A stretch of DNA of 64,000 nucleotides from a virus. Its lineage: Duplodnaviria > Heunggongvirae > Uroviricota > Caudoviricetes. A program made the translations under genes and the position numbers. Positions within the stretch are counted from its first letter, which is position 1, and each line of letters opens with the position of its first letter. The stretch is taken from the IMG/VR virus record IMGVR_UViG_3300020594_000001, positions 45,600 through 109,599 of that record; one strand, given 5' to 3'. Under the pieces are notes generated by a model. That model was given only the letters and a program-made list of their open reading frames with translations, was not told the DNA's origin and ran no database searches. Positions 1-64,000 of this stretch are shown here, piece by piece.

Positions 1-116
1 GCGCAGGTTCAACGATTGCAGCGCGGTGCATGGTAAGAGTAGGGCTTTTGATTTGAAGCGCGGTAGCGCTCGATTTAGCGATTGCAGCGCTGAAATTGAA
101 GTTAAGCTTTTGCATG
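1..116 (-). CDS. hypothetical protein; only the N-terminal 38 codons are in the window
   Basis: ATG at 114..116 follows the conserved AGGTAAACATC leader. The N-terminus MQKLNFNFSAAIAK resembles the start of the 190..849 product, so the two may be paralogs. Confidence 0.4.
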
Positions 117-189
117 ATGTTTACCTTGTCGTTTTTGGTTTGTGTGTCGGGTTAGGTAGCGGGTTAGCTGCCCGCTACCTGATGCATGC

Positions 190-849
190 TTAGTTACCTG
201 CCCAGATATCGAACGTTGCATCGCTTGCGCTTTCGATCATGGCAATGAGCGCCCGTGTCGCGGGTGAATCGATAATTTCAGGGGTTTCGCCCTTGCGTGC
301 CATGGTTCCCGTGATACCCAGTGCGGGCAAGATACCGCCCTTGCTGTATGCCACGCTGATTTGCGTCGGGGCAGTTGCGGGGCTCATGTGTTCGCCCCCA
401 TTCAAAGCCCTAACCAGTGAAGTAGCGCGTTCAATAGCGGGCAAGTCATACCCGTTGCCCACAGCGGTTGAATGGGCTTTACGGGTAAGCCCTTGAAATA
501 TGCCCGCACGGTTTTTGGCATGGCACAGCGTGACTGCAAACGCCAGCAAAGCGCATTTAGCTGAGCCCTTAAGGTATGCAGCATCGCCCGACGTCATGAA
601 ACCGAGAAACTGCGACACGCGCAAAACCTTTTTAACGTTTGTGCTGGTTTCAATGTCTTTGGCAAGGGCGTCAAAATCGATGTTAAGGGCTTTTGCAGCG
701 TCGAATTGAGCGCCCGAGAAACCTTCGAGAACTTTGATACCGCGTTCGATATCTTGCTGCATGCCCTCAGCGTTGCGACGCACGTTATAAGCGGTGTTTG
801 CTTTGATCGCTGCGTTAATCAGGGTTTTTTGTGCTTTGATGTTTTGCAT
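190..849 (-). CDS. hypothetical protein, 219 aa (start trimmed to MQNIKAQ)
   Basis: ORF track 190..933. The internal ATG at 849 is directly preceded by the conserved leader AAAGGTAAACACC. Confidence 0.5.
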   Translation of the reverse strand: MQNIKAQKTLINAAIKANTAYNVRRNAEGMQQDIERGIKVLEGFSGAQFDAAKALNIDFDALAKDIETSTNVKKVLRVSQFLGFMTSGDAAYLKGSAKCALLAFAVTLCHAKNRAGIFQGLTRKAHSTAVGNGYDLPAIERATSLVRALNGGEHMSPATAPTQISVAYSKGGILPALGITGTMARKGETPEIIDSPATRALIAMIESASDATFDIWAGN

Positions 850-912
850 GGTGTTTACCTTTGTGTGTAGTGGTTTGTGTGCTGGCTTTGTTTTGAGCCA
901 GTAATGACATTT

Positions 913-947
913 TAATGCAAACGTTTTTTTCAATGCAAACGTTTTTT
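913..947. repeat. tandem direct repeat 2 x AATGCAAACGTTTTTTT upstream of the 849 gene start
   Basis: Two adjacent 17-18 nt copies are visible in the sequence. Each contains the self-complementary core AAACGTTT. Confidence 0.6.
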
Positions 948-1145
948 TAGTGTTTTAACGAAAAAACTTCAAATCTAGGGGTTTTCACTGATACCGGGGC
1001 GCTTTGCTTGCCCGGGCATGCTTGACCCTACGGGGCGCGGTCAGGACGCGCTTTCCCGCCCCGCTGAGCGGTCTAGGATGGGCTCGCCCCGGTGCGGCCC
1101 GGTCGGGCGTGGCGGGGTGCTGCGCCTAAACCGATGACCAGGGTT

Positions 1146-1207
1146 GTCGCCGAACATGCTGACCAGCGAAATGGCCGAATACGTGACCGTTTGGCGAGCC
1201 GAACACA
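1146..1207. repeat. cluster A of GCCGAACA(C/T)(G/A) repeats, 3 copies
   Basis: GCCGAACATG (1149), GCCGAATACG (1174) and GCCGAACACA (1198) match a second cluster at 3279..3377. Confidence 0.55.
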
Positions 1208-1587
1208 AAATGCATTTGGGATCAGGTCGGCGCTAGGCTCATCAACTCGTGGGATAAAAAATAGGCCCGTCAGCGCTTCAGAACTTCAAAGCGCTTCGGG
1301 GCCATAAGGAGGCTCACATCATGCCAATGTGATCGGACAGACATCTTCATTCGGGGGGCAGTTTCTCTTCATGCCCCAGGAAGTTGGAGTCTTCAGCACT
1401 TACCGCTTGCGCCCTTCGCGTTTTGGGTCAGTAGCGCGGGGCAAGCAGCGAATCGAAGAAACCGAAGTATGTGCGCCCGGGGCAGGATGCGCCCTTTCCC
1501 GCCCGTGGCTGCGTTTAAATGGGTCGGTCCATACCCTCATGACCCTGGAGGGTCTAAAACGCGTGGCGGGCGGGGAAAATGCAGGGC

Positions 1588-1707
1588 CTAGCGAAGTTGG
1601 CGAGCGATGCGTTTGTTGTAGGCACGCTCGCGCAGCAACCGCTGCGATCGGATCATCGTCACCTCAGCGTGCTCTTGCATAATTTCGAATCGTTCAATGG
1701 TCGTCAT
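1588..1707 (-). CDS. small hypothetical protein, 39 aa (MTTIERFEIMQEHAEV...)
   Basis: ATG at 1705..1707 is preceded by a GGAAG Shine-Dalgarno. It falls below the 60-aa ORF-track cutoff. Confidence 0.35.
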   Translation of the reverse strand: MTTIERFEIMQEHAEVTMIRSQRLLRERAYNKRIARQLR

Positions 1708-2233
1708 GGTGGGCTTCCTTTCACTTTGGAGTGAGTCATAAAAATTGAAGCTTGAGTGTCAGTTGTTACGGTAGGCACGCCAAACCCCTGTCAACCCCCG
1801 GGGTGGTGCTAGGTCGGTTTGCCTGAACCTGATCGACCGCAACCTCTTCGCTTTGCTGACCCTTGAAAGACCCTAAGACAAAAGACCCCTCGGGCGCGCG
1901 TGCGCGTTATATATATAAAGGAACTTATTTTTAAGAATTAGAAAGTTGTATATATAGAGGGGAAGCCAAAATCGTGCTAAGTCTGAATTTAGAACGCCTA
2001 CAACTTAGAAAATAATGCTGCGGCACAACGACTTACGTTAATTTTTACTAAGAAAGGAGGCGCGGCAAAGGAGCGCCGCTCTTAACCCTTTAAAAGCACT
2101 AAGGATGAAGCCTGCGGGAGTGAAACTGAGTGCGGCTTTTTCTTTTAAAGCACTAAGAGTTGCTTTTCTGGTCCTAAAGGCGGTCCTAAGCTCGCGGGAA
2201 AAGAAAAGCCCCTTTTCAGAGGCTTAGTTCTTT

Positions 2234-2470
2234 TTAATTGGTAAGGAGCTCGTCTGTCACCAACACCAAGTCCATCCAAGGACGCGTTGCGTCAGACTTG
2301 ACCATGAGTTGGTAGTCGAGTTGTTTACCGTCCTGGTAAAACTGGGTGAAATCGTGGTGGTCATCCGCTTCGATGGTGATGATGCGCCCATTGGGTAATT
2401 CCACTCGCAGGTTGTCGCCGGTCTGCATTTTGAGGGTGGTGGTGCCGTTGTTGTGTTCGAAGTAGCGCAT
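2234..2470 (-). CDS. hypothetical protein, 78 aa
   Basis: ATG at 2468..2470 with GGAGA Shine-Dalgarno; start trimmed from ORF 2234..2650. Confidence 0.45.
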   Translation of the reverse strand: MRYFEHNNGTTTLKMQTGDNLRVELPNGRIITIEADDHHDFTQFYQDGKQLDYQLMVKSDATRPWMDLVLVTDELLTN

Positions 2471-2481
2471 GATTGTTCTCC

Positions 2482-2583
2482 TTACCAGGGTTTGCCATGA
2501 ACCAGGGCGTGCAAAAGGATCGTCCCGCACGTCATGACTGCGATGCCGATAACGGTGAAGGCAATCAGTTTCAGGTTTTGCAT
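2482..2583 (-). CDS. small hydrophobic membrane peptide, 33 aa (MQNLKLIAFTVIGIAVMTCGTILLHALVHGKPW)
   Basis: ATG at 2581..2583. The product is a single predicted transmembrane helix. It lies between two minus-strand genes. Confidence 0.4.
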   Translation of the reverse strand: MQNLKLIAFTVIGIAVMTCGTILLHALVHGKPW

Positions 2584-2906
2584 GAGGCCACCCCTTGGTG
2601 AAAAGGCATCGGGGCGATAAACCCAATCTGGAACCCCACCCGCTCAGCATGCGTTAACGCAGCCCACTGCTGCGGACTCATCTGGAACGCTTCGCAAATT
2701 GCATCGACCAGATCAGCGTCACCCAACAACCGCCCGAACTCCAGGCAGATCAAATCACCCTCCACCAGCTTGCTGGGCCAGTAATCGTGCTTACGATCAA
2801 ATGCTAGGAGCTCTTCAACCGCTCGGTCATACGCGGGGTTGTTCAAGTCATAGTCTTTGGTGAAGGCGAGAACCCTCTGCGCGATCACCTTTCGTTGTGC
2901 TTGCAT
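2571..2906 (-). CDS. hypothetical protein, 111 aa
   Basis: Start at 2906 is preceded by the conserved leader ...CACACAAGGTAAACATCATG. Confidence 0.55.
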   Translation of the reverse strand: MQAQRKVIAQRVLAFTKDYDLNNPAYDRAVEELLAFDRKHDYWPSKLVEGDLICLEFGRLLGDADLVDAICEAFQMSPQQWAALTHAERVGFQIGFIAPMPFHQGVASCKT

Positions 2907-2966
2907 GATGTTTACCTTGTGTGCTGTCGTTATGAGGTGTCATCATGAGCGCCCAAAAGAGGCACT

Positions 2967-3097
2967 TTTCCCACTTTCGTTTCTTTACCCCCGGTTTTTC
3001 GGATACTTTTCTAAAAAATTTCCCACTTGAAGCGCCTAAATCCGATAGATATTGGGCGATCTTTCCCACTTTGCTAGGCGCGCAAAACCCACTTTTG
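2967..3097. repeat. four direct iteron-like repeats TTTCCCACTT(T/G)
   Basis: Copies at 2967, 3018, 3062 and 3086 lie inside a 1.1-kb non-coding region. Confidence 0.6.
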
Positions 3098-3278
3098 GGG
3101 CTAAAACGGGGTTTTCGGGGTGTAGGCGGGTCAAACCGAGGGGGGTTCGATTGCCTAAAGAGGGAGATAGGCCCGAGCACCAGGACAGGACGCCCAGCCC
3201 GTTAGGCAGTCTCTGGCGGTTGATACGCCTACACCTCTATACACGCGCAAAGGGGGCCTAATCGCTTACCAGGGATCT

Positions 3279-3377
3279 GGCCGAACACGTAGGCTGGGGG
3301 TGAGCCGAACATGAAAAAGGCTTATGGGCATTGGGGAAGGCGAGCCTTTCTATATACGGAAAGCTGGCCGAACACGA
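3279..3377. repeat. cluster B of GCCGAACA(C/T)G repeats, 3 copies
   Basis: GGCCGAACACG (3279), GAGCCGAACATG (3302) and GGCCGAACACG (3367). Confidence 0.55.
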
Positions 3378-4000
3378 AAGGAACTGGGCGCTAGGACGGC
3401 TTAGGCACGTTGACGTTTAAAGGCTTAGGAAGCGGAAAAATCTCTTATACGTCCGGTTATTGTTGTCATACGTCTGGTCCTATATCCGGTTATGTGGTTG
3501 CTTGTATATTCGGTTTATATGGTGTGTTTAAGCATCCTCTGTTTGTGTTGTTGATGAACCTCTCTATGGATTCCTTTCTCTATTCATTAACCGTCTCTTC
3601 TTTCTATCTGTTGTAGCTGTCGATATTGTTGTTGCTGGTCTTATCCGCACACTTTCTCTTTTCGTCATACGTTCTTTTTGGATTCGAGCTCGCCTGGTCA
3701 GTCTCTGTCTTCTCTTTCCCTCACGTCGAAATAGATTCGTTTTGCTTTGGTTGCTTTGCTTGAATCGCGCTTGCTTGCGCTTTTGGCGATCGACCTATGC
3801 CAGGGTATCGGTTTTGCTGAAAATCGCTTGTAGCGCGTTTAATCGGTTCTCTCGATACAATCGCGGGCGAAATTGCGGGGTTGCCTATGCTTGAAAAACC
3901 CCTTTAAAATCAATAGCTTACAATACGAGATTAACCCTTGCAAAAAAGACCCTTAAAATCAATGGGTTACGAGGGGTTTTCCTATAGGCTTTGCGGGCAT

Positions 4001-4030
4001 AAAAAAGACCCCACCTGTGAGGGGGTGGGG
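4001..4030 (-). terminator. rho-independent terminator for minus-strand transcription
   Basis: On the minus strand the hairpin CCCCACCC..GGGTGGGG is followed by TCTTTTTTAT. It closes the tmRNA-containing transcription unit. Confidence 0.6.
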
Positions 4031-4227
4031 CCGTGAAGAGTCTGTTTCCAGACTTAGGTAAACACCGATGCAAAGCGGTGTCTGGGTGAGGATAGCACAG
4101 CAGCTTTCGCTATAGGCTGATGGTTGCGCAAGGGCCTAGGGTTCCCTTCCGTTGTTCGGTCCCGCATAGTAGCCCGGGCGGGTTTGCAGCCCTTTGTCCC
4201 GGCGTTGCTTTCTGCTAAGAGGCAACC

Positions 4228-4314
4228 ATCATGTCTGCCAACGAGAAGGAATCGAACCTTCGCCTTCGACCTCGCGAGTCGTTGCTCTACCAAACGCGCA
4301 TCGTTGGCAGACAT
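4228..4314 (-). other. tRNA-like element, a degenerate cloverleaf with anticodon GCG (Arg-like), enclosed in a 16-bp inverted repeat
   Basis: On the minus strand: acceptor GCCAACG/CGTTGGC, D-arm GCGC-GTTTGGTA-GAGC, anticodon loop TCGCGAG, T-arm GAAGG-TTCGATT-CCTTC. Defects are C at position 33, one extra nt before the 3' acceptor strand, and no encoded CCA. The stem is extended by ATCATGTCT/AGACATGAT. Confidence 0.4.
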
Positions 4315-4595
4315 GATGATCCTGGTCTTTCTCTTCGCCAGGGCAGAAGCTGATGGTGTCGCACGCTCTACATCAGGGAGGGCCTACGCCATCACCCGGT
4401 ATCGGTCCAACCGCCAGCGGTCGGTGCGAAACTCCGTCAGGTTTTCACCTTCACCATCATGAAAAAGAGCGGTCCTCACCCTTGCACGTCTGGCGCACGT
4501 CCGGCCTTTCGTAATACTCGCCAGCAGGGTTGATACGGTTTTGAACGGGCCGCGCTCTTTCATGATGGCCCCGGGCATTCCCGGGGAACCTTTAC

Positions 4596-4925
4596 TTAGC
4601 AGTATTGTTCCTCTAATTCTTCAGCGAGTTTGGTTGCGCCTTCCAGCAGCGGTTCAAGCGAAACGTGATAATCAGCGATGACGTCGAAGCCGTCGTTGCC
4701 GTAAACGAGATAGACGGTAGCGCCGGGGTCTTTGTCATCTTGGTGGACGATCAAGGTGTCCTCGCAGGTGAGTCCGATGGCCGCCATAATGTCAGCGACA
4801 TTGCGTGAACGCTTGAGCGCGTATGCCTCGCCATCAAAGACCGATATGCTACGACCCGCAGCGATGACGTCTTGGGCGAGTTTTCGAACGATCTTGCGCT
4901 CGATTTGTTCGGTAGTCGGTGACAT
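4596..4925 (-). CDS. hypothetical protein, 109 aa
   Basis: ATG at 4923..4925; trimmed from ORF 4596..5111. Confidence 0.45.
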   Translation of the reverse strand: MSPTTEQIERKIVRKLAQDVIAAGRSISVFDGEAYALKRSRNVADIMAAIGLTCEDTLIVHQDDKDPGATVYLVYGNDGFDVIADYHVSLEPLLEGATKLAEELEEQYC

Positions 4926-4959
4926 GATTGTTTGCCCGTTGTTTGTTGATATGGCTCTA

Positions 4960-5220
4960 TCATGCGCCCGCAGATGAGGATGCGACATCGCGCAACAGCG
5001 CCTTGAATTGCTCTTCAGACAGAGGCTCTCCCGACAGCTCGCCCGGCTCAATGGTTGAATCCATGTAAGACCATCCGTTCCACCAGTCAGCGACATACCA
5101 TTTCGTTCCATCGCCGGGAACCGACCTGTCTAGCTTCACGAGCTCGCCATGCACGTTGCGGAAGATCATGCCCTCTTCGAGCTCGTATCGGCGCTCATAC
5201 CAGTCAATTTCCTTGCTCAT
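4960..5220 (-). CDS. hypothetical protein, 86 aa
   Basis: A strong AGGGGGAA Shine-Dalgarno lies immediately 3' of the tmRNA coding piece. Confidence 0.5.
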   Translation of the reverse strand: MSKEIDWYERRYELEEGMIFRNVHGELVKLDRSVPGDGTKWYVADWWNGWSYMDSTIEPGELSGEPLSEEQFKALLRDVASSSAGA

Positions 5221-5221
5221 G

Positions 5222-5662
5222 TGCTTCCCCCTACGTTGCGCTTCAATGATGGCCCCCGGCTTCTGTTGCCACCTGCCGGGGAAGGCCGTTACCGCTTAAG
5301 CAGCGGCACGGATGTAGTCGTCGTTGGCGTCTACAAGTTTTGCTTGGTTTATACGGCTCCGCTTGCCGAGTAGTTCGATTCGCTTCAGTATGTCTGTCGA
5401 AACCATGTCAGCCCCATCAGGAATTCCCTCGCCACTTTCGTCGGAGCAACCCGACTACTTGCTTCACTCACCAGTCCGTCGTTATGCGCACTTACGATAG
5501 GACTCGTGGGCCGTCTTGCCCCTCTATGGGCAGTCACGGAGGGAATTCCTGGTGGAGCTGGCGGGAGTCGAACCCGCGTCCAGACACCATTCACTGCACG
5601 TCTCGCGCCCCCCTCCGGCTAGAGGAAGTCGCACACTACCATCATCGAAGCGGGCCGGGCTT
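5222..5662 (-). ncRNA. ssrA: circularly permuted two-piece tmRNA gene: acceptor piece about 5550..5662, intervening hairpin 5416..5547, coding piece about 5222..5415
   Basis: The minus strand reads ...GGACGCGGGTTCGACTCCCGCCAGCTCCACCA (T-arm, acceptor 3' strand, CCA), ending at 5550. The tRNA-like 5' end GGGGCTGACATGGTTTCGACAG starts at 5415, after the CCA. A tag frame GCC AAC GAC GAC TAC ATC CGT GCC GCT GCT TAA (ANDDYIRAAA) lies at 5296..5328. A 14-bp complement links the coding-piece 3' end to the acceptor-piece 5' end. Confidence 0.7.
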
Positions 5663-5966
5663 GATACCGGCTTGTGCGTTATTTTGTTTTCGGGGTGGCC
5701 TGCCCCTCAAGCTAAAGGCTCGTATGCCTACGACACCACTGCACACAGTCTCGCGTTTCCTTCAACGCCGCCGCTTCGATGATGGTCCTGGTGCTTGACG
5801 TTTTCACAAGAGGCGCACCAGGAATACCCCTTGCTATGCTTCGGTTACATGACGGTCTCCGGTTCGTTCATTGTTCACCTTAAAGTTGTGTTGTCAGTAT
5901 AGGTATTGTGCGCTTTAGGTCTCGGAACGAACGCTCTTTACAACCACGGTGATCTGATTCTTCACG

Positions 5967-6200
5967 TCAATACCCCTGTTCAAGTGCCCATGCCTCAATG
6001 GCGTCGATGGTTTGTTGATCGACCTTGTGCCATTCACCCCGGACGTTTTCCAGCCCGCCCTCTCCCATCAGCAGCTCCAGGCTCCCGGTGTATTCACCAT
6101 GAACACCCTTCTTGCTGATAAAGCAGGATGGCCCGAACTCTTCGTTGCCCGCCTCGAATTCGACGGTAAAACCGTCAATCACAGTTTTTGCGTCCTTCAT
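5967..6200 (-). CDS. hypothetical protein, 77 aa
   Basis: ATG at 6198..6200 with a GGGGGAAAG Shine-Dalgarno. Confidence 0.5.
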   Translation of the reverse strand: MKDAKTVIDGFTVEFEAGNEEFGPSCFISKKGVHGEYTGSLELLMGEGGLENVRGEWHKVDQQTIDAIEAWALEQGY

Positions 6201-6436
6201 TCACTTTCCCCCAGTGGCCCAACTAAGTCGGTGAACGGATCAACAAGATCGTCGAATCGTTCAGCAAAGTGAGGCTCATCGAAAAGCCCGCAGTAGAACG
6301 CGGTTTCGATCGCCTCGCGCAGCGCTCGCAGCGCCTGCTTTTGGGCTGGGTCAAGATCGCATTCAAATCCGCCACCATTGGGTTGCGACGATACGCTGAC
6401 ATACGTATCGTTTTCTTGGTCATATTGAAGCTGCAT
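6197..6436 (-). CDS. hypothetical acidic protein, 79 aa
   Basis: Start trimmed to MQLQYDQ, ATG at 6434..6436, preceded by the leader GGCACTATGCACATAACTACATCAAAACAGGTAAATACG. Confidence 0.5.
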   Translation of the reverse strand: MQLQYDQENDTYVSVSSQPNGGGFECDLDPAQKQALRALREAIETAFYCGLFDEPHFAERFDDLVDPFTDLVGPLGESE

Positions 6437-6508
6437 CGTATTTACCTGTTTTGATGTAGTTATGTGCATAGTGCCCGCGACAGTCAGGCGCGTTTTGTGC
6501 TAAAACAA

Positions 6509-6528
6509 TACTGTATATTTAAACAGTA
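6509..6528 (+). promoter_or_regulatory. LexA (SOS) box, beta/gamma-proteobacterial type
   Basis: TACTGTATATTTAAACAGTA fits CTGT-N8-ACAG with palindromic flanks. It lies 11 bp upstream of the ATG at 6537. Confidence 0.6.
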
Positions 6529-6536
6529 TCAAGGCC

Positions 6537-6839
6537 ATGCCCAGATGCACTCTACAAACCTCCCACTCGTTCGGCCAACCCCGCATAGCGTGGTCTGCCC
6601 CGGTCGAGGTGCCTATCAAGCTGTCGACGCGAGAGCACGATAGGCTCAAGCGCGTCGTGTCATACCTGCATGTTCCCTACCAGGGCGACGGCAACCTAGA
6701 CGCCAGCCAGAAAATCGCTGCGCTGTATGAGCCTTACGTGCTTGCGTTCAACTCTGACAAAAGCATCGTCTTTGGTGGGTTCGAGGAAATCACCGGCTCA
6801 CGCTTCTACCAAAGCTGGCTTGTGAAATGGCTCGACTAG
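6537..6839 (+). CDS. hypothetical protein, 100 aa, plus-strand, probably SOS-regulated
   Basis: One of very few plus-strand genes. A LexA box overlaps its promoter and RBS region. Confidence 0.5.
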   Translation: MPRCTLQTSHSFGQPRIAWSAPVEVPIKLSTREHDRLKRVVSYLHVPYQGDGNLDASQKIAALYEPYVLAFNSDKSIVFGGFEEITGSRFYQSWLVKWLD

Positions 6840-6986
6840 CGTAGCGATGATATCCAGGTTCGCCTCGATATCCCGCAGGCAGTCAGCCGCTTGGGCGATT
6901 GCGCCAGCGGGCGACTTTGCCCGAAAGTTTCCGACCTCTGTGAGTCGCCCACCGTTCACACGGCACTGCACGATGTAGCTGTTCAT
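6798..6986 (-). CDS. hypothetical protein, 62 aa
   Basis: ATG at 6984..6986 with an AGGGAG Shine-Dalgarno. Confidence 0.4.
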   Translation of the reverse strand: MNSYIVQCRVNGGRLTEVGNFRAKSPAGAIAQAADCLRDIEANLDIIATLVEPFHKPALVEA

Positions 6987-7150
6987 ACCGCAATCTCCCT
7001 TATCCGAGACTCGAACCACTCTGCCCGCCCGTATGGGTCAACGCCAAGGCAAGGGTATAGCATCGCCAGCAGTTCACACATGCCACGTATGTATTCTGCG
7101 TTTGAAAAATCGCCCGCGAGAAGGGCGGCGTTCTTGATCGCGATTTCCAT
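6983..7150 (-). CDS. hypothetical protein, 55 aa
   Basis: ATG at 7148..7150; trimmed from ORF 6983..7231. Confidence 0.35.
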   Translation of the reverse strand: MEIAIKNAALLAGDFSNAEYIRGMCELLAMLYPCLGVDPYGRAEWFESRIREIAV

Positions 7151-7151
7151 G

Positions 7152-7556
7152 TCAGTCCTCAAAAGAAAGCGTTTCAAGCATGGCGATACACTCTTTGTCA
7201 GGCCCGCCATTGGATGCGATGTAAGCGTCATACCTGGCTTGATCCATCCAGTCTGCCTTGTTTATGCCAGCCAAGAAGGACAGATAGCTCGTCATGTGTT
7301 TTGCCAGATCAGGCGTCTCAACTTCCCAATGCTTTAGGTCGTAAGTCCCTTTGTAGGTTTGGCCGTTCTCCCACTCGACGACAAAGTCGGTCTTGTCGTA
7401 GGCACCATTCTTGGGCGCAGTGCCAGACCAAGTTTGAAGCAATGCATTGGCCTGCTTGAAAGTCGGAACGGTCAAAGGCAGGGCATCGCTCTGGTAGGTA
7501 TAACCCTCTTTGTAGGTGAAGGTGATGGCCTTGACTTTGATTTTTTCTGTTTGCAT
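7152..7556 (-). CDS. hypothetical protein, 134 aa
   Basis: Start at 7556 is preceded by the leader GGGCTCACTATAGAACCATCACATAACAAAACAGGTAAACACGA. Confidence 0.55.
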   Translation of the reverse strand: MQTEKIKVKAITFTYKEGYTYQSDALPLTVPTFKQANALLQTWSGTAPKNGAYDKTDFVVEWENGQTYKGTYDLKHWEVETPDLAKHMTSYLSFLAGINKADWMDQARYDAYIASNGGPDKECIAMLETLSFED

Positions 7557-7587
7557 TCGTGTTTACCTGTTTTGTTATGTGATGGTT

Positions 7588-7800
7588 CTATAGTGAGCCC
7601 GCAACGTAGGCGTCGACATAGCGCTCGCCATCCCAGACCTGTAAGCGGCGCGGGTCAATTGGCTGCGACGCGCTTCGTTTTGCCTCTTTCAGCGCGTCGT
7701 CATGGCTTGATGCGCCGATCATGACCCATCCAAAACTGCCTCGGTAGCGGTAGCTGGTCAGTCCCGGCGATGCCATAGGTCTGTCAGTGTGAGCGGCCAC
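7588..7800 (-). CDS. hypothetical protein, 70 aa
   Basis: Minus-strand ORF in the operon array. Confidence 0.4.
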   Translation of the reverse strand: MAAHTDRPMASPGLTSYRYRGSFGWVMIGASSHDDALKEAKRSASQPIDPRRLQVWDGERYVDAYVAGSL

Positions 7801-8114
7801 TACCCCTCGCAGTCGTCAATTTGGACATTGTGGAACTTCAGGCCGTTGATCGTGAAACTGCCACTCACAACAAACAGGATGCACTCATCCACAGACGTCT
7901 TACCGGGGTCAAGAAACTTTCCCGGATTGCCTATCTCCAGGGTCTCGCCGTTGGATGCCCTATAGAGGCCAGTCGAGTAGGCGCAATTGCGCAGCGCCGC
8001 TTCGTTATCCACCGTGAAGTAGCAGCTCAGAACGAGCATCTGACCGATGTTAGTTGACATATCCGATTCCATAAATGAAGTTGCTGCAGAATACAAATTG
8101 CGGACGTCACGCAA
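7800..8114 (-). CDS. hypothetical protein, 104 aa
   Basis: Minus-strand ORF contiguous with its neighbours. Confidence 0.4.
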   Translation of the reverse strand: MRDVRNLYSAATSFMESDMSTNIGQMLVLSCYFTVDNEAALRNCAYSTGLYRASNGETLEIGNPGKFLDPGKTSVDECILFVVSGSFTINGLKFHNVQIDDCEG

Positions 8115-8328
8115 GCTTCAATGGCGCTTGCATAGAATATGTGCCGTCGGGTCTAAGGTAAATTTCCAGCTTCGGATCGCCACCGTCAACGCTCAAGCAC
8201 AGTTCTACCGTCGCGTTCCCGGGCTCGCCATGTCGCACGAAATGATATGGCACCCCGAAGGCATCCATGGAATTTAGAATGTCGTTAAGACAGCCCTTAA
8301 TCTCAACCATCGGCGCTACTTTCATCAT
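8107..8328 (-). CDS. hypothetical protein, 73 aa
   Basis: Start trimmed to MMKVAPM; preceded by the leader GCGCACTATACAACCATCAACACAAGACAAGGGAG. Confidence 0.45.
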   Translation of the reverse strand: MMKVAPMVEIKGCLNDILNSMDAFGVPYHFVRHGEPGNATVELCLSVDGGDPKLEIYLRPDGTYSMQAPLKLA

Positions 8329-8669
8329 GAAACTCCCTTGTCTTGTGTTGATGGTTGTATAGTGCGCCCCAGCGCACGGCGCGCGCAGCAAAGCACTAAG
8401 TAGTCCAAATGAAAAGCCCGGGGTTCTCCCGGGCCTACCAGCTGTTCATAGATTCTTGGCGGGATGACGCTTCCGTCTCAGCAATCACCCCGATTCATCG
8501 GGGCCAGCGCCTTGGCGCAGCGTCTTGCGCAGTTCGGTCGCGCTGTGCTGTTCCATGCCGCTCGCAGACGGGCGCTGGCAAGGACAGACGAAGTGCGACG
8601 ACGATCACGAAAAGGATTGGTATCACTCGATTCCTTGGTGCAGAAGCGTGTCGTGAAGTGGTGCGGCCA

Positions 8670-8921
8670 TTAATCTGTCTCCCGCTCAATTAGATATCGG
8701 ATCAAGTCGCGGTCGTTTTCGATCATGCCTGCGACAGCCTTGTGAACGCTCAGTTCCAGCTGTTGCTGCGCTCGAACCTGTGCCATGGTGCCTAAGTTTG
8801 CCCCCGCATATGTGCAAGCTTTCGCATCAACAAGTATGGCTTCCAGGTTGCCGTCTGTGCACCTGGAAATGAAGCCGAACAGAATTCGGCCCAGCGCTTC
8901 GCTTGAAAGTTGTTTGCTCAT
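8670..8921 (-). CDS. hypothetical protein, 83 aa
   Basis: Minus-strand ORF. Confidence 0.4.
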   Translation of the reverse strand: MSKQLSSEALGRILFGFISRCTDGNLEAILVDAKACTYAGANLGTMAQVRAQQQLELSVHKAVAGMIENDRDLIRYLIERETD

Positions 8922-9112
8922 GATGCTTGCAAGTTCTCCACAATAAAGAAACGCTCTTCTTCACCGCGCCTGGGAACATACCCCTGGGTTGAACGCCCCA
9001 AAAGTCGCCCAGTCCGACAGCACTTCCAGTTCGTTTGGTCGCGCTCGGGGCTAGGATGCACATTCATCTTGCCGACCGTGGCATAGAATTCGTCCTTGGT
9101 AACTTCTCTCAT
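8918..9112 (-). CDS. hypothetical protein, 64 aa
   Basis: Start trimmed to MREVTKDEFY, ATG at 9110..9112. Confidence 0.35.
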   Translation of the reverse strand: MREVTKDEFYATVGKMNVHPSPERDQTNWKCCRTGRLLGRSTQGYVPRRGEEERFFIVENLQAS

Positions 9113-9315
9113 GACTTCTCGCCCTTGACCACGTCCATGACATCGAAGATCAAACCGTTCTTGACTGCGGCAGAACCAGGGTTGTTCTCGCACAAGTTGA
9201 TGATGTAGGCAACGCCGCCCATGTCGGGAATTCTGGCGTTGTGGCAGAGGGTGTCGTAGATTCCGAGCTCTTTGGCACGCTTGATGATTCTGTCGATACG
9301 CTTAACTTTCTGCAT
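9109..9315 (-). CDS. hypothetical protein, 68 aa
   Basis: Start at 9315 is preceded by the leader ...GACAAGCAAGGTAAACATCATG. Confidence 0.5.
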   Translation of the reverse strand: MQKVKRIDRIIKRAKELGIYDTLCHNARIPDMGGVAYIINLCENNPGSAAVKNGLIFDVMDVVKGEKS

Positions 9316-9376
9316 GATGTTTACCTTGCTTGTCGTTCTTGATGGCTCCCATTGTGCTCACGGGAAACAGGCGTGC

Positions 9377-9622
9377 TCAGTCGATACGCTTGCTATTACC
9401 TAAGATCGCTGCGTTGATGCACTCGCGCTCGTTAGGCCCACGCACGATGCGTCGACCAGATACGCCGTCAGGAGACCCACGCTCGCTTTCCCAGAAGGTA
9501 AGCCACATGCCGTTTCGATCGAAGTCGAATTCGGCGCTTCGGTGCATAATCAGCCACTCCAGGCGCTCAGATTCGGTAACCTCGCGAGTAACCATCATCG
9601 CTTCCCTTTTCGGAACATCCAC
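9377..9622 (-). CDS. hypothetical protein, 81 aa
   Basis: Minus-strand ORF. Confidence 0.4.
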   Translation of the reverse strand: MDVPKREAMMVTREVTESERLEWLIMHRSAEFDFDRNGMWLTFWESERGSPDGVSGRRIVRGPNERECINAAILGNSKRID

Positions 9623-10131
9623 GCTTCAGTCGAAAGCGTCGGGATCACTTCATCGTCGACGTAGGGCTCAAGGACAATCGACTTATCAGTGAAAGTCTTG
9701 TATTCGTCGAACAGCACGACCGCGCCTTTGGCAAAGATGATCGAGTGGATTTCATCGCTTTGCATGCCATAGTGTGTGCCCGCCTTATAGACCCGGGATT
9801 GTGAGAAGCATCGGCGCACCCCTGCTTTCTCCTTGTTGTAGTGCCCCTGCTTGCCCTCATAATGAATGGCGGAAGCCATATAGGCGTCACCCGCACCACT
9901 TTCACCACTTTCATACCAAAGAATCTGATTCACCTCGCCCTGCAAGACCTTACATTTGAAGGCAAAGCGATGCGAGTGGGGTGTGATCAGCGTGTCCTGG
10001 TTGCGCGTCATTTCAAAGAGGCGCACGCAGCTGCCATCCGCAGCAGGGTCGCGCACCATCCACGACACCAAGCCAGGAACGATGTAGTTGTAGATGGGCG
10101 AATGCAGATCGTCGAGTCGTAAATCAATCAT
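9595..10131 (-). CDS. hypothetical protein, 178 aa
   Basis: Start trimmed to MIDLRLDD, ATG at 10129..10131. Confidence 0.45.
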   Translation of the reverse strand: MIDLRLDDLHSPIYNYIVPGLVSWMVRDPAADGSCVRLFEMTRNQDTLITPHSHRFAFKCKVLQGEVNQILWYESGESGAGDAYMASAIHYEGKQGHYNKEKAGVRRCFSQSRVYKAGTHYGMQSDEIHSIIFAKGAVVLFDEYKTFTDKSIVLEPYVDDEVIPTLSTEAWMFRKGKR

Positions 10132-10441
10132 GGGCGCTCCGAAGGGCTTCGAGCATCTGGCGCTTTTCAGCTTCGAGCTTGTTCTGGTCGATGCCAAAGA
10201 AGCCCGCGATCAGGTCTTCCTTGGATTTATAGATGGGGAAGAGCGCATCGCCCTCGCCCCATTTGGAAAGGATGACGTTGTCTTCTTCCAGCCATTCCAA
10301 GAATTCGCCCACCGTTTGGTTTGCGCCTTTTAGCGCCTGGAGTTTTTCGTGTTCTGGATATTGCACGGTCAATCCCCTTTTGCTTCGAACTCTTTGATAA
10401 GCGAATTCATCCAGGCGTGACGTCCCGGTTGAAAGCTGCAA
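10124..10441 (-). CDS. hypothetical protein, 105 aa
   Basis: Minus-strand ORF. Confidence 0.4.
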   Translation of the reverse strand: MQLSTGTSRLDEFAYQRVRSKRGLTVQYPEHEKLQALKGANQTVGEFLEWLEEDNVILSKWGEGDALFPIYKSKEDLIAGFFGIDQNKLEAEKRQMLEALRSAHD

Positions 10442-10689
10442 TCCGCCTGTCTGACGCTTCGGAAGAAATCGCGATGATGGGAAAGCAGCCAGTCTTCATA
10501 AAAGTTGAAGCGGCCAAGCCGACACCCAATGAGTCGACGCAATCTGTGTCCGAGTTCGACCTGCTTCGCCTCCTGCGCCGCAGCTGCGATTGCGAAGCAG
10601 ATAAATTTTTGAGAATCGCCGCGTTCATGTTGCTTGCGCGTATGAGCCAGTCTTTTCTTGGCACGCCGCAATAGCTCTGATGATTTCAT
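10369..10689 (-). CDS. hypothetical basic protein, 106 aa
   Basis: Minus-strand ORF. Confidence 0.35.
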   Translation of the reverse strand: MKSSELLRRAKKRLAHTRKQHERGDSQKFICFAIAAAAQEAKQVELGHRLRRLIGCRLGRFNFYEDWLLSHHRDFFRSVRQADCSFQPGRHAWMNSLIKEFEAKGD

Positions 10690-10943
10690 GCGGATATCTC
10701 CTGCTCGGGCTTACGCTGCCTCTTAACAGTCAGCGCCGCCACGAACTCGCTCGGGTTTGCGACCATATAGTCGATCAAACCCATAGAGGCCATTTCATCG
10801 ACATATCGCTCGTCAAACTGTTCGTTCAGGAGCGCGTATAGCTGCCCGGTGATGATCACCTTGTCGTCGTAGGCTTTTGCCTCAGCTTTGGACCTGAAGA
10901 CGGTGCCGTCGTGGCCCAGATATGCGGTAATTCGTTGTGCCAT
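10686..10943 (-). CDS. hypothetical protein, 85 aa
   Basis: Start trimmed to MAQRITAYL, ATG at 10941..10943. Confidence 0.4.
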   Translation of the reverse strand: MAQRITAYLGHDGTVFRSKAEAKAYDDKVIITGQLYALLNEQFDERYVDEMASMGLIDYMVANPSEFVAALTVKRQRKPEQEISA

Positions 10944-10954
10944 GGTTTTCTCTG

Positions 10955-11296
10955 CTACCTTTTGAGCGGTGGTAATGAACCGTGATGGTCTCGAAACTGC
11001 ATCGGCGTAGCGAATACCGAATCGGTATCGCGTGGAAGCCTGAACTGGTCGAACCGGGGCGACTTTGCTACGTTTGCACGGTAGATGGCAGCACCCGCGC
11101 AGTGAGCGCCGTTGATGGTGTGGCATGGCATTTCGTGGTCGCCATGCGCGGTAAATATCCAATCGTCGATAGACGCGCCGCCCAGCCAGCCATTCAGTGC
11201 TTTGCGCGACCACGGGCAGTCACTGCAAGGCGTTGTGTGCTGGCACTTTGCCTCGACCGCTTCGTCGCTGGTGATCAGTTGGCGCATGGGGTTCAT
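10955..11296 (-). CDS. Cys/His-rich, probably zinc-binding hypothetical protein
   Basis: Start trimmed to MNPMRQ. Motifs visible: CQHTTPCSDCPW, HGDHEMPCH, NGAHCAG. Confidence 0.4.
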   Translation of the reverse strand: MNPMRQLITSDEAVEAKCQHTTPCSDCPWSRKALNGWLGGASIDDWIFTAHGDHEMPCHTINGAHCAGAAIYRANVAKSPRFDQFRLPRDTDSVFATPMQFRDHHGSLPPLKR

Positions 11297-11433
11297 CCGA
11301 CGTGGTGTAGAGTCTTGAACATGCGCAGGATGCGCTCGGCTCCCACGGTCTGGATGATCTTGCGAATCGCTGCGACCTCGGCTTCCAGTTTGACCAGCTG
11401 TTCTTGAGCTTGGGTTCTGTTCATGAATTTCCT

Positions 11434-11661
11434 CTACTTGTTGAACCAAACGATGTGCGTGGCCCATTTGGGCCGTTCGCCAAAGCAGTCGTGGCTTCGG
11501 TGGTAACCGATTTGCCCATCCTCATAGACGCTGCAGGCCCAATAGCCAGAGCCATCGTCAGGAGTAATTGCGCCGACCTTCACATGGGCATGGAACTCGC
11601 CTGGAGTAAATAGCTCGCCATAGTCGGGGAGCGGCCAGAAGTTGCACGGGTTCAGGTTCAT
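11434..11661 (-). CDS. hypothetical protein, 75 aa
   Basis: Minus-strand ORF. Confidence 0.4.
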   Translation of the reverse strand: MNLNPCNFWPLPDYGELFTPGEFHAHVKVGAITPDDGSGYWACSVYEDGQIGYHRSHDCFGERPKWATHIVWFNK

Positions 11662-11673
11662 GACTCGGATACC

Positions 11674-12171
11674 TCAGTGGAACTTGACGAAGCCGCCCTT
11701 ACTGGCGAGCAGGAACGCTTGCTTGAACGAGCGGTATGTGTCATGGAAGTATTCACTTTCTCGCAAACTGGCAGGCCCGTATGTAAGAAAGTCGTTGTGC
11801 AGCTTCGCACTGGTGTCGGGGCCGACTAGACCTTCGCAGTCGCTGAAGTTGATCAACTCCCAGAAAGGCCCACCATTCGCTTCCCACGCGCCCCTGTCAT
11901 GTCTGCCATTGCTCGGCGCTGGATAGCCTGCAATTCTGGCCAGATCGTTGCGCCAAGCGTTGTAGCCGCTATACGAGCCAGCGCGGAAGCGAGTCTTTTC
12001 GCAGTCATCGACAACCCTGTATGCGCCTGTCTTGATGCCATCAGATTGATTCGAAGATTCAGGCTTGTGGACGAACAGGAATATGAACCCGCCCTCGTCT
12101 TCCATTTCTTCGGAAACCTCTGGAGCAACAAATTCGCCTAACTTCGAGTGCGCAGTGATACTCAGCCCCAT
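11674..12171 (-). CDS. hypothetical protein, 165 aa
   Basis: Minus-strand ORF. Confidence 0.45.
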   Translation of the reverse strand: MGLSITAHSKLGEFVAPEVSEEMEDEGGFIFLFVHKPESSNQSDGIKTGAYRVVDDCEKTRFRAGSYSGYNAWRNDLARIAGYPAPSNGRHDRGAWEANGGPFWELINFSDCEGLVGPDTSAKLHNDFLTYGPASLRESEYFHDTYRSFKQAFLLASKGGFVKFH

Positions 12172-12178
12172 GATTCCC

Positions 12179-12427
12179 TCAGATGCTGATGGTTTCGATA
12201 CCGTCGTCCGCTTGCGTAGCGGGCGCTGGCGCTTGTTTCTTGGCGTGACGCTTACTCAGGTTCACGTTCAGCGAGAAGCTCATGCCGGGGCGTTCCTCGA
12301 TCTTCTCGAAGCCCTCGCTGGATGCGATCACAAAACTGCGGCCCGTCGATGACTCGCCAAAGTTTTGGTTCAGATCGATTTCAAGGATGAGCTTGTCACC
12401 CTCAACGCGCTTGTTAACGCCTTTCAT
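12179..12427 (-). CDS. hypothetical protein, 82 aa
   Basis: Minus-strand ORF. Confidence 0.4.
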   Translation of the reverse strand: MKGVNKRVEGDKLILEIDLNQNFGESSTGRSFVIASSEGFEKIEERPGMSFSLNVNLSKRHAKKQAPAPATQADDGIETISI

Positions 12428-12660
12428 AGTTGTTCCTTTGGGTCAGATCCCGGTTTGTAGAAGTGCCCACCCGTCGTCCTACGGAACAGATCGACATCGC
12501 CAATGACGTGGTAGGTTTCAGCGCACAGAATGTTCGCTTTGCTGCGGCCCGTCACCATCACCGCGTCCATCGCTTCTTTGATCGCTTCGTCGAGCGTTTC
12601 GGCGCGCATGCGGCGACAGATACCGTCGCAAAACGAAATAATGAAAGGGCCGGTTTTCAT
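12424..12660 (-). CDS. hypothetical protein, 78 aa
   Basis: Minus-strand ORF with ATGA overlap to its neighbour. Confidence 0.4.
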   Translation of the reverse strand: MKTGPFIISFCDGICRRMRAETLDEAIKEAMDAVMVTGRSKANILCAETYHVIGDVDLFRRTTGGHFYKPGSDPKEQL

Positions 12661-13190
12661 GCAGCCACCTCTTCGCCCCTGCGCAGCAGGTTTTCCAGAC
12701 CCTCTTTGACCTGCCGCGAAGTCATGCGAAAAATCGCACCATCAGGCAGTCGCGAAGCCATCCAGCCCCGCCTTGCCAGGTCACGGGTCAGTCGATAGCT
12801 GTGCGGGCCGTAGGGCACGACGAGACCTGCCTTTGCAGGGCTGTCTTTGAGCTTCCGCTTCCATTCGTGGTGGGCAATAACTCGCTTGCGCCATTCGGCA
12901 GACGAGTCGTTCTGTGCGGGGTGCGCCGCGTTCAGAAGTGACATCGGGCAGTCGTAGTAATGCGGGTGCGCGGTCTCGTTCACGCCTTTGTAGCCCCAGC
13001 CATGACGCCCGCCCGAGCTCATGAGACACAGCCCGATCAGGCGGGTGCCGTCAGGACGGCTGAAAAGCTGCCAGAGGTGGTTGCCGACTACAGAGTGCTT
13101 GATAAGCGTGTAGCCTGGTGAGAGCGAAGTGTTCAGATACGCGACAAGTTGCGCCTTTGTGCGCCATTCGCTGCAGAACGTGGTGCCCAT
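12657..13190 (-). CDS. hypothetical protein, 177 aa
   Basis: Start at 13190 is preceded by the leader GCGCATCATTACACCATCGATAACGACACAAGGTAAACATCATG. Confidence 0.55.
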   Translation of the reverse strand: MGTTFCSEWRTKAQLVAYLNTSLSPGYTLIKHSVVGNHLWQLFSRPDGTRLIGLCLMSSGGRHGWGYKGVNETAHPHYYDCPMSLLNAAHPAQNDSSAEWRKRVIAHHEWKRKLKDSPAKAGLVVPYGPHSYRLTRDLARRGWMASRLPDGAIFRMTSRQVKEGLENLLRRGEEVAA

Positions 13191-13195
13191 GATGT

Positions 13196-13465
13196 TTACC
13201 TTGTGTCGTTATCGATGGTGTAATGATGCGCGTTCGATGCAGGCGCTACTGGCCCAGCGAACGGCACCACCTTCTCGTTCAAGCGCTGCCACGCGATGCG
13301 AGCGTTGCCTATCGCGAGCACAGGCGGTATCACTACCGCTTTGAGCAATCGAATCCCCATGCTGTCCAGAACCTGTTCCATCGCCTCTTGCAGGGTGTTG
13401 CCCTGCACCTGCGCGACCCCACGGTCTTGGAATCCGAATAAATACGTGTTCATGACGCCCCTCAT
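13196..13465 (-). CDS. hypothetical protein, 89 aa
   Basis: Minus-strand ORF. Confidence 0.4.
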   Translation of the reverse strand: MRGVMNTYLFGFQDRGVAQVQGNTLQEAMEQVLDSMGIRLLKAVVIPPVLAIGNARIAWQRLNEKVVPFAGPVAPASNAHHYTIDNDTR

Positions 13466-13554
13466 TGCAGTAAGTGCTTACTACAAGTATCATCCAAAGA
13501 AAGAGGCGCAACTGCGCCCCTTGCCTTGAATTTATAGTGCCGAGCGACTTAGTG

Positions 13555-13704
13555 CTATTGGCGTTCTGCTCGCTGCTGCTCGTAGTAGGGCCGTGCCCAC
13601 ACAACGTCGATGAACGCGCACACGATCATGGCAACCGCCATGAACCAGCCGCTGCCCGTGATGCCCAGAATTACGCCAAAGACAATCAGAAGAAACCAAA
13701 TCAT
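13555..13704 (-). CDS. small membrane protein, 49 aa (MIWFLLIVFGVILGITGSGWFMAVAMIVCAF...)
   Basis: ATG at 13702..13704; two hydrophobic segments; trimmed from ORF 13555..14022. Confidence 0.4.
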   Translation of the reverse strand: MIWFLLIVFGVILGITGSGWFMAVAMIVCAFIDVVWARPYYEQQRAERQ

Positions 13705-13711
13705 GGGTGAG

Positions 13712-14047
13712 TCAGTCCTGGGGAAAGAAGTCGCGAGGGGTGAAGCTTGCCTTTGGTTCGAGAATGATCGGTGCTGGCTGGCTCTGCGCAGGCACAGAGT
13801 ATCCATACCCCTGGCCCCGCCCGCTAAATGTCGGGTCGGGCGCAACATAGGGCGCTGGCTTGCGTGCTTCGCGCTCAATCCTCGATAGGATTTTATTGTT
13901 CTGCTTGACCATGGCGCATGATGCGCTGTTATCATGGCACACGAAACGCCCGCCTCCGACGTAGCGCGCGCCCCCATCTGCATATACGGGCAGTCCCGCT
14001 GCCGCCAACATCGCAGCGGCAATAGCCCTGTTAAGTGCTCTGTTCAT
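13712..14047 (-). CDS. secreted or lipoprotein-like hypothetical protein, 111 aa
   Basis: N-terminal signal-peptide-like segment MNRALNRAIAAAMLAAAGLPVYA. Confidence 0.4.
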   Translation of the reverse strand: MNRALNRAIAAAMLAAAGLPVYADGGARYVGGGRFVCHDNSASCAMVKQNNKILSRIEREARKPAPYVAPDPTFSGRGQGYGYSVPAQSQPAPIILEPKASFTPRDFFPQD

Positions 14048-14652
14048 TTTCGTGCGCCCCCTACAATAATGGCAAAGATTTGCTTTGCCTGTTCATAGTC
14101 TACCTCTGTTTCTATCCTGATCGTGTGGTTCGAATTCACTCGGGCATCCACGAATCTTCCGTCGCTATAGCAGTAGGCGGTGAACTCGTCGTTGTGACGC
14201 GTGCGGTGGACAAGCCCTGCATCGGTCAGAATGTCGCGCAGCCCTTCGGCAATGTCAGTTCTGGCCCGCGTGGCATTGTCGGTTTCCTCTACTGCCACTT
14301 CCATCGCCTGAAGCCATTCGAGGTAACCGGGCAGCAAACGCCGCTGAATGTCGCGGGCGATATGCTCAGGCTTCTTCTGAGCGGACACCTTGATTTCGCC
14401 ATTCAAGGTCAGGTGACTTTGCCCGCGCGGCAGAAAGTAGTTATTGAGCGCTTTTGTGTGCGCAAAACTGATGCCGAACTTGCCCTCCAGGCGGTATTGC
14501 CCAAAGCGCATCATGATGCCCGCCCACTTGTGCAGGCCGGGAAGCGCGATCACGCGATGCCCCCTTGACTCGGGGCCATAAAACTCGCTGACAGGCTGGG
14601 GCTCACCCCCGAGAATTTCCGCCACTTTTACGATTTTATCGTCGTAGTTCAT
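14044..14652 (-). CDS. hypothetical protein, 202 aa
   Basis: Start at 14652 is preceded by the leader ...ACACCATAGCAAATCTAGGTAAACAGCG. Confidence 0.5.
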   Translation of the reverse strand: MNYDDKIVKVAEILGGEPQPVSEFYGPESRGHRVIALPGLHKWAGIMMRFGQYRLEGKFGISFAHTKALNNYFLPRGQSHLTLNGEIKVSAQKKPEHIARDIQRRLLPGYLEWLQAMEVAVEETDNATRARTDIAEGLRDILTDAGLVHRTRHNDEFTAYCYSDGRFVDARVNSNHTIRIETEVDYEQAKQIFAIIVGGARK

Positions 14653-14658
14653 CGCTGT

Positions 14659-14949
14659 TTACCTAGATTTGCTATGGTGTATGCATTGTGTTCGACCCTT
14701 GACGGCACAAATCACGTCATGAAGATCAGCTTCCTTACCATCGTCTTCAAGGCCAATAAGTTCAATAAAAACGTCAAACGCCTGTTCATTGGTAAGTTCA
14801 ACATCTGTGTAGAAATACATGCCGAAGTCTTCGATCGGAATTCCGGGGTCATCGCCAACAGGGTCGACCCAGCCGTCTTCAGTAATTTCGGCCCAGCGAC
14901 AATGTGGTCTTATGCTGTTGTGCCCCATAGCCCAAAGAAACTTTTTCAC
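14659..14949 (-). CDS. hypothetical protein, 96 aa
   Basis: Minus-strand ORF. Confidence 0.4.
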   Translation of the reverse strand: MKKFLWAMGHNSIRPHCRWAEITEDGWVDPVGDDPGIPIEDFGMYFYTDVELTNEQAFDVFIELIGLEDDGKEADLHDVICAVKGRTQCIHHSKSR

Positions 14950-15266
14950 TTGATTACCCCCGCTGCGCGAAGCGCCTTACCCCAATATCGCTGACTACGC
15001 GCATCTTTACCCGGGTGTAAGCTGTCACTGATGACGTCGCCCGTCGACGGATCGGCGTAGGGACCATTCGATACCCAGCGCGGCACGCCACTTGGCTCAG
15101 ACGGGTATACGTAGCCGTCCCACTTAAGCTTGTGGACGAGCTCTTTGAAGGTGATTTCGGCATCCTCGAAAACAAAACCCCGCTCTTCGGCTTCGCCCGC
15201 CTCGATGCTCTCTTCGGTGTAAACCTCATAGGTTTGGCTGATGATTATTGGCATTGCGCGGGCCAT
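14946..15266 (-). CDS. hypothetical protein, 106 aa
   Basis: Minus-strand ORF. Confidence 0.4.
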   Translation of the reverse strand: MARAMPIIISQTYEVYTEESIEAGEAEERGFVFEDAEITFKELVHKLKWDGYVYPSEPSGVPRWVSNGPYADPSTGDVISDSLHPGKDARSQRYWGKALRAAGVIK

Positions 15267-15580
15267 TACTCGACGATTTCATAACCAAAGACTGCAGGCC
15301 ACTTGTCAACGGGCGTTGTCGACGATGCAAGGTAGAAGTCACCCGATATGTTTTGAACTTCCAGGCGCATGGTGGCCGCCCATACTTCGTCCTTGACAAT
15401 GGCGACATCCAGCCCGTAGCCCATCTGCGGCAGACCGAACTGGCCGCAGAGCATTGAGGCGGTGCGCTTGGATACCTTGCGCATGTGGTCCTTGCCATAG
15501 CTCCAGTGATTACCAACTGGGGGCAGGCCCGTCTGCTTGATCTTCATAGCCATGGCGTCACCTAGGCGTTCTTTGCACAC
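15266..15580 (-). CDS. hypothetical protein, about 95-104 aa
   Basis: Minus-strand ORF. A possible 49-aa gene (about 15562..15711, ATG after the leader GCGCGCACCATACAGGTATCAACAACGAAACAGGTAAACACA) lies just upstream. Confidence 0.4.
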   Translation of the reverse strand: MCKERLGDAMAMKIKQTGLPPVGNHWSYGKDHMRKVSKRTASMLCGQFGLPQMGYGLDVAIVKDEVWAATMRLEVQNISGDFYLASSTTPVDKWPAVFGYEIVE

Positions 15581-15753
15581 CAGCGGTATGCACGAATTAG
15601 CGGGCCTGATATGGATAGATCCCTCACTGCCGCAGCCAGGATTACTTCTTGGTCAGCACGCGACTGCAAAATGAAGTGCGCAAGTAGCCTGCGCTCATGC
15701 GATGTAAGCATTGTGTTTACCTGTTTCGTTGTTGATACCTGTATGGTGCGCGC

Positions 15754-16011
15754 TCAGGTGCGGCGCTCATAAAGCATCTTCCAGACGCGACCTTGCACAG
15801 CCTTAATATCCCGTTGTGCCCGCTCCAGGTCTTCCGTAAGTGCCATCAACTCCAAGTCTGTAGGCTTAACACCGGGCGTGGCAACCTTGCTTCCCACAGC
15901 CTCAAGCGAAGTCGCGACATAGACGCTCAGGAAATGCGCGAGCCTATCGAACTCGGCCTCAAGCGCCTTCCAGTCGTCGTCGTTCATGTCTTGCATTTCT
16001 TCAAGCGTCAA
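15754..16011 (-). CDS. hypothetical protein, 85 aa
   Basis: Minus-strand ORF. Confidence 0.4.
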   Translation of the reverse strand: MTLEEMQDMNDDDWKALEAEFDRLAHFLSVYVATSLEAVGSKVATPGVKPTDLELMALTEDLERAQRDIKAVQGRVWKMLYERRT

Positions 16012-16087
16012 AGCGGTCTCCTGTGCCAGGAAACCGCCCCTGGCGCGTTAAAATGGTGATGGGTATGCTTGGGTATGGGTAAGCCCG

Positions 16088-16444
16088 CTATGCGCCCAGA
16101 TTCGCTTCCTTGAGCGCGCTCAGCGCGTCGCGAAGTTCGCTTGCGCCATACTCAGCACTCTGGCGTGCCTCCGACACTTCCTCGTCAAGCAACTCGACCA
16201 GTCCGAGTAGTTCGTCTTTTGTCGCACTTGCACGCATCGCCTTGACCAGGGCCCTGAGCGCGTTCAGATGCTCAGAAAGAAAGTCTTCGCCGATAAAGCA
16301 GCCTTTTGCCTCCTTGATCTTGACGTCGACATGCTCCAGCTTTGTGAGCGATTGGCGTCCGTCAAGTAGCGACTCGATGACCCGACTTGGCAGCGTGCCA
16401 TGGATTCGGAACTGCTCTTCTGGCGTCAGTGAAGTCTGAAACAT
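16088..16444 (-). CDS. hypothetical protein, 118 aa
   Basis: Minus-strand ORF. Confidence 0.4.
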   Translation of the reverse strand: MFQTSLTPEEQFRIHGTLPSRVIESLLDGRQSLTKLEHVDVKIKEAKGCFIGEDFLSEHLNALRALVKAMRASATKDELLGLVELLDEEVSEARQSAEYGASELRDALSALKEANLGA

Positions 16445-16453
16445 GTCGCGCCC

Positions 16454-16678
16454 TTAGCAAGCGTAGAACTCTGGAAGGCCGTAGCCGCGATCTTGCGAAA
16501 GCTTGTGTTCAGCCCATGATTGCAGGACGGGCATGGAGAAACTGCCGTCCAGGGCGCGAATTTCGATGACGTCGCGTCCTGCCCAGTCTTTGCTGGGTGG
16601 CATTGCGACCGCATCGAGCTCACCACGCACGGTGACAAGGATGCAGCGACGCGCGGGGTCAATTTGTTGTGTTTGCAT
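16454..16678 (-). CDS. hypothetical protein, 74 aa
   Basis: Start at 16678 is preceded by the leader GGGCGCATCATAACCATACCGACATCAGAACAGGTAAACATCATG. Confidence 0.5.
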   Translation of the reverse strand: MQTQQIDPARRCILVTVRGELDAVAMPPSKDWAGRDVIEIRALDGSFSMPVLQSWAEHKLSQDRGYGLPEFYAC

Positions 16679-16741
16679 GATGTTTACCTGTTCTGATGTC
16701 GGTATGGTTATGATGCGCCCGTCGGTGAGGCGTTTTGCGCT

Positions 16742-16924
16742 TCAGAAAGCGTCCGGGTGGAATGCATCGGCAATCTGCTTACACATTTCGATCAACCGAT
16801 CGGCAGCACGGGCTTCTTCCTTGGACAGTTCTGCCAGATTGCCTTCGATGTTCTCAAGCTCGTCGCCACAGTCGCGCAACGCCGCGAGGGTGTTCTGGAA
16901 TCGGCAGTAGCTCATGTTCGCCAT
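16742..16924 (-). CDS. hypothetical protein, 60 aa
   Basis: Minus-strand ORF. Confidence 0.35.
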   Translation of the reverse strand: MANMSYCRFQNTLAALRDCGDELENIEGNLAELSKEEARAADRLIEMCKQIADAFHPDAF

Positions 16925-16935
16925 ATCTTTCTCCG

Positions 16936-17160
16936 TTAATTGGGGAGTTTGTCGAGCCAGCTTTCAAACCGGCCCCAAAGTTCGGGCCTGCGTTCGATGT
17001 TGCGGGCAAGCTCAGAGCGGGTGAGCCCGTCCTTCACGAGCTCTAAAAACAGCTCGGCCACACCAGCGACTTTTGCGTGCTCTTCGTAAAACATCTGCAT
17101 CTGGGTTTTCATGCTTCCTCGCTCCGAGCGCCGATTCGCTCCAGGTGCATGGCCTTGCAC
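16936..17160 (-). CDS. hypothetical protein, 74 aa
   Basis: Minus-strand ORF. Confidence 0.4.
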   Translation of the reverse strand: MQGHAPGANRRSERGSMKTQMQMFYEEHAKVAGVAELFLELVKDGLTRSELARNIERRPELWGRFESWLDKLPN

Positions 17161-17345
17161 TGGTCGCGATGAGCCTGGTAAAACTCCACGAGTGAGGGAT
17201 AAACCGGGCTGATTGCCTTGAGCTCTCCAGTTTTCTGCCAGTGCTCGGTATCAAACAGAAAGCAGCCTGTTTGGCCCGAGGTCACGTCGAGGCACTGAGT
17301 TGTGTAATTCGACACGCAGTATCCTGATTTCATGCGTAGCTCCAT
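17109..17345 (-). CDS. hypothetical protein, 78 aa
   Basis: Minus-strand ORF. Confidence 0.35.
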   Translation of the reverse strand: MELRMKSGYCVSNYTTQCLDVTSGQTGCFLFDTEHWQKTGELKAISPVYPSLVEFYQAHRDQCKAMHLERIGARSEEA

Positions 17346-17863
17346 GCACTAGGCTGAACCGCTTCGATCGCCGCTTTTTCCAGCGCCTGCAGCGCGACGA
17401 ATGCGTTCAGCGGGTGGTTTGTGTAGGGCAGAGCCTCAGTAATGCTTCCTGAAAACCCCCTGGCGAACCTCTCATTGATGAAGAAGTGCTTCACGCCCGC
17501 CGCTTCAAGAACCCGGATGGCATAGCGGGCGAATCCATTCGATTCGTCGACGTAGCCACCATCGCCGAGCTTCTTGTTGATCTTGCGCATGACTTTTACC
17601 GCCTGCTCCATTTCGCGCAGTGTCATCATGTCGCTGTGATTGCCCGACATGCCATGCCTGAACGCGTAGAGCTTTGGAGTCGCTTGGGTTTTGCAAACAC
17701 TATCGCCGCCACCTTGGCTGGTAATCTCCAGCTTGAGCCGGTCGAAATAGTCAGTCCCGAGATTGAAAACCCGCACATATACATGCGAGTATTCGCCCGA
17801 CTTCTCGCCCCAAATGTAGGCGTAGACATCTTTGTCTTGATCGAAATTGTCTGGCTTTTGCAT
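17330..17863 (-). CDS. hypothetical protein, 177 aa
   Basis: Start at 17863 is preceded by the leader ...CATTGATTACATAACGGGTAAACC. Confidence 0.5.
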   Translation of the reverse strand: MQKPDNFDQDKDVYAYIWGEKSGEYSHVYVRVFNLGTDYFDRLKLEITSQGGGDSVCKTQATPKLYAFRHGMSGNHSDMMTLREMEQAVKVMRKINKKLGDGGYVDESNGFARYAIRVLEAAGVKHFFINERFARGFSGSITEALPYTNHPLNAFVALQALEKAAIEAVQPSAWSYA

Positions 17864-17922
17864 GGTTTACCCGTTATGTAATCAATGACTCTATTGTGGG
17901 CGTTAGAATGCGGCGCGTGTCG

Positions 17923-18138
17923 TCATTCGCATTCGTCGCTCTGCGGGTTCGGATGGAGTCGCCCGCCCTGCCAAGCCTTTATCCAAGCTTTGACACGTCG
18001 GTAATCCTGCTCGCTGTAGCCCTGTTCCGCCATGACTTCTGCGACACGCGCCAGCCCTTGAACGAGCGGGCCGCGCTTGTTGCGCCACGCCCACCTGCGA
18101 AGCTGTCGCGCGTATTTGTAGGCGTCGTTCGCAGTCAT
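17923..18138 (-). CDS. hypothetical protein, 71 aa
   Basis: Start trimmed to MTANDAYKYA, ATG at 18136..18138. Confidence 0.35.
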   Translation of the reverse strand: MTANDAYKYARQLRRWAWRNKRGPLVQGLARVAEVMAEQGYSEQDYRRVKAWIKAWQGGRLHPNPQSDECE

Positions 18139-18140
18139 GC

Positions 18141-18371
18141 TCAACTGACGAAGCTCCAGCAAGTCCAGCCTTTGTCGTCGCTCATGACTTCGATTGTTTT
18201 GCCGACGTCGCGGTGGGTGAACTGGCAAGTTTTGTGGTTCTTACCGCCCCAGTGAGGCTTTCTGGTGTTGATGTCCTCTGTTGTGACTTCAAACCGCTGC
18301 ACGTAAATGTCATCGCAGCCGCCCCAAGCGTTGTTGCGCCTTGTAAGTTGCTTTTCAGTCAGTTTTCTCAT
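18141..18371 (-). CDS. hypothetical protein, 76 aa
   Basis: Minus-strand ORF. Confidence 0.4.
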   Translation of the reverse strand: MRKLTEKQLTRRNNAWGGCDDIYVQRFEVTTEDINTRKPHWGGKNHKTCQFTHRDVGKTIEVMSDDKGWTCWSFVS

Positions 18372-18553
18372 TTTTCACCCACTATCTTGATGCCCAGTTC
18401 CTTCGCAAGGGCAAGCGCTTGGCCCTTTGTGTTGCTCCACGGCTGAACCATATCCACGCAGTATTCGTCCACAATGCGCCACGCATTGACGAACCAGCCT
18501 CGCTTCATGTTGAAGCGCTCTTGGCGGTCTTTCTTGATGTATCCGACCTTCAT
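18368..18553 (-). CDS. hypothetical protein, 61 aa
   Basis: Start trimmed to MKVGYIKK. Confidence 0.35.
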   Translation of the reverse strand: MKVGYIKKDRQERFNMKRGWFVNAWRIVDEYCVDMVQPWSNTKGQALALAKELGIKIVGEK

Positions 18554-18765
18554 TACTCGCCCCCGTTGTATGCACGATTCATATAGGCATAGAAATACCT
18601 GGCCCGGGAGCCGTTCGCGTTCATGGGCTTGCGATACTTCCACTCGTCTGCAGCCGCGATGATGCGCTCGACCATCACAATGCCCAGCGTATGGAAGTCA
18701 GCGTTCAGGATGATGCGGTAGCGAGAGGCCAGATCGCTGGCTTGGCCCTTTGTCATGTGTGCCAT
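18553..18765 (-). CDS. hypothetical protein, 70 aa
   Basis: ATG at 18763..18765. The palindrome AATTGACTGATATGTCAATT (18781..18800) lies just upstream. Confidence 0.4.
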   Translation of the reverse strand: MAHMTKGQASDLASRYRIILNADFHTLGIVMVERIIAAADEWKYRKPMNANGSRARYFYAYMNRAYNGGE

Positions 18766-18774
18766 GGTTCGCCC

Positions 18775-19110
18775 TTACAGAATTGACTGATATGTCAATT
18801 GGACGCCCAGCGCGTCGGACAGGTCTTTGGTAATGGCGTGATGCGCATCAAACCCCAGGCCGTGATAGATCAAGGAATACCCACGCTCCCGGTTCGACAG
18901 CTTATGGCGGGTTGCTTTCGCAGCAGGCGCTGTAATCTCGACCAATTGGCGGTTGGCAGCGTCAAACAAAAACACGGCCAGATAGCGCGTGGTTCCTGGC
19001 GGACTGACCCACCGTGTCATGACATAGACGCGGCAAAACCCGTCGTATTGGGCGATCAGGTTTTTGATATCCTCTATCGCCCCTTCGCGGGCGCGGTCGG
19101 TCTGGCTCAT
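18775..19110 (-). CDS. hypothetical protein, 111 aa
   Basis: Start at 19110 is preceded by the leader GACGCGCACTATACACCTATTGAAAGCAAACCAATAGGTAAACCC. Confidence 0.5.
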   Translation of the reverse strand: MSQTDRAREGAIEDIKNLIAQYDGFCRVYVMTRWVSPPGTTRYLAVFLFDAANRQLVEITAPAAKATRHKLSNRERGYSLIYHGLGFDAHHAITKDLSDALGVQLTYQSIL

Positions 19111-19168
19111 GGGTTTACCTATTGGTTTGCTTTCAATAGGTGTATAGTGCGCGTCGAGCTACGGCGTG

Positions 19169-19381
19169 TTAGTGAAAAGCCCTAAGAACCTTTACGGTGC
19201 ATAGTTCGCGGTAGAGCGCGCTATTCAATACGGCGAACAAACTGAAATGCTCCCTTCTGCCGTCAGCATGCTCAATCTCCAGGCGACAAGAGCAATGACC
19301 GTCGCACAGGCGCGCCAAGAAACACACCCACGCGACGTAGCCTTCGCTGGGCTGAACGATGGGAATCTCGCTCAGCTTCAT
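19169..19381 (-). CDS. hypothetical protein, 70 aa
   Basis: Minus-strand ORF. Confidence 0.35.
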   Translation of the reverse strand: MKLSEIPIVQPSEGYVAWVCFLARLCDGHCSCRLEIEHADGRREHFSLFAVLNSALYRELCTVKVLRAFH

Positions 19382-20037
19382 TTGGATAGGCGCTCCAACA
19401 GCACGCTGTCGGGATTGGGATAGAACGTGTGCGGTTCCCTGCCCTCAACCATATCGAGCACTTTGAACGCCGCGACCGTGTTACCCGCCATTGTTCGGGC
19501 AGTTGCTGGGGTTTTGCCGCCCGCGACCAGCGCTTTAACCAAGTTACCATCGTTGCCCGTAGTCAGCTTTCCGTCAGCTTTGAGCACGTCGAGCGCGGTC
19601 TGCATCACGTTATTGAGCTTGGCAGTCTTGCCCTGGGCATACTCGATGAGGAACGTCACCCGGTTTTGCACCTTCACGCCCACGCCTTTGATGCGCTTGG
19701 CGGTCTCGAATTGCTTGTCAGCCCGGGCTTTACCTTGCAGCTTGAGGTCTGCCTTGCTCAAAAGCATGGCGTCGTCAAACCCATCAGCGAGGGTGTCGCG
19801 CAGCCGGTCGACCTTATTCGCGTAATGGCGACGAGGTTTCGCTACCCGCTTCTCGATAGGCTTGGCGGTTTCGTCGCCCGCTTCTTTACCCGGTGCATCC
19901 TCGATAACGACTTGCTCAAGGGGGGCAGCGCTGGCCTGGCTCATTAGGTCGGTCAGTTCGTCGCCATCGACGCCCAATGACCGCATCAGTTCGGTGAGGG
20001 TCGAATCCTCGATATTCTCGGTGGTGTTCAGTTGCAT
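19378..20037 (-). CDS. hypothetical protein, 219 aa
   Basis: Minus-strand ORF. Confidence 0.45.
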   Translation of the reverse strand: MQLNTTENIEDSTLTELMRSLGVDGDELTDLMSQASAAPLEQVVIEDAPGKEAGDETAKPIEKRVAKPRRHYANKVDRLRDTLADGFDDAMLLSKADLKLQGKARADKQFETAKRIKGVGVKVQNRVTFLIEYAQGKTAKLNNVMQTALDVLKADGKLTTGNDGNLVKALVAGGKTPATARTMAGNTVAAFKVLDMVEGREPHTFYPNPDSVLLERLSK

Positions 20038-20090
20038 CGTTTGCCCCTAAAAGTTCAATTTGACTGGAGTTTGCACCCCCGCTGTCGGCG

Positions 20091-20531
20091 CTACCACGAG
20101 CCCGCAATCTCGCTCGCTGCGCTACCCTGCTCTATAACAGGCACATCTGGATCGGGCGGGGTAAGCTGATTGCCAATTTCTTTGATCAGTGCCCCATCGC
20201 CCGTGGCCGCGCCATTGGCAAGCAAGAATCGCGAATAGCCAGCGACGCCTTCTTCAATCGTTCTGAAGTGTCGGGTCTCGGTGATGTCCTCAATTTGCTG
20301 TGGCTTGATTGGGTTGCCTTCAGGGTCAGTCGCTACATGGTTGAACACCCGAAGAACCACAGGCTTTGCAACCGAGTCTGGCGCTTCTTCCGCTATCTCG
20401 ACGCTGACTTTGACGCGCAGTTCGACCACAAAGCGATCATTCGCGAACTGCTTCAATGTGCGTTCAGTGTCAGCCATAGCCTCTACCATTTCGCAGGGGA
20501 TTGCTTTGCCGTTAAAGTAAAGTGTTTTCAT
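20091..20531 (-). CDS. hypothetical protein, about 146 aa
   Basis: Start trimmed to MKTLYF, ATG at 20529..20531. Confidence 0.4.
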   Translation of the reverse strand: MKTLYFNGKAIPCEMVEAMADTERTLKQFANDRFVVELRVKVSVEIAEEAPDSVAKPVVLRVFNHVATDPEGNPIKPQQIEDITETRHFRTIEEGVAGYSRFLLANGAATGDGALIKEIGNQLTPPDPDVPVIEQGSAASEIAGSW

Positions 20532-21198
20532 ATGCCTTATTTGCATCCGGTAATTCACGTCTGAATAGCTGCGTGACAGGATCGTTAAACACAACCTGCT
20601 GCCCGCGCAGCATGAAATTATTACGCTTCAAATCAAGGCGATACCCGCTTTTCTCAATGAACTCGGCAAGGTAAAACAGCGCCTCACAAATCGGGGTATA
20701 GTCGTCGATCGCCGCCAGCGACCGTAGGATGCGCGCCTCTAATAGCCAGCCTTGCAGGTAGGCGACGTCGGAGCGCGGCTGGCGTGCCGCTATCTCGTTG
20801 GCGCAGGCCATCAGCCTACCCACCCAGTCGGATTGCTCTACGCCAATACCCTGCCGAACACAAAAATCCCCTACGCCAGGGGCTTGCCGAATAGAAATTG
20901 CTGGGCGCTTGCCAGTAGCTGGCCGAATATCAGTCAGTCGCTCACAGCGCAGCAAGTAGCTATCACCAGAAATCTTGCCGTATGCGTCCAGCAGCACGGG
21001 AAAGAAGTCGAACCGCCCGTCGCACAACTCATTGAAGAACCTGTATTGGGCGATGTCGCAGGTGATCTTGTAGACACTGGCTTCGTCGCACTCGAACGTT
21101 GCCCCCATCAGCCCCCTGCCCACCATGCGTCGCCCCTTGAGCAAGGGGTGCTGCAATAGCTGGCGGTCGGGGTTGCTCCGAAAGTTGTAGAACGACAT
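20512..21198 (-). CDS. putative protein-kinase-like protein, 228 aa
   Basis: N-terminal Gly-rich GRGLMGATFECDEASVYKI, and LDLKRNNFML resembling the HRDLKxxN catalytic loop. The resemblance is weak and needs profile confirmation. Confidence 0.35.
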   Translation of the reverse strand: MSFYNFRSNPDRQLLQHPLLKGRRMVGRGLMGATFECDEASVYKITCDIAQYRFFNELCDGRFDFFPVLLDAYGKISGDSYLLRCERLTDIRPATGKRPAISIRQAPGVGDFCVRQGIGVEQSDWVGRLMACANEIAARQPRSDVAYLQGWLLEARILRSLAAIDDYTPICEALFYLAEFIEKSGYRLDLKRNNFMLRGQQVVFNDPVTQLFRRELPDANKAYENTLL

Positions 21199-21521
21199 TA
21201 AAACGTCCCTGTGACGCCAAATGTGTGCAGCGCTTCCTTAATAGTTCCGCACTCAGATGCTTTCAGAGAAAGAAACAAATCCAGCACGTCTTGAGGTAGC
21301 TCCTTGTAATATCCAGAGCCCCACAGAATTGAGCCACCAATGCCTTCAGTTGTTGACCAGTATTGGACAACCTTCGTGGCCCCAAGCTTATGAAGTTCTG
21401 GTATCGGCCAATAATTACCTCTGAAGAGCTCAGTTTCGTCTTCGTATTCACAGAAGTCGCTTCTGCCCGGACATTCCCTAACCGCTTCTATGCAAGATCG
21501 ATTGATGTATTTCGCGTCCAT
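21198..21521 (-). CDS. hypothetical protein, 107 aa
   Basis: Start trimmed to MDAKYINRS. Confidence 0.4.
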   Translation of the reverse strand: MDAKYINRSCIEAVRECPGRSDFCEYEDETELFRGNYWPIPELHKLGATKVVQYWSTTEGIGGSILWGSGYYKELPQDVLDLFLSLKASECGTIKEALHTFGVTGTF

Positions 21522-21552
21522 CACTGGTTCGCCTCGAAAAGAAAGACCTGGG

Positions 21553-21951
21553 TTATTCGTCGACCGAGAACATGGTGAAGCGCGGAAACATGAACTCGTA
21601 TTCTGCGACCGAGCCAAACGTGCCACCGTCCGTGCGCTGTCGCGATTTCATCCTTTCGAACACCTTCTGAATCTGCTCGCGCTCCGCTGCTTCCCGCGTC
21701 GTGTTCGGGATCGGACCGCCCTGGGCCCGGCGCTGCTTTGTCATAAGTGCACCGCACTTCACCGTGCTCAGGGACTTAATCTGCTCTGCGCACAAAGACA
21801 TTGTCGTTGCGCCCAGATACTTGGCATTTGCGGCGTCAACCATAAGCTTCGTGAGCCAGCCAGGGCGTGAAGCATTCTGATAAAGATGTTCGTCAGCGAG
21901 GGCGCTGACACGCTCGATTTCGCTAATGCTGATGGTGCTGTATGCATTCAT
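21553..21951 (-). CDS. hypothetical protein, 132 aa
   Basis: Minus-strand ORF. Confidence 0.45.
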   Translation of the reverse strand: MNAYSTISISEIERVSALADEHLYQNASRPGWLTKLMVDAANAKYLGATTMSLCAEQIKSLSTVKCGALMTKQRRAQGGPIPNTTREAAEREQIQKVFERMKSRQRTDGGTFGSVAEYEFMFPRFTMFSVDE

Positions 21952-21960
21952 TGCGCGTCC

Positions 21961-22197
21961 TTAAGTGGCAATAATTAAAACTTTGTGCTCTTCGTCAAGG
22001 TGAAAGACCAGACCACTTGACGGGCTCGGGGTAACTTCGTCGGTGGTCAAGGTGCATTTGCCACCAAGCTTCTTCACCAATGCCCAGATGATCTGCGAGT
22101 TATCATCCCAGTCCAGTCCCTGGATTGTTATTTCATTCGGCGGAATGCTCACGCTGCGTCGACCTCCCGATGAGTTATTGACTGGAAGTATCCCCAC
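21961..22197 (-). CDS. hypothetical protein, 78 aa
   Basis: Minus-strand ORF. Confidence 0.4.
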   Translation of the reverse strand: MGILPVNNSSGGRRSVSIPPNEITIQGLDWDDNSQIIWALVKKLGGKCTLTTDEVTPSPSSGLVFHLDEEHKVLIIAT

Positions 22198-22715
22198 TTT
22201 CTGGCGGCGAAGAATGCCTGCATCATCACGTCGACGTCATAGTCTGCCGCGTGGGCAGCGCCGGGGTCGTAGCTCACTTCAGTCGCAAAACAAAGCTCGC
22301 CCAGGTTTGGCAGCTTGCCCATGGGTGTCGCCCAGCGACCGTCGACCATCGTGTCGTAGCAATGATGCAGGCAACTTGGTAGCGAAAGACCCTCTCGCTT
22401 GAACTCGTGCGCCAAAAATGGCACGTCGAACCCAATACCGTTGTGAGCAACCACTTGATCACAGCGCGAAAGAACCGCATGCAGCTTGGGCGCAATCTCG
22501 CTCCATTTTGGCTCCATCGCCAAGTCCTCGAAACTGATCCCGTGAACCGCATGTGCCTTGGGGTCGATTGCGCGCTCAGGGTTGATGCGCTTGACGAACC
22601 CGCCCATCTTGGTGCCGTCATCGCTATAAAGAATTGCGGCGACTTCGATTATTCGGTGCCCAGTCGCCCAATCCAGCCCCGTAGTTTCCAGGTCAAGGCC
22701 CGCAATGATCGTCAT
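22149..22715 (-). CDS. DEDDh-family 3'-5' exonuclease (DnaQ-like)
   Basis: Exo I motif IIAGLDLETTGLD, Exo II HNGIGFDVPFL, Exo III HAADYDVD. Confidence 0.65.
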   Translation of the reverse strand: MTIIAGLDLETTGLDWATGHRIIEVAAILYSDDGTKMGGFVKRINPERAIDPKAHAVHGISFEDLAMEPKWSEIAPKLHAVLSRCDQVVAHNGIGFDVPFLAHEFKREGLSLPSCLHHCYDTMVDGRWATPMGKLPNLGELCFATEVSYDPGAAHAADYDVDVMMQAFFAARKWGYFQSITHREVDAA

Positions 22716-23113
22716 TTCAGATTGCCCTCTTTGTCGTATTTGCTCGATGGCATGCCGCGCATTGCGCCATACTTGTCAATGACGTCAGAAGCTGCTGCGC
22801 TGAACTCGTCGCAAATCTTTTCTGCAGGGTCTTCCTTGCAGTGGTCACCAGCGCGGTCCACGAACCTAAGTGCGACTTTGGCAAGCTCAGCGTCGCATGC
22901 TGAACGCCGTCGAGTTTCTGCCTCTTGTCGCAGCAGTGCCTTCGTTTCAGACAACAACGGGTCAGCACCGATATAGCACTCGATTGGCGCTTCGGGCCAT
23001 TCACGACGGCATACTTCGAAGCTGCCCTCGTTCCAAAGACGAAGCCAGACCTCGCCCTCATCGATGTCATGGCGCAGGGCAAACTGGATCGCATGAACTG
23101 CTGCATCGGTCAT
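22712..23113 (-). CDS. hypothetical protein, 133 aa
   Basis: Minus-strand ORF. Confidence 0.4.
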   Translation of the reverse strand: MTDAAVHAIQFALRHDIDEGEVWLRLWNEGSFEVCRREWPEAPIECYIGADPLLSETKALLRQEAETRRRSACDAELAKVALRFVDRAGDHCKEDPAEKICDEFSAAASDVIDKYGAMRGMPSSKYDKEGNLK

Positions 23114-23517
23114 TCTATTTTCTCCAAGAATTTGCGTTCGCCCGCCCTCATTGCTGCTTTCAGCAACCGTATATCGACAGGCATACCCTTGGACGCAAAG
23201 AAGCCAACAACACCCCTTGCTTCCCAGAGCGTGACGTGCTTACGCCCCATTTCCAGCGACGAAAGCTCAGCAGGCGTCATACCAAGCTCCCGTGACATTT
23301 CCATCAAGGTGGTGCCAGCGATGCAGCGTAACGCCCTGATAAGCAGCCCGATGGGTGCTAGTGGGCTTTTCATCCGCTCCAGGGGCTCTTGCGCCTTCGT
23401 GTAGCCCGCGATGAAAAATTGATCAACGCTCATATCAATGTATTCGTTCGACTCGGTGTCGTATCCGCTACTCCACTCTTTGAACGCTTCGTTCGCAAGC
23501 TTAGTCAGTTCATGCAT
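23110..23517 (-). CDS. putative helix-turn-helix DNA-binding protein
   Basis: Start trimmed to MHELTKL. The segment TLMEMSRELGMTPAELSSLEMGRK resembles an XRE-type HTH. Confidence 0.4.
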   Translation of the reverse strand: MHELTKLANEAFKEWSSGYDTESNEYIDMSVDQFFIAGYTKAQEPLERMKSPLAPIGLLIRALRCIAGTTLMEMSRELGMTPAELSSLEMGRKHVTLWEARGVVGFFASKGMPVDIRLLKAAMRAGERKFLEKIE

Positions 23518-23519
23518 TG

Positions 23520-25037
23520 CTATTCCTTCTCTTTGACCGCAACGGGCAACGGGCTGTATTTCGGTTTCGCTGCCTGCTTTGCCCGGATCACCTCGATCTT
23601 CGTCCACACCCTGGCAAGTTCAGCGTCGCCAGCATCGTGCATATTCAACGCATTGGCGAGGCACAGCGCTGCCAGCGTTGTCATAACCCCGCCAACCTCT
23701 TGGAAGGGCTCTCCCTTTGGGCGTCCGTAGACGTAATCGACCAGGGCGTGGGCGTCCTGGGCGGTGCAGCCCAGCGCTTGCACGAGCTCAAGAGACTCTT
23801 CGAGAAAGCGATGGTTACGCTCTTCACGATCGCCCGCGACAACTGGCCCAAAGCACTCCATGAGCCAGGGCTGAACGCGATTCTGGAAGGGTTCGCCAGT
23901 CTCCCAGATTGGCGAGCCCGCAGCCTTGTGCGCACAGCCTTCTGCGCGACAGTGGTCGCCGCGATCCTCGCAAACTTGATCGGATTTCAGCTTTAGCGCC
24001 ACACAATCATCCTGGGCTCTATACTCATACGCTGAGAAGCGTTCACGCCAAGCCTGCACTTCGCCAGAGGGCTGTGCGGCAACGGGGGCGATGTAGAGTT
24101 TTGACCCAGCCGGAACATGCTTGGCGTCGAACACGCAGTGAGTAAACGCGCCCGCAGTGACATTCGGCTCAAATGGCTGCGCCTCTCCCACCGGATCGAC
24201 GGGTTGTAGGCACGCCTCTTTAAATTGACGGATACCTTCGGCCTGATCGGCGAATGGAACACCGCCCTTGGTTACGACCAATTCAGGCACGGGTTTCACC
24301 GGCTCGGCAGTTTTCACAGCATCTTTGAACGCATCGCGGGTCTTGGCCATCCAATCATGCACTTCGTCTAAAGACGTCATTCCTCGACGTTTAGCAAATT
24401 CCCATTTCAACGGGTGGCTGGTCAGCGTTCCACGCTCAAGCTCCTCTTTACAAATAGCGAGAAAGTCAGCAGACATCGAATGTGACTTCACCGGCTCGGC
24501 GGGTTGTTGAAAAACAGGATCAGTAGAAACTGACACATGCCAATCTACCAATGCCTTTACCGCTTCTTTAGCATTTGGAAAACTATCAGCCGTGGAGTGT
24601 ATGTTTGTCAGCTCACGGTCTACAGCGTCTTTCCATTCGTTTGGCTCGGCGGGCTGTGGGGTGGTGTAAACCCTCACCGGCGACATAGAAGGTTGCAGCA
24701 TTGCGCCGTTATGGACTTCCACCTCAATGTCCGGGTATGTGTCGGTTGATGTGATATGTAGGGTTGCGCAAGCCTCCCCGCGCTGCTTAACCAGTTCACG
24801 GTATTTCTCAGCATCTTCCTTATCCAAAGCGTTGCGGGATCGAGCAAAATCAAACCCGTGCTTGAATGTTGCACGCTGCTGCCGGGCGTGGGCGATGAGA
24901 CGTAATACCGTGCTCTTGCGATACGCGGGTTCTTGGTCAATGAATCCGCTATCGTTGGTGGTCTCATACAAGCAGTCATGTTCAGGCAGTTCTATTTGCG
25001 CCTCGAACTCGGCGCGGTCTTTGTCTTGTTGGGTCAT
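23520..25037 (-). CDS. large hypothetical protein, 505 aa, with PAEP-type internal repeats and an all-alpha NTP-pyrophosphohydrolase-like C-terminus
   Basis: Repeated QPAEP/AEPVKP segments. The C-terminal FLEESLELVQAL...YGRPKGEPFQE is MazG/dUTPase-like; this is a weak call. Confidence 0.4.
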   Translation of the reverse strand: MTQQDKDRAEFEAQIELPEHDCLYETTNDSGFIDQEPAYRKSTVLRLIAHARQQRATFKHGFDFARSRNALDKEDAEKYRELVKQRGEACATLHITSTDTYPDIEVEVHNGAMLQPSMSPVRVYTTPQPAEPNEWKDAVDRELTNIHSTADSFPNAKEAVKALVDWHVSVSTDPVFQQPAEPVKSHSMSADFLAICKEELERGTLTSHPLKWEFAKRRGMTSLDEVHDWMAKTRDAFKDAVKTAEPVKPVPELVVTKGGVPFADQAEGIRQFKEACLQPVDPVGEAQPFEPNVTAGAFTHCVFDAKHVPAGSKLYIAPVAAQPSGEVQAWRERFSAYEYRAQDDCVALKLKSDQVCEDRGDHCRAEGCAHKAAGSPIWETGEPFQNRVQPWLMECFGPVVAGDREERNHRFLEESLELVQALGCTAQDAHALVDYVYGRPKGEPFQEVGGVMTTLAALCLANALNMHDAGDAELARVWTKIEVIRAKQAAKPKYSPLPVAVKEKE

Positions 25038-25213
25038 CAACCTTCCTTTAAATCACGAAGTTGCCCTTGCCAATCACAACCCATGCAGCAGCATTCGGCA
25101 TCGTCATCATGGGCTTTGCTGGAGTGGCAATAAAAACTGCCCGTGTTCACGTCATACGCAGTTCGCTCGTAGACCAGCAAATTGTCCGATCCGCAGTTAG
25201 GACATGTTTTCAT
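25037..25213 (-). CDS. zinc-ribbon protein, 58 aa (CPNCG...CHSS...CCCMGC)
   Basis: ATG at 25211..25213. Its TGA stop overlaps the downstream ATG, suggesting translational coupling. Confidence 0.4.
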   Translation of the reverse strand: MKTCPNCGSDNLLVYERTAYDVNTGSFYCHSSKAHDDDAECCCMGCDWQGQLRDLKEG

Positions 25214-25670
25214 GACTCCCCTCGATACGGCGGCGGGTAACTTCCCAGATCTCTACCGGGCCGTCCTGCGAATACACGGCGGCGTAATGCTGGATTTCCT
25301 CCCACGCCCGGTCACGCGTGCCTTCTGCCGCTGCCACAATGATTCCGTCTTGGGTAATCTGAAATTCAGCGTCCGCAGACATGGCGGTCTGGCAATCCGC
25401 AGACTCATACGTCGCTGCGAAGATTTCAGGCTTGCAGGGGTAGTGCTCGCCCTTAACACCGCGAATGATCCAATCACCGATACTGGCAACCATAAGACCC
25501 TCCAGCGTGCCTATCTCGACGTAAGAGCCTTTTACCCATCCGTCTGCTGCGTGTGCATGACCGTTGTGAAGGAACGCCTGCACCTCGTCAGCATTCTCGC
25601 CAGTCCACTGAATGGCTTCGATCACTACAGGCTTCTTGCGAAAGCGAACGGGTGCGTTATCCGTTGTCAA
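25197..25670 (-). CDS. hypothetical protein, 157 aa, probable TTG start
   Basis: A strong AAGGAG Shine-Dalgarno lies 7 nt upstream of TTG at 25668..25670. Confidence 0.45.
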   Translation of the reverse strand: MTTDNAPVRFRKKPVVIEAIQWTGENADEVQAFLHNGHAHAADGWVKGSYVEIGTLEGLMVASIGDWIIRGVKGEHYPCKPEIFAATYESADCQTAMSADAEFQITQDGIIVAAAEGTRDRAWEEIQHYAAVYSQDGPVEIWEVTRRRIEGSHENMS

Positions 25671-25935
25671 CGATCTTCTCCTTTACAGTGCCCACAGGGC
25701 CAGCCAACTCCAATCCGAGCAGGTCTTCAACGCGGGCGTCGCGCCATCGCATGTAGGTTCGCGAATAAAAGTTGTAAGGGTCGGGCGAGAACTGAGTAGT
25801 TTCCTCTTGGACCTGGAGCACGAGGGTGACCCGCTTATGAATGAGGCCGCGCACGTCAGGGCGATATCGCGTTTCGCCAGTGAGCTTGTCAGTCATCGCC
25901 TTTATCTCCGTTGTCGCCCCAGAACATGTAACCAA
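25657..25935 (-). CDS. hypothetical protein, 92 aa
   Basis: Minus-strand ORF. Confidence 0.4.
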   Translation of the reverse strand: MVTCSGATTEIKAMTDKLTGETRYRPDVRGLIHKRVTLVLQVQEETTQFSPDPYNFYSRTYMRWRDARVEDLLGLELAGPVGTVKEKIVDNG

Positions 25936-25980
25936 TGAGAATTCCCATGAACAGCGCGACCACCACCGACAGATCGCTCA

Positions 25981-26421
25981 TTACTGCACCTCAACCTTCG
26001 CGCAATACTTACCCTTCCAGCTGCGGTAAGCTTCCCGAAGTGCGGTCGGCGGCTTCGGGTTCGACTCTTTGTAGTCTCGACGGCGACGTGCAGCCACGGC
26101 GATCTTCTCCGAGACACACATGATGATCACTATCAGTGCATACGCGACTGCTAACAACGCAGCCACCCCAAGTGGTGGAATCAGAAATGCCCCGAGAATT
26201 GGGTATGGGAAGCCATCCGTCGAAAGCGCCATATAGAGAGAGAATGTAATCCCGCTATACATCGCCAGGAATAACCCAGCCAACAAGAGCACCTTGAACC
26301 CGCCCCAGATCAGCGCGCGGGTGAACGCGCAGATATCAGGCTTGGCGATGTATCTCCAATTTCCCCAACTCACAGCGAAGCGAAACGTCTTAGAGTTGCG
26401 GTCAATTTTGATGGTCTTCAT
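25981..26421 (-). CDS. integral membrane protein, 146 aa
   Basis: Several hydrophobic helices, for example LLLAGLFLAMYSGITFSLYMAL and LGAFLIPPLGVAALLAVAYALIVIIM. Confidence 0.45.
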   Translation of the reverse strand: MKTIKIDRNSKTFRFAVSWGNWRYIAKPDICAFTRALIWGGFKVLLLAGLFLAMYSGITFSLYMALSTDGFPYPILGAFLIPPLGVAALLAVAYALIVIIMCVSEKIAVAARRRRDYKESNPKPPTALREAYRSWKGKYCAKVEVQ

Positions 26422-26436
26422 GGTGTCCCTTGTTGA

Positions 26437-26850
26437 TTATTTGAATTGTGCAGCCCGCATGTCGGCTTGGTAATGAGTGCGCCAGTTTTTGGGCAAGTTC
26501 CCTGCTTCGACCAGATAGCGCAGCACCTCGCTATCGTCGTATTCGGTGTAAGGCGTGCCCCACTGGATCAGGTGTGCGTCTTTGTGAATCTTTCGTAGAA
26601 TGAACGTGTATCGACGCTTTTCATTGATCCACGGCGCGCGCTCCCAGCTTTGAGGCCGGGGTTCTTTGGCGCTGGAGCCCTTGGGCCACTTAAATGGCGT
26701 GCCACCGCGATTACCGCCGATCGCGACTTCGTGCCAGCGCTCGCCATCCCAGTAGCGGTTCGTCGTGTATCTGGAGTAGCCACGCCGGGTTACGTAAACG
26801 TCGGGCTTCGGTGGCGTTTCGGAATGCCAGTCGTATCGAATGGTGCTCAT
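26437..26850 (-). CDS. hypothetical protein, 137 aa
   Basis: Minus-strand ORF. Confidence 0.45.
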   Translation of the reverse strand: MSTIRYDWHSETPPKPDVYVTRRGYSRYTTNRYWDGERWHEVAIGGNRGGTPFKWPKGSSAKEPRPQSWERAPWINEKRRYTFILRKIHKDAHLIQWGTPYTEYDDSEVLRYLVEAGNLPKNWRTHYQADMRAAQFK

Positions 26851-27077
26851 GGTGTCTCGGGCTGCTTTGATGGGAACGGAAGAACGTCGTCGTGAAGGAT
26901 CTTTGCTTGGCTGAGGTTGTCGAGCGCCTTGATGACGTGGTCATCACCAAAGCGACCGCATTCATCAGCCAGAATCCCCACAACCTGATAGGCTTCAGCG
27001 CAGATTCGCTCCAGTTCAGCGATGCGTTTCAAAGCGCTGCCAGAGACGTAGCCCTTAACCTTTCGGGTTATCTTCAT
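26847..27077 (-). CDS. hypothetical protein, 76 aa
   Basis: Minus-strand ORF. Confidence 0.4.
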   Translation of the reverse strand: MKITRKVKGYVSGSALKRIAELERICAEAYQVVGILADECGRFGDDHVIKALDNLSQAKILHDDVLPFPSKQPETP

Positions 27078-27283
27078 TTCAACGCCCTCACCCGCTCGAC
27101 AAACTCTTCGGGCTGAACAGGAAATCCCCCTTCGCCCGTGAAGCTCAGTTGGCCCGCTTCGAACAGTTTGTCGAATTCGCGCTTGGCCTTGGCTTTGTTG
27201 AAGCCCATTTCTTCAGCGAAGATTTGCACCGCTTTCTGGTAGTCCAGCGCGGTAAGAAGCTGTTTCTCGTAGTTCATAGTCAA
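27074..27283 (-). CDS. hypothetical protein, 69 aa
   Basis: The palindromic motif at 27309..27327 lies upstream. Confidence 0.4.
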   Translation of the reverse strand: MTMNYEKQLLTALDYQKAVQIFAEEMGFNKAKAKREFDKLFEAGQLSFTGEGGFPVQPEEFVERVRALK

Positions 27284-27308
27284 GTAGAAAGAGTGGTGTC
27301 CAAGCCAG

Positions 27309-27327
27309 TATAGTGAGCGCTTACTTT
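27309..27327 (-). promoter_or_regulatory. palindromic phage motif AGTAAGCGCTCACTATA
   Basis: The minus strand reads AAGTAAGCGCTCACTATACTGG. Intergenic. Confidence 0.5.
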
Positions 27328-27682
27328 AGTTTTGGCGCAAATATTCATAAGCGAGTTTGCGAATTTCCCAATAGTGATCGGGGGCCGCTGGCCCGGTGCT
27401 CACGTCGTGGGCAAGATCACCGATGTTGCGCAACACTTCTTGCATCCGCTCATTCTCTTTCTTGAGCTTAGTCACGTAGTTGCCGTAACCATCCAGCACA
27501 TGGCGGCAGTCAGGGTTATCACAAATGTGGTCGGCGGTCTCCCAAAGCACACCCATCAGATAGACGTCCTTACGGCGCAGATTGCGCTTGCCCAGCTGGT
27601 GGGCAAGGTCGCTGGGCGCTGAGATAACTGCCTGGACTTGCATACGCATGGAATACCCACACTTGGGGCAGGAATAGGTCAT
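27326..27682 (-). CDS. Cys-rich hypothetical protein, 118 aa (CPKCG ... CDNPDC)
   Basis: Start trimmed to MTYSCPKCG. Confidence 0.4.
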   Translation of the reverse strand: MTYSCPKCGYSMRMQVQAVISAPSDLAHQLGKRNLRRKDVYLMGVLWETADHICDNPDCRHVLDGYGNYVTKLKKENERMQEVLRNIGDLAHDVSTGPAAPDHYWEIRKLAYEYLRQN

Positions 27683-27695
27683 CGGCAGTATCTCG

Positions 27696-28004
27696 TCAAT
27701 CCAGCCCGGTTTCGGGCGGTGCCACGCGGTAAAGGCGCGCAATTTCTTCGAACGCCAGCGCCATCTGCTCGCGACGCGCTTGCGACCTCGGAAGCCAGAA
27801 CGTAATGGCTGAGCGGTCATCATCCATGGGGGGGTGATGCAGTCGCTCAGACGAATGCAGGATCAGCTGAACCCCGTGGTAATCGATACCTGTGTTCGAG
27901 CGCTTCACGGTCGTGAGCACTTCACTGGTTTGCTCTTGGCTGTAAACGTTTATACGCATGGTTTGATCCCTTTCACCACGATTCAGTGACGACTTCACTG
28001 CCAC
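27696..28004 (-). CDS. hypothetical protein, 102 aa
   Basis: Minus-strand ORF. Confidence 0.4.
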   Translation of the reverse strand: MAVKSSLNRGERDQTMRINVYSQEQTSEVLTTVKRSNTGIDYHGVQLILHSSERLHHPPMDDDRSAITFWLPRSQARREQMALAFEEIARLYRVAPPETGLD

Positions 28005-28167
28005 ACTGAGCGCAGTTAAAGCCCTTCGTTACTTCGGTGCTGCCCGAAATGTCTTTGCCCTGGTAAAGCACCCGCACCTCATGCGGCATGTATTCGTTTA
28101 CACCGCCACAGTTTCGACACGTAATGCGTTTTGCAAGACTCATATCTTGCGCTACGATTTTCGGCAT
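27973..28167 (-). CDS. zinc-ribbon protein, 64 aa (CRNCG ... CAQCG)
   Basis: Two CxxC pairs; lies immediately downstream of rtcB. Confidence 0.45.
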   Translation of the reverse strand: MPKIVAQDMSLAKRITCRNCGGVNEYMPHEVRVLYQGKDISGSTEVTKGFNCAQCGSEVVTESW

Positions 28168-29367
28168 CTATGCCCCCTTCACGCAAAGAATCTGCTTCAG
28201 GACGTGAACCACTTCAACCAGGTCGCGCTGGTTTTCCATCACTACGTCGATGTCTTTGTAGCTACTGGGAATTTCATCCAGAACCGCATCATCTTTTCGG
28301 CACTCGACGCCACGCGTTTGCTCTTCGAGGTCAGCGACGCTGAAAAGCTTGCGTGCTTTACTGCGCGACATCTTCCGCCCTGCCCCGTGTGAACATGAGC
28401 AATACGAATCCAGATTGCCCTTTCCACGCACGATATAGCTCTTCTGGCCCATCGAACCAGGAATGATGCCCAGATCACCCTCACGAGCTCGAATCGCACC
28501 CTTGCGAGTCACCCAAAGGTTCTTGCCGAAGTGGTTTTCGCGTGCCACGTAGTTGTGATGGCAGTTGATCGCTTCCTGGGTAATGGTGAACTCAACGGGA
28601 ATGTGTCGTCGCAGGGCTGCGATTACCGCTACCATCATTTCAGCCCGATTTTCCAAGGCGTATGCTTGGGCCCACTCAACTGCCTCCATGTAATCGTTGA
28701 AGTCGTCGGTGTCTTCAGGAAGGTATGCCAAATCGCCATCAGGCAAGTGAATAAAGAACCGCTCCATCGTGCGCTTAGCCTTTGCGATGTAGTGGTTACC
28801 GATCATGTTGCCGATACCACGCGAGCCCGAGTGCAGCATGATCCAGACATCGTCATTCTCGTCAATGCAGAGCTCAACGAAGTGGTTGCCGCTACCCAGA
28901 GTGCCAAGCTGCGCGGTAGCTTTCTTCGCAGCTTTGTGGGCGCTTTCGCTGCCCCGCTCGCCGAAAACTTCCTGAACACTTGGAGGGACATCAAGTATCG
29001 TGGCTGGCCCCCTGCCCTGCTTGTGCGCGCCACCGGCACCCAGCGGCACGTCGCGCTCAATCTGATGACGAATGCTCACCAGTGAATCGGGCAGATCAGA
29101 CGCCTTCAGAGACAGGCGCACAGCGTTCATGCCGCAGCCGATGTCAACACCGACAGCGGCGGGGATAATTGCCTTATCAGTGGCAATAACCGAACCAATC
29201 GTCGAGCCCTTCCCTGCATGAACATCGGGCATCAACGCAACGCCATTGCCAGCGATGAACGGGAGCCGCGCGAGGTTCTTGGCTTGGTTCAGCGCTTCTT
29301 CCTCGATATCGTCGGTCCATACTTTAATGGGGCGAGGCAGGGTCTCGTCGTGAATCACTTTCATCAA
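28168..29367 (-). CDS. rtcB: RtcB-family RNA 3'-phosphate ligase
   Basis: Family motifs MPDVHAGKGSTIGSV, CHHNYV and SHGAGR; 399 aa. Confidence 0.8.
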   Translation of the reverse strand: MMKVIHDETLPRPIKVWTDDIEEEALNQAKNLARLPFIAGNGVALMPDVHAGKGSTIGSVIATDKAIIPAAVGVDIGCGMNAVRLSLKASDLPDSLVSIRHQIERDVPLGAGGAHKQGRGPATILDVPPSVQEVFGERGSESAHKAAKKATAQLGTLGSGNHFVELCIDENDDVWIMLHSGSRGIGNMIGNHYIAKAKRTMERFFIHLPDGDLAYLPEDTDDFNDYMEAVEWAQAYALENRAEMMVAVIAALRRHIPVEFTITQEAINCHHNYVARENHFGKNLWVTRKGAIRAREGDLGIIPGSMGQKSYIVRGKGNLDSYCSCSHGAGRKMSRSKARKLFSVADLEEQTRGVECRKDDAVLDEIPSSYKDIDVVMENQRDLVEVVHVLKQILCVKGA

Positions 29368-29539
29368 TTATTTCTCCATGAATTGCGTCATACCACTGTC
29401 TATGCTCATCATATTGAGCACACCAAGGCATATGCGGGTGCGACTCAGGGCGACCGTTTAGCGACCACGCATGACCGCCGCAATTGCAAAAGTTCTTAAA
29501 CGTCCGCAGCTTTAATGCGTCATCCCTGGTCATTACCAA
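29324..29539 (-). CDS. hypothetical protein, 71 aa; overlaps the rtcB start so its own start is uncertain
   Basis: ORF track only. Confidence 0.25.
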   Translation of the reverse strand: MVMTRDDALKLRTFKNFCNCGGHAWSLNGRPESHPHMPWCAQYDEHRQWYDAIHGEIIDESDSRRDPASPH

Positions 29540-29874
29540 GCGCCCCAGTTTGGATCGGAAGCTGATTCGTGCACACGAATATCAACGAGTATTTCGGCAT
29601 CGTTATCATCCACGTCAACACGCGCTATTCGCTGAACAAGATAGGGTTTCAACCCCGAGCCCACGAAAAAGCGAAATACGAATCCGCAGAACACCATGTC
29701 GATATAGTCAGCATGCTTCCAGTCTGCGTCCGAGGCGATGAACGTTGCGCGCCCTGATTCATCTGCTTGTCGTAGGTAATCAAGCGCTTCGTGGATCAGA
29801 CCGAAACACGTAATCGATCTTATGTCATCAGGCCAGTCGAAAAGTTGCTTCGCTAGATGCACCCGAAACGTCAC
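29533..29874 (-). CDS. hypothetical protein, 113 aa
   Basis: Minus-strand ORF. Confidence 0.4.
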   Translation of the reverse strand: MTFRVHLAKQLFDWPDDIRSITCFGLIHEALDYLRQADESGRATFIASDADWKHADYIDMVFCGFVFRFFVGSGLKPYLVQRIARVDVDDNDAEILVDIRVHESASDPNWGAW

Positions 29875-30161
29875 TGTGTCGCTCCGTCGCCTCGGTAAAC
29901 AATCTGGCTGTTCTTGGCGGGAAACTCAATCTCGTCTGCTGTCTTGAGTATGGCTTGCGCCAAGAGGCGCATGTATGGCGCAGGGTGAGAAATGCGGACT
30001 TCGCCAAACCACTCTTTAGAAGCAGAGTCTGTGGTGCGAATAATGACGCTACCCGGAAAATCAGGACAAGGCCCTACGTCGATCGACACATCTTCCTTAT
30101 CGACATAGACCTTTCGAACCACTTCAATTACATAGTCGCTTTTGCTCATGCCTGCCACCAC
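29871..30161 (-). CDS. hypothetical protein, 96 aa
   Basis: Minus-strand ORF. Confidence 0.4.
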   Translation of the reverse strand: MVAGMSKSDYVIEVVRKVYVDKEDVSIDVGPCPDFPGSVIIRTTDSASKEWFGEVRISHPAPYMRLLAQAILKTADEIEFPAKNSQIVYRGDGATQ

Positions 30162-30586
30162 TCGACTTTCTTCATCCGTTTGGTCATTCCGTTCTCCAGC
30201 ATCAGGTGTGATCCATAGTCATGACACACAAGCTTGCCATTGAGTAACCCGTAGTTCTGACGTTTGAAATCAGTTAAGAACACGGGCATCTTTTCTGGAT
30301 ATTGACGGTCTTGGGCAGGCACTGTGCGCTTCATAATTAGCACCGAGCCACACGGGCTAATCTGCTCGCATGGCGCAAACCAGCGCTCGAACTCGGTGCC
30401 CTGAACTCGGTGCCATGTCTCCCATTCGACGACGTTCTGAAAGTTTCCCGCGCTGTCTTCGACCTTGATGACGCTGTTAGGCAGCAAGCGACTGCTGAAC
30501 GTCGTCCTGCTCATGCCTGAGCCTAGCTCCTGGTCGCACAGAAGACGAAACGCCTCTTTGTGTATAAAGCTGTTCTCACTCACCAC
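30146..30586 (-). CDS. hypothetical protein, 146 aa
   Basis: Minus-strand ORF. Confidence 0.4.
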   Translation of the reverse strand: MVSENSFIHKEAFRLLCDQELGSGMSRTTFSSRLLPNSVIKVEDSAGNFQNVVEWETWHRVQGTEFERWFAPCEQISPCGSVLIMKRTVPAQDRQYPEKMPVFLTDFKRQNYGLLNGKLVCHDYGSHLMLENGMTKRMKKVEWWQA

Positions 30587-30855
30587 AAATCCTCCGAGAA
30601 CAAACAGTGTTCGGGGCCAGTTTTGACTTTAATCTGGCCCGCAGCTTTGGCAATCTGGCCTCCCTCGTATCGGTCGACAAATCGCCCATAGCTTGTTAGA
30701 AAGCCCTGGTCTGCAGCGTTCTCGCTGCTCTCGCCATTGCGCCCGTTATCTTCATGCATCATCCAAATGACATGGTGATGGCGGTTTGGCGCGGGAAGCG
30801 CATAGAGTTCGCCGTCTGGGTGCCTGATTGCGGCAGCGACGATCACCTCAGCCAT
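30580..30855 (-). CDS. hypothetical protein, 91 aa
   Basis: Minus-strand ORF. Confidence 0.4.
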   Translation of the reverse strand: MAEVIVAAAIRHPDGELYALPAPNRHHHVIWMMHEDNGRNGESSENAADQGFLTSYGRFVDRYEGGQIAKAAGQIKVKTGPEHCLFSEDLW

Positions 30856-31072
30856 AGAAGAACCCCATCAAGAACATTGCGACAACCCCGCCTCCAATCC
30901 ACGCAGGAACCACCGCGAAGGGAATGCGGTCTTTCAAAATCGCGAGGTGCATCACCAGAAAACCGCCCGCGACCCAAGTGAGCCACATTATTGGGAAAAC
31001 AGCGTGCGCCATTTCAGACATACCTCGTTTTGGACAAAAGATACCAGCGACGCCCATCAGCGTCCTTGCCAT
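30848..31072 (-). CDS. small membrane protein, 74 aa
   Basis: Hydrophobic segments GFLVMHLAIL and VVPAWIGGGVVAMFLMGFFYG. Confidence 0.4.
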   Translation of the reverse strand: MARTLMGVAGIFCPKRGMSEMAHAVFPIMWLTWVAGGFLVMHLAILKDRIPFAVVPAWIGGGVVAMFLMGFFYG

Positions 31073-31475
31073 TGCCGTTCTGGGAATGCAACGCCAAATA
31101 AGCGCTTACTTTCCACCCGTCGGTTGCGTGGCCCTGCTCGGTGGCTGCAGCAATAAGCATCGCTTCTGCCGCCTCTTCCCCTCCCTTGCTCCACCTGGGT
31201 GGCAGGTCAACTTCGGTGTAAAACTTGAACAACTCTCGCTCCATGGTTTTGCCAACGCGATCAAGACCACGCACCGTGCATTCGATAGCGGGGCGAGCCT
31301 GAAGCGCCGAAAGCGCCCGAGAAAACTCCTTATGGCTGATACGCAGTTCCACGAACTCGGTTCTACTACTTCTGTCTTCAATTCTGATGGTTACGCCGTC
31401 TTCACCGTCTTCGCACCCACCGATCTTCGGATAACTAATACTTAGGGTTGCATCTATTTCTTTGCTAAAAGACAC
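31014..31475 (-). CDS. hypothetical protein, 153 aa
   Basis: Minus-strand ORF. Confidence 0.4.
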   Translation of the reverse strand: MSFSKEIDATLSISYPKIGGCEDGEDGVTIRIEDRSSRTEFVELRISHKEFSRALSALQARPAIECTVRGLDRVGKTMERELFKFYTEVDLPPRWSKGGEEAAEAMLIAAATEQGHATDGWKVSAYLALHSQNGNGKDADGRRWYLLSKTRYV

Positions 31476-31695
31476 CGTAGCTCTCCTGTGTTTTCTTTGC
31501 TTGAAACTCGCGCTCTTGCTCGATCATTTCGCAAGCTGCGGTATTCATCATTTCATCAACCGTGTCCAGGCTGAACGAGTGGTGTCTACGCTCACCACCC
31601 CAGCCCATACCACCGCTAATAAGCGATGCGGCCTTTTCCACCGCGCTCATGCGCTCCGACATGATCAGCTCTTCGAGCTCTGCCAGGGCGTCCAT
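31465..31695 (-). CDS. hypothetical protein, 76 aa
   Basis: Minus-strand ORF. Confidence 0.4.
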   Translation of the reverse strand: MDALAELEELIMSERMSAVEKAASLISGGMGWGGERRHHSFSLDTVDEMMNTAACEMIEQEREFQAKKTQESYGVF

Positions 31696-31922
31696 CAGTC
31701 TGCTTCTCCGACAATGCAGCCCATTCCGGTCTTGAAACCTAACTCGTTCTCGACCCCGAAGATGATTACGCGGTCACAAACAATTTTCTTTTTAATGGGC
31801 TCGCTGTATAGCAACTTGCCGTTATACGAGACGTTCAGGGTGTCATTCAGGCGCAGGTGTATGGGCCCCACCTGCGCGTCCCTGAGTATCTTGAAGCCCC
31901 TGCTTTCGAGAAGAGAAACCAT
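31695..31922 (-). CDS. hypothetical protein, 75 aa
   Basis: Minus-strand ORF. Confidence 0.4.
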   Translation of the reverse strand: MVSLLESRGFKILRDAQVGPIHLRLNDTLNVSYNGKLLYSEPIKKKIVCDRVIIFGVENELGFKTGMGCIVGEAD

Positions 31923-31963
31923 GCCTGCACCTCATGAAGCCCGGGCGAACCCGGGTTTGATCG

Positions 31964-32821
31964 CTACCTTACGTTGACAAAGGGCAGTGCCGACCCAGGG
32001 ACCATGGTTGCGGGCAATTTTCCGTCCCACTTATCGACCGCGTTCAGGCTGACCAGATTGGTGTTTGCCGCCAATGCTTTCGCCCGCGCTTCGATTGCAT
32101 ACGCTTCAGCGTCGCCCATAACCTTGATTGCCTCCGCTTCTGCATTTGCTTCTTTAAGTCGGGATGTGGCGCGTCCCTCTGCTTGGGCTACCGCAATCTG
32201 GGCATTCACCAATTCACTCTGGAGGTTCTGGTTCTTGGTGGCGATTTGGACTTCTGCCAACATGCGCTGCTCGACCGAATCTTCGTATGCTTGAGAAAAA
32301 GCGATTTCCTCAATCTGAACTCCCGCTAGTTGAATGGCGGGCACCGACTTAAAATCAGCCTTGAGTGCTTCAAGCACCTGTCGCCCGAAGCTTTCTCGCT
32401 CCTTAATCGCGTTCATGGCCGTGAATTTGCCAAAGACGTTTTTAACCACGTCATAGGTCTTCGGTTCGACCACCCGCGCTTGTAAGTTCCCAGCGGTGCC
32501 ATACTTCGTGTAGACATCGGCAACATGCGCGTCGATCACACTCCACGTAACCGACACGCGCATGGTCGCAGGCTGTTGGTCAGCACTGTAACCTTCGAGA
32601 TCTGTGAAGGTCAGCTTGGTGTCTCGTGTTGAAATGAACTTGACGTCTTCGATGAATGGCGTCTTGAAGTGCAAGCCCGGGTCGGCTACGTCGGTTACCT
32701 TGCCATAGCGTAGCTGCACCGCCCTTTCACCCTGGTCGACGGTGTAGAAGCTCCCGAACGATGCTGCTGCGATGATTAGACCTGCCAGAATGGCGAAGCC
32801 TGCGATCAGATGTGCTCTCAT
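31964..32821 (-). CDS. SPFH/band-7 family membrane protein (HflC/prohibitin-like)
   Basis: N-terminal transmembrane segment, then the SPFH core (YTVDQGERAVQLRYGKV ... ) and a C-terminal coiled-coil-like region. Confidence 0.65.
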   Translation of the reverse strand: MRAHLIAGFAILAGLIIAAASFGSFYTVDQGERAVQLRYGKVTDVADPGLHFKTPFIEDVKFISTRDTKLTFTDLEGYSADQQPATMRVSVTWSVIDAHVADVYTKYGTAGNLQARVVEPKTYDVVKNVFGKFTAMNAIKERESFGRQVLEALKADFKSVPAIQLAGVQIEEIAFSQAYEDSVEQRMLAEVQIATKNQNLQSELVNAQIAVAQAEGRATSRLKEANAEAEAIKVMGDAEAYAIEARAKALAANTNLVSLNAVDKWDGKLPATMVPGSALPFVNVR

Positions 32822-32823
32822 TT

Positions 32824-32937
32824 ACGTTTTGTTCCCTTATTACGGTTGTTGAATAGACCAATGACGCGCACCGCACCCACGACAAGTAGCGCCGTGAATA
32901 CAGCGAGCCCGATGATTTGAAGAATGACTCCCATAAC
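32824..32937 (-). CDS. small membrane peptide, 37 aa (MGVILQIIGLAVFTALLVVGAVRVIGLFNNRNKGTKR), probably coupled to the SPFH gene
   Basis: Its TAA stop overlaps the SPFH ATG in a TAAATGA arrangement. Confidence 0.4.
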
Positions 32938-32955
32938 TCACCTTATAGTAAGTGC

Positions 32956-33534
32956 TTACTCTAATTCGGAGACGAAAAGATCGCTGGTTTTGTCGAGGGC
33001 TTCCCCGCAGAACGTCGCCAGCTTGCCAAGCTTTATAGTCTCGTCTTTGTTAAGGAAGTATGCAGACCTATTGATGACCAGCTTTGTCACCAATTTGCCC
33101 TCAATAAGCACCAAGCTGGCTTCAATCTGGACTCCCCCTGGCGCGTCACTGACGACTTCAAGTGGGGCTACTTCGGACTGAATGGGCTTTGAAGGTGGCT
33201 TCGTGGGTGCGTTCTTGGTGTAACCACCGTTGATACTCCCGAGCGGAAATTCGTGCTTAACCGCTTCTGTCACGAACGCCTCCAGACTGTCCTCGCTGAC
33301 GTAGACAGCCCCATCGGGCAGCTTCGTAGTGGTCATCTTGGCCCATGCGGGCGTGTTCGTTCGTGTTGACCGTTTGCCGCGTGAGTAGTTGTGTATGAAC
33401 GCGGTCCAGTAACCCTGGGGTAGGTCGCTATCGAGCGTGGACTTGATCAGCGTGGCGCTTTCAACAACGGTATACCAGCGCTTGCCATCCTTGTCAGTAA
33501 TCATGATTGGAACTCGGGTTGGGTCAGCATCCAA
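32956..33534 (-). CDS. hypothetical protein, 192 aa
   Basis: The palindromic motif at 32945..32961 lies in the short gap after its stop (towards the SPFH operon), not upstream of its start. Confidence 0.45.
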   Translation of the reverse strand: MDADPTRVPIMITDKDGKRWYTVVESATLIKSTLDSDLPQGYWTAFIHNYSRGKRSTRTNTPAWAKMTTTKLPDGAVYVSEDSLEAFVTEAVKHEFPLGSINGGYTKNAPTKPPSKPIQSEVAPLEVVSDAPGGVQIEASLVLIEGKLVTKLVINRSAYFLNKDETIKLGKLATFCGEALDKTSDLFVSELE

Positions 33535-33860
33535 TCAATCCAGCGCAGACGCACTGCCCTGAAGTCGACCTCATACTCATTCGCCCACACTTCATCATGG
33601 CGCACATACCCCTGATCCGCTATCCACCTCTCCAGGGTATTGACCCGGGGCCAACCAAGCAGGCCATTAATGAAACCCCTGACGCTATCTTTAGCCGCCC
33701 TGGTTTTAACCTGATTGTCCAAAGAAGTTTGCGGATGCCCCAAATACTTGGAGACGACCGCTTCAGCTGCGAGACATATGTAGCGCTCGCGTCCGCTTTC
33801 GATTAGCTTTCGCGCGCGAAGCAGAATTTCGCGCTTGGTTAATGGTCGACCACGACTCAT
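33501..33860 (-). CDS. hypothetical protein, 119 aa
   Basis: Minus-strand ORF. Confidence 0.4.
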   Translation of the reverse strand: MSRGRPLTKREILLRARKLIESGRERYICLAAEAVVSKYLGHPQTSLDNQVKTRAAKDSVRGFINGLLGWPRVNTLERWIADQGYVRHDEVWANEYEVDFRAVRLRWIDWMLTQPEFQS

Positions 33861-34174
33861 TGCGTTACTCCTTTCTCGACTTGCGATGCCATGAAGCTCA
33901 AAAGCTCTTTGGCGCTCATTTGGCCTGATTCGAATTCGTCGGGTATCGGGCCAGCGTATTTGATTCGAACGGCAGTGCCACCCCGCGTAATGCCCTTGAT
34001 CAGCGCGATGCTTTTGCGCGGATGAAGCTCGTAAGTGATGGTGGTGCCGTTAAGCGTAACGACGTCGTAGCTACCGTCACCATTGTCAGTTTCGACCCGA
34101 AACGCAATCGACAGCACATTGGTTTCGGGGGAGCCACCCCCGATGACTTGGCCTACCTTGAAGTCTGTCAGCAT
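33857..34174 (-). CDS. hypothetical protein, 105 aa
   Basis: Minus-strand ORF. Confidence 0.4.
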   Translation of the reverse strand: MLTDFKVGQVIGGGSPETNVLSIAFRVETDNGDGSYDVVTLNGTTITYELHPRKSIALIKGITRGGTAVRIKYAGPIPDEFESGQMSAKELLSFMASQVEKGVTQ

Positions 34175-34183
34175 GACGCCCTC

Positions 34184-34882
34184 TTACGCTGCGTCAGCAA
34201 CCGATTCGGGCGTGTCTTCGTCGTTCGCAGCGCCCTTGGGTGGCAGACCTGCTTTCTTCAGTTCTGCAAGAATGTTTGTCGTTACCGGAACGAGCGCGAA
34301 GCCACGCACGTCGTCATTCAGATCGCTGATGCCGACGATTTCCTTCAGTTCGGGGATTGCGATGTAGAAGTCGCGAAGCGTTTTAGCGGCATGAAGGTTC
34401 GACCGCATTTGGCTGATGAACTCTGGCAGGCTGTCACATATCTCTTTCAGCCGACGTTCCAGCGCTTTAAGACGACGCCCCTCGTTGGCGGTCAGGGTGA
34501 CAGGAAGGAGTTTGCTGTAACTGCCTGACGGTCCCGAAACCTCAATGTAGTCTCGATACCCGCATGTGAGCTTAATATTCAGTTGTGCGCCCGACCGCTC
34601 AAACCGCAAGGTGGGAAACTCAAGCTCTTCAGATTGACGTTCCTTCGCGGTGCGGTAGGTGAAGGTCGCAACGGTGTCGCTCACGAGATACTTCTGTATC
34701 GCTTCGTCTTTTCGCGCTTCGAAGTAGGCTGCGTGGTGCTTGGCAACCATTTCTTGCGCAAAAGTCCGGAATTGCGCTTGCAGGTCTTCAATACGCTTCT
34801 GGAAAGTGGTTCGGACCACTTTCTCAAGAATGCTGTTGCGCAACTCAGCGGACATCCGCTTCAGGGATTCTTTGACTGCCAT
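34184..34882 (-). CDS. hypothetical protein, 232 aa
   Basis: Minus-strand ORF. Confidence 0.45.
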   Translation of the reverse strand: MAVKESLKRMSAELRNSILEKVVRTTFQKRIEDLQAQFRTFAQEMVAKHHAAYFEARKDEAIQKYLVSDTVATFTYRTAKERQSEELEFPTLRFERSGAQLNIKLTCGYRDYIEVSGPSGSYSKLLPVTLTANEGRRLKALERRLKEICDSLPEFISQMRSNLHAAKTLRDFYIAIPELKEIVGISDLNDDVRGFALVPVTTNILAELKKAGLPPKGAANDEDTPESVADAA

Positions 34883-34906
34883 GCTTGCTCCTGGTGTGAA
34901 GATGGA

Positions 34907-35341
34907 TTACGCGCCGCGACGCAGCTTTGTCACGGTGTCGATCAGTTGGGCGGTGCCCATTTCTTTAAGTCTGACGTGTCGCTCCCGGCCCCCGTCAAAC
35001 AGCGCAAACGAGTCGTTGACCGTCATCGTTGCAGCTTTGATTTCACGTATGAGGTCGATACGAAGGAGCATCAGGTTCCAACGCGAATCGAATATCGACG
35101 TGGCGACATACAGCGAGGTGATCGAGTCCTCTTTGCTGCCCGCAACGTATTCAATGACCTTGCCTGGGAAAGCGTGGTGCCCGAACAGGCAAACATGCCC
35201 GCCCTCGTAGCTACGAACCCAGAAGCCCTCCTGGGCAGCGTCAGGCACCTCAACCAGGTAGCGCAACATCGACTCGACGGTCTTTTCGTCGCTCAAGGGC
35301 TTGATGTCGCGGTTAGCGCGAATCAACAGATTTTCAACCAT
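34907..35341 (-). CDS. hypothetical protein, 144 aa
   Basis: The motif at 35343..35365 lies upstream. Confidence 0.45.
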   Translation of the reverse strand: MVENLLIRANRDIKPLSDEKTVESMLRYLVEVPDAAQEGFWVRSYEGGHVCLFGHHAFPGKVIEYVAGSKEDSITSLYVATSIFDSRWNLMLLRIDLIREIKAATMTVNDSFALFDGGRERHVRLKEMGTAQLIDTVTKLRRGA

Positions 35342-35365
35342 TGTAAGTAAGCTCTCACTACAAGT

Positions 35366-35791
35366 TTAGAGTAAAGAAAAGCCCTTTGAATTCAGGGTTT
35401 TGATGATTTCGCGCAACTTTGCGCGCACCGCTTCGAGCGGGTTTACCTCGTCTTTATAGTCAAAGACATGGTTGATTGCGTTCTGGCCAGACCTAAACAT
35501 GGTGTAGGTAAGCCTGCCGGCATGATTGTTCACCAAGCGAACAAGCGCCCCGCTCGTTTCGTGCCAGAACACGATCTTGGTTTCTGGCGCTCGGCGGTTC
35601 TCGTTCATCTGCTCAATGGCAACCAGAAAGTCGCCGTCGACCAGACCGCCTACAGCTGACCATAGGGTGTCAATCCCGCACCCATACTGCGCGGCGGTGA
35701 TCTTCCCAGAGGTGCGATCGAGCTCCAAGCGCTCAATCGTTTCATAGGTCTTGCGCACGATTTCCTCGTGCAGGGTCGGGGTTTCGCTCAT
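35366..35791 (-). CDS. hypothetical protein, 141 aa
   Basis: Minus-strand ORF. Confidence 0.4.
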   Translation of the reverse strand: MSETPTLHEEIVRKTYETIERLELDRTSGKITAAQYGCGIDTLWSAVGGLVDGDFLVAIEQMNENRRAPETKIVFWHETSGALVRLVNNHAGRLTYTMFRSGQNAINHVFDYKDEVNPLEAVRAKLREIIKTLNSKGFSLL

Positions 35792-36432
35792 CAGTGATAA
35801 ATAACGGGTTGCCCCGTGTATTCCTCGGTAAGTTTCATCTTCGCAGCATGCTCAACCGCACGCTTCTCGACAATGCTGCATAGTGACTCCACCCGATCGG
35901 CAATGTCGACCTGGAAGCGCGGAATTCGGTAGACCTTGGGCGCGACCTGGGGCATGAGGCATAGCCCCTCAATGACCAGGGCCAGATGGTCGATGAACGG
36001 GCGCGACAGCGAAGCCTTGCCCTCTTCTGCGATCAGAGGGATTGCTGGGCTAACCAGCACCACCGTAGAGAAGTGGCGATTCAGCACCTGCATACAGTCG
36101 TCGGTATAGTCGTAAAGCGCGCGCTCGTCCTTGGGGGTGAGCATCGCTTGACCAATCTCGACCATGGTGTAGGCCATCAGGTCGATGGGGGTTCTATCTG
36201 TAACGAACAGCTGCGCGCCAGCATTGCTGTATAAGCGGTCAAATTCGTCAAGAATTCGACGCTGAACCTCCAGTCGCTTGCCCATGGGCAAGGTTTCGCT
36301 TGGGGAAACCCCCATGGCTTTAAAAACCGCAGACGCGGTAGTTTGCACAAAGGGAATGCCCTCGTATTCTGCAAACGCCCGCGCCAGGGTGGATTTGCCT
36401 GTGCGATGCGAACCTGACAAGCCAAGACTCAT
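35791..36432 (-). CDS. P-loop NTPase, putative nucleotide or nucleoside kinase-like
   Basis: Walker A motif GSHRTGKSTLA near the N-terminus. Confidence 0.5.
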   Translation of the reverse strand: MSLGLSGSHRTGKSTLARAFAEYEGIPFVQTTASAVFKAMGVSPSETLPMGKRLEVQRRILDEFDRLYSNAGAQLFVTDRTPIDLMAYTMVEIGQAMLTPKDERALYDYTDDCMQVLNRHFSTVVLVSPAIPLIAEEGKASLSRPFIDHLALVIEGLCLMPQVAPKVYRIPRFQVDIADRVESLCSIVEKRAVEHAAKMKLTEEYTGQPVIYH

Positions 36433-36851
36433 TTTGCAGCCACTTCCTCGCCAGTCCAGCCGTGCTCACGCAGCACCCGAGCAATGTCGGGTTTGCGGTA
36501 GCCCTCGGGCTTGAGAATCTTCCCATCTTCGCGACGAATGACCTTGCCGTCGACCACTTTGCTCATGTTCGAGCGGTGAACCTCGTCCCATAGCTCTTGC
36601 ATGGGAAAGCCACAGCTTTCGCCATACTCGGTAATGACCTTGATCATGTCGATCAAGCCATCAGCAACCTCGACAATGTCGCCCGCTTCGCGCGCAAGAC
36701 GCGTTTCTTTAAACTCTTCCTTGATCAGTTCCCACTGCATTTCCTCGCTTGGATAGACCAAGGTAGGTGAATCAGGGAACGGCTTGTCGCACGCCTCCAT
36801 GAATTCGATGTTGTCTTCGAAGGGGTTGTTAGCGTAGTGTTCGCTGCCCAT
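36429..36851 (-). CDS. mazG: MazG-like nucleotide pyrophosphohydrolase
   Basis: The EExxE...D array EEFKETRLAREAGDIVEVADGLIDMI is typical of all-alpha NTP-PPases. Confidence 0.6.
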   Translation of the reverse strand: MGSEHYANNPFEDNIEFMEACDKPFPDSPTLVYPSEEMQWELIKEEFKETRLAREAGDIVEVADGLIDMIKVITEYGESCGFPMQELWDEVHRSNMSKVVDGKVIRREDGKILKPEGYRKPDIARVLREHGWTGEEVAAK

Positions 36852-37696
36852 TATTTGTTCCAGTGAATGATTTCAAGCTCTTTTCGATGTTGTATCCACC
36901 CTTCCAGATTTCCGTGCAGGTGGGGGTTGCACCATGAACCGTCGGGGTTCTTTCGGTCGGGGGTTGCAACGTGTTCAGCGGGTGATGCGTGCAGCGGGCG
37001 CGAGCCCACAAGACGGTCGTAAAGCGCCATGTCCTTGTCGGCGCTAGGCGTCTTTCCGTCGTGGGTCATATATGAGACCCGTGCGTTGCGAGCGGTCGAA
37101 ATGCCCTTAAGCGTCGCGATGTCATGTTCTAGCTGAACTCGCTCACGGGCGCTTACGTAGGGCAGGTGCCACTGTCCCGGTTTCAGTAACTTAGGCTTGC
37201 TGGCGGCCAATGCTTCGCGAAAACTGCGCGCCTCTACCTGGATTTCGGGCTGGGCGTCGGAGTGGTCCCGAAGCTCAAAAAAGTTATCCCAATTGGTGGA
37301 TGAAACCACCACGCAAATGTTCGAGAACCACTCAGTTGGTCGATTCGCCCATTGCTTGTGCAGACCTAGCTCTGCGAGCTCCTGGCAACCCCGCATCACA
37401 TACTCAGCCATGTCGTGCCAGATGAAGCGGGCGCGTTCCAGAGCCTCCCCAGTCAAACACTCTTCTGAAGCCTGCATCCCGGGCTGGTTAAGTCCATACC
37501 GAATGGGCTCCACAATCGCCTCTTTAGCCCGTCTTATCTGTCGCGCCACTGGGATCGCTCGCGACGAAGATGCATTTCTGCTGAACACCCGATGGGTCAT
37601 AAAGTCAGCATGCACGAACCGTGGGTGTTCCGTTTCCAGAGTCGTCATACGGTGACCGTATTCTGAGACGCTGTCCTCGATAACTTTCACATACAT
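36851..37696 (-). CDS. thyX: flavin-dependent thymidylate synthase ThyX
   Basis: ThyX signature RHRxxxxxxS is present as THRVFSRNASSSR; 281 aa. Confidence 0.7.
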   Translation of the reverse strand: MYVKVIEDSVSEYGHRMTTLETEHPRFVHADFMTHRVFSRNASSSRAIPVARQIRRAKEAIVEPIRYGLNQPGMQASEECLTGEALERARFIWHDMAEYVMRGCQELAELGLHKQWANRPTEWFSNICVVVSSTNWDNFFELRDHSDAQPEIQVEARSFREALAASKPKLLKPGQWHLPYVSARERVQLEHDIATLKGISTARNARVSYMTHDGKTPSADKDMALYDRLVGSRPLHASPAEHVATPDRKNPDGSWCNPHLHGNLEGWIQHRKELEIIHWNK

Positions 37697-37980
37697 TACG
37701 CAGCCACCTCGTCACGAACCTGCTTGGCGGGCTTGAAGGTGATAACCTTCTTCTCGGCGATTTCAACAGCTTCACCCGTGCGGGGGTTGCGCCCGGTGCG
37801 GGCAGCACGGGTCTTTTGCTCGAACTTGCCAAAGCCCTGAAGGTTCACGAGATTGCCCTGAGCGACCTCGACGCGAATGCGGTCGCACAGATCGCCCACC
37901 AGCTTCTCGGCAAACGCTCGATTGGTGCCACTTACGCTCGCAAGATACGCTGCAAGCTCCTTCTTGGTAATGACTGCCAT
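37696..37980 (-). CDS. HU/IHF-family DNA-binding protein, phage-encoded
   Basis: Motifs [14 protein letters not shown] and FKPAK are HU-family arm sequences. Confidence 0.7.
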   Translation of the reverse strand: MAVITKKELAAYLASVSGTNRAFAEKLVGDLCDRIRVEVAQGNLVNLQGFGKFEQKTRAARTGRNPRTGEAVEIAEKKVITFKPAKQVRDEVAA

Positions 37981-38000
37981 TGTTGGTCCTTTCAAGTGTT

Positions 38001-38024
38001 AAAAAAGCCAGCCAAAGGGCTGGC
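38001..38024 (-). terminator. rho-independent terminator after nrdB
   Basis: On the minus strand the hairpin GCCAGCCCTTTGGCTGGC is followed by TTTTTT. Confidence 0.6.
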
Positions 38025-38075
38025 GTTACGGGATTTATAGTTAGCGACGACTATCGCCCTTCGCACAAGGCATCG

Positions 38076-39071
38076 TCACCACTGCAGAGCGCCCACCTGA
38101 TACGTCTTGACCTTGCCTTCGAAGAAATTGGTCTCGTTCTTGTTGACCTTGGCGAACTCTTCGACCCACTCGCACGGGTGTTTCACGCCCGGGTAGATTG
38201 GCGACATCCCAATGAGGCCCGCGCAGGTATTCGCGCGCACCTTGATGTAGTCACTGACAATCTGGTCTGTCAGCCCCAGAACCCCGCCCTTGATCGTGTA
38301 GCAGCCCCAGGTCGTTTCGAGCTCGACCGCAGCTTTGAATAGCTCGACCGCGTCTCGATAGAACTGCATATCGAAGATTTCGGGGCACTCTTGCTTAAGC
38401 CCATGGAACATCGCGGCGAAAAAATGAAGGTGGCAGACTTCGTCCTTTTGGATGAACTTGATCATGTCCGAGCTGCCCAGCATCTTGCCGCGCTTGGCCA
38501 GGGTGTAGAAGTCCAGAAAGCCCGAGTAGAAATACACCCCTTCGAGGATGACGTTGGCCACTACTGCCAAAGCAAAGTTTCGGGGGGAATACTCTTCACG
38601 CAAGATGCGCGACTGGCGCATGATGTATTCGTTCTTCGCTGCCAGCACCCCGTCGCGCTCGAACGTCATGTAGACAGCCATAGGATCAAGACTCACCGTC
38701 TCGATGAGTGTTGCGTAGCTGTTGACGTGGTTCACTTCTTCGAACGCTTGGCGAGCAAGCCCCATCGACACTTCGGGGCTCGTGATCACTGCGCCGATGT
38801 TGTTGGAAAGGTTGTTGAACTGAATGCCATCCAGGTTCGACAGGAACGCCAGCGCCTTGTCATACATGTTGCGCTCAGCTTCGGTCAGGTCGTTGTTGTA
38901 GCACTGGCGCTCTTTGGACAGATCGACCTCTGCGGGGAACCATGTGTTCGCGCACATCTGATCGTAGTAGTCCTTCGCCCACGCATGCTTCAGGGGTGAA
39001 ACCATCATCAGGTCAGACCGTGGGCCATCGATGATGCGTCGGGCGTTTACGATGTCTTGATACTTGTTCAC
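38076..39071 (-). CDS. nrdB: ribonucleotide reductase small subunit (class I, NrdB-like)
   Basis: Iron-ligand ExxH motifs and EGVYFYSGF; 331 aa; adjacent to nrdA. Confidence 0.8.
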   Translation of the reverse strand: MNKYQDIVNARRIIDGPRSDLMMVSPLKHAWAKDYYDQMCANTWFPAEVDLSKERQCYNNDLTEAERNMYDKALAFLSNLDGIQFNNLSNNIGAVITSPEVSMGLARQAFEEVNHVNSYATLIETVSLDPMAVYMTFERDGVLAAKNEYIMRQSRILREEYSPRNFALAVVANVILEGVYFYSGFLDFYTLAKRGKMLGSSDMIKFIQKDEVCHLHFFAAMFHGLKQECPEIFDMQFYRDAVELFKAAVELETTWGCYTIKGGVLGLTDQIVSDYIKVRANTCAGLIGMSPIYPGVKHPCEWVEEFAKVNKNETNFFEGKVKTYQVGALQW

Positions 39072-39075
39072 CTCG

Positions 39076-39333
39076 CTACTCTCCCGGTCGGGCTACGGCG
39101 CGCACAAGGGCCATGAAGCCAGTTTGGATGTCAGTCTTGGCGATTGCTGCCCAACGGTAGGGCTCGCCATTCAACACTCCACCTGATTGTGCTGCCGTCT
39201 CGCGAAGATGGTCGAGCACACGTTCGTGCAGTGCCAGAATCTCCGCTTCCTTCTGCTTGACTTCGTTCATCAGGTCGATTTCAGCCTGAGTCAACTCGCG
39301 ATACCCATTGATTTGTCGGTGCTGGTTGTCCAC
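39076..39333 (-). CDS. hypothetical protein, 85 aa
   Basis: Lies between nrdA and nrdB. Confidence 0.4.
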   Translation of the reverse strand: MDNQHRQINGYRELTQAEIDLMNEVKQKEAEILALHERVLDHLRETAAQSGGVLNGEPYRWAAIAKTDIQTGFMALVRAVARPGE

Positions 39334-39337
39334 TGCG

Positions 39338-39553
39338 TTACTCCATGAATGCGCTGACGCGCTCGTTTAAGCACTGAACGAGCAGCGCCATAAGAAAGTG
39401 CTGACGCGCAAGGCGCATCTGTTCTGGTATAGGAACGCTGTCAAACTCGTCACTCTCGACGAATGCATTCAAGCTGTGCAGCCGGCAGCTGGCTTCGCTA
39501 AGCTCAGCAACAACCCTCTGTTGATATGGGGCTAAGTCTTTGTATGACTTCAT
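39338..39553 (-). CDS. hypothetical protein, 71 aa
   Basis: Minus-strand ORF. Confidence 0.4.
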   Translation of the reverse strand: MKSYKDLAPYQQRVVAELSEASCRLHSLNAFVESDEFDSVPIPEQMRLARQHFLMALLVQCLNERVSAFME

Positions 39554-39572
39554 GTATTCCTCAGTAAGAAAC

Positions 39573-39613
39573 GGGGCGTCATACGCCCCTTTATAGTGAG
39601 TGCTTACTTACGT
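39573..39613 (-). promoter_or_regulatory. phage motif (AAGTAAGCACTCACTATAAAGG) followed by hairpin GGGGCGTATGACGCCCC
   Basis: It lies between the nrdA stop and the next gene. The motif-plus-hairpin arrangement recurs at 43098..43140. Confidence 0.5.
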
Positions 39614-39614
39614 T

Positions 39615-41900
39615 TCACTGACAAGATTCGCAATCAGGATCGGAGATAGAGCAAAACTTCGCTTCTTCCTGAACAGGCTTTTCAGCCTTTGCAGCAACCT
39701 CGTCGACGTCGACCACCTTCCTACGCAAGTAGTAGGTCGTTTTCAGACCACTACGCCATGCATCCAAGTAGATATCCGACAAATCACGCCCGCGCATGTC
39801 GTTGCCCACGAAGATGTTCACGCTCTGCGACTGATCGATCCATTTCTGGCGCTTTGCGGCAGTTGCGATTACCCACTTGGCAGCAACTTCGAACGCGTGC
39901 TTGACGAGAAAGCCATGCAGCGCGCTGGGCGCGATGACGGTGAAGTCGCCCGACAGGTTCTCTTTCGTGTATTCGAGCTCGTAAGGCGGCTCGATGCTGG
40001 GAGTTACGCCCGCGATGTTGGCAATGGTCGCGGTCGGAGCAATCGCCATGACGTTGCTGTTACGCATGCCATTGCGCATCACTTTAGATCGCAGCCGAGC
40101 CCAGTCAAGACGTTGGGTATCATCGCGCGCGGTATTGATCGGAAGAATACCAAGCGACCACTTGCTACCCTCGAAAGTCTCGTATGCACCTCGCTCCAGG
40201 GCGAGGTCGCAAGACGCTTCAATTGCGTAATATGAAATTCGCTCAAAGAGCGCGTCTTGCAACTCGACGTTCTCAGCACTTTCCCAGTCGATCTTCAGCT
40301 TAGCAAGCATGTCGGAAAGACCCATCACGCCCAAACCAATGGGGCGATGCTTCAGGTTCGACGTGCGCGCCCGCTCACTCGGGTAAAAGTTCAGGTCAAC
40401 CACGTTGTCGAGCATTCGCACTGCAGTGCGAGTTGTCTCGCGAAGCTTTTCGTAGTCGATCATGCCGTGCGCGACATGCCTGGACAGATTGATGGAGCCC
40501 AGGTTGCACACCGCGCTTTCTTCATCGCTGGTGTTCAGCGTGATTTCGGTGCACAGGTTTGAATTGTGGACTACGCCGACGTGTGATTGGGGATTGCGAC
40601 GGTTCGACTCGTCTTTGAAGGTGACCCAGGGGTGCCCCGTTTCCCATAAGCTGGTGATGACCTTGCGCCATACCTCTGCAGCGGGCAGCTGGTTCACATA
40701 CGCGCCTTTCTGCTCCAATTCCACGTAGCGCGCCTCGAACGCGTCGCCATATAGTTCGTGAAGCTCGGGATAGAGGTTTGGCGAGAAGAATGACCACATG
40801 CCGCCCTCTTCGACCCGCTTGAAGAACAGGTCAGGCATCCACCCAGCAGGGAAGATGTCATGGGCGCGCCGACGTTCGTCACCAGAATTCTTCTTGATAT
40901 CGCAGAAGTCCATGAAGTCAGGGTGCCAGGGCTCAAGGTAAGCTGCGAATGCGCCATTGCGCTTGCCGCCCTGGTTGACGGCTACCGCTGTGTCATTGAA
41001 GATTTTCAGGTAAGGAACGACGCCCGCTGACTTACCGTTGGTGCCCTTGATGACGTCGCCCGCGCCACGAACGCGGGTCCAGTCGGTGCCAATACCGCCC
41101 GCCCACTTGGAGAAGATCGCGCACTCGGTGATGGTTCCGAAGATCGATGCGTATTCGTTCTGCCCGTGCTCAGCCACCAGGGTGTCGCTCACGGTATTTA
41201 GGTAGCACGAGCTCATTTGGCTGTGTGGCGTGCCCGAGTTGAACAACGTAGGGGTCGAGCTCAGAAAATCGAACTTCGAAAGAACGTTGTAGAACTCGAT
41301 TGCCTGCTCGGTTACTGACGAACAATTGAATGGCGTATCGGGCGTGCGATGCAGGGGGTCACGAAGCGCCAAGCCCATCGCCACACGCATGAGAAAGTGC
41401 TGCGGCATTTCGATAATGGGGGCTTTCTTCTGGCCGGGCTTCTGTGCAGCGCGAATAAGGTAACGGTCAGCAACGGTTTGGAGGCCCAGGTAGTCAAACT
41501 GGTAGTCCCGGCCAGGAACAATCGCACCATTCAAAGCATCTAGGTCGAAAAATGCGAGCGTGCTGTTCAGCCTGCCTTCTCGAATGCCTTTGGCGATGTA
41601 ATCGCGCAGGTGGGGGTATTCGACCGCTCCACCCGTGACTTCTTTGTAGACTTTCATCAGCAGCAATCGCGCTGCGACGTAGGTGTAATCGGGTTGCGCC
41701 CGGGAAATGAGCGAAGCAGCAGAAATAATCTGTGCGTCGTGGATGTCGCTTGTTTTGATGCCATCGAAGAACTGGGTGCTGATCTTGACTTCAAGCTCGC
41801 TTTGCGAGACATCCAGACCCTCGCAGGCAAAGGCGCTTAGGCGCTGAATCTTTGCGATATCCAGCGGCTGCGTGCTGCCATCGCGCTTAGTGACGTGCAT
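39615..41900 (-). CDS. nrdA: ribonucleotide reductase large subunit (class I, NrdA-like) with N-terminal ATP-cone
   Basis: ATP-cone VTKRDGSTQPLDIAKI, the RNR catalytic core, and a C-terminal CESC pair; 761 aa. Confidence 0.85.
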   Translation of the reverse strand: MHVTKRDGSTQPLDIAKIQRLSAFACEGLDVSQSELEVKISTQFFDGIKTSDIHDAQIISAASLISRAQPDYTYVAARLLLMKVYKEVTGGAVEYPHLRDYIAKGIREGRLNSTLAFFDLDALNGAIVPGRDYQFDYLGLQTVADRYLIRAAQKPGQKKAPIIEMPQHFLMRVAMGLALRDPLHRTPDTPFNCSSVTEQAIEFYNVLSKFDFLSSTPTLFNSGTPHSQMSSCYLNTVSDTLVAEHGQNEYASIFGTITECAIFSKWAGGIGTDWTRVRGAGDVIKGTNGKSAGVVPYLKIFNDTAVAVNQGGKRNGAFAAYLEPWHPDFMDFCDIKKNSGDERRRAHDIFPAGWMPDLFFKRVEEGGMWSFFSPNLYPELHELYGDAFEARYVELEQKGAYVNQLPAAEVWRKVITSLWETGHPWVTFKDESNRRNPQSHVGVVHNSNLCTEITLNTSDEESAVCNLGSINLSRHVAHGMIDYEKLRETTRTAVRMLDNVVDLNFYPSERARTSNLKHRPIGLGVMGLSDMLAKLKIDWESAENVELQDALFERISYYAIEASCDLALERGAYETFEGSKWSLGILPINTARDDTQRLDWARLRSKVMRNGMRNSNVMAIAPTATIANIAGVTPSIEPPYELEYTKENLSGDFTVIAPSALHGFLVKHAFEVAAKWVIATAAKRQKWIDQSQSVNIFVGNDMRGRDLSDIYLDAWRSGLKTTYYLRRKVVDVDEVAAKAEKPVQEEAKFCSISDPDCESCQ

Positions 41901-41977
41901 TTTGTTCCTTCTTAAACGTGGAGGTGTGTCGGTCGATTGTAAGTAAGCGCTCGCTTACACTTCAAACCAAAAGATTG

Positions 41978-42493
41978 CTACCAGATGCCAGCGTTGTCTC
42001 CGTGCGGGACACACAAGTCATCGTCTTTCTCAGACAGCGGTGACCCTGGATCGTCGCATGCCTCGTCGAAAATCATTGTGGTGAATTCTCCTCCAGTTAA
42101 AGCGGCGTCGTGGCGAAACTTGACTCGCCCACCACATTCACAAATCTTTCGAAGAAGTTCTGCCGATCCTTTATCTGTGATTAAGTTCAGAGTGACCTCT
42201 ATTTCGCCGCCAGCATTTCTGACGGAACATTCAGAACGCATAATAACGGCACTAGCTTCGGCGCTAGACGCAGCTATCAAGCCCGGTAACACAGACTTTC
42301 CCATTCTTCTTGCAGTGTAGGTGCTACCAGAAATGGCGTGAAATTCTTTAGGCTTTGTGGAGGAAAGATCCAACCACGACGGAAACGGCTCATGTCGCGG
42401 TGACGGCGAATAATAAGTCAATTCATCATCTTCCTTCGCGCTCCCCAGGATACTCTCGATCGAGCCATCAAAGATGCTAGGTTTCTTGATCAT
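41978..42493 (-). CDS. hypothetical protein, 171 aa
   Basis: Minus-strand ORF. Confidence 0.4.
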   Translation of the reverse strand: MIKKPSIFDGSIESILGSAKEDDELTYYSPSPRHEPFPSWLDLSSTKPKEFHAISGSTYTARRMGKSVLPGLIAASSAEASAVIMRSECSVRNAGGEIEVTLNLITDKGSAELLRKICECGGRVKFRHDAALTGGEFTTMIFDEACDDPGSPLSEKDDDLCVPHGDNAGIW

Positions 42494-42495
42494 AG

Positions 42496-43071
42496 TTAAG
42501 CTGTCACTCTCATTGCGCGATACATGGCGATCGCAGCCTTGAATTGCTCGGTTTGGATTCCTGCGTTAATGACTGCAACCGCGTCCGCAAGGTGTTCGTT
42601 CGCCTTGGTGGGCACCATCTTCCCGCCCCGCTTAGTCATCAGCCAGGGCGCTGCCGGAAAGCGAGTCATGGCTTCCTCGATCATTTCTTCTTTGGCAGCG
42701 TGGCGTGATCCGCAAAATAGTTGCTTTACGTCTTGGGGAAATACTTGGATGAGCGGGACCGGGCAGTTGGTTAGCACACCCGTAACAAGCCCTGAGTTGA
42801 AGTTCGCGCTCGCGTAGCCCTTGGGGTCGCAGAATGGGATTTCACTGATTACGAACGACGCGCCTTCGCATGCTTTCACAAAGCCATTTCGCACAATATT
42901 TGCCCTGCGAAGGTCGTCGGAGTCTTTGCGCACCCCTTTCTTGGTTTCGGGCTCAGTCTTGATCAGAATCAAGTCTTCCACGTCGTAACTCTCACTGGCA
43001 ATATCGACCTGGGCGATGGCAATGCCAAAGTTGGCCGTCGACGGGTCAACACCCACAACTCGAATCTTCAA
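42496..43071 (-). CDS. RuvC-like Holliday junction resolvase
   Basis: N-terminal RVVGVDPSTANFGIAIA matches the RuvC catalytic Asp motif. Confidence 0.55.
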   Translation of the reverse strand: MKIRVVGVDPSTANFGIAIAQVDIASESYDVEDLILIKTEPETKKGVRKDSDDLRRANIVRNGFVKACEGASFVISEIPFCDPKGYASANFNSGLVTGVLTNCPVPLIQVFPQDVKQLFCGSRHAAKEEMIEEAMTRFPAAPWLMTKRGGKMVPTKANEHLADAVAVINAGIQTEQFKAAIAMYRAMRVTA

Positions 43072-43087
43072 AACAATCTCCGTTAAG

Positions 43088-43531
43088 TTACCAACTGCCC
43101 CAATTGGGGTTTTCCTTATTTATAGTGAGCGCATCACTCGCTTGTGCCTCGGACTCAGCGCGCTCACGCTCCAGGGAAGCGCCAAGGTGTTCGCGAGATT
43201 CAAAGCTGTTAATCGCTTGGAGCAGAACGTCTTTTAGACTGGAATCGAAGATGTCCAGCGCATTGTTCGGCCCAACCCATATAGTCGACCCATCCGAGTA
43301 ATCGGCAAAGCAAAGCCTCCACCCGACTATCGATGCGTCAAGCTCGGCACTCTGTAGATCGAGAGCTTCTTCCCCAATGTATGAATGAAGGGTAGTTGCG
43401 CCATACCTTGTCGTCGCCGAAAGACGACAAGGGCAGGCAAGGCGAAATTTAAACGGTTTGGCGTCGAGAAGCCTGGTTATTTCACCGACCCATTGTTCTG
43501 GCGTTAATGCCCCAAGAATTTCGTCACGCAA
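43088..43531 (-). CDS. hypothetical protein, 147 aa
   Basis: The motif at 43121..43140 lies just 3' of its stop. Confidence 0.4.
   Translation of the reverse strand: MRDEILGALTPEQWVGEITRLLDAKPFKFRLACPCRLSATTRYGATTLHSYIGEEALDLQSAELDASIVGWRLCFADYSDGSTIWVGPNNALDIFDSSLKDVLLQAINSFESREHLGASLERERAESEAQASDALTINKENPNWGSW
43098..43140 (-). promoter_or_regulatory. phage motif (GCGCTCACTATAAATAAGG) followed by hairpin CCCCAATTGGGG
   Basis: Intergenic, between 43088..43531 and the RuvC-like gene. Confidence 0.5.
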
Positions 43532-45491
43532 CGAGCGCCCCTTCTGCGTATGAGCCGTCAGCTTCCTTTGTCATTGTGGCTACTGTATCTATCCAGTCGC
43601 GCAAATCGTGGTGCGATATGACCAGCACCGTGCCTTTTTCCCGCGCGCGACGCTCCAGCACCACCATCAATCGCTCCAACCCCGCCACGTCCAGGGCTTG
43701 GTCGATTTCGTCACCAATGAAGAGGTTGATGGGCTTAACCGCCCGCGAAGCCTGCAAGTCTTGCAGCGCCATCACAGTCGCCAGTCTGGTTCTACGCTTT
43801 TCACCGCCAGACAAGAGCCCGAATGTGCCCCCGCCATTGATATGGCTCACCGCGATGTTGAACTTCTCGCGAACCTCGCCCTTAGCAGTCTCGCCCAGCG
43901 TCGACCAGACTGCGTTGATCTCGCCGTCAGACATGATCGACAGGTAATCTTGCGTGCGCTCGTTCAGGAAGGGTGTCACCGTGTCAAGAATCTGGGCGCG
44001 CACCCCTGCAGGGCTAAAGACCTGCGCGACACATTTCGCCACCTCCAGCTTTGCTTCGAGCGCCCCGGTGGCGACGTCTGCCTTGCTAATGTTTTCCAGC
44101 GTCTTCGCAATTCGCTTTTCGAGCATTTCGAGCGCTGTGGTGCCAGGGTTTGCCTCGGTCATGAATGTCTCGGCCTGCGCGACCATACCCTTATATCGCG
44201 TCATATGCGAGCCAAGGGTCGCTTTCATGTCACCCGCTTGGCGAAGCAGCGCACTGATGCGCGAATACTCAGCGGACACCTCTGAGACGTCAGGAATCGC
44301 CCGCTGCGCCACCGCAACGCCCTCTTCAAGCGCAACCACCTCATTGGCGATCTGGGCGTGCTCCTCGCGTTTTACGCGCACCTGCTCAAGCTGCGCTTTC
44401 AATCGTGTGGTCGCGTGTGCCACGTATTCGCCAAGCTCTTCCTCGGTGTGGGGCTTGCCACACTCTGGGCAGGGCTTCTTCATTTCTTCAGGCGCATTCT
44501 TAACCTGCTCTTGTGTGCGCTTGGCTTGCTCAGCGTGCTGGCGAAGACTGTTAGTGACGTTCGATAGTCGTATCTGTGCGTTGTGCAGCGCTTTCTGAGC
44601 GTCCTGGTATGCTTGCTGCGCGGGCTTTGCGCCCTCCAGGGCCAGCGAGCATTCCTGCAGCTTGTCATTGAGCTCATCGACATTGATGGCTTTATATTGA
44701 GCGCCCAGGGTTGTGATTGTTATCTTGAGAGTTTCTGCCTCCCTTAATGCCTCTGCTTTGCGCGTCGCCCTTCCCTTTTCGAATTCGTCGACCTCTGCCT
44801 TAATCGACTCAAGCGATCGCTCGTCACTACGCAGGGAGGTCACATTGGCTTCCTTCGACGATTGAACGACGTCCATTTCCCGCTTGACGTCATTCAGTTC
44901 ATCGCGCGCCAACTCATACGCCTGTTCAAAGCGGTTTATGCCTGCCGCCTCTTCGATGATCGCCTTCAGAGCCTTGTCAGTCATGTTGGGCAGGTCAGGG
45001 GTAGCCTCCTGGCCCGCGTAAATTGCCGCCACGAAGACCTCGCGCGAGCACCCAAGAATTTCCTCGATGAGGCCCTGGGTATCTTTGTCTGTCGCCAGGG
45101 TGATGTCTGCCCAGCCATCAGCACCAAATTTCTCGACACGCACCGCGTTCTTGTGGACTTTGTGCTTGCGGTAGCGACTCACGCGGTAAAGTTGTCCGCC
45201 GTCATCCAGCTCGACAACCACCTCGCAGTTTTTCTTGGCTTTGTTGTTGATGACTGAGTCGCCCGTTTCACCCCGCGCGGTCGCGTTGAACAGACACCAG
45301 CTGAGCGCGTCGACGATGCTGGACTTGCCCGCGCCGTTCGGGCCTTCGATAAGCACAAGCCCGCGCTCGCACAGATTCAGGGGCGGACATTTCCCGCCAA
45401 TCGCGAGAAAGTTCTTTATTATCAGAGTATTAATGTTCATTCGAGCGGGCTTCCCCAGATTGTTTTTGCCACCATAGCCACCTGTCGACAT
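43524..45491 (-). CDS. sbcC: SbcC/Rad50-like recombination ATPase
   Basis: N-terminal Walker A GPNGAGKSS, a long coiled-coil middle, and a C-terminal Walker B/D-loop LFIGDEIDQALD. Confidence 0.75.
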   Translation of the reverse strand: MSTGGYGGKNNLGKPARMNINTLIIKNFLAIGGKCPPLNLCERGLVLIEGPNGAGKSSIVDALSWCLFNATARGETGDSVINNKAKKNCEVVVELDDGGQLYRVSRYRKHKVHKNAVRVEKFGADGWADITLATDKDTQGLIEEILGCSREVFVAAIYAGQEATPDLPNMTDKALKAIIEEAAGINRFEQAYELARDELNDVKREMDVVQSSKEANVTSLRSDERSLESIKAEVDEFEKGRATRKAEALREAETLKITITTLGAQYKAINVDELNDKLQECSLALEGAKPAQQAYQDAQKALHNAQIRLSNVTNSLRQHAEQAKRTQEQVKNAPEEMKKPCPECGKPHTEEELGEYVAHATTRLKAQLEQVRVKREEHAQIANEVVALEEGVAVAQRAIPDVSEVSAEYSRISALLRQAGDMKATLGSHMTRYKGMVAQAETFMTEANPGTTALEMLEKRIAKTLENISKADVATGALEAKLEVAKCVAQVFSPAGVRAQILDTVTPFLNERTQDYLSIMSDGEINAVWSTLGETAKGEVREKFNIAVSHINGGGTFGLLSGGEKRRTRLATVMALQDLQASRAVKPINLFIGDEIDQALDVAGLERLMVVLERRAREKGTVLVISHHDLRDWIDTVATMTKEADGSYAEGALVA

Positions 45492-45820
45492 GTCTCAACA
45501 TCGAACATACCTATGTGACAATCGGATTTTGGAATGTTCAGCTTCTGTGCCAGTAGCTCATATGCCCGGCTGCGGGTGAATGCGCCCGTCTTCCAGAGTG
45601 GGTCGAACGCAGCATGCGCCCGCATCTTTGCACTTCGCAGAGCCCCGTTTGCCAGTCGACCCAAGGGCTTATCAGTGCCTTTATGGCAACCGACATACGC
45701 ATCGCACGGCGCGCACAGATAGAAAAGTTGCTCGAACAAGTCTGGACGATGCGGGTATATCTTGCGCCCCGTCACAAGGCTGCTTGGCCCCCTGCAGTAT
45801 GAGCACTGAACAATTCTCAT
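45437..45820 (-). CDS. zinc-finger protein, 127 aa
   Basis: Start trimmed to MRIVQCSYC. Cys clusters CSYC ... CAPC. Confidence 0.4.
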   Translation of the reverse strand: MRIVQCSYCRGPSSLVTGRKIYPHRPDLFEQLFYLCAPCDAYVGCHKGTDKPLGRLANGALRSAKMRAHAAFDPLWKTGAFTRSRAYELLAQKLNIPKSDCHIGMFDVETCRQVAMVAKTIWGSPLE

Positions 45821-46026
45821 AGTTGGACCTTCATCAGCGCAATTGCGCCCGCCAGTGGGCAACAAACATGAAACAGCACGACGAGCATTTCTCTCGTGCT
45901 TCCCGGGGGTGCTTCCACCCACAATTGCAAGTCAAAGAAGGCGAATGCAAAAAGCGATAAGAGCGGAAGCGCGATGAACACCAAGGCGAAGCCGTTGATA
46001 ACTCCCTCTTTAAACGCATTGCTCAT
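45817..46026 (-). CDS. small membrane protein, 69 aa
   Basis: Hydrophobic segment GFALVFIALPLLSLFAFAFF. Confidence 0.35.
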   Translation of the reverse strand: MSNAFKEGVINGFALVFIALPLLSLFAFAFFDLQLWVEAPPGSTREMLVVLFHVCCPLAGAIALMKVQL

Positions 46027-47105
46027 AGCGATACCCCCGCGACTGAAAGAATTCGAGCGCACGCATCATTGACAGCCTTCTTGTCACTGAATGCCTGTGC
46101 CGCAATGTAGTGTTCTACGCTCTTGAAGATCGATGCTCCACCGCTGACGGATGCGCTGACCCCGCCCTCACGCGTCACCCTCGCTTTTGGCATTGATCGA
46201 ATCAGAACGCCCTTGGCTCCCCAGGAGATAAGTTCTGCACGAATTGCCTCGATTTCGCTATGGGCAGACTTTTCAGTCTTTACCCTCACGTAGTTGCCGT
46301 CGACCATCAGAGGGACGTCCTCTGACTCGAACTCAGCCAGCTGATCGAGGTCGAGAAACTCGGGAAGGTGCGATTTGAAGAACTTGACCGTATCGTCATG
46401 CACTAGCAGAAAGCCCGCCTTAGTGCCCACGTCGGACCAGGTGTGATGCGCCAGCGCACCAATCGAATAGACCTCGCCGGGGAATTGTTTGTAGTTGTGG
46501 TAATGACCTGACAGAATACGCTTGAAGCCGCGCTCTGCAAGCCAAGCGGGGTCAATTCCGGTGTCAGGCAAGCCCTGGATCACTCCGTTTACCGGAGCGT
46601 GAATGATCAGCGTATATTCGCCAACGTTTGGCCCCAGAAGCTCTGCGACACGAACAATTTCAGCGTGTAACGAAGACACCTTGTCATACCAGGGAATCAT
46701 CGCAACCTTGTCGTCGGTAAAGACTTCGGTCGCATTGACGATTTCGACCGCTTCAGTCTCCAATGCAGTCACCGCACTGGAAAGGCGCTCTGAGTCACGG
46801 CGCGCAAGGTCATGGTTGCCCGAGATAATTCGAAACTCGAAACCCCGCTCCGTCAATTCGGTAAGCGTGTCGAGCACCGGGTTGAGCACCAAAGGTGACA
46901 CCTGGCCGCGAGTGTGGAATACATCGCCACCACAGTAGATGCGGTTTCCCCCCGCCTTGCGAGTTTCTTCCGCGCAGCGCTTGAGCTCGCCAAGCAACCC
47001 ACGCAGGCGCAGACTCACCCCATCAGGGTCATCCTCACTGAAGCTACTCCAAGCGTGGAAGTGCGGGTCAGAGAACAGGCCAAATGGCTTTTTCATAGTA
47101 AGCAC
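46023..47105 (-). CDS. sbcD: SbcD/Mre11-like nuclease
   Basis: Calcineurin-like phosphoesterase motifs DPHF, GGDVFH and GNHD; adjacent to sbcC. Confidence 0.75.
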   Translation of the reverse strand: MLTMKKPFGLFSDPHFHAWSSFSEDDPDGVSLRLRGLLGELKRCAEETRKAGGNRIYCGGDVFHTRGQVSPLVLNPVLDTLTELTERGFEFRIISGNHDLARRDSERLSSAVTALETEAVEIVNATEVFTDDKVAMIPWYDKVSSLHAEIVRVAELLGPNVGEYTLIIHAPVNGVIQGLPDTGIDPAWLAERGFKRILSGHYHNYKQFPGEVYSIGALAHHTWSDVGTKAGFLLVHDDTVKFFKSHLPEFLDLDQLAEFESEDVPLMVDGNYVRVKTEKSAHSEIEAIRAELISWGAKGVLIRSMPKARVTREGGVSASVSGGASIFKSVEHYIAAQAFSDKKAVNDACARILSVAGVSL

Positions 47106-47115
47106 TTACTCCAAA

Positions 47116-47517
47116 TCACTTGTAAAAAATATGACCGCCATGGGTCGCTACCACCGTATAGTGACTCGCCCAATAAGGACGCACATTCTGCGCATGGAAG
47201 TGCGTCGCACCTCCGACCACGCGGGGCAGCAAACCCCAAAGCGCCAACTGGGCGAGAACCAAAGACCTGCCCCACGCTTCGGGCTCTTTGCGTAGATGTT
47301 TCTTATTGACCCATGCGCCCCGCTCTGTTGCCCTTACGCGCGTCACAGTCCATGAGAACTGCTTTCGCTTCAAGACCACCGCGCACACTTGATCAGGGCG
47401 GTATTGCGCTCGATTCAAAGTGACATTTGCCACTGCAATTTGGCCGACCAGAGGTTCGCCCCGGCTTTCAAAGAATAGATTGCTTGCCAAACACAGCAGC
47501 GCGCTTGTTAAGAACAT
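47116..47517 (-). CDS. SleB-type cell-wall hydrolase (Hydrolase_2 family), possible lysis or peptidoglycan-remodelling enzyme
   Basis: ESRGEPLVGQIAVANVTLNR and THFH resemble the SleB/CwlJ family. Confidence 0.5.
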   Translation of the reverse strand: MFLTSALLCLASNLFFESRGEPLVGQIAVANVTLNRAQYRPDQVCAVVLKRKQFSWTVTRVRATERGAWVNKKHLRKEPEAWGRSLVLAQLALWGLLPRVVGGATHFHAQNVRPYWASHYTVVATHGGHIFYK

Positions 47518-47559
47518 TGTGGTTCGCCCGTTGTTTTGGTTAGTTATAGTGTCCCGCGA

Positions 47560-48033
47560 CTAAGTCGGAACCCTAAGCATCCACTCCAGGCGCTCTTTCT
47601 CAGTCAATCGGTCGATCGTCTGCATAAACATTGGATCGATCAACCATTGGCGCGAACCGCCCTTGCGCTTTGCGCCGCTATGGCCTGTGAAATCCCAGGG
47701 GTCTTTTCTGCGGTGGGCGAAGTAGTCGTTGACGCTAATTAGGTAATACATTGCGACGTTCTTAGGGTCGATATTGCGGCTTTCCCGCTTCGACACCGCA
47801 ACCCCTAGAAACTCAGCGCCCAGCATCTTGAGCCAGCCATCTAACACAGCGTCAAGCGCCCAAGCGCCTTGCATCTTGTGAACTTGTTCATCGGGTAAGC
47901 GAGCGGCAAAATAGACTTTCTTGCCGCTCGCATATACCCGAAACTCCCCGTAGAATGCGCCACGATTGGTCATTCTCTTGGACTTGTAAGCACCTGATTT
48001 GTGCGTTTTGTAGTCAGCGGAGAGCTTATACAT
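47560..48033 (-). CDS. hypothetical protein, 157 aa
   Basis: Minus-strand ORF. Confidence 0.4.
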   Translation of the reverse strand: MYKLSADYKTHKSGAYKSKRMTNRGAFYGEFRVYASGKKVYFAARLPDEQVHKMQGAWALDAVLDGWLKMLGAEFLGVAVSKRESRNIDPKNVAMYYLISVNDYFAHRRKDPWDFTGHSGAKRKGGSRQWLIDPMFMQTIDRLTEKERLEWMLRVPT

Positions 48034-48036
48034 GCC

Positions 48037-48381
48037 TTACCAGCTTCCCCACGCAGGATGCTGGGACGAGGCGGGCGGGCGAGCTACTGGCGCATGCGCT
48101 TTGGCTGGCCCTGTTCCAGACACTTCGCCCAACTCCTTCTGGCGCTTATGTCGGGCCTTCTCGCCAGAGAGAATTGCCCGCTCAGCGTCTTCATGGTTGT
48201 CAGCAACCCAGGCGGCGATCAGTTCCTCCACCTTCTCGTCGACCGAAACAACGTTGGCAGCGACGCACCAGACCAGATAGCCCGGGTCTTTCTTTGCAAG
48301 CTGCGCGCCAGACAATCGCTCGCTCTTGTATTTCCCGAAAGAAACGATCCCATCGCTCAGTATGCGGTTAAACGGGCGCAT
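48037..48381 (-). CDS. hypothetical protein, 114 aa
   Basis: Minus-strand ORF. Confidence 0.4.
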   Translation of the reverse strand: MRPFNRILSDGIVSFGKYKSERLSGAQLAKKDPGYLVWCVAANVVSVDEKVEELIAAWVADNHEDAERAILSGEKARHKRQKELGEVSGTGPAKAHAPVARPPASSQHPAWGSW

Positions 48382-48730
48382 GCTCGATAATCTCCAAATA
48401 TATGACAGTCACCTTAGAATCTTCGCTGCACTTGTGCGGCCCGTAGCGCTTGATCATGCTTTGCGTTATGCGCTGGGCTGCAATGTCGGGGCTAAACTCT
48501 GAATGATTGTGGTTTTGACTGCCGTGCTTGATTGCCATATCGCGAAGTGAGCCAGAGTCGACGTCGGTGATTCTTGCCCTTGCTATGACCAGCGACCGAG
48601 CGGTATTGACCATTAGCACACGGTCGCCCGCCTTTACACGCTTAGTCCAAGCGACGCCCAGGCGAAATGTGTTGAAATTGCCGGTGAACCCAATCAGTGG
48701 CGGCGAGAAATCCAAAGCATACTTTTCCAT
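48368..48730 (-). CDS. hypothetical protein, 120 aa
   Basis: Minus-strand ORF. Confidence 0.4.
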   Translation of the reverse strand: MEKYALDFSPPLIGFTGNFNTFRLGVAWTKRVKAGDRVLMVNTARSLVIARARITDVDSGSLRDMAIKHGSQNHNHSEFSPDIAAQRITQSMIKRYGPHKCSEDSKVTVIYLEIIEHAPV

Positions 48731-48783
48731 AGCTCCTCCTAGAGTAAAAAAGAAGTGCGCCCAAACGACGGGCGCACTCTATG

Positions 48784-49791
48784 CTACGGGGTTGCCAAAG
48801 CTTTCAATTCGCTTAACAGACCTTCACTTTCTATGTGCTTTATCAACGGCTTGCGGTGATACCTCTTGCCATCCGTCCATGTCAGGTAAGCGCCGCCCTG
48901 CTCGATCCGGCCAAGAGCGATCGCAGAATCCAATAGAGCACCCGTTACGTCGAAGTATGCAACCCCATCCTCTTCGAACATCATGTTCAGCTTGAACTCT
49001 TGAAACGGTCGAGTAAGCTTGTTCTTTACCGTCTTGATAGTGATGGTCTGGCCCACGAACTCTTTGCCTCCCTTAACCACCTCCATGATCTTGGAGCGCG
49101 TCAGCGACAGCCGGGTCGTTGCGTAGAACTCCATGCTAGAGCCCCCGGGCGTCGTAGTCGGGTCGCCATAGACCACACCGGGCTTCTGGCGAACTTGGTT
49201 CAGATACAGCACTGTGAAGTTGTATTGCTCAGCCAGCGCTGCCATCGACTTGAGCGTGGTCGAGGTGATCCGCGCCAGCGCGGTCGTGTCGTTCATGTTC
49301 AATTCGTCGAGGTCTTTACCGATAGTGCTTTCGGTATTGCACGAAGCAATAGAGTCCAAAACGAACAGAATGGGTGCGGTGGGCGGGATTGCCTTGCTGT
49401 TTCGAATAGCCTGTGCCGCCTTCGCAATGCCAGTATTGGACTTCTCCCAGGTCGTGGGCTGCTTGTAGATCCAGTAAGGAAATTCGTCTGACAACCCCAC
49501 GTTCTTTGCAAGGCGCAGATCGAACGTTTTTTCGTGATCGTGGAAGCCCGCGACACCGCCCGCTTTCTGAGCTTGTGCCATGATGTGCGTGGCGATTGCA
49601 GTTTTTCCCGCTGAGCTTGGGGCAAAGATTTCCATCAGCCTGCCTTGGGGGATTCCCCCCTCAGCTTTACCACTGATGATTTGGTTTAGCAAGGGGATGC
49701 CCATATCGATGTAATGGGTAACCCCCTGGTTCTCGTGGTTCTCACCTACCGCGCCAAGCAGGGCCTTGGCGAGGTCTTCGACTGCTGTCAT
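48784..49791 (-). CDS. RecA-superfamily ATPase (phage UvsX/RadA/Sak4-like recombinase)
   Basis: Walker A APSSAGKTA and Walker B ILFVLDS; 335 aa. Confidence 0.55.
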   Translation of the reverse strand: MTAVEDLAKALLGAVGENHENQGVTHYIDMGIPLLNQIISGKAEGGIPQGRLMEIFAPSSAGKTAIATHIMAQAQKAGGVAGFHDHEKTFDLRLAKNVGLSDEFPYWIYKQPTTWEKSNTGIAKAAQAIRNSKAIPPTAPILFVLDSIASCNTESTIGKDLDELNMNDTTALARITSTTLKSMAALAEQYNFTVLYLNQVRQKPGVVYGDPTTTPGGSSMEFYATTRLSLTRSKIMEVVKGGKEFVGQTITIKTVKNKLTRPFQEFKLNMMFEEDGVAYFDVTGALLDSAIALGRIEQGGAYLTWTDGKRYHRKPLIKHIESEGLLSELKALATP

Positions 49792-50063
49792 GCTTTATCC
49801 TTTTCAGGGGGTTGTTGGTGATTCAATGTCACCGCGTTCTTGGGCGAGTAGGTCATACTCTGCGTGTTGATGACGCACCCACTGAACTGAGGTTGCTCAC
49901 GAAGCGCGACCAGAATGTCGTGCAGCTTCATGTAGATCATCGTCACCGAAAAGCCAACTACGCCCGCCCCTGTAGTTATAGGATCAAGATCGGTCAGCTT
50001 CGCCACGATGACGTATGCCGCCATCATGAACACCACATAGTGATCGTCGAACAGTTTCTTCAT
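49788..50063 (-). CDS. small membrane protein, 91 aa
   Basis: Hydrophobic segments VVFMMAAYVIVA and GVVGFSVTMIYM. Confidence 0.4.
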   Translation of the reverse strand: MKKLFDDHYVVFMMAAYVIVAKLTDLDPITTGAGVVGFSVTMIYMKLHDILVALREQPQFSGCVINTQSMTYSPKNAVTLNHQQPPEKDKA

Positions 50064-50986
50064 TCTTTTCCTTCTAACCGTTTTTCAAGAGGCGCGAACC
50101 ACTCGTCGAAATCGCGTAATATGCTTTGAAAATTCAGCTTCTCGCACAACGCCCGGAAGTTGTGCTTGTTGAGCTCTGGCTTGAGCACTCTTACGTTGGC
50201 AGGAGGCGGTGCCTTGACGTCCTGCAGGCTCATCAGCTTCATGTTGCGCGCAAAGGTCGCCCTGCCCTCCGGTGACGCGAGATTCTTGTGCTTGACATAC
50301 TTCGGAACAAATATCCCTTCGTCAACCTGCCGAAAGAACTCGTCAACGGAGCCGAACTCAGCGAGAATTTCGGGTGCAGTCTTCTTACCTATCTTGGGCA
50401 CTCCATCGATGGAATCACTTTCATCGCCTATTAGCGCCTTGCCCTGGATGTAGGACATGCCATCTTTGTAGCCCGTCATTTCGAAGTAATTCAGGGGGGT
50501 GAATTTCTTGTCGTTGATGGGGTCGACCCACTGACAGTCCGGCCCAACCAGCTGCGACCAGTCAGTGTCTGACGACACGAGGCGCACCAGCGAACCACCA
50601 CTTGTGATGCGACGTGTAAAGTAACCCGCTAGGTCATCTGCTTCTTGGCAGGTCGCGTAAACTTGGTGAATGCCCATCCAGGTCAATGCCTTTCGCAGGT
50701 ATGGAATCTGCGCTTCGCGGGTTCGCTTGCGCTCTGCCGATTCGGGGTCGTCCAGCGCCTTCTTCTCCCTCCCCGATTTGTATTCAGGAAACAGGTCATA
50801 GCGCCACTGTGCACGCCCGTCCCATAACACCAGGGGCGACCATCCGGGATTACGAGTTACCAGCGCATGCACCTCTTTGGCAAAACCAAAGATCGCCTGA
50901 ACCTGGAAGTGCCCAGCGGTGAGTTTATTTGCGCTGTGATGAGCATAGACGCGGTTGCTTGCGTCTACGATGATCGTGTTCGTCAT
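50060..50986 (-). CDS. 5'-3' exonuclease / flap endonuclease (FEN-like)
   Basis: N-terminal PIN-like region with acidic residues, plus H3TH DGVPKIGKKTAPEIL. Confidence 0.65.
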   Translation of the reverse strand: MTNTIIVDASNRVYAHHSANKLTAGHFQVQAIFGFAKEVHALVTRNPGWSPLVLWDGRAQWRYDLFPEYKSGREKKALDDPESAERKRTREAQIPYLRKALTWMGIHQVYATCQEADDLAGYFTRRITSGGSLVRLVSSDTDWSQLVGPDCQWVDPINDKKFTPLNYFEMTGYKDGMSYIQGKALIGDESDSIDGVPKIGKKTAPEILAEFGSVDEFFRQVDEGIFVPKYVKHKNLASPEGRATFARNMKLMSLQDVKAPPPANVRVLKPELNKHNFRALCEKLNFQSILRDFDEWFAPLEKRLEGKE

Positions 50987-51041
50987 TCAAGTTCCGATAG
51001 AAATGGGCGGGCTTTCGCCCGCCCGGTTGCCCAGAGGGCGA

Positions 51042-51890
51042 TTACAGCCCTTCTATTTCCTTCAGCAGTTCGTCCATGCCCGATGCGTCGCTGTCAGCAG
51101 CGGTCGTTGCCGCCGCAGGCGCGTCCACCTTCGTTTCGGTCACCGTCTCGGGGATGTCATTGGTGCCGTCAGCACCCATGTCGTCCAGTTCAGCGGCAAC
51201 CGAAGCCAGGTCAGGCTTGGAGCTTGCGGGGCCAGACAGCAGACCCGCAACTTGCTTGAGATTCGCCAGCGCGCGGCGCTCTTGCTCGACGCTTTCTTGC
51301 TTCACGTAGTCGTCGAGGTCGGTCGCTTGCTTCATGATCGCTTCGGGAAGATCAGTCTTGCGACTGGAAGCCTGCAGCGAATACTTGGTCTGCAGACCCT
51401 TGCCCGTGCGTTCGATGGTGATCGCGCGGCCCTGCTTGAGCGCCAGAATCTCTTCGGTTCCCCACTCGCCCATGATGCTGAGCAACTGCGAGAACACATT
51501 GGGCGAAAGCTCCAGAATGGCAGCTTCGATCTTTTCGCCGCCCAGGTTGACCGCGTTCAGCAGAACACGACCAGCCGCCTTCGCGCCCTCGATGGTCTGC
51601 TTCACTTCGTCATTGGGCGAGGTCATGATGCCGTGCTGGATGGCATCACACACTTGGCAGGGTTGACCGAAGGTCTTGTCGGTGCAGACGTAGACCGCCT
51701 TCAGCTGGCCCTTCGTGTCTTTGATGAAGTGTTGGCCGAAGTCGTGCCAGAATTCGCCATCGGTATTGCCATCCCAACGGGGCAGAATGCGCCACGTCGA
51801 GGTGCCCTCGGGCGGTTTGACCGTGCGGCCACGGTTGTTGGACTGAATGGCTTGCTTCTTTTGGTTGATAAGGTCGAGCAGTTTGGACAT
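51042..51890 (-). CDS. putative single-stranded DNA-binding protein with acidic C-terminal tail
   Basis: CQVC Zn-like pair and acidic C-terminus DSDASGMDELLKEIEGL, in a replication-gene context. This is an inference only. Confidence 0.3.
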   Translation of the reverse strand: MSKLLDLINQKKQAIQSNNRGRTVKPPEGTSTWRILPRWDGNTDGEFWHDFGQHFIKDTKGQLKAVYVCTDKTFGQPCQVCDAIQHGIMTSPNDEVKQTIEGAKAAGRVLLNAVNLGGEKIEAAILELSPNVFSQLLSIMGEWGTEEILALKQGRAITIERTGKGLQTKYSLQASSRKTDLPEAIMKQATDLDDYVKQESVEQERRALANLKQVAGLLSGPASSKPDLASVAAELDDMGADGTNDIPETVTETKVDAPAAATTAADSDASGMDELLKEIEGL

Positions 51891-51932
51891 AGAGTGTTCT
51901 CCGTTCTGTGTCTTTTGGCGTGTTGTGCATCG

Positions 51933-51978
51933 TCGAAAGTGAGTGCTTACGAAGTATAGTAAGCACTCACTACGATAC
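51933..51978. promoter_or_regulatory. double (inverted) copy of the phage motif: AGTGAGTGCTTAC-N8-GTAAGCACTCACT
   Basis: A 13-bp inverted repeat in the intergenic gap upstream of the SSB-like gene. Confidence 0.5.
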
Positions 51979-51987
51979 AGACGCCCG

Positions 51988-52758
51988 CTAGGCTGCGCGC
52001 TGACGCATCGCTTCCATGATTGCCTCTTTCTGCGCCTTCAGTTCGAGCACTCGCACCTGCCCTTCTTTCTCTTTGCGGCGATCGCGCGCCACTTCAAGCA
52101 GCATGTCTTTGCGCTGATCCATGGCGCGCTCAGCGATATCGGCCAGTTTCCAGATGCTGTGCGCGTCGATCAGCTTTTGCTGCGCTGCAGCGTAGCGCGG
52201 GTCGGAGGTTACTTGGCTTTTCAGCTGGGCTTCGGTAGTCTTCTTGCCCTCGTCGTTCGCCTTGTTGCGGTAGTGCGCGTCCAGCTGTGCCTCAAGAATC
52301 TCGACCTGGCTCTTAACCCGGTCATACTGGCGACGCGCATTGACCGTCTGCTCTGCATAGTGCACGTAGAGGGCGGCGTGCTTGATCATGTCGTTGTCCA
52401 GGTCTGTCGGGCTGATCGCTACGTCCCGCTTAAGCTCGCTGGCATCGACGTAGGATTTCAGAGCGGTGCCATCCTTCTGCTCGACAGCTTTGCCGGTGTG
52501 GATGGTGGGCTCTTCAGCAGTTGCCTTTTCCCGCTCTTGCTGGGCAGCAAGTTTGGCTTTCTCCTGCAGCAGTTCCTCTTCGCGCTCTCGGGCTTTCACC
52601 TCTGCAGCAACTTCGAGCGCTTTCGCGTCTTCTGCCGGAGGCACTTCGACTGCCGCAGCCGTGGGCGTTTCCGCAGTGGTGTCGCTGCCCTTTATATGGG
52701 CGTCAACGCTGGACAGAAATTCGTCCAGTTCCATGTCAATATCCAGATTCTCGCTCAT
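51988..52758 (-). CDS. acidic coiled-coil protein, 256 aa
   Basis: Glu/Lys/Ala-rich heptad-like sequence. Confidence 0.4.
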   Translation of the reverse strand: MSENLDIDMELDEFLSSVDAHIKGSDTTAETPTAAAVEVPPAEDAKALEVAAEVKAREREEELLQEKAKLAAQQEREKATAEEPTIHTGKAVEQKDGTALKSYVDASELKRDVAISPTDLDNDMIKHAALYVHYAEQTVNARRQYDRVKSQVEILEAQLDAHYRNKANDEGKKTTEAQLKSQVTSDPRYAAAQQKLIDAHSIWKLADIAERAMDQRKDMLLEVARDRRKEKEGQVRVLELKAQKEAIMEAMRQRAA

Positions 52759-52766
52759 GCGATTCC

Positions 52767-55700
52767 TCAGTTGGTTAGTTCTGCGATTTGGGCGCAGGTT
52801 TGTTGAAGCAGCTTGATCTTGCTCGCGTCGAAGTAGATGGTGCTCGGATTCATTCCAAAGACGATGCTGGCGTCCAAGGCGGGATCGAAGATTGTCTTGC
52901 CCACTAACTCTGTGGGGTTACCCTTGGTCGACGGGGCAAAGTAGCGAATGGCATTACCACCCATGGCGACAATGACGGCGGGCTTGAGAATTTCAATTTC
53001 CCGAGCCAGATACTTTGAGCAACCATTGATTTGCTCTGTCGAAAGCACCTTCTGCTCTTTTGGTTTTACTGACTTCACCAGGGAAGTGTAGTAACCGTCG
53101 TTAGGACTGAGACCCGCGTCTTTGAGCGCCGCGCGAACCGCGTCACCAACGTCGCCCGACAGCATTTTTCCGTCTTGCGCTTCCTTCCAGTTGGGGGAGT
53201 CGAACACCATCATGAAGCGTGGCTTCTTACCCATGCTGGGCGTGGGGTGCTGCCCGCCAGACAACGAGCAACCGTCGCAAACACGCATTTCTCCGATGAT
53301 TTCTGCAATCTTCAGCTGAGCGATACGGTCGGCATTGAGCCCACGGTCCGCCTTCACTGCGTCAACGGTGTATCCCGGCATGAGTTCCAGGCGGTCTTTC
53401 AGTCGGTCAGGGTGCAGCGCAGGCAAGCCGTCGCCAAGCGATGCAAAAGCGCCCACCTTGCGTAGCACCTCTTTGTGGCGCACGTTGATTTTGCCCGCGA
53501 CGGTGCTCTTGGCGACCTCTTCAAACTGATCGAACGACTCGAAGGGTTTACCCTGGGCAGCGCGCACCTCAAGAATCTTCGCAGCCACGTTTACGCTGAT
53601 ACCCTTGATGGCCTGGAATGGCGCATAGAGTGTGCGTTCACCATCGATTGTGATTGTGTCGGACGACTTATTGATATCCGGTGGCAGCACGTCGATCCCG
53701 TGCGTCTTGGCGTCCATCATGATGGGCGCAAGCTTGTCGTCATCGTCGACCACCGACATAGACGCCGCATAGAACTCAGCTGGGTAATAGACCTTGAGCC
53801 ACATCATCTGATAGGAAATCAAGGTGTATGCGAACGCGTGGGACTTATTAAAGCAATACGCGGCAAAGCCCTCGATGTCGTTCCAAAGTGCCTGCGCATC
53901 AAGCTCACTCATGCCACTGGCGACTGCGCCATCGATGAACTGTTGGCCCATCGTTGCCATCTTGTCCTTGTCTTTCTTACCGATCGCTTTACGAAGCCCG
54001 TCAGCTTCTGCGCCGGTAAACCCGCAAAGGTCGACCGCGATTCGGGATACCTGCTCTTGGTAGACCGTAACCCCGAATGTTTCGCGCAGCGCGGGTTCGA
54101 CCAGCGGACTGATGTAGCTGGGCAGTTTCTTGCCTTGCTTAACTGCGATGTATTGATCCATCAGCCCCGCGTCGATTGGACCCGGACGAAACAGTGCTGT
54201 CGCGGCGGCGATATCCTCGAACGTCAGAGGCTCTAACACCGCCAAATCTTTCAGCAGCTTGCGCATGCCCGAGCCAGAAAACTGAAACACGCCCACCGTA
54301 TCGCCTCGACCAAATGCTTCAAGCACCTTACGATCGTCCAGCGGCAGCGCCAGCAGGTTGATCGTCTTATGATGGCGCTCTTTGATATAGCGACGGGCAT
54401 GCGCAAGCACGTCGAGCGTAGACAGACCCAGAATGTCCATCTTGACGAGGCCGAAGTCTTCAACCACGCTTTTATCCCAGTTCACCACCGGCAGCGCACC
54501 CTCTTGACGCTGCATCACCACCGCGCGGGTGTTGATGTCATCGTGCGCGACAATGACGCCCGCTGCGTGCTGCCCCAGGTTACGCATGTTCCCTTCGAGC
54601 GTCGTCGCATGGTTCCATATGACGGGATGCTCAGCCTTGAACTTTGCAATATCTGGCACGCTCGCCGCAGACTCTTCGAGCGGAAGCGAAACCCCGTGCT
54701 CCTTCTCCATTTGCTTGGAACACGAATATTCGTAGGGCTTCAGACCATGCACACGGGAGACGTCCCGAAGTGACGAAGCGGAGCCCAGGGTCGAATAGTT
54801 CGAAATGCCCGCGACTTTGGCGCGACCAAACCTGCCCACGATATACTCGACGACTTCGCCTCGTCGTGAGCTCATGAAGTCCATGTCCACGTCAGGCAGG
54901 TCGATACGGTCGGGATTGATGAAGCGTTCGAACAGAAGGCCAAACCGAATCGGGTCTAAGTCTGTAATGCCAAGCAGGTATGACACCAATGAGCCCGCAG
55001 CTGAACCGCGACCAGGGCCAACGATGACGTCTTGCGCTTTTGACCAACCGACAATCTCTTGAACAAGCAAGAAGTAGTTCGAGAACCCGAGGCGTCGCAG
55101 CACGCCAAGCTCATACGCCAAGCGCTCCTTATACCTCTGCATATCTTCGGGCGCGGGCTTGTGGCCCAGCACTTCACTACCAAAGCGTTTTACCCAGCCT
55201 TCTTTGCAGCGCTCTAGCAACGTCTTGAATGCGTCTTCAGCCATATGGGGCAGCGACGCAGGCATCTTCTCGAAGCGATAGAAGCACTGCTCGACAATCT
55301 GATCCATGGACGCGAAACTTTGCTTAACTTCATCGCCATTCATTCCGATACGGCGGGCGGTCGAAATCATTCGCGTCGCGAGCTCTTTGGGGTCATCGAA
55401 GCACCAATCCCGGGTAGCTGGCACAGGCAGCTGGGGAGAGCCCATGGTGTATGTTCCAGAGCTTGTGATGGCCCTGAGAACATCATGGCTTGCAGCTTGG
55501 TCGCTTGATGCATAAAAGCGCGGGTAGCCCGCAATCAGCGGTAGCCCACGACTGCGGGCGCATGCCAGCGCTTTGCGGTTGAGCGTGTCGAACAACATGC
55601 TCTGAACCGGCGTAATCTCGATATAGAGCGGGTGTTTCTCCGACAGCGCTTGGACGATTTCGCCTGCCTTGGGGTGATGAAACAGGCAGAATAGGTCACC

Positions 55701-56135
55701 CGTTGTGACAATCACGTCTTCAAGCGCCAGCACCTGTGAAAGCTCGGTGCGGGCATGGTAGTAAAACTGGTCAGCGCTGTTTGCCTTAGACAGCAAGCCC
55801 ATCAGCGACCGCAAACCCGTCTCGGTCTTTACGTAAACCTTGATTTGAAAAGAGTGGTTTCGAACCTCAACCGCGCCCTCTTTCTTCTTTTGCTGAGCGG
55901 TGGGCGGGCGATAAGTTGCGCTGTCATATACACGAAGCGTGCACCCAAGAACAGGGGTAATGTCGTGCTTCTTGCAAGCAGACGAGAATGCGGGCAAGCC
56001 CGATATCGTCATGGTGTCTGTGAGCGCGATCGATTTGAAGCCCAACTCTTTGGCGCGCTCAACCATCGGCACCACCTGCAAGATTGACTCCCCGACAGAG
56101 TGATCAGACCGAACAGACAGTGCATGTTGTAACAC
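52767..56135 (-). CDS. dnaE: DNA polymerase III alpha subunit (DnaE-type)
   Basis: N-terminal PHP domain and the palm region GPGRGSAAGSLVSYLLGITDLDPIRFGLLFERFINPDR; 1122 aa. Confidence 0.85.
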   Translation of the reverse strand: MLQHALSVRSDHSVGESILQVVPMVERAKELGFKSIALTDTMTISGLPAFSSACKKHDITPVLGCTLRVYDSATYRPPTAQQKKKEGAVEVRNHSFQIKVYVKTETGLRSLMGLLSKANSADQFYYHARTELSQVLALEDVIVTTGDLFCLFHHPKAGEIVQALSEKHPLYIEITPVQSMLFDTLNRKALACARSRGLPLIAGYPRFYASSDQAASHDVLRAITSSGTYTMGSPQLPVPATRDWCFDDPKELATRMISTARRIGMNGDEVKQSFASMDQIVEQCFYRFEKMPASLPHMAEDAFKTLLERCKEGWVKRFGSEVLGHKPAPEDMQRYKERLAYELGVLRRLGFSNYFLLVQEIVGWSKAQDVIVGPGRGSAAGSLVSYLLGITDLDPIRFGLLFERFINPDRIDLPDVDMDFMSSRRGEVVEYIVGRFGRAKVAGISNYSTLGSASSLRDVSRVHGLKPYEYSCSKQMEKEHGVSLPLEESAASVPDIAKFKAEHPVIWNHATTLEGNMRNLGQHAAGVIVAHDDINTRAVVMQRQEGALPVVNWDKSVVEDFGLVKMDILGLSTLDVLAHARRYIKERHHKTINLLALPLDDRKVLEAFGRGDTVGVFQFSGSGMRKLLKDLAVLEPLTFEDIAAATALFRPGPIDAGLMDQYIAVKQGKKLPSYISPLVEPALRETFGVTVYQEQVSRIAVDLCGFTGAEADGLRKAIGKKDKDKMATMGQQFIDGAVASGMSELDAQALWNDIEGFAAYCFNKSHAFAYTLISYQMMWLKVYYPAEFYAASMSVVDDDDKLAPIMMDAKTHGIDVLPPDINKSSDTITIDGERTLYAPFQAIKGISVNVAAKILEVRAAQGKPFESFDQFEEVAKSTVAGKINVRHKEVLRKVGAFASLGDGLPALHPDRLKDRLELMPGYTVDAVKADRGLNADRIAQLKIAEIIGEMRVCDGCSLSGGQHPTPSMGKKPRFMMVFDSPNWKEAQDGKMLSGDVGDAVRAALKDAGLSPNDGYYTSLVKSVKPKEQKVLSTEQINGCSKYLAREIEILKPAVIVAMGGNAIRYFAPSTKGNPTELVGKTIFDPALDASIVFGMNPSTIYFDASKIKLLQQTCAQIAELTN

Positions 56136-56145
56136 CTATAACCCC

Positions 56146-56772
56146 TTATGATTCGTTGTGGTAATACAGCTTTGTAGTATTGCTATCGATGCGAGGATTG
56201 AGCGTCATCAAGCCCGCAGCGTCTTCGACGCCTATCCCAAGCTCTTTGAAAACGCGCCAGATCAATGACGCCTGGACCGACGCTGAGCTCGATGCCCAGC
56301 CTAGGGCAGATTGGAGCGCTGCCTTCGCTTGTGCCTTGGAAACAGGAACACGGTTGGACAGCAGCAGATACATCGTGCTGGCGGTGCGTTGGCTGTCATT
56401 TGGGAATGGGTTCTCGCCATTGGCAAGCGCCTGGGCAATGAAAGTCTCTTTCCTGAACATTGCCCGCATCATCTTGCCCACCGCTGCAGGAACGCTGTCG
56501 ATCAGCGCTTTCTGTGTGGGCGTCGGTGCCCAGCGCGCGCGGGTCGCCCGCTCGACTTTCACCTCAAGAGGTCTGGGCTGCGCAACGCGTTCGACCGGGT
56601 CATTAACCGCGACCATTGTGCTGAAGGTCAGAATGAGCTCTGGATCGCCAATCCTCGATAGGACGGTGCGAGACACCGACACACACGCATTTGCGCTGGC
56701 GCATGTGTTGCATTTGGGCGACCGCACGCTAAACACGCTGGGAATGCCAAAGCACCCCGGTTGCCTAAGCAT
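56146..56772 (-). CDS. hypothetical protein with N-terminal Cys cluster; candidate anti-sigma partner
   Basis: Cys cluster CFG...KCNTCASANAC. It overlaps the sigma factor stop by 8 nt, suggesting translational coupling. Confidence 0.3.
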   Translation of the reverse strand: MLRQPGCFGIPSVFSVRSPKCNTCASANACVSVSRTVLSRIGDPELILTFSTMVAVNDPVERVAQPRPLEVKVERATRARWAPTPTQKALIDSVPAAVGKMMRAMFRKETFIAQALANGENPFPNDSQRTASTMYLLLSNRVPVSKAQAKAALQSALGWASSSASVQASLIWRVFKELGIGVEDAAGLMTLNPRIDSNTTKLYYHNES

Positions 56773-57448
56773 GAATCTTCACCCCCAACACGGTGTCGAA
56801 CTCCTGCGCGATGCCGCGCATTTGCTCGCGGGAATAGCCTAGGTAACGCCCGATAAGACGAACCGACAGCTTTTCGCTCGGATTGCGACGCTTAGCGCCA
56901 CCCGCAATGTGCTTGTGAATGGCAGCGAGATATTCTTCGTGCGCGTCCATAACCGCCTGGGTCGGGGCCATGATTTCACGAATGATGCGCCGGGCCTCTG
57001 CCGATAGGCACCTAATTCGCTCTGAAATTTCGACGCTACGCACTGCCAACTGCTCGACGCTCAGCGTGGTGTCGGCCAGGTATTGCTCGGGGGAAAACTC
57101 GTCTTCGTCGTCCTCCCCAGACATTTCGCTAAAAAGCATCACCCCATGCAGGGCTCGCTCTTCGATGCGCTTGTTGACATAGCGGTTCACGTTGTTAAGC
57201 ACCGCCCGCCCCATGTAAGCGCTGAATGTGATGCCCAGGCCAGGCTTATAGGTGCGCAGTGCCTCAGCGTAAGAAAGACACGCCTCTTGGAACAAGTCTT
57301 CGTATTGAATGTTGGTCTTTGTCGCAAGAACCCGCGTGTGGATGGTCCTGGCGAGCTTGTGGATTAAGCCTTTCTGGGCTTCGAAGCTGGTGTCAAAACC
57401 ACGCCCCACCCCGGGGCGTGATCCTGATTGTTGAAGTTGAGTGCTCAT
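56765..57448 (-). CDS. sigma-70 family RNA polymerase sigma factor (regions 2 and 4)
   Basis: Region 2-like EDLFQEACLSYAEALRTYKPGLGITFSAYMGRAVLNNV and a C-terminal HTH LSVRLIGRYLGYSREQMRGIAQ. Confidence 0.5.
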   Translation of the reverse strand: MSTQLQQSGSRPGVGRGFDTSFEAQKGLIHKLARTIHTRVLATKTNIQYEDLFQEACLSYAEALRTYKPGLGITFSAYMGRAVLNNVNRYVNKRIEERALHGVMLFSEMSGEDDEDEFSPEQYLADTTLSVEQLAVRSVEISERIRCLSAEARRIIREIMAPTQAVMDAHEEYLAAIHKHIAGGAKRRNPSEKLSVRLIGRYLGYSREQMRGIAQEFDTVLGVKIHA

Positions 57449-57465
57449 GAGGGCTCGATGAAGGG

Positions 57466-58629
57466 TTAGCCAAAAATGCGCGCAGCGACAGCGTCGACAG
57501 CTTCCTTATCCACGCGGGACAGTTTGTTGGCAAAGCAGACCGCGAGTCCTGCGCGGTAGCTACCCTTCATGAGACCGATACGCGATGCTGCGATCAGCGT
57601 GCGCGGGCTAATCGGGGCGCTGATCTTTGCGCCTTCGAACTGCTCGCGAACCCGGTTAGCGAAATCGACCATCTTCTTGGCGTCCGCCAGGGCGATGCCG
57701 CCCTGCTTGACCAGAATCTGCTCTTCGCGATCGGGGGCCATATACTTCATTTCCAGCACCATATGGAAACGGTCGTAGTTGGCGGCGTTCTGGATATTGG
57801 TGCCCTGATACAGCCCGGTTTCGTCGCCCGAGCCGTTGGTGTTGCCGGTCGCCACGAAGCGAAAGTTCGGGTGTGGGCGAATGATCCGGTTGGCAGCGTC
57901 CGCCTCTTTGATGACCAGGGGCTTTCCCTCAAGCACGGGCTGATACACTGCCAGCACCGATGGCAACGCGAAATCGTATTCGTCTGCCAGATACACCCAG
58001 CCGTTTTTCATGGCTACCGCCAAGGGGCCAAGCTCGAAGATTGTTTCGCCAGCGCGAGCGGTCCATTGGCCGACGATATGGGATTCTTCGGTGTTCAAGG
58101 TATGCTGAACACGAATCAGCGGTCGCTGGGTGCGGGCCGCGACTTGCTCGACCGCTGCAGTCTTGCCTACGCCCGCGTGGCCCCACGAATAGAGGGGGAT
58201 GCCAATTTCGAACGCCATCAGCATGTTGCGCAGCGTTTCGTTGTCGAACACGTAGTTCTTGTCGATGTCCGGTATCATTTCTGCGTCGTCGCCTCGATCG
58301 AAGACGGTGACAGGAATGGGCTCGCCGCGCTTGTTCAGAGCAGTCTTGTCGTCGCCCAGGTCAAACAGCACATGCATGGGCTGGCGGGTTACACCGCCCA
58401 CACTGGTCGTCATTTCCGTAACGGTGCTGGCCGCGCCCTCTTCCTTTGTCGCCCCGTCTTTAAGCGCTTGGCGACGTGCAATCTCTTCTTGCGCCTCACT
58501 GCTGAGCAATTCAGCGCCCGGGTAGGTGTCTTTGTATTCCTGCAGTGAGACCTCGGGATGCTCCTTCCTCAAGTGCGCCGAAATGACGTGGACCTTGGCA
58601 CCACAGATTTTGCAATCGATTTGAGACAT
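57466..58629 (-). CDS. MoxR/CobS-like AAA+ ATPase with N-terminal zinc ribbon
   Basis: Walker A GHAGVGKTAA and Walker B WVYLADE; N-terminal CKICG...H..H. Confidence 0.6.
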   Translation of the reverse strand: MSQIDCKICGAKVHVISAHLRKEHPEVSLQEYKDTYPGAELLSSEAQEEIARRQALKDGATKEEGAASTVTEMTTSVGGVTRQPMHVLFDLGDDKTALNKRGEPIPVTVFDRGDDAEMIPDIDKNYVFDNETLRNMLMAFEIGIPLYSWGHAGVGKTAAVEQVAARTQRPLIRVQHTLNTEESHIVGQWTARAGETIFELGPLAVAMKNGWVYLADEYDFALPSVLAVYQPVLEGKPLVIKEADAANRIIRPHPNFRFVATGNTNGSGDETGLYQGTNIQNAANYDRFHMVLEMKYMAPDREEQILVKQGGIALADAKKMVDFANRVREQFEGAKISAPISPRTLIAASRIGLMKGSYRAGLAVCFANKLSRVDKEAVDAVAARIFG

Positions 58630-58754
58630 GTTTGCTCCGTAAAAATAGCGTGAGCGCTCACTTACAATCTTTCTTATAGTAAACGCTTACTTCAAGACGT
58701 GGATATTATGCAGCAAAACCGAATTTGGAGATAGTGCTTACTCCAAATATTGGG

Positions 58755-60683
58755 CTAATTTTTCACAAGCAGCTTTTTGATTTCCCGTATCACTGTCCCG
58801 GGGAGGTCACTAACGTTATTTAACGTCACGCACTTCGGATAGTATTTCTTGGGGTCGCTGGTCTGAATGCCGATGCCCAAGACCTCGATTCCACCCTTCT
58901 CTGCATCCTTGACGGCACCCTTGAGGTGGGCGTGTAAAAGACCACTGTCATGGGCGCATGCGGGCTTGCCATCAGAAAGAACCATCAGTATCTTTCGTTT
59001 CTCGCGGCGCTGCGATAAGCGGGTTGCCGCAATCTGCACGCACTCGCCATCGACGTTATTGCGCAACAGTCCGTGCTGGTAAGAACGGTTGCCCAGATAA
59101 GCCAGCCGGTTCTTCACTGTTGGCGTCACACGCTCGGCAAAACCCTTAATAATGGGCATATTCAACGCTTCATACCGCGCATACGTAACGCCCAAGCGTC
59201 GGGCTTCCGAATGGGCTTCAGCACTAAAATCCCGCCCCGTGCTGAAGCCCAACACCTCAGTCGAGATTCTTATTCGTTCCAGCACAGAAGCCAGCGCATA
59301 AGCGGTTTCCGAAGCAACTCGAATGCGGTTGTTAGACGTCATCGAGCCAGAGCAATCGATCAACAGCGTCACCGCGACATCGTTTGCGGTGTGTTCATGC
59401 TTGCGTCGAAACGCTCGCTCATCGTTGAACGAGGTCAGGCGCGCCAGAGCGGTGGCGTTGATGCGCCCTGAGCGATGGCCTGCAGTCCAGATTGACTTGC
59501 TCATAGAGGCAATGGCGCGCTCCAGGTCTTTTTGCAGCGGACCCACCATATGGTCAACCCGATCCTGCATGTCTTTGACGCTCGCCTCGTGGAACTCGCC
59601 CGCATCAAGCGGCTCGATTTTGTCGTGATCGGTCGTCCACACTAGATACTTCGCATCACGCGCAGCGCGCGCGCTGACATTGCTCAGCACTTCGTCCAGC
59701 TTCTTATCAAAGCCTGAAAGCTCTGATGAGTCGGACAGTTTTTTCTTTGGCTTCTCTGACGGTTTTTCATCTTCGCCCGGCTTCTCGTCACCTTCAGAGC
59801 CTTCGTCGTCGTCGTCAGTGCTTTCGTCGCTTTCGTCAGAATCGTCGCTTTCGTCGCTTTCGTCAGAATCGTCAGAGTTGTCTTCCCCGTCCGTTGACTC
59901 CGCTTCTTCAGATTCCAAGTCTTCAGATTCCAAGTCTTCAGATTCCGGGGCCTCCTTTTCGCGCTCTTTCTCGCCACCCTTGGCAGATTTTTTCTTAGAC
60001 TTGTTGCCCTTGGCCGTCTTCTTGCTCTCGCTGGGCGAATCGCCATCAGCGTCGCCCTCTTCAGAGTCTTGATCGAGAAGCTTTGCTGCGTGCTTGGCTA
60101 CCCGTAAAGCATCGGCGCTGGAAGCGATCTTTGGAAGCTCGCGGGTCAAGTATTCGCCTACCTTGGACATCGGCTCTTCTACAATCGACCACTTGTCCTC
60201 CATGTAGTCTTTATAGATGGCCTGCCCCGCCAGCGCACGCACAGCAGGGACCATCACCGCCCCCACGACATCTTCGCCGCCTTCTGCAATTTTCTTGTCT
60301 GTATAGTTTTGCAGAAAGAAGCGACCGACGCTGGAAAGGTGATTTCCACTACCAGGGAATACCTCAGCCATCCTCCGCTCTACGAAGGTGTCTTCGATCA
60401 GGTTGTGTAAACCAGCAACACCCTGCTTACTGGCTTGATCAATAACGCTTACGTCTGAAAAGAGCGCGTGACCGACCTCATGGTCTAAGAACCCTTCGAT
60501 GGCATCCAAGAATTCTTGCGACGCGTCATCAGGGATATAGGGAATATTGATAAGCTCAATTTCCCCCGACCTTGTGTATTTTGTATATGCTTTACTACCT
60601 TGCTGCGTTACCTTTATTTTTTTCCGCGCCAGCATAGCCACTACCGCACTGACTTTTTCACGCACCAAGATAGATTTTTTCAT
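58755..60683 (-). CDS. CobT-like vWA-domain protein with long acidic Ser/Asp/Glu repeat linker
   Basis: C-terminal vWA MIDAS VTLLIDCSGSM, and a DSDESDESDDSDESDES / LESEDLESEDLESEE low-complexity region. Confidence 0.55.
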   Translation of the reverse strand: MKKSILVREKVSAVVAMLARKKIKVTQQGSKAYTKYTRSGEIELINIPYIPDDASQEFLDAIEGFLDHEVGHALFSDVSVIDQASKQGVAGLHNLIEDTFVERRMAEVFPGSGNHLSSVGRFFLQNYTDKKIAEGGEDVVGAVMVPAVRALAGQAIYKDYMEDKWSIVEEPMSKVGEYLTRELPKIASSADALRVAKHAAKLLDQDSEEGDADGDSPSESKKTAKGNKSKKKSAKGGEKEREKEAPESEDLESEDLESEEAESTDGEDNSDDSDESDESDDSDESDESTDDDDEGSEGDEKPGEDEKPSEKPKKKLSDSSELSGFDKKLDEVLSNVSARAARDAKYLVWTTDHDKIEPLDAGEFHEASVKDMQDRVDHMVGPLQKDLERAIASMSKSIWTAGHRSGRINATALARLTSFNDERAFRRKHEHTANDVAVTLLIDCSGSMTSNNRIRVASETAYALASVLERIRISTEVLGFSTGRDFSAEAHSEARRLGVTYARYEALNMPIIKGFAERVTPTVKNRLAYLGNRSYQHGLLRNNVDGECVQIAATRLSQRREKRKILMVLSDGKPACAHDSGLLHAHLKGAVKDAEKGGIEVLGIGIQTSDPKKYYPKCVTLNNVSDLPGTVIREIKKLLVKN

Positions 60684-60719
60684 TGTGAACTCAAAGCTTG
60701 ATTAACGAATAAACGTAGT

Positions 60720-60935
60720 CTATGAGTTAAGTGTAGGAACATCCCACTTACTAATAATGGCTGCAGAACCTAACGCGTCGAACATTACATAGAAGTCTTC
60801 GTTGGCGGCGGTTCGACACGGAACGAAGGCAGTGGAACCCGCATACACGGGTTGCCTGCTGCTGTCTTCGAACGCTTGAACAAACTCTGCCGCTACATCA
60901 TGGCTAACTGCTTGAATAAACACAAATGACTCCAA
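60720..60935 (-). CDS. hypothetical protein, 71 aa
   Basis: It is the last gene of the minus-strand array. A divergent motif pair lies upstream. Confidence 0.4.
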   Translation of the reverse strand: MESFVFIQAVSHDVAAEFVQAFEDSSRQPVYAGSTAFVPCRTAANEDFYVMFDALGSAAIISKWDVPTLNS

Positions 60936-61003
60936 AGGTTAAAGGGACTGCTGAAAGTGTAGTAAGACAAAATTAACAATTCTTTGGCAAATATGTTGGA
61001 CAA

Positions 61004-61046
61004 TTTATAGTTAGCGCTTGCTTTATCAAGTAAGCACTAACTATAC
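61004..61046. promoter_or_regulatory. divergent pair of the phage motif (TATAGTTAGCGCTTGC / GTAAGCACTAACTATA)
   Basis: It sits between the divergently transcribed genes 60720..60935 (-) and 61091..61420 (+). Confidence 0.5.
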
Positions 61047-61090
61047 TTCTACTACGTCATTCGACATGACTTTTTTATGGGAAGCCACCC

Positions 61091-61420
61091 ATGGCTTCCA
61101 GGGGAGCGCTTATGGCAAGTAAGAAAGGGGCTAACGTCCCGACCGCCGCTGACATCCTCAGCGAGGCGATAAAAAACTCGGGCGATAAGCTCAGCAGTGT
61201 GGGCCAAGCAATGGGCTTCAAAAGCCACTCTGCCATCTGGCAATATTGCAAGGGCACAACCGGCATACCGATATCAACAGCTATCAAACTTGGGCTCGCA
61301 GCCGGTATGACGCATGAGCAAGCCCAGGAATTCTTTCTCATCAACATGCGGGAACGTGACCCAGAATTATATGCAGCTGTAACAACTGTAATAAATTCTG
61401 CCATCGCGGCGCGGGGCTGA
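61091..61420 (+). CDS. helix-turn-helix transcriptional regulator (Cro/CI-like)
   Basis: LSSVGQAMGFKSHSAIWQYCKG resembles an XRE-type HTH. It is plus-strand, next to the int/xis module. Confidence 0.5.
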   Translation: MASRGALMASKKGANVPTAADILSEAIKNSGDKLSSVGQAMGFKSHSAIWQYCKGTTGIPISTAIKLGLAAGMTHEQAQEFFLINMRERDPELYAAVTTVINSAIAARG

Positions 61421-61425
61421 TTATA

Positions 61426-62073
61426 GTGCCAGTGGAGCCGCACATGAACATAAATCAGCTTCCAGGCAAGTGGCGTTGCACACTTTTACAACAATCTCCG
61501 ATCTGGGGCAGGCCGGTCGACAGCATTTCCCACCTCGATTTGCGCATTTTTCTGCGCCAACACTGGGGCACGCAGTCGTATAACCACGCTCTTGCCGAGG
61601 TGGGAGACCTTATCAGCGTGGTTTGGGACGCTATGCTTGCGGGCGCTATAGAGGGTGCCCCGAAGATCATTTATTTCGAGCCGCCCTCGCCCAGGTTGAC
61701 CGTCGACGAACTTATCGCATGGCTGAGCAATGCATCGATTGAGCGGCGTAGGGCAATTTTGTTCGCCCTGGAAGCAAAGCGCTCGATTAAAGAAACGGTG
61801 GAGCTTTGTCACGATGACCTGCGTTCAATGAAATTAAGCCCGTTGGCAAGTGACATAGTGCGCTCGATGGTTAGGAACCTGCATCTGGACTACGTCTTTT
61901 GGGAACGCTCGGCGCTTACGGGCAAGCCAATGCCTCTGATCGGGCTGGCAGATTCAGTCACCGACGTAAGCCAGGGGATCGGGTTTGATGCCCTACGACG
62001 CCTTTACGACGATCTTCTGGTTGTGGATCGGCATGCAGACCTTCGTAGCTTCGCCACGCTCGTATATCACTAA
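61426..62073 (+). CDS. hypothetical protein, 215 aa
   Basis: Plus-strand ORF 6 nt after the regulator. Confidence 0.4.
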   Translation: MPVEPHMNINQLPGKWRCTLLQQSPIWGRPVDSISHLDLRIFLRQHWGTQSYNHALAEVGDLISVVWDAMLAGAIEGAPKIIYFEPPSPRLTVDELIAWLSNASIERRRAILFALEAKRSIKETVELCHDDLRSMKLSPLASDIVRSMVRNLHLDYVFWERSALTGKPMPLIGLADSVTDVSQGIGFDALRRLYDDLLVVDRHADLRSFATLVYH

Positions 62074-62098
62074 AAGTAAGCACTTACTATAAATTGGG
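62073..62098 (+). promoter_or_regulatory. phage motif AAGTAAGCACTTACTATAAATTGGG in plus orientation upstream of the excisionase gene
   Basis: Intergenic, 21 bp before the ATG at 62119. Confidence 0.45.
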
Positions 62099-62118
62099 AT
62101 GTCCTGATTGGAGTCCCA

Positions 62119-62412
62119 ATGAGCCCTACCGAAATTGTTCTGAAGCAGTTCCCCAATCGTGTTTCTTTGTCTGTGGCAGAAGCGGGCGCGGCCCTGGGCT
62201 ACGCTCGCCAAACCACCTACAACCTGAAAGCGAAAGGGAAATTTCCCGTCAGGATCAGCTTCGCGGGCAAGACTCCGATCGTCCATCTGCACGACCTCAT
62301 CAGCTTCCTAGAGGGCTTTCCCGCTTCGAACGATTCCAACTTCACCCCAGCACCCAAGAAGAAAGGGCGTCCCTCGAAAGCGGACGCCCTTCGCAAAGCA
62401 GGGGTGATCTAA
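62119..62412 (+). CDS. AlpA/Xis-family excisionase or DNA-binding protein
   Basis: LSVAEAGAALGYARQTTYNLKAKGKFP is a MerR-like winged HTH of the AlpA type. It overlaps the int stop. Confidence 0.6.
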   Translation: MSPTEIVLKQFPNRVSLSVAEAGAALGYARQTTYNLKAKGKFPVRISFAGKTPIVHLHDLISFLEGFPASNDSNFTPAPKKKGRPSKADALRKAGVI

Positions 62413-63506
62413 GCGACTTTCGTTGCTTCGCTGCGGTTGGCGGCGACTCGCTCCGCCATCTTCTGAGCCAAGAATTTGGCGTTCAAATGAGTGTATCGCC
62501 TCAGCTGACGGTAGTCACGGTGCCCAGTAACTGCCGCTGCCTCCACTAAGCTCATACCCAAGTCTTCGAAAAGTCTGCTCGTCGCTTCATGGCGCGCGTC
62601 ATGCAGACGCAAATCTTTGAATAGTTGTGGGTCGGGGGCGATGCCCTGCTCCAGACACTCTTTCTCATAGATTTCTCGGGCACGCTTTCGCGCACGACCA
62701 AATGCCTGGGTAAGCGAGTCAGCTGCCACACCAAAAACCCTTCCTTCCTTGCGATCCCCGATAACTTCGCGTAGCACTTCTGCAACACCGGGCAGGATCG
62801 GAATCGTTCGATCATCGCCATTCTTGGTGTCGGGCAAAAACACTGTCGCGTCTCGTAGGTTAACGTGCGGGATTTCCATTTCAGCAGCTTCACCTCGGCG
62901 CATCGCGCTATTAACCGCCACATAGAGAAACGCTTTGAGCGCTGGTGAATTGCTTGCCTCGACGATCTTTGTATATTCATAGTCCGCCTCGTTCATTTCA
63001 CAAACGAAACGCCTGGTTCGCCCCTTTGGGGCGGCGGGGCGTTTAAGACCTTCTATGGGATTCTTGAGGCCCTTGAAGTCGTTGCATTCCGATATGGCGA
63101 AGTTATAGAACGACGAAATCATCCCTAACTCGCGAATGACTGTCCCTTTGGACACCGTCAGCAGTCGAGTGTTTCGGTATTCGCGAAAATCGGACAATCC
63201 ACAATCGAGCAACTCTTTGCGCGCCAAGGGCAATCTCTTCAGCCGCAAGATGAAGTTGAGCTCCTGCTTTGCACCCTTTTTGGACGGCACGGCCTTCTCC
63301 TGGCAATAGTCCAAAAGGTCGTAGAGCCGCTTTCCCTTAAGGTGCCGCATGTCGACAAAGGTCTTTTCCTTAATCGCCTTCTCAGTCTGTTCCGCCCATT
63401 CTTCTGCTTCGCGGCGGGTGGGGAAGGTTTCTGATAACGACGGGGTGCCCTTAACCCGCACCTTTGCCCTGAACTGGTATGGGCCACGCTCTTCAATGAC
63501 AGCCAT
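62409..63506 (-). CDS. int: tyrosine-type phage integrase
   Basis: C-terminal catalytic motifs LHDARHEA and TGHRDYRQLRRYTHL (R..H..R..Y); adjacent to a tRNA. Confidence 0.85.
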   Translation of the reverse strand: MAVIEERGPYQFRAKVRVKGTPSLSETFPTRREAEEWAEQTEKAIKEKTFVDMRHLKGKRLYDLLDYCQEKAVPSKKGAKQELNFILRLKRLPLARKELLDCGLSDFREYRNTRLLTVSKGTVIRELGMISSFYNFAISECNDFKGLKNPIEGLKRPAAPKGRTRRFVCEMNEADYEYTKIVEASNSPALKAFLYVAVNSAMRRGEAAEMEIPHVNLRDATVFLPDTKNGDDRTIPILPGVAEVLREVIGDRKEGRVFGVAADSLTQAFGRARKRAREIYEKECLEQGIAPDPQLFKDLRLHDARHEATSRLFEDLGMSLVEAAAVTGHRDYRQLRRYTHLNAKFLAQKMAERVAANRSEATKVA

Positions 63507-63590
63507 AGCTCAATCTCCGATAAAAAAGTCTTCGCTTTGTTATAGGAGTCGCTGTCCCAAAAGTGTCCCAAATAATGTGCTAACTGGCTC

Positions 63591-63630
63591 TAAAAGCAAA
63601 AATGCACTTAGGGGAATTAACCCTAAGTGC
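63591..63630 (-). terminator. rho-independent terminator downstream of tRNA-Val
   Basis: On the minus strand the perfect 10-bp hairpin GCACTTAGGG-TTAATTC-CCCTAAGTGC is followed by ATTTTTGCTTTTA. Confidence 0.55.
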
Positions 63631-63652
63631 ATGATTTTGCGTAACTTCTAAG

Positions 63653-63728
63653 TGGTGGGTGCTACAGGGGTCGAACCTGTGACCTACGCCTTGTAAGGGC
63701 GCCGCTCTACCAACTGAGCTAAGCACCC
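63653..63728 (-). tRNA. tRNA-Val (anticodon TAC)
   Basis: Manual cloverleaf on the minus strand, GGGTGCTTAGCTCAGTTGGTAGAGCGGCGCCCTTACAAGGCGTAGGTCACAGGTTCGACCCCTGTAGCACCCACCA, with an encoded CCA. Confidence 0.85.
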
Positions 63729-63887
63729 CGGGGCCATCTGCAGCGGGCAAACACGCAACGTGCCTGCCCGGCGATATTGCCATGCGAACCTGCCAAGGTT
63801 TACCCCGTTCAGGTTCGCCTTTTTGGGGCCACTTCGTGCCAAAAAAGCCTAAGGATTATAGCCCGCTGGCCCTAGGCACGCAAACGC

Positions 63888-64000
63888 TTAGTTGACGGCG
63901 TCTTTCAGGGCCTTGCCAGGACGGAACTTGGGCACGCGAGCCTTCTTGATCTTGATGGCTTCGCCGGTGCGCGGGTTGCGGCCGGTGCGGGCGGCGCGCT
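63888..64000 (-). CDS. host HU/IHF-family DNA-binding protein, C-terminal part (gene continues beyond the window)
   Basis: Translation ...[33 protein letters not shown] in a GC-rich, host-like flank. Confidence 0.6.

Follow-up and report, generated by a model that had tools for sequence, protein, structure and literature searches.

An intergenic palindrome with an adjoining -10-like hexamer in a family of SSU5-like phage-plasmids

Copies of the palindrome in the window

The window, meaning the whole 64,000-nt stretch of DNA analysed here, is part of a distant SSU5-like phage-plasmid, and genes for NrdA, SbcD, a gp32-like SSB, CobT, CobS, a sigma-70-family-like protein and an excisionase-like HTH protein are among those it carries. 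A palindromic motif, AGTRAGYRCTYACT, gives 31 strand-hits in it against 0.9 expected, at about 16 loci that are nearly all intergenic. The scan was made with AGTAAGYGCTYACT and allowed two mismatches or fewer, with a shuffled control of 0.92 ± 1.13 matches (largest shuffle 4). Every copy listed in the initial annotation was recovered, together with two others, an intragenic one without a TATA flank (AGTAAGCGCTTATT, 31097..31110), whose function is doubtful, and a degenerate one at 58729. Positions 1-13000 hold no copies, and on the parent contig there is a further copy (L192:8625) some 3 kb beyond the left end of the window. The element consists of a 14-bp palindrome, A-GTRAGYRCTYAC-T, directly adjoined by a -10-type hexamer, and the strict pattern GTRAGYRCTYAC occurs at 9 window sites, where 0.03 are expected, which corresponds to 14 per 100 kb.

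Most copies are on the minus strand. The leftmost, AGTAAGCACTTACT followed by GCAATG (13463..13482, 14-mer from 13469), has a terminator-like hairpin upstream, and gene 13196-13465 has its ATG 16 nt past the 12-bp core. The copy AGTAAGCGCTCACT with ATACTG, which forms a -10-like TATACT (27306..27325, 14-mer from 27312), stands between genes 27326-27823 and 27074-27283. At 32941..32960 (14-mer from 32947), AGTAAGCACTTACT with ATAAGG is followed by a Shine-Dalgarno sequence and the ATG of a 38-aa ORF, 13 nt past the core, and at 35340..35359 (14-mer from 35346), AGTGAGAGCTTACT with TACAAT has the ATG of gene 34907-35341 5 nt past its core. NrdA is flanked on both sides, upstream by AGCGAGCGCTTACT with TACAAT (41936..41955, 14-mer from 41942) and, right after its stop codon, by AGTAAGCACTCACT with ATAAAG and a hairpin (39573..39608, 14-mer from 39595), in which the -10-like TATAAA adjoins the terminator hairpin 39589-39573. 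Another copy, AGTAAGTGCTTACT (47091..47110, 14-mer from 47097), adjoins the sbcD start codon directly (…ACT-ATG).

Several copies are grouped. A tandem pair (51958-51971 and 51938-51951, within 51932..51971, minus strand) lies upstream of the gp32-like SSB gene, and a minus-strand cluster between CobT and CobS (58643..58742) is composed of 58678-58691 with ATAAGA, 58649-58662 (CGTGAGCGCTCACT) and the degenerate copy 58729-58742. In the switch region, a back-to-back pair between divergent genes (61003..61048) has 61009-61022 pointing leftward (…AACTATAAAT) and 61029-61042 pointing rightward (…AACTATACTT). On the plus strand, AGTAAGCACTTACT with ATAAAT (62075..62094, 14-mer from 62075) is upstream of the excisionase-like HTH gene 62119-62412. 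Two more minus-strand copies are degenerate: AGTGATGCGCTCACTATAAATAAGG (43115..43140), the core of which carries a 1-nt insertion, and the copy at 38034-38057 (…TCGCTAACTATAAAT; feature 38007..38057), which has a poor left half and is followed by a terminator hairpin (38024-38007).

Flanking sequences and conservation in relatives

The hexamers adjoining the core are TATAAA, TATACT or TACAAT in the window and TATAAT in AT-rich relatives. TATA follows the core in the direction of the gene at 8 window sites and is mirrored at none (p = 0.008); the Acinetobacter element pA52-1 has 8 in gene direction and 2 mirrored. Next to the core, -10 scores are 4.5 versus 2.0 in the window, 4.7 versus 2.5 in pA52-1 and 3.7 versus 2.1 in Salmonella phage SSU5, while the -35 score equals background in these three genomes and no -35 element is conserved. 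Canonical sigma70 promoters in 27.2-47.15 kb are at chance level (12 versus 9.9 ± 3.3), and the copy upstream of NrdA is the sole one in that region to score as such (TTGAAG-18-TACAAT). Gaps from core to ATG of 1, 5, 13, 16 and 20 nt occur in the window; at about a quarter of the copies, a sigma-type start would land within or past the Shine-Dalgarno sequence because the next start codon is too near. In AT-rich genomes the -10-like flank is nearly symmetric and could be part of a longer palindrome.

On the coding (minus) strand, the hairpin 39573-39589 has the make-up of a strong terminator, with 7 pairs, 6 of them G-C, and a T-run after it. A second such terminator, 38007-38024, lies past the degenerate copy there, whereas the hairpin CCCCAATTGGGG at 43098-43109 has a T-run on the non-coding strand only. 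At the copy at 39596, a start about 7 nt past the -10 would fall in the terminator loop, so that new transcripts would escape termination.

That copy also bears on the resemblance to T7-class promoters pointed out in the initial annotation. The elements are contiguous, about 20 bp long and end in …CACTATA; one copy has ACTCACTATA in common with the T7 consensus and is identical at 10 of 10 positions from T7 -10 to -1, and a start right past TATA would keep the Shine-Dalgarno sequence in the transcript at short-gap sites. Such a start at 39596, however, would place a complete strong terminator in the first 25 nt of the transcript, and the motif, unlike T7-class promoters, is palindromic with independent half-sites. 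Pfam finds no single-subunit RNA polymerase among the large ORFs of the window, in agreement with the initial annotation, nor among the large unannotated ORFs of pA52-1, and the annotations of the complete relatives SSU5 and pA52-1 list none either. A reader of this type encoded outside the window thus has next to no chance of being correct, and the reading was rejected.

The palindrome looks to be used genome-wide by a family of SSU5-like phage-plasmids of about 100 kb. In pA52-1 it is the only dominant intergenic motif, with 27 copies, 24 of them intergenic in a genome that is 88% coding (P = 1.3e-19), and SSU5 has 16 copies against 0.65 expected. Copies are at orthologous junctions upstream and downstream of NrdA, upstream of the SSB gene and between CobT and CobS; those at CobT/CobS and upstream of NrdA recur in both pA52-1 and SSU5, and pA52-1 has the copy ahead of the SSB gene. 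Across the family, the palindrome is enriched, intergenic and conserved in position, and it is present in the replication, structural, lysis and maintenance modules. These observations support a phage-lineage-specific, intergenic, oriented and promoter-associated element.

The half-sites change one at a time and without compensation, as is characteristic of sites bound by a dimeric protein; a Cupriavidus plasmid has a symmetric variant, whose two half-sites carry the same change in mirror image (GTCAG…CTGAC). This variation, with the missing -35, makes a dimeric protein the likely reader, as the second option of the initial annotation had it. RNA-level elements, such as RNase III processing hairpins, translational operators or terminators, would suit copies that lie between genes, in many cases a few to about 60 nt ahead of a start codon and in some adjoining it, and a palindrome that reaches about 26 bp in AT-rich relatives. 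They are extremely improbable nonetheless: the would-be stem contains A-C and T-C mismatches, the 14-mer alone gives a stem of 5 bp at most, window copies are without a T-run, Rfam returns nothing at the motif sites, and strict conservation across genomes of 41-61% GC argues for sequence-specific recognition by a protein.

The sigma-like protein and its cysteine-rich partner

The first leftward operon from the switch region, which is itself headed by the motif, encodes a 227-aa sigma-70-family-like protein (56765..57448, minus strand). Its earlier assignment is borne out by Pfam Sigma70_r2 (31.3 bits, cut-off 24) and by PHROG sigma-factor families; region 2 is clear and region 4.2 weakly detectable. 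The gene overlaps by 8 nt the ORF of a 208-aa Cys-rich partner (56146..56772, minus strand), and the pairing of the two is conserved in the lineages of the window, Acinetobacter and Cupriavidus. The cysteines of the partner's N-terminal module, C-x14-C-x2-C-x5-C, are spaced as in WhiB-like proteins, and its C-terminal domain has a winged-helix topology in the structure model (pLDDT 85-95), with the DNA-binding domains of DtxR, IclR, MarR and Fur as top fold matches, all weak (E > 0.5). The Wbl-type assignment is based on Cys spacing and on the name that one source gives to one homolog; Pfam Whib does not match the partner. The module is conserved in SSU5 as the 67-aa SSU5_051, whose model is of low confidence, without the C-terminal domain. 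An anti-sigma role, suggested earlier, is not supported for a protein with these features, which lacks the HxxxCxxC motif and is no ZAS-type anti-sigma.

In this lineage the motif could be the promoter class of the pair, a doubtful but credible alternative. The sigma-like protein would read the -10-like hexamer, while the WhiB-like Fe-S module of the partner would bind sigma region 4 and its winged-helix-like domain would contact the palindrome, replacing -35 recognition. Besides the pairing of the genes and the partner's domains, this is favoured by a motif that has a -10 and no -35, and by the lack in pA52-1 of any other recurrent intergenic motif able to be the sigma's promoter class. Yet SSU5 has its 16 copies without a sigma-like gene and without the C-terminal partner domain, BLAST shows no similarity between the sigma-like protein of the window and that of pA52-1 despite identical motifs, and the partner's putative recognition helix and the motif do not vary together, as the helix of pA52-1 resembles that of Cupriavidus and not that of the window. 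Together with the absent -35 and the position of the sigma gene inside a motif-headed operon, this leaves the phage sigma unsupported as the necessary reader, and the protein is not required for the element to exist.

Candidate readers and known systems

The reading to which we give an even chance is that the copies form the upstream halves of factor-dependent promoters across the SSU5-like phage-plasmid family. Transcription would start some 18.5-19.5 bp downstream of the palindrome centre. The -10 element would be read by a multisubunit RNA polymerase holoenzyme, and a dimeric DNA-binding protein on the palindrome would act as an activator in place of -35 recognition, on the model of Lpa in P1. 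Alternatively, the dimeric protein might occlude the promoter as a global repressor; activation is favoured, given the missing -35 and the chance level of canonical sigma70 promoters in the region scanned. Short core-to-ATG gaps, the symmetric -10-like flank of AT-rich genomes and the lack of a shared regulator count against a factor-dependent promoter, as does the spread of copies beyond one temporal gene class, unlike P1 late promoters. Among the proteins common to the window, pA52-1 and SSU5, no conserved DNA-binding regulator or Lpa homolog was found.

Operators of a lysogeny (immunity) repressor that silences lytic promoters would likewise be palindromic, overlap promoter cores and be dispersed, like the P1 C1 operators, and a copy pair does sit in the switch region. 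This is very unlikely, however. Neither SSU5 nor the window has a homolog of the CI-type HTH repressor of pA52-1, the palindrome is constant between lineages whose switch-region proteins differ, and genes on the lysogeny-side strand also have copies ahead of them (62075).

With a host reader, the failure to find a conserved phage regulator would be accounted for, and the nucleoid-occlusion factor SlmA, or a host TetR-like protein of the same specificity, is an improbable candidate. As a limiting host protein, it would keep the element's promoters repressed as long as copy number is low, and/or link cell division to the element's presence. SlmA binds the consensus GTGAGTACTCAC with a Kd of about 50-60 nM and requires G, T, A and G at positions 1, 2, 4 and 5, with a purine at 3 and a pyrimidine at 6 (PMC3020112). 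The 12-bp core fits this exactly, at conserved and degenerate positions alike, and has the A…T flanks of the experimental oligonucleotide (PMC3020112). With SlmA on an SBS inside a promoter, a reporter is repressed; the protein can also activate transcription (PMC5519180). SSU5, the lineage without the sigma-like gene and the partner's C-terminal domain, has hosts with SlmA. Against this, an SlmA ortholog is absent from A. baumannii (PMC7481262), although pA52-1 retains its 27 copies, including 10 that are strict; only 3 of the 16 SSU5 sites are strict, the Cupriavidus GTCAG violates the pattern, and no element encodes a SlmA homolog. In Enterobacterales and Vibrio, chromosomal SBSs lie outside promoters at about 1 per 100 kb (about 1 ChIP peak per 100 kb in E. 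coli, none in a promoter region), whereas the sites here, at 9-14 per 100 kb, adjoin -10 hexamers. The match could also be a coincidence among the many known palindromic sites.

As for other known systems, the kor regulon of RK2 likewise repeats one short palindrome for a dimeric regulator at many backbone promoters, with KorA (OA) and KorB (OB) operators, those of KorA overlapping the -10 region. RK2, however, is a conjugative plasmid with known plasmid-encoded repressors and promoters with normal -35 elements. In sigma appropriation by T4 AsiA/MotA and with actinobacterial WhiB proteins, a small protein sits on sigma region 4 and a DNA-binding module replaces -35 recognition, a possible analogy for the sigma-like protein and its Cys-rich/winged-helix partner; the box here is at about -19 and not -30.

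The closest known architecture is that of the P1 late promoters, 11 in number, which are activated by Lpa (gp10) with host SspA (PMC10695390, PMC1891329). A phmmer search of the window, SSU5 and a set of loci from the relatives gave no Lpa homolog, and none of the candidates scanned matches Pfam BPP1_LPA. P1 is also a phage-plasmid, and its many late promoters combine a -10 with a short inverted repeat that lies some 20 bp ahead of the start and replaces the -35. The P1 box is 9 bp long with an odd centre, whereas the palindrome here has 12-14 bp and an even centre, and P1 uses it for late genes only, while the copies here serve all modules. The P1 boxes AAGTTACTT and ATGTGACTT have their AAGT/ACTT half-sites in common with the AAGYRCTT core found here (PMC10695390).

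A repeated palindrome across SSU5-like phage-plasmids

The repeated motif described in the initial annotation is real. With up to 2 mismatches allowed, AGTAAGYGCTYACT is matched 31 times on the two strands of the 64-kb window, where 0.92 matches are expected and shuffled sequence never yielded more than 4. These matches correspond to about 16 loci, which include every copy listed at the outset and, as was claimed, are nearly all located in intergenic gaps. Two extra copies were found, an intragenic one at 31097 and a degenerate one at 58729, and further degenerate copies lie near 43115 and 38034.

No close DNA match to the window was found among known phages. A scan of IMG/VR with a 17-mer led to distant syntenic relatives in which the motif is identical and protein identities range from 35 to 57%, and a scan of genome collections with the same 17-mer returned chance single matches only, none of them related to the window. 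The structural protein of one relative groups the family with the Salmonella phage SSU5 and with phage-plasmids of Klebsiella and Escherichia. The AT-rich relatives are phage-plasmids of Acinetobacter baumannii, such as pA52-1 (110,713 bp), and further-off members are found on Cupriavidus and Methylobacterium plasmids. A Roseobacter phage-plasmid described in a paper was considered as a relative and discarded, its element being an unrelated one of 42 kb. The parent of the window measures at least 93–110 kb, and the window represents its right-hand 64 kb. By Pfam, this is a replication and nucleotide-metabolism arm, with genes for RNR, SbcCD, RecA, a gp32-like SSB, FEN, DnaE, CobS/CobT, RtcB and an integrase, nearly all on the minus strand, and with a divergent region at 60.7–61.4 kb.

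In pA52-1, GTAAGYRCTTAC occurs in 27 copies at up to 1 mismatch; 24 fall between genes, in a genome of 88% coding sequence (P = 1.3e-19). The copies are distributed over the replication, tail, capsid, portal, terminase, lysis and ParB-like modules, and no other intergenic motif is dominant in this genome. SSU5 contains 16 copies (0.65 expected) in structural and replication modules alike. Junctions orthologous to those of the window are CobT/CobS, NrdA/NrdB and the regions upstream of NrdA and of the SSB gene. A Cupriavidus member carries the variant GTCAGCGCTGAC, in which the change is mirrored in both half-sites. The motif is thus a lineage-wide and genome-wide element of SSU5-like phage-plasmids, and a literature search found no paper with its sequence. 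Such elements are common in bacteria of clinical importance, and next to no work exists on how they are regulated; a single box marking some 15–30 promoters per genome would offer a handle on their transcription programme, for reporter design, reader pull-down and operon prediction.

Several other features of these elements were observed. Positions 930–5650 of the window are almost devoid of ORFs and harbour a permuted, two-piece tmRNA at 5296–5612 (minus strand; Rfam, 106 bits) and a weak tRNA at 4237–4307 (minus strand). Such two-piece forms are characteristic of alpha-proteobacteria, some beta-proteobacteria and cyanobacteria, which hints at the identity of the host. At the other end, a tyrosine integrase gene (62409–63506, minus strand) adjoins a tRNA-Val (63656–63728, minus strand) and an excisionase-like HTH gene (62119–62412, plus strand); the parent ENA contig stops about 100 bp past the end of the window. 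Between the genes for the large and small RNR subunits lie two small genes (39076–39553) with precomputed Pfam matches to the anti-defence families Sequestin (PF21825) and Acb2_Tad1_hairpin (PF24729). The DnaE-type polymerase encoded at 52767–56135 has a C-terminal domain of the uracil-DNA-glycosylase family (PF03167, precomputed Pfam). In pA52-1, a NUMOD4 homing-endonuclease-like ORF interrupts the counterpart gene, and the RecA contains an intein.

Motif anatomy and promoter architecture

Within a genome, deviations from the palindrome affect a single half-site each and are uncompensated (for example GTCAG…CTTAC and GTAAT…CTTAC), which speaks for two half-sites contacted by protein and against a hairpin. 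An alternative put forward at the outset, a site for a dimeric DNA-binding protein, fits this pattern of variation. The centre of the motif is a pyrimidine-purine step in every copy.

A −10-like hexamer sits directly after the core or one base on, and its mean match to TATAAT is 4.5 in the window, 4.7 in pA52-1 and 3.7 in SSU5, compared with 2.0–2.5 at random positions. The flank is oriented: in the window, TATA follows the core in the gene direction at 8 sites and in the mirror direction at none (p = 0.008). Exact TATAAT in pA52-1 is found 8 times in the gene direction versus twice in the mirror direction, one of the two mirror cases facing a divergent gene. The copies at 61009 and 61029 form a back-to-back pair flanked by divergent genes. 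At a spacing of 16–18 bp, the best match to a −35 is at background level in the window, pA52-1 and SSU5. An independent scan of 27.2–47.15 kb found canonical two-hexamer sigma70 promoters at chance level (12 vs 9.9 ± 3.3), with only one of the seven motif copies in this interval qualifying as such. The architecture is therefore a −10 without a −35, preceded by a palindrome whose centre lies about 18.5–19.5 bp before the inferred start.

The best-supported model is a factor-dependent promoter, in which a putative dimeric protein would occupy the palindrome and a multisubunit RNAP holoenzyme would read the adjoining −10, the arrangement being deployed over the whole genome of SSU5-like phage-plasmids. 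In about a quarter of the copies, the following start codon is so near that a transcript begun at a sigma-type position would not retain the Shine-Dalgarno sequence, which leaves room for an operator-only role or unusual start geometries.

At 39573–39608, the −10-like hexamer and a strong intrinsic terminator form a compact overlap: the TATAAA of the copy at 39596 directly abuts the terminator (39589–39573). A sigma-type start about 7 nt past this hexamer would land in the terminator loop, so new transcripts would escape termination and read-through from nrdA would terminate. Terminator-then-promoter is not a general architecture, a clear upstream terminator being present at 13470 only.

A T7-type start at 39596 would transcribe the entire terminator, which counts against the likeness to T7-class promoters suggested at first. 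One motif copy does have ACTCACTATA in common with the T7 consensus; the motif is a palindrome with independent half-sites and not an asymmetric, contiguous −17 to +6 element. The window had been said to be without a single-subunit RNAP gene, and Pfam indeed detects none in its large ORFs. The complete genomes of the relatives SSU5 and pA52-1 have no annotated gene of this kind either, and two pA52-1 ORFs of unknown function (853 and 569 aa) have no Pfam domain. On these sequence grounds, the T7-like reading is rejected.

Other repeats turned out to be of a different nature. The second repeat of the window, GCATGATGTTTACCTTG, was tried as a regulatory palindrome and is instead a conserved ribosome-binding cassette at five gene starts. 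Its copies (plus-strand coordinates 113, 2904, 9313, 13188 and 16676) precede small genes and read ACAAGGTAAACATC-ATG on the coding strand, which suggests that small ORFs are shuffled like cassettes. Another abundant motif, CGGTAGAAGCACGA of Cupriavidus, represents TrfA iterons: about 14 iterons, CATCGGTAGAAGCACGA, lie beside trfA at 13030–13630 of the Cupriavidus plasmid NZ_CP090528.1, itself a member of this phage-plasmid family, and make up a replication origin of the plasmid type. In SSU5, intergenic palindromes of a second class, AACAAnTTGTT, occur at 13 sites (among them 82, 30450, 42730, 70220 and 82469) located 13–50 nt upstream of start codons. This class is absent from the window and pA52-1, both of which carry the sigma-like gene instead.

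Candidate readers encoded by the element

The assignment of the 227-aa protein encoded at 56765–57448 (minus strand) to the sigma-70 family is borne out by a Pfam match to Sigma70_r2 (31.3 bits, cut-off 24). In addition, it matches the PHROG sigma-factor family phrog_351 (E 2e-9), its best PDB matches are FliA and another sigma factor, and its Acinetobacter ortholog is annotated by NCBI as a sigma-70 family sigma factor. Region 4 has no Pfam r4 match and shows a weak collinear alignment of residues 192–210 with FliA region 4.2. Family membership is thus credible from sequence comparison. The protein is rare, with two clusters among 5.8 billion proteins, and was not found in INPHARED phages or IMG/VR.

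As the required reader of the palindrome, this phage sigma is not supported. Motif and sigma gene do not co-occur across related genomes: the complete SSU5 genome has no sigma-like ORF by a profile built from three divergent orthologs, yet it carries 16 motif copies. The sigma-like proteins of the window and pA52-1 share no BLAST similarity although their motifs are identical, no bipartite −35/−10 with conserved spacing accompanies the motif in the window, pA52-1 or SSU5, and the operon of the sigma gene is itself headed and interrupted by motif copies. A narrower role, with the motif as a lineage-specific promoter class of the sigma, may still hold; pA52-1 offers no other recurrent intergenic motif to serve as such a class.

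The overlapping Cys-rich partner of 208 aa (56146–56772, minus strand) had been proposed as an anti-sigma, which is not supported: it is no ZAS-type anti-sigma, having neither the HxxxCxxC signature nor a Pfam match to an anti-sigma family. Its four cysteines are invariant (C-x14-C-x2-C-x5-C), with no His before the CxxC. This N-terminal module has a WhiB-like Cys spacing, without a Pfam Whib match or a PDB profile match, and one homolog is labelled "4Fe-4S Wbl-type domain-containing protein" in UniRef. In SSU5, the Cys module is all that is retained; it forms the 67-aa protein SSU5_051, whose gene has the same position. Models of the Cys module are of low to moderate confidence, and that of the 67-aa protein is of low confidence. 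For the C-terminal domain, the model is confident (pLDDT 85–95) and shows helices and a beta-hairpin; its top fold matches are winged-helix DNA-binding domains of dimeric repressors, all at E > 0.5, and among the window, pA52-1 and Cupriavidus its putative recognition helix does not change in step with the palindrome. If the sigma and its partner did act together on the palindrome, this would amount to a novel mode of recognising promoters that lack a −35.

An immunity repressor is an unlikely reader, judging from sequence conservation: neither the HTH_3 repressor of pA52-1 nor the switch-region proteins of the window have homologs across lineages, and the palindrome is kept. No evident regulator emerged among the conserved proteins examined. 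A conserved 191-aa protein flanked by motif copies, considered as a TetR-like regulator, is a RuvC-like resolvase. The ParB-N-domain proteins, which are conserved beside a motif copy, were considered as KorB-like readers and dismissed; no HTH could be recognised in them, and the sites hold a constant position with respect to the −10, which KorB operators do not. Two such proteins belong to a conserved cluster upstream of the terminase genes (pA52-1 72316–76613, SSU5 99817–103237), together with ABC-type ATPases and small ORFs; here, a motif copy lies 3 nt (SSU5) or 22 nt (pA52-1) upstream of the first gene start.

Likeness to SlmA sites and P1 late promoters

A likeness of the motif to LacI/GalR-type operators, GacA boxes and the P22 Arc operator was set aside, as the spacing or the flanks are not the same and proteins of these kinds are not encoded. 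The host nucleoid-occlusion factor SlmA, with the consensus GTGAGTACTCAC, was shown by experiment to require G, T, A and G at positions 1, 2, 4 and 5, a purine at position 3 and a pyrimidine at position 6 (PMC3020112), and the 12-bp core fits this specificity exactly (GT-R-AG-Y|R-CT-Y-AC). Sites of the strict pattern number 9 in the window (0.03 expected), 10 in pA52-1, 3 of the 16 copies in SSU5 and none in Cupriavidus. In the window they are about 13 times as dense as SlmA ChIP peaks along the chromosome of E. coli, where no peak lies in a promoter. When bound to a site inside a promoter, SlmA represses a reporter, and it is also able to activate transcription (PMC5519180).

Nevertheless, SlmA cannot be the universal reader, since A. 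baumannii lacks it (PMC7481262), no homolog was found in the window element or the relatives examined, few of the sites in SSU5 follow the strict pattern and the variant in Cupriavidus departs from it. Enterobacterial hosts have SlmA, and from the sequence match its binding to those enterobacterial copies that fit the pattern would be expected. A broader reading, which we consider improbable, is that SSU5-family elements (in Salmonella, Klebsiella, E. coli, Yersinia pestis and Acinetobacter) have almost every promoter under the control of one palindrome of exact SlmA specificity. Limiting SlmA would then be a copy-number-sensitive global repressor in SlmA-bearing hosts, or the element would manipulate division via SlmA, and in SlmA-less hosts its own phage sigma and the WhiB-like/winged-helix partner would serve. 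A functional SlmA match would link a host cell-division checkpoint protein to the control of mobile elements, and the joint reading would imply an unusual Wbl-type sigma-binding factor outside Actinobacteria.

The factor-dependent promoter preferred here has a counterpart in phage P1, whose late promoters consist of a 9-bp "−22 region" and a −10, as annotated in the P1 record. All 11 contain an inverted repeat that is bound by Lpa, together with the host protein SspA (PMC10695390, PMC1891329). In both systems, a −10 without a −35 is combined with an inverted repeat some 20 bp before the start, its position here being relative to the inferred −10. The two P1 boxes examined, AAGTTACTT and ATGTGACTT, have half-sites in common with the AAGYRCTT of the motif. 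A phmmer search with P1 Lpa found no homolog in the window, the first 100 kb of SSU5 or the searched loci of relatives, and among the proteins scanned Pfam BPP1_LPA matches P1 Lpa itself only. The two systems also differ in deployment: the P1 boxes serve late operons for morphogenesis and lysis, whereas the motif is not so restricted and its copies precede replication, nucleotide-metabolism, structural, lysis and ParB-like genes.

Follow-up and report, generated by a model that had tools for sequence, protein, structure and literature searches.

A conserved single-helix mini-protein whose gene immediately precedes a prohibitin-type SPFH gene in a temperate phage and in bacteria

Two overlapping genes are located on the minus strand of the window (the whole stretch of DNA analysed here, 64,000 nucleotides). 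The upstream gene encodes a 38-aa single-pass mini-protein, MGVILQIIGLAVFTALLVVGAVRVIGLFNNRNKGTKRK, and the downstream one, a 285-aa protein of the SPFH/Band_7 superfamily. The features of the locus are listed in Table 1; the strand was absent from the preliminary description of this DNA. The stop codon of the first gene and the start codon of the second one form an ATGA tetranucleotide, with 3 nt in common and a 4-nt overlap. This coupling geometry had been recognized correctly in the preliminary description. The peptide stop codon had been misread there: an out-of-frame TAA in CGTAAATGA was taken as the stop, which gave a peptide of 37 aa, whereas the in-frame stop is TGA. The end of the feature had been set at 32937, that is, 3 nt past the peptide ATG.

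Table 1. Coordinates of the gene pair and of its translation signals in the window.
Feature	Position	Strand	Details	Source
38-aa single-pass mini-protein gene	32818..32934	(-)	ATG 32934..32932, TGA stop 32820..32818	ORF list
SPFH/Band_7 gene, prokaryotic-prohibitin type, 285 aa	31964..32821	(-)		ORF list, PF01145
ATGA stop/start overlap, translational-coupling junction	32818..32821	(-)	peptide TGA (32818-32820) and SPFH ATG (32819-32821)	read from sequence
Shine-Dalgarno-like AAGGTGAG	32937..32944	(-)	2 nt 5' of peptide ATG	read from sequence
Weak Shine-Dalgarno-like AAGGGA within peptide ORF	32833..32838	(-)	11 nt 5' of SPFH ATG	read from sequence

The spacer between the peptide gene and the gene upstream of it (stop at 32956) is 21 nt in all. 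No σ70-like promoter was found in the region 31400–34300, which makes co-transcription of the pair with the genes upstream probable. The weak AAGGGA element may have a role in reinitiation at the SPFH start codon. A candidate hairpin 3' of the SPFH stop codon (CCCGGG-UUCG-CCCGGG) was rejected, given that its stability is no higher than that of shuffled sequence (z=-0.3) and that it has no U-tract.

The SPFH identity of the 285-aa protein, proposed in the preliminary description, was confirmed by a match to PF01145 (Band_7; 122.7 bits at a cut-off of 23.6, E=2.2e-35, residues 27–215), and the protein also matches phrog_200 (4.5e-55). The N-terminal membrane anchor and the long helical tail described there are likewise present in an AlphaFold2 monomer model (pLDDT 84.4), which consists of a signal-anchor helix (residues 2–22), a beta/alpha SPFH core (25–175), one 76-residue helix (177–252) and a tail modelled at low confidence (256–285). 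This tail is conserved, with W265, G267, P270, P275 and P280 invariant in the alignment. Foldseek matches of the model with E-values from 1e-16 to 1e-12 are HflC, HflK, PHB1/2, erlin, stomatin and QmcA; flotillin is also among the top fold matches. The top fold relatives are all ring or cage formers (PMC12624060), and by analogy the window protein probably assembles into a ring or cage, as does every structurally solved relative. The N-terminal flank of the anchor is more positive than the C-terminal one in all 67 of 67 homologues; from this charge bias alone we infer that the SPFH domain and the long helix are periplasmic. The label "lipoprotein" of phrog_200 does not fit the window protein, which has no cysteine in its first 40 residues; the label goes back to variants with a lipobox, N4 gp20 and SSU5_062 among them.

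The protein had been proposed as a possible mimic of HflC, and this specific reading is not supported. Its scores against the HflC equivalog models TIGR01932 (59.7 bits, cut-off 134.4) and NF008259 (41.8 bits, cut-off 427) do not reach the cut-offs, and the scores against both HflK equivalog models are also under theirs. In the BLASTP alignment with E. coli HflC the identity is 23% with 54 gap columns, and the HflC insertion is missing. By tblastn, the 64-kb window contains no second SPFH-like (hflK-like) sequence (E=0.86 for the best match elsewhere). By fold, HflC is nominally the top match (7vhq_G, 2.4e-16); however, prohibitin-1 is matched as well as HflC both by sequence and by fold, and so is erlin. 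Orthology to HflC or HflK was rejected on the wide margins by which the cut-offs were missed, on the low identity and on the lack of an HflK partner: the protein is not an HflC orthologue. The nearest named homologues are "prohibitin family" proteins (a name assigned automatically), which the single N-terminal anchor fits, and the nearest relatives are chromosomal genes of Alcaligenaceae (54–62% identity). These comparisons suggest that the window protein belongs with the bacterial "prohibitin family" proteins.

The mini-protein has a hydrophobic helix at approximately residues 2–22, containing G9 and G20, followed by the basic C-terminal tail NNRNKGTKRK. The helix and the basic tail are conserved across 45 distinct homologous sequences, with K/R-rich tails in family members, and the two glycines, 11 residues (about three turns) apart, are invariant in all 45 at a mean identity of 24%. 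Judged by charge bias alone, the peptide probably spans the membrane with an outward-facing N-terminus and a cytoplasmic basic tail. When all 1,868 six-frame segments of the window were screened with a family profile built without the window peptide, this ORF was the one match (E=3.6e-8; the next has E=3.5). Against a profile built from bacterial loci alone, the window peptide scores no better than E=0.0056. Independent gene callers report the 38-aa ORF on sister contigs with the same genes. An exhaustive profile search against 1.84 billion proteins yielded 164 matches (clusters); of the 150 listed, one is a protein of 1,055 aa, the others measure 31–64 aa, and nearly all align from residue 1–3. 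In the Achromobacter/Bordetella set there are 303 synonymous and 10 non-synonymous differences (pN/pS 0.014; the groups "Alcaligenes" and "phage AYWL" were excluded from this estimate, their start codons being out of register and their values invalid). The peptide is under strong purifying selection, and these patterns indicate that it is translated and constrained at the amino-acid level.

No family of Pfam, NCBIfam or PHROG was matched by the peptide homologues. NfeD (PF01957) matches neither the window peptide nor any of the 45 members, and other candidate identities (YjeT/DUF2065, holin, toxin) were rejected, the matches being absent or marginal. Weak matches to HIG_1_N in five of the 45 members (best 6e-4) were taken as noise due to hydrophobic composition. 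An exact look-up showed that the Bordetella and Achromobacter peptides are filed by some depositors as "uncharacterised" or "hypothetical" protein.

The association of the peptide with SPFH genes was then considered across genomes. The SPFH start coincides with the end of a hydrophobic ORF of 20–60 aa in 89 of 168–169 homologous loci; the corresponding figure for control windows is 355 of 6,760 (5%). In these 89 loci, homologous peptides of 31–64 aa are encoded directly upstream of the SPFH gene, usually with overlapping stop and start codons: the two genes are spaced by −4 nt in 29 loci, and 25 more have −1, −8 or −11 nt. Of the 30 loci with an SPFH identity of 50% or more to the window protein, 29 have the peptide. 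Viral loci, translated into 19,327 six-frame segments, gave 23 matches to a profile made from bacterial loci only, and each of the 23 immediately precedes the SPFH gene; the reverse test gave 33 matches upstream of SPFH and one elsewhere. Finally, for seven of seven peptides looked up by their own sequence, the gene that follows directly is a Band_7 gene of this clade. These tests indicate that the upstream peptides are related by homology rather than by generic hydrophobicity. The window peptide has the marks of the family, namely the G-x10-G helix, the polar or basic tail, a length within 31–64 aa and the position directly upstream of a prohibitin-type SPFH gene. Taken as a whole, the comparisons indicate that the peptide represents a conserved, previously undescribed family tied to an SPFH clade in bacteria and phages, which is the most informative result of this study.

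The linkage is not universal. Neither the peptide nor any other small membrane ORF was found at the SPFH genes of the Shewanella, Pseudomonas, Cellvibrio and Brucella chromosomes and of phages Skarpretter and GAP32. About half of the homologous SPFH genes have no peptide, so the SPFH protein can work alone. The peptide–SPFH pair is a core chromosomal pair outside phage context in Bordetella, Achromobacter and Alcaligenes; it is frequent on prophages and megaplasmids, and occurs in the cultured phages Agrobacterium OLIVR2 and Rhizobium RHEph10 as well as in strictly lytic-type jumbo and N4-like phages. The family had been missed in the preliminary description, where the peptide was considered in this one locus.

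The pair is phage-encoded, as had been proposed: its neighbours form a phage-type region, with annotated genes for DNA polymerase, ribonucleotide reductase, SbcCD, UvsX, RtcB and an integrase adjoining tRNA-Val, and the pair itself is located in the block of replication and nucleotide-metabolism genes. The synteny is matched in a contig of a Castellaniella genome (a related prophage). The phage is large and, by the integrase at tRNA-Val and the related prophage, temperate. By megablast, a 6-kb segment around the locus has no counterpart among GenBank phages, and the context was drawn from protein-level searches. SPFH genes are common in phages (198 phage records; phrog_200), and the presence of one here is ordinary. 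On the neighbor-joining tree the window clade falls within a clade of 25 leaves, all of them peptide-positive and 21 of them bacterial chromosomal. This topology points to a bacterial origin of the cassette, which a lineage of ~110-kb temperate phages of Alcaligenaceae-type hosts would have acquired from bacteria. The neighbour genes give no functional clue, and the gene immediately upstream of the pair has no Pfam match (E<=0.001). An association with RtcB, suggested by the placement of PaFlo8 in the rtc locus of P. aeruginosa (PMC13086221), was seen in three of 172 loci and is not general; the same holds for rIIA/rIIB (about five of 172 loci).

The closest known systems are prokaryotic prohibitins, described as subfamily SPFH4 (Hinderhofer et al. 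2009), and mitochondrial PHB1/PHB2. They share with the window protein the single N-terminal anchor and an orientation that is presumed to be away from the cytoplasm (PMC2636767). For SPFH4, neither a studied bacterial member nor an operon partner was on record (PMC2636767), whereas in the clade considered here a mini-protein partner is conserved. Prohibitins of eukaryotes form PHB1/PHB2 heteromers, while the window contains a single SPFH gene. The E. coli HflK/HflC–FtsH system shares the SPFH fold, the N-terminal anchor, the long helix and the predicted periplasmic orientation; it differs in that the window protein is not an orthologue and lacks both the HflC insertion and a second paralogue. 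In hflK-hflC-yjeT of E. coli, a gene for a small membrane protein is also linked to an operon of periplasm-facing SPFH proteins, but YjeT (DUF2065, 65 aa) is encoded downstream without overlap and is unrelated to the peptide (hhalign probability 15%). In SPFH–NfeD operons (QmcA-YbbJ, FloA-NfeD), the SPFH gene is likewise preceded immediately by the gene of a small membrane protein with which it is co-expressed, and the small partner is part of the cage complex (title of PDB entry 8z5g; PMC13086221). The peptide differs from NfeD in being a 38-aa single helix with neither an OB-fold domain nor an NfeD match; furthermore, the SPFH domain of QmcA faces the cytoplasm (PMC2636767), whereas that of the window protein is predicted to be periplasmic.

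The SPFH proteins of other phages (N4 gp19-gp20, SSU5_061-062, the "band 7 protein" of Skarpretter and GAP32_025) belong to the same SPFH clade and have the same C-terminal tail, KW(D/N)G.LP...PG...PF, but share no more than 45% identity with the window protein. The annotation of the Skarpretter homologue includes the SPFH_prohibitin domain. N4 gp20 and SSU5_062 contain a lipobox in place of the transmembrane anchor and hence are periplasmic, in line with the orientation predicted for the window protein. Their upstream neighbours, N4 gp19 and SSU5_061, are proteins of 66–68 aa with two transmembrane segments, not detectably related to the one-segment peptide, and the Skarpretter and GAP32 genes have no partner. 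The N4 and SSU5 proteins had appeared in tblastn as "C-terminal-only" homologues; in fact they are full-length, diverged SPFH proteins.

We consider it somewhat more probable than even that the pair is a two-gene inner-membrane cassette, in which a prohibitin-type SPFH cage and the peptide as its intramembrane partner reorganize or stabilize the host membrane in infection. The SPFH protein would be held in the inner membrane by its one N-terminal helix, with the SPFH domain and the long helix in the periplasm, and its ring or cage would fence off a membrane patch. The peptide would be made from the SPFH mRNA through stop/start-overlap coupling and would act as a stoichiometric intramembrane partner of the cage, either lining the fence or being an enclosed client. 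It may pack via the helix face that bears both invariant glycines; the alignments contain no obvious co-conserved face of small residues on the SPFH transmembrane helix. In the phage, the most likely effect would be the reorganization or stabilization of the host inner membrane during infection. Membrane-protein quality control would be one option, for which FtsH is the obvious candidate by analogy. A more far-reaching version seems to us possible and rather doubtful: periplasm-facing cages of the prohibitin type would require the G-x10-G mini-protein as an intramembrane subunit, which would make it a functional equivalent of NfeD in minimal form and the first SPFH4 operon partner, and phages of many lineages would carry the whole module to form a host-membrane compartment of their own, e.g. 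trapping FtsH or another membrane protein.

Two other explanations are unlikely, to about the same degree. According to one of them, the phage protein mimics HflC: it would join or replace the host HflK/C cage or cage FtsH, shifting the proteolysis of CII/CIII-like proteins and the choice between lysis and lysogeny. Small membrane peptides (lambda CIII, SpoVM, MgtR) do modulate FtsH, the phage is temperate, the predicted periplasmic orientation is that of HflK/C, and HflC is nominally the best fold match. A link of prokaryotic prohibitins to FtsH is presumed by analogy (PMC2636767). However, the equivalog cut-offs for HflC and HflK, the low identity with the missing insertion, the equally good matches to prohibitin and erlin and the lack of an HflK-like partner gene all argue against it. 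Moreover, the locus is in the replication block and not beside immunity or regulatory genes, and in bacteria the cassette belongs to the core chromosome without phage context.

According to the other, the pair serves superinfection exclusion or other defence, a periplasm-facing scaffold with or without the peptide blocking DNA entry or the receptor of incoming phages; this we also regard as improbable. Known exclusion proteins include lipoproteins (Llp, Cor), as are the related SPFH variants of N4 and SSU5, and prophages and megaplasmids often carry the cassette. In phage PhiSH19 (Vi01-like) the SPFH gene adjoins a gene annotated as superinfection exclusion protein (PMC3220722). In contrast, no PADLOC defence model was matched by either product of the pair or by three neighbours. 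Since no promoter or terminator of its own was found and the spacer to the upstream gene is 21 nt, the pair is probably expressed with the lytic replication genes and not from the prophage. The occurrence in strictly lytic-type phages also speaks against exclusion, and the core chromosomal conservation in Alcaligenaceae points to a housekeeping membrane role.

It is very unlikely that the peptide is a toxin- or holin-like membrane-active agent restrained or timed by the SPFH cage, e.g. for lysis timing or abortive infection. Its size and shape resemble those of type I toxins and small holins, and there are marginal matches to holin phrog_1299 (0.0083), Hol_Tox (0.034) and a DinQ-like family (0.063), but each of these is a match of one of the 45 members and is not significant. 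No endolysin or spanin was found nearby, where the annotated neighbours function in replication and nucleotide metabolism and the other genes have no assignment, and the pair is stable in the core chromosomes of several genera. Besides, as the peptide is encoded upstream and translationally coupled, it would be made at least as abundantly as its supposed inhibitor. Hardly credible is a mere translational leader (uORF) that sets SPFH expression and encodes a functionless peptide: the overlapping codons and the weak Shine-Dalgarno element do make SPFH translation depend on the upstream ORF, but the invariant glycines, helix and basic tail in the 45 distinct sequences, the low pN/pS over hundreds of synonymous changes and the recognition of the family by profile in 164 clusters contradict it.

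The cassette of an SPFH cage and an intramembrane peptide thus remains the favoured reading. SPFH proteins (prohibitins, stomatins, flotillins, HflK/C) are universal membrane organizers whose clients and accessory subunits are mostly unknown. The coupled mini-protein provides an experimental handle, the two-gene unit being small enough for co-expression, cryo-EM and genetics, and the pair occurs both in tractable bacteria (Bordetella, Achromobacter) and in cultured phages (OLIVR2, RHEph10). The case also illustrates that small proteins are missed or left unnamed by gene finders, even in heavily sequenced pathogens. For phage biology, the long-standing question of why SPFH genes are so widespread among phages becomes accessible to experiment.

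The 285-aa SPFH gene of the window is directly preceded by a 38-aa ORF, whose TGA stop codon overlaps the SPFH start codon as ATGA at 32818–32821. The preliminary description of an SPFH gene coupled to a small peptide is confirmed as a whole, including the overlapping upstream ORF; however, the peptide had been read as 37 aa, its final lysine being missed, and the TAA in CGTAAATGA, taken for its stop codon, is out of frame. Given a good Shine-Dalgarno sequence before the peptide ATG (AAGGTGAG) and only a weak AAGGGA 11 nt away from the SPFH ATG, translation of SPFH looks coupled to the peptide ORF. The spacer between the peptide gene and its upstream neighbour is 21 nt, and neither a σ70-like promoter nor an intrinsic terminator was found in the region 31400–34300, so that the pair looks co-transcribed with the neighbouring genes. 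The hairpin downstream of the SPFH stop codon is probably not a terminator, as it lacks a U-tract and is not more stably folded than shuffled controls (z = −0.3).

Features of the window discussed in the text
Feature	Coordinates	Strand	Basis or remark
SPFH gene, 285 aa	31964–32821	minus	ORF listing
Peptide gene, 38 aa, MGVILQIIGLAVFTALLVVGAVRVIGLFNNRNKGTKRK	32818–32934	minus	ORF listing and sequence; directly upstream of SPFH gene
Hairpin AAACCCGGG-UUCG-CCCGGGCUU	31937–31958	minus	5 nt past SPFH stop
RtcB RNA ligase	28168–29367	minus	Pfam, 1.8e-127; 2.6 kb downstream of SPFH gene
DnaE-type DNA polymerase	52767–56135		Adjoins CobS/CobT-like pair
CobS-like AAA+ and CobT/vWA-like genes, paired	57466–60683	minus	phrog_249; phrog_1576, phrog_17276
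Tyrosine-integrase-like gene	62409–63728	minus	phrog_1, 2.3e-42
tRNA-Val(TAC)	63653–63728		Adjoins integrase-like gene
Permuted (two-piece) tmRNA gene	5296–5612	minus	RF04321, 106 bits (gathering score 47)
tmRNA, ARAGORN call	5205–5642		Tag peptide ANDDYIRAAA
Weak tRNA match	4237–4307	minus	Rfam, 36.6 bits, E = 4.8e-4; no ARAGORN call

The first other case was observed in Agrobacterium phage OLIVR2, where a 38-aa ORF, MFFKLIGVIVILVTLVVGAYWLATNIGFNKNQKTKKRK, runs 4 nt into the SPFH gene. At this locus (MT234339.1, about 15.5–16.4 kb; positions 2301–3271 of the retrieved locus L003), the genes annotated in GenBank as 'band 7-like' (gp50c, gp51c) are on the wrong strand; the opposite strand carries the actual 285-aa SPFH gene and the 38-aa peptide ORF, both unannotated. 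The arrangement was next seen in related phage contigs, a probable Castellaniella prophage and a non-phage chromosomal locus of Bordetella. For a survey, bacterial genomes and viral contigs each contributed 80 retrieved loci. A hydrophobic 20–60-aa ORF ending at the SPFH start was present in 89 of 169 loci, compared to 5.3% of 6,760 control windows; 29 loci had a stop-to-start spacing of −4 nt, and 25 others one of −1, −8 or −11 nt.

A profile built from bacterial peptides only produced 23 matches (E ≤ 0.01) among 19,327 six-frame segments of viral loci, all 23 immediately before the SPFH gene; the reverse test yielded 33 matches upstream and one elsewhere. With a profile excluding the window peptide, this peptide was the sole match in the window (E = 3.6e-8). 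The 45 distinct peptides have a mean identity of 24%, and two glycines, G9 and G20 of the window peptide, are invariant; being 11 residues apart, they lie on one helix face. In the first 25 codons of the Achromobacter and Bordetella peptides (36 pairs), 303 synonymous and 10 non-synonymous changes were counted. The resulting pN/pS of 0.014 shows that selection acts on the amino-acid sequence of the peptide and not merely on an upstream reading frame, and we rate the small ORF as a pure translational leader lower. When 1.84 billion representative proteins were searched exhaustively with the profile, 164 members were retrieved; among the 150 listed, a single one (1,055 aa) falls outside the range of 31–64 aa, and nearly all align from residue 1–3. 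Seven peptides, four of them outside the training set, were queried by their own sequence, and all seven stand directly upstream of a Band_7 gene from the clade of the window SPFH. No family of Pfam, NCBIfam or PHROG is consistently matched by the peptides, their database entries, where present, read 'hypothetical' or 'uncharacterised', and a literature search found no paper on such a partner of SPFH proteins.

Where the SPFH shares 50% identity or more with that of the window, 29 of 30 loci carry the peptide; at 40–50% identity only 53 of 117 do, and at 30–40% only 7 of 21. Presence of the peptide follows SPFH phylogeny (25 parsimony changes vs 51 in shuffles), with repeated gain or loss. Peptide-less loci, such as those on Shewanella, Pseudomonas, Cellvibrio and Brucella chromosomes and in phages Skarpretter and GAP32, have no other small membrane ORF upstream beyond chance (7/79 vs a control rate of 6.6%). 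Evidently, the SPFH protein can work without the peptide.

The SPFH protein matches Pfam Band_7 (E = 2.2e-35), in agreement with the initial assignment, and phrog_200 (4.5e-55). The AlphaFold2 model (67 homologues as input, pLDDT 84.4) consists of an N-terminal helix (2–22), the SPFH core (25–175), a single 76-residue helix (177–252) and a low-confidence C-terminal tail, which in the alignment nevertheless belongs to the best-conserved regions of the family (invariant W265, G267, P270, P275 and P280). Foldseek retrieved HflC, PHB1/2, erlin1/2, HflK, stomatin, QmcA, flotillin and major vault protein, the first several being practically equal in rank; all listed matches form rings or cages, and the modelled protein shows the architecture of cage formers.

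The protein had also been read as an HflC mimic that could interfere with FtsH, a reading that is only partly supported. Its SPFH nature stands, but the protein is no HflC: against TIGR01932 it reaches 59.7 bits (cut-off 134.4 bits), and it remains even further below the cut-offs of other HflC/HflK equivalogs, is 23% identical to E. coli HflC, lacks the HflC insertion, and aligns to HflK over 41 residues only; the 64-kb window contains no second SPFH gene. The FtsH idea is the standard analogy and not specifically supported by the sequence, since Hinderhofer et al., who assigned prokaryotic prohibitins to SPFH4, presumed the same link, as well as periplasmic orientation, without test (PMC2636767). 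We rate the FtsH-specific reading lower. At that time SPFH4 contained no studied member and had no known partner, NfeD or otherwise (PMC2636767).

In 67 of 67 homologues, the SPFH anchor has more positive charge on its N-flank than on its C-flank; by the positive-inside rule, the N-terminus would be cytoplasmic and the SPFH domain periplasmic. The PHROG label of phrog_200, lipoprotein, is ruled out for the window protein, as there is no cysteine near its N-terminus. In diverged family members from the N4 locus gp19–gp20 (L183 10–1045) and the SSU5 locus SSU5_061–062 (L184 26–1060), the anchor is replaced by a lipobox (LTSC in gp20, LTGC in SSU5_062), an independent argument that the protein is periplasmic. 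Their upstream partner, overlapping or 3 nt away, is a 66–68-aa two-TM protein with a basic tail, analogous but not homologous to the window peptide; hence a small membrane partner may be a recurring theme filled by different proteins. At another locus (L117 3524–3981), the SPFH gene is preceded by two small membrane ORFs in tandem; the second, of 96 aa, combines a peptide-like helix with an N-terminal methylation motif resembling that of type IV pilins, GFSLIELIIIIAIMGILA. T4-like phage 44RR has an 'N-terminal methylation motif' ORF, 097c, next to its SPFH ORF, 098c (PMC1524935).

A search of 5.8 billion proteins found an identical SPFH protein on a 109.6-kb contig; among named relatives, the nearest are 'prohibitin family proteins' encoded on the chromosomes of Castellaniella (62%) and of Achromobacter, Bordetella and Pigmentiphaga (about 54–55%). 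Homologues occur in 198 GenBank phage records (each at most 45% identical) and 83 plasmid records, and phage SPFH genes had been noted by 2006 at the latest (PMC1524935), so that the SPFH gene by itself is an ordinary, new member of a well-known kind. Phage SPFH genes are still termed unexplained (PMC13239085).

The window is phage-like and also encodes both ribonucleotide reductase subunits, SbcCD, UvsX, ThyX, HU and a MazG-like protein; its polymerase is about 43% identical to those of 112–122-kb Rhizobium and Pseudomonas phages. A tmRNA within an apparent phage genome is unusual. PaFlo8 SPFH of P. aeruginosa is reported to be located within the rtc locus (PMC13086221); a general RtcB–SPFH link was rejected, as just 3 of 172 homologous loci have RtcB at a distance of up to 4 kb from the SPFH gene. 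Gene order is preserved in a metagenomic relative (SPFH 72% identical) and in Castellaniella sp. GCA_034675905.1 (contig JAUCCV010000002.1, 704 kb, at 26–37 kb; SPFH 62%), the latter reading HU, ThyX, dUTPase, AAA_28, Nmad5, peptide, SPFH, with the 36-aa peptide ORF uncalled in the public annotation. The Castellaniella locus probably represents a prophage from the lineage of the window phage and indicates the host group. The integrase and tRNA-Val(TAC) suggest a temperate lifestyle with a tRNA-linked attachment site; from these and the shared gene order, we infer a temperate lineage of Alcaligenaceae-type hosts. In the neighbour-joining tree, the copies of the window, the metagenomic relative and Castellaniella fall inside a 25-leaf clade with 21 bacterial chromosomal leaves, so that the cassette looks host-derived.

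The pair is thus a conserved, translationally coupled one with a constrained single-helix peptide. The SPFH protein would form a periplasm-facing ring on the inner membrane. As the peptide N-terminus is uncharged and 0–4 residues long in 43 of 45 members and the tail is K/R-rich, the peptide would insert N-out/C-in; it would join the ring within the bilayer by its glycine face, as a fence component or an enclosed client, and coupling would ensure 1:1 synthesis. The place of the pair among replication and nucleotide-metabolism genes, with no promoter of its own, suggests that it is expressed in the lytic phase and not by the prophage. We therefore favour a role in which the host inner membrane would be remodelled or stabilised in infection, possibly via membrane-protein quality control, and rate lower an exclusion function of the cassette and a toxin or holin function of the peptide. 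What is new is an SPFH operon with a mini-protein partner in the place of NfeD, in an unstudied prohibitin branch. The pairing has solid statistical support, has apparently not been described before and can be tested directly, and the cassette is common to core bacterial chromosomes, plasmid-rich genera and many phages.

Follow-up and report, generated by a model that had tools for sequence, protein, structure and literature searches.

The replication-gene block of the virus analysed here, which lies in a stretch of 64,000 nucleotides (the window), encodes a genuine but divergent two-domain, ECF-like factor of the sigma-70 family (ORF A) and, directly downstream of it, a partner (B) that is, judging from alignments and structure predictions, an uncharacterised Cys4 metal-binding protein of the winged-helix, DNA-binding type. 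The sigma is strictly dependent on B among the loci that we retrieved, and in one lineage the two form a single polypeptide, which argues that sigma and B work together. An earlier note, made from the DNA letters by eye, had read the genes as a possible sigma/anti-sigma pair. The sigma is upheld for region 2 and for its overall fold, and its functional link to B by the co-occurrence and the fusion described below, whereas the anti-sigma half finds no match by profile or fold. Sigma, B and the other genes of their block lie on the minus strand of the window.

A divergent sigma factor with an atypical C-terminal domain

ORF A (56765..57448) encodes 227 amino acids and contains EDLFQEACLSYAEALRTYKPGLGITFSAYMGRAVLNNVNRYV, the segment by which it had been likened to sigma-70 region 2. 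This likeness is confirmed by Pfam Sigma70_r2 (PF04542), which matches residues 26-93 with 31.3 bits (E 1.7e-7; gathering cut-off 24 bits) and is found in 40 of the 40 members of the ORF A family. Region 2 (57170..57373), also covered by the profile alignment to the PDB, includes a DLFQE...FSAY stretch, the counterpart of DLIQE...FSTY in the core-binding and -10 region of sigma70, and D51, E55, F75 and N88 are invariant or nearly so across the family. PHROG sigma families match ORF A as well, and the profile of the 40 members matches SigA, RpoS and RpoD chains in the PDB (best 1.7e-8), with region 3 of SigA as an insertion in the alignment. The AF2 model (mean pLDDT 81.8) retrieves sigma factors in 50 of the 50 PDB matches listed by Foldseek (prob 0.84-1.00, alignments of 209-267 columns). 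ORF A is without region 1.1 or region 3, the model showing just an acidic linker between region 2 and the C-terminal domain. JGI calls this sigma gene (P0170) at 214 amino acids, a length that would place the start some 13 codons after the ATG, near 57409; since a protein of 226 amino acids with 60% identity (P0202) aligns to 100% of the 227-residue form, the ATG start is favoured.

The C-terminal domain (residues 131-221, 56786..57058) is helical and divergent, with AF2 helices at 131-146, 150-160, 164-183, 196-202 and 207-221. By eye, a 4.1-like motif (LSAEARRIIREIM), an insertion of about 30 amino acids and an HTH-like segment (LSVRLIGRYLGYSREQMRGIAQEF) follow one another in an order that agrees with these helices. 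A region-4-like HTH, as claimed earlier, is plausible from the predicted topology (a helical domain ending in an HTH), from the span of the Foldseek alignments to sigma factors (209-267 columns), from the weak alignment of NCBIfam TIGR02937 (sigma70-ECF) to residues 19-213, at 38.2 bits under the trusted cut-off of 42.9, and from the 4.1-like motif, which reads LSxxAR in ORF A and, as LSPRxR, is reached by the PDB profile alignment. The Pfam region 4 models (PF04545/PF08281), however, match 0 of the 40 family members. Searched alone against the PDB, the C-terminal half found no sigma, and hhalign to E. coli RpoE aligned region 2 and nothing beyond. ORF A is thus truly of the sigma-70 family but atypical in its C-terminal domain, and this gives scope for a partner to provide or alter contacts upstream in the promoter.

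The partner protein

The gene for B (56146..56772, 208 amino acids) overlaps the sigma stop by 8 nt (ATGCTTAG, 56765..56772), exactly as the earlier note had stated, and a Shine-Dalgarno-like GGGGGTGA (56779-56786) stands 6 nt upstream of its ATG. The cysteine cluster seen at the beginning of B is equally firm. The N-terminus reads MLRQPGCFGIPSVFSVRSPKCNTCASANAC, that is, C7-x13-C21-x2-C24-x5-C30, and forms a predicted metal-binding knuckle, PGCFG-x11-C-x2-C-x5-C (residues 6-30, 56683..56757). In 48 aligned homologues G6, C7, G9, C21, C24, C30, G119, N121 and F123 are invariant, and the Cys4 spacing is identical in the phages SSU5, phiK7B1 and BUCTxx99; the motif is therefore not due to chance. 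The cysteine pattern would suit a Zn(Cys)4 ribbon-like knuckle as well as a [4Fe-4S] site; C-x2-C-x5-C recurs as a [4Fe-4S] signature and is common in DNA-processing enzymes.

The AF2 model of B (pLDDT 81.9) starts with the short four-cysteine knuckle, followed by helices up to residue 64, a low-confidence basic linker and a confident winged helix, the latter preceded by the GxNPF motif of the alignment (together residues 119-191, 56200..56418). The winged helix and the linker are basic across the family, with median pI of 9.2 and 9.9, respectively, which is an indirect pointer to nucleic-acid binding. PHROG family phrog_3616, of unknown function, matches residues 61-187 (E 1.3e-19), and an exhaustive phmmer search gathered 119 clusters at 50% identity, whose members are nearly all 140-240 amino acids long and share the two-part architecture.

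Searches of B gave neither a credible match in Pfam nor any sequence match in NCBIfam or the PDB, and the PDB profile matches of the family are non-significant (FlgM E 0.29, WhiB E 0.54, eS27 zinc ribbon E 0.12). No anti-sigma family was listed in the Pfam scan of the 48 members, and no anti-sigma domain was found in B by profile or fold, the zinc-binding ZAS type included. The H-x3-C-x2-C zinc motif is absent, the residue four positions before C21 being R17, which is variable across the family. Of the profile searches that had been suggested for the pair, region 2 thus exceeded its threshold, while region 4 went without a match in 40 sigmas and the anti-sigma families without one in 48 B members. 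A C-Xn-C-X2-C-X5-C pattern of the WhiB-like (Wbl) type is present in B, with n = 13. Pfam Whib (PF02467) nevertheless matched 1 of the 48 members at E 0.2, hhalign of the N-terminal domain to WhiB1 gave 5.9% probability, and the G[VI]WGG turn is not in the B sequence.

Gene order and co-occurrence

The pair stands within a conserved block. Upstream of the sigma are genes for a CobT-like VWA protein (58755..60683; CobT_C, E 6.3e-40), the first of the block, and for a CobS-like MoxR AAA+ ATPase (57466..58629; AAA_5 and CbbQ_C, with phrog_249 at E 3.7e-97). Immediately downstream of B is that for DnaE, the DNA polymerase III alpha subunit, with a C-terminal UDG-like domain (52767..56135; PHP, DNA_pol3_alpha, HHH_6 and UDG). 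Each fetched locus that bears the sigma, about 25 distinct ones from phages or phage-plasmids, keeps the order CobT-CobS-sigma-B-DnaE, among them those of Rhizobium phages B1VFA and RHEph10 and Stenotrophomonas phage BUCTxx99. The adjacency extends to divergent metagenomic contigs where Pfam misses the sigma, and in homologous pairs the two genes either share 4 nt or are separated by 1-7 nt. The pair is also carried by several Rhizobium, Sinorhizobium, Ensifer and Agrobacterium records, which measure about 115-120 kb, a size consistent with phage-plasmids. Both window proteins gave nothing at E 1e-5 in tblastn against 50,697 phage records, and a word-indexed homologue search with B returned B itself as its sole match; the relatives were reached by synteny, profile searches and exhaustive phmmer.

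Co-occurrence is asymmetric. In searches seeded with the sigma, B lay directly downstream in 10 of 10 loci, as in all the sigma-bearing loci fetched, and those seeded with B found both proteins in 16 of 18. B occurs without the sigma in two groups. In Pseudomonas phage phiK7B1 (Nickievirus) a full-length B lies between cobS and dnaE, and a scan of the whole genome found no sigma of the ORF A family. The same scan of the whole SSU5 genome was also negative; SSU5 and 11 related Salmonella, E. coli and Klebsiella phage records encode a Cys4-only B of 67 amino acids with identical spacing, which overlaps the start of dnaE. An apparent Cys4::DnaE fusion of the SSU5 type, suggested by matches that fell under 'DNA polymerase III alpha' annotations, proved to be this small unannotated ORF. 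The ORF A family is carried by siphophages and phage-plasmids of roughly 110 kb, whose relatives include RHEph10 and B1VFA and, at a greater distance, SSU5.

As all these loci belong to related phages, the conserved adjacency of sigma and B is largely phylogenetic inertia. In a mirror-tree test the five proteins of the block all correlate (r 0.87-0.95), and the partial r of sigma and B (0.44) is not above that of sigma and CobT (0.58), so that the test gives no signal of specific co-evolution.

A natural sigma::B fusion

The only evidence of a functional link that is not reducible to inherited gene order is a single polypeptide of 395 amino acids, P0107. Its sigma part (Pfam r2 at residues 7-74) is joined by a short linker to the whole of B, in which PGCYG...C-x13-C-x2-C-x5-C, ENPF and the winged helix are all present. 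The gene for P0107 occupies the usual syntenic position, between cobS and dnaE. The protein recurs unchanged on contigs of three samples (SRR5420293, SRR5420290 and ERZ27312619), which makes a random frameshift artefact unlikely; the fusion represents one lineage, and two of these samples, whose SRA run numbers are adjacent, may come from one study. A further match, P0165 (1359 amino acids, seven matched stretches), was spurious, being a TIR/NB-ARC/TPR repeat protein.

A tether that is permanent and 1:1 is less suited to an inhibitor that sequesters and can be released than to a cofactor or a regulatory domain acting in cis. Some ECF sigmas carry fused regulatory extensions, and the fusion is therefore also compatible with inhibition in cis. 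ECF41/42 and the Cys-rich CorE have such extensions at their C-termini, as P0107 has a Cys-containing domain at the C-terminal side of a two-domain sigma. Unlike in those systems, sigma and B are separate genes in most lineages, the window included, and the extension is unrelated in sequence.

Two motif classes and a group-wide palindrome

In the earlier note the pair had been proposed to time a switch between two classes of motif in the window, a proposal that finds no support in the motifs themselves. One class, CAAGGTAAACATCATGCA, is a conserved translation-initiation context found at six gene starts, and was set aside as a ribosome-binding context (CAAGGTAAACATCATG). The other, AGTAAGCACTTACTATAA, is a 14-bp palindrome, AGTRAG-YR-CTYACT, whose 18-mer form occurs 14 times in the window, where 0.02 occurrences would be expected; a relaxed search gives about 16 sites. 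Three of these palindromes lie in the CobT/CobS spacer (58649..58742), upstream of CobS-sigma-B-DnaE, a spacer in which no candidate passed a scan for sigma-70-like promoters. Two sites in divergent arrangement overlap sigma-70-like promoters next to an HTH gene (61091-61420) and an integrase/excisionase module.

The palindrome also occurs in B1VFA and other relatives, and the fusion lineage has a changed half-site (AAGTCA...TGACTT). A scan of the RHEph10 and BUCTxx99 loci for the exact half-site found no such palindrome. In the sigma-less SSU5 the palindrome is found at 8 places, among them the cobT/cobS spacer (AAGTAATCACTTACTATA) and the structural-gene region, and it is for this reason a group-wide regulatory site, not one specific to the ORF A sigma. 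A T7-type promoter reading of this class (ACTCACTATA) was likewise rejected, the motif being palindromic and present in SSU5; the ten largest ORFs of the window, moreover, included no single-subunit RNA polymerase.

Discussion

The explanation that we favour, tentatively and at slightly less than an even chance, is that B does not sequester the sigma but resides in the same complex as a sigma-associated cofactor, in contact with DNA, responsive to metal or redox state, or both. ORF A would be expressed from the replication-gene block and would presumably bind host core RNA polymerase through region 2, redirecting it to phage promoters. This reading starts from the domains identified in the two proteins, the constant order of the genes, their one-sided co-occurrence and the fusion found in nature; the binding of sigma to B, an activating or inhibiting effect, the metal involved and the promoters targeted are elements that we infer. 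Against it stand the full-length B of the sigma-less phiK7B1 and the Cys4-only B of the sigma-less SSU5-like phages, for where B occurs without a phage sigma its core function must be independent of it, unless a host sigma is used. The fusion, in addition, is known from one lineage.

Moreover, the gene after B is always dnaE, to which B is translationally coupled in SSU5, and a role in replication is equally consistent with this position. B would then be a protein of the replication module, for example a metal protein associated with DnaE or with CobS/CobT or an accessory protein that binds the origin or other DNA, and its adjacency to the sigma would be incidental, a single ancestral insertion having placed the sigma gene between cobS and B. 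We regard this as possible, if on the unlikely side. Its appeal lies in the fact that B immediately precedes dnaE in every locus, with or without the sigma, down to the SSU5 mini-B that overlaps the dnaE start; in a paralogous winged-helix protein (SSU5_087 / phiK7B1_098) that adjoins a DnaQ-like exonuclease; in the C-x2-C-x5-C signature that B shares with DNA-processing enzymes; and in the JGI name 'adenine-specific DNA glycosylase' borne by one B homologue. The CobS/CobT neighbours add to it, MoxR/VWA pairs of this kind being typically metal-cofactor or assembly chaperones. A fusion of sigma to B is nonetheless difficult to account for without a functional relation between them, the Cys4 domain was not found fused to DnaE where this was checked, and B resembles no known replication protein in profile and fold searches. 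Still within the realm of DNA binding, B might be a sequence-specific regulator of the dispersed AGTAAG-YR-CTTACT sites upstream of many operons, its own included, as would suit its basic winged helix, the three palindromes ahead of cobS-sigma-B-dnaE and the different half-site (AAGTCA) of the fusion lineage. This seems very improbable to us: SSU5 retains the palindrome though its B is without the winged helix, RHEph10 and BUCTxx99 have B and no palindrome was found in their loci, and the HTH gene at 61091-61420, beside the divergent pair of sites, is a more conventional candidate.

The original idea of a true sigma/anti-sigma pair, modelled on RsrA/SigR, would make B a soluble, cysteine-based sensor of redox or metal that holds the sigma inactive until a signal arrives. 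The two ORFs are co-transcribed and overlapping, the Cys4 cluster is invariant and no sigma was found that lacks B, and in these respects B recalls the ZAS proteins RsrA and ChrR, which have a Cys-rich N-terminus and are co-transcribed with their sigma. B departs from them, however, in having neither H-x3-C-x2-C nor a match to an anti-sigma profile, in its winged-helix C-terminus and in its occurrence without the sigma. As B lacks each testable feature that defines the known classes and exists without the sigma in phiK7B1 and SSU5, its assignment as a classical anti-sigma factor was rejected and the anti-sigma half of the interpretation fails; we judge a genuine pair of this kind unlikely. Another model is offered by the Wbl proteins, which hold a [4Fe-4S] cluster, bind sigma region 4 and have a C-Xn-C-X2-C-X5-C pattern with Xn of about 22-31. 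B and Wbl proteins are alike in cysteine spacing, often with C-x2-C-P, in a small cysteine domain followed by a basic part that contacts DNA, putatively so in B, and in association with sigma; they differ in that there is no homology between them, Xn is 13 against about 22-31 and B has no G[VI]WGG turn, and the hosts differ too (Proteobacteria for phages with B, Actinobacteria for Wbl). On a WhiB-analogue reading, which we consider quite unlikely, the Cys4 module of B, possibly an Fe-S module, would dock on the C-terminal domain of a sigma in proteobacterial phages. The target would be the phage sigma where there is one and a host sigma in SSU5-like and Nickie-like phages, the winged helix would serve as a second DNA-reading head, and the fusion lineage would possess a single-chain sigma. 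Phage gene expression would then be coupled to metal, redox or replication status.

Phage ECF-like sigma factors such as gp36 of phiEco32 redirect host RNA polymerase. ORF A resembles sigmas of this type as a small two-domain phage sigma-70 protein with a conserved region 2, and is distinguished from them by a C-terminal domain that is unrecognisable by sequence as region 4, by its place in a replication operon and by the constant company of a Cys4/winged-helix protein. In the late transcription of T4, the sigma gp55 acts with the co-activator gp33 and the clamp gp45. That system has a divergent sigma with an atypical or missing region 4, a small partner and a genetic tie to replication, and sigma-B may resemble it in these points, as a mechanistic analogy only. 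In RHEph10 and B1VFA the sigmas (gp045 and B1VFA_132) are already annotated as such and the next genes (gp046 and B1VFA_133) as 'hypothetical protein'; these pairs belong to the same two families and the same block as that of the window, with identities of 20-35% for the sigma (region 2) and 21-26% for B. Because phage sigma factors are well known and its relatives already annotated, the sigma itself is ordinary, ORF A being a new, distant member of an annotated phage sigma family. The new element is B, an obligate companion of the sigma from an unnamed, fast-evolving family of at least 119 clusters that falls outside the anti-sigma classes; our literature search found no study of the sigma-B pair or of the B family.

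As Rhizobium phages RHEph10 and B1VFA are culturable, these readings of sigma and B are directly testable. Some phage-plasmids of the SSU5/RHEph10 type carry antibiotic-resistance genes, according to the titles of published papers. If B is a sigma-bound cofactor or sensor, it would represent a new type of sigma accessory protein and would offer a handle on the timing of gene expression in these widespread phage-plasmids.

Sigma factor and partner protein B

The two proteins of the sigma–B pair evolve fastest among the five proteins encoded by the CobT-CobS-sigma-B-DnaE block, with mean pairwise p-distances across 22 phages of 0.69 for sigma and 0.63 for B, as compared with 0.43–0.44 for DnaE and CobS. 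They also occur as a natural sigma::B fusion, the 395-aa product P0107 (L027:6001-7188, L028:886-2073, L029:3025-4212), whose gene lies on a phage-plasmid-like contig with RepC and is followed, ahead of dnaE, by a 130-aa ORF with no known function. One B homologue, P0043 (L025:6001-6579), bears the JGI name 'adenine-specific DNA glycosylase'. A glycosylase domain is absent from this protein, and the name is presumably spurious, prompted by the similarity of its C-x2-C-x5-C motif to the Fe-S loop of MutY/EndoIII.

Outside B, its C-terminal winged helix is found in a 280-aa paralogous family represented by SSU5_087 (L044:23356-24198) and phiK7B1_098 (L020:23976-24818), from the related phages SSU5 and phiK7B1. 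These proteins, 32% identical to each other, have only this module in common with B (hhalign probability 66%, E 5.8e-5), and just upstream of both genes there is a DnaQ-like 3'-5' exonuclease gene. The B-type winged helix is therefore a phage module re-used near polymerase subunits.

In the window, the gene of the Cys4 protein B stands directly upstream of that of a DnaE (52767-56135, minus strand) with a C-terminal uracil-DNA-glycosylase (UDG)-like domain (PF03167), which is kept in all related loci. Fe-S proteins include family-4 UDGs. On the other side of the pair, the CobT-like gene contains a 9-nt tandem repeat (GCTTTCGTC / AGAATCGTC; 59820-59882), which gives the VWA protein a central run of acidic residues (SDESDESDD...).

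Dispersed palindrome and gene-start motif

A 14-bp palindrome, AGTRAG-YR-CTYACT, is scattered over the window at ~16 sites (for example 13469-13482, 27312-27325, 32947-32960, 39595-39608, 41942-41955, 47097-47110, 51938-51971, 58649-58742, 61009-61042 and 62075-62088), and an 18-mer of this class has 14 matches against 0.02 expected. Many operons have the palindrome upstream, often with a -10-like TATAAG, TATACT or TACAAT on its gene-proximal side, an arrangement reminiscent of phage P1 with its dispersed operators or late operators. It is also present in SSU5 (8 sites, some in the late-gene region), in phage B1VFA and in the loci L014 and L016, and in the form AAGTCA-N4-TGACTT in L027.

A second motif, CAAGGTAAACATCATGCA, is conserved at gene starts on the minus strand (111-128, 845-862, 2902-2919, 9311-9328, 13186-13203, 16674-16691; 6 matches against 0.05 expected). 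Located in the left 17 kb, a region of small ORFs, and preceded by a partly conserved CATAAC-ACA-CA leader, it is the Shine-Dalgarno/start-codon context common to these genes.

Gene content and relation to sequenced phages

In a lysogeny-like module (60984-63506), two of the palindromes are overlapped by divergent sigma-70-like promoters (60984-61046); the module also has a 109-aa HTH-like ORF (61091-61420, plus strand), an excisionase-like HTH_17 protein (62119-62412, plus strand) and a tyrosine integrase (62409-63506, minus strand). Further cargo genes, all on the minus strand (28168-29367, 31964-32821, 38076-41900, 43524-47105, 48784-50986), include those for an RtcB RNA ligase, an SPFH/Band-7 protein, a class Ia ribonucleotide reductase (NrdA/NrdB), an SbcC/SbcD-like pair, RecA and a 5'-3' exonuclease. 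The CobS proteins of the closest sequenced phages are only ~45% identical to that of the window phage, which therefore belongs to the SSU5/RHEph10 supergroup as a distant and so far undescribed member.
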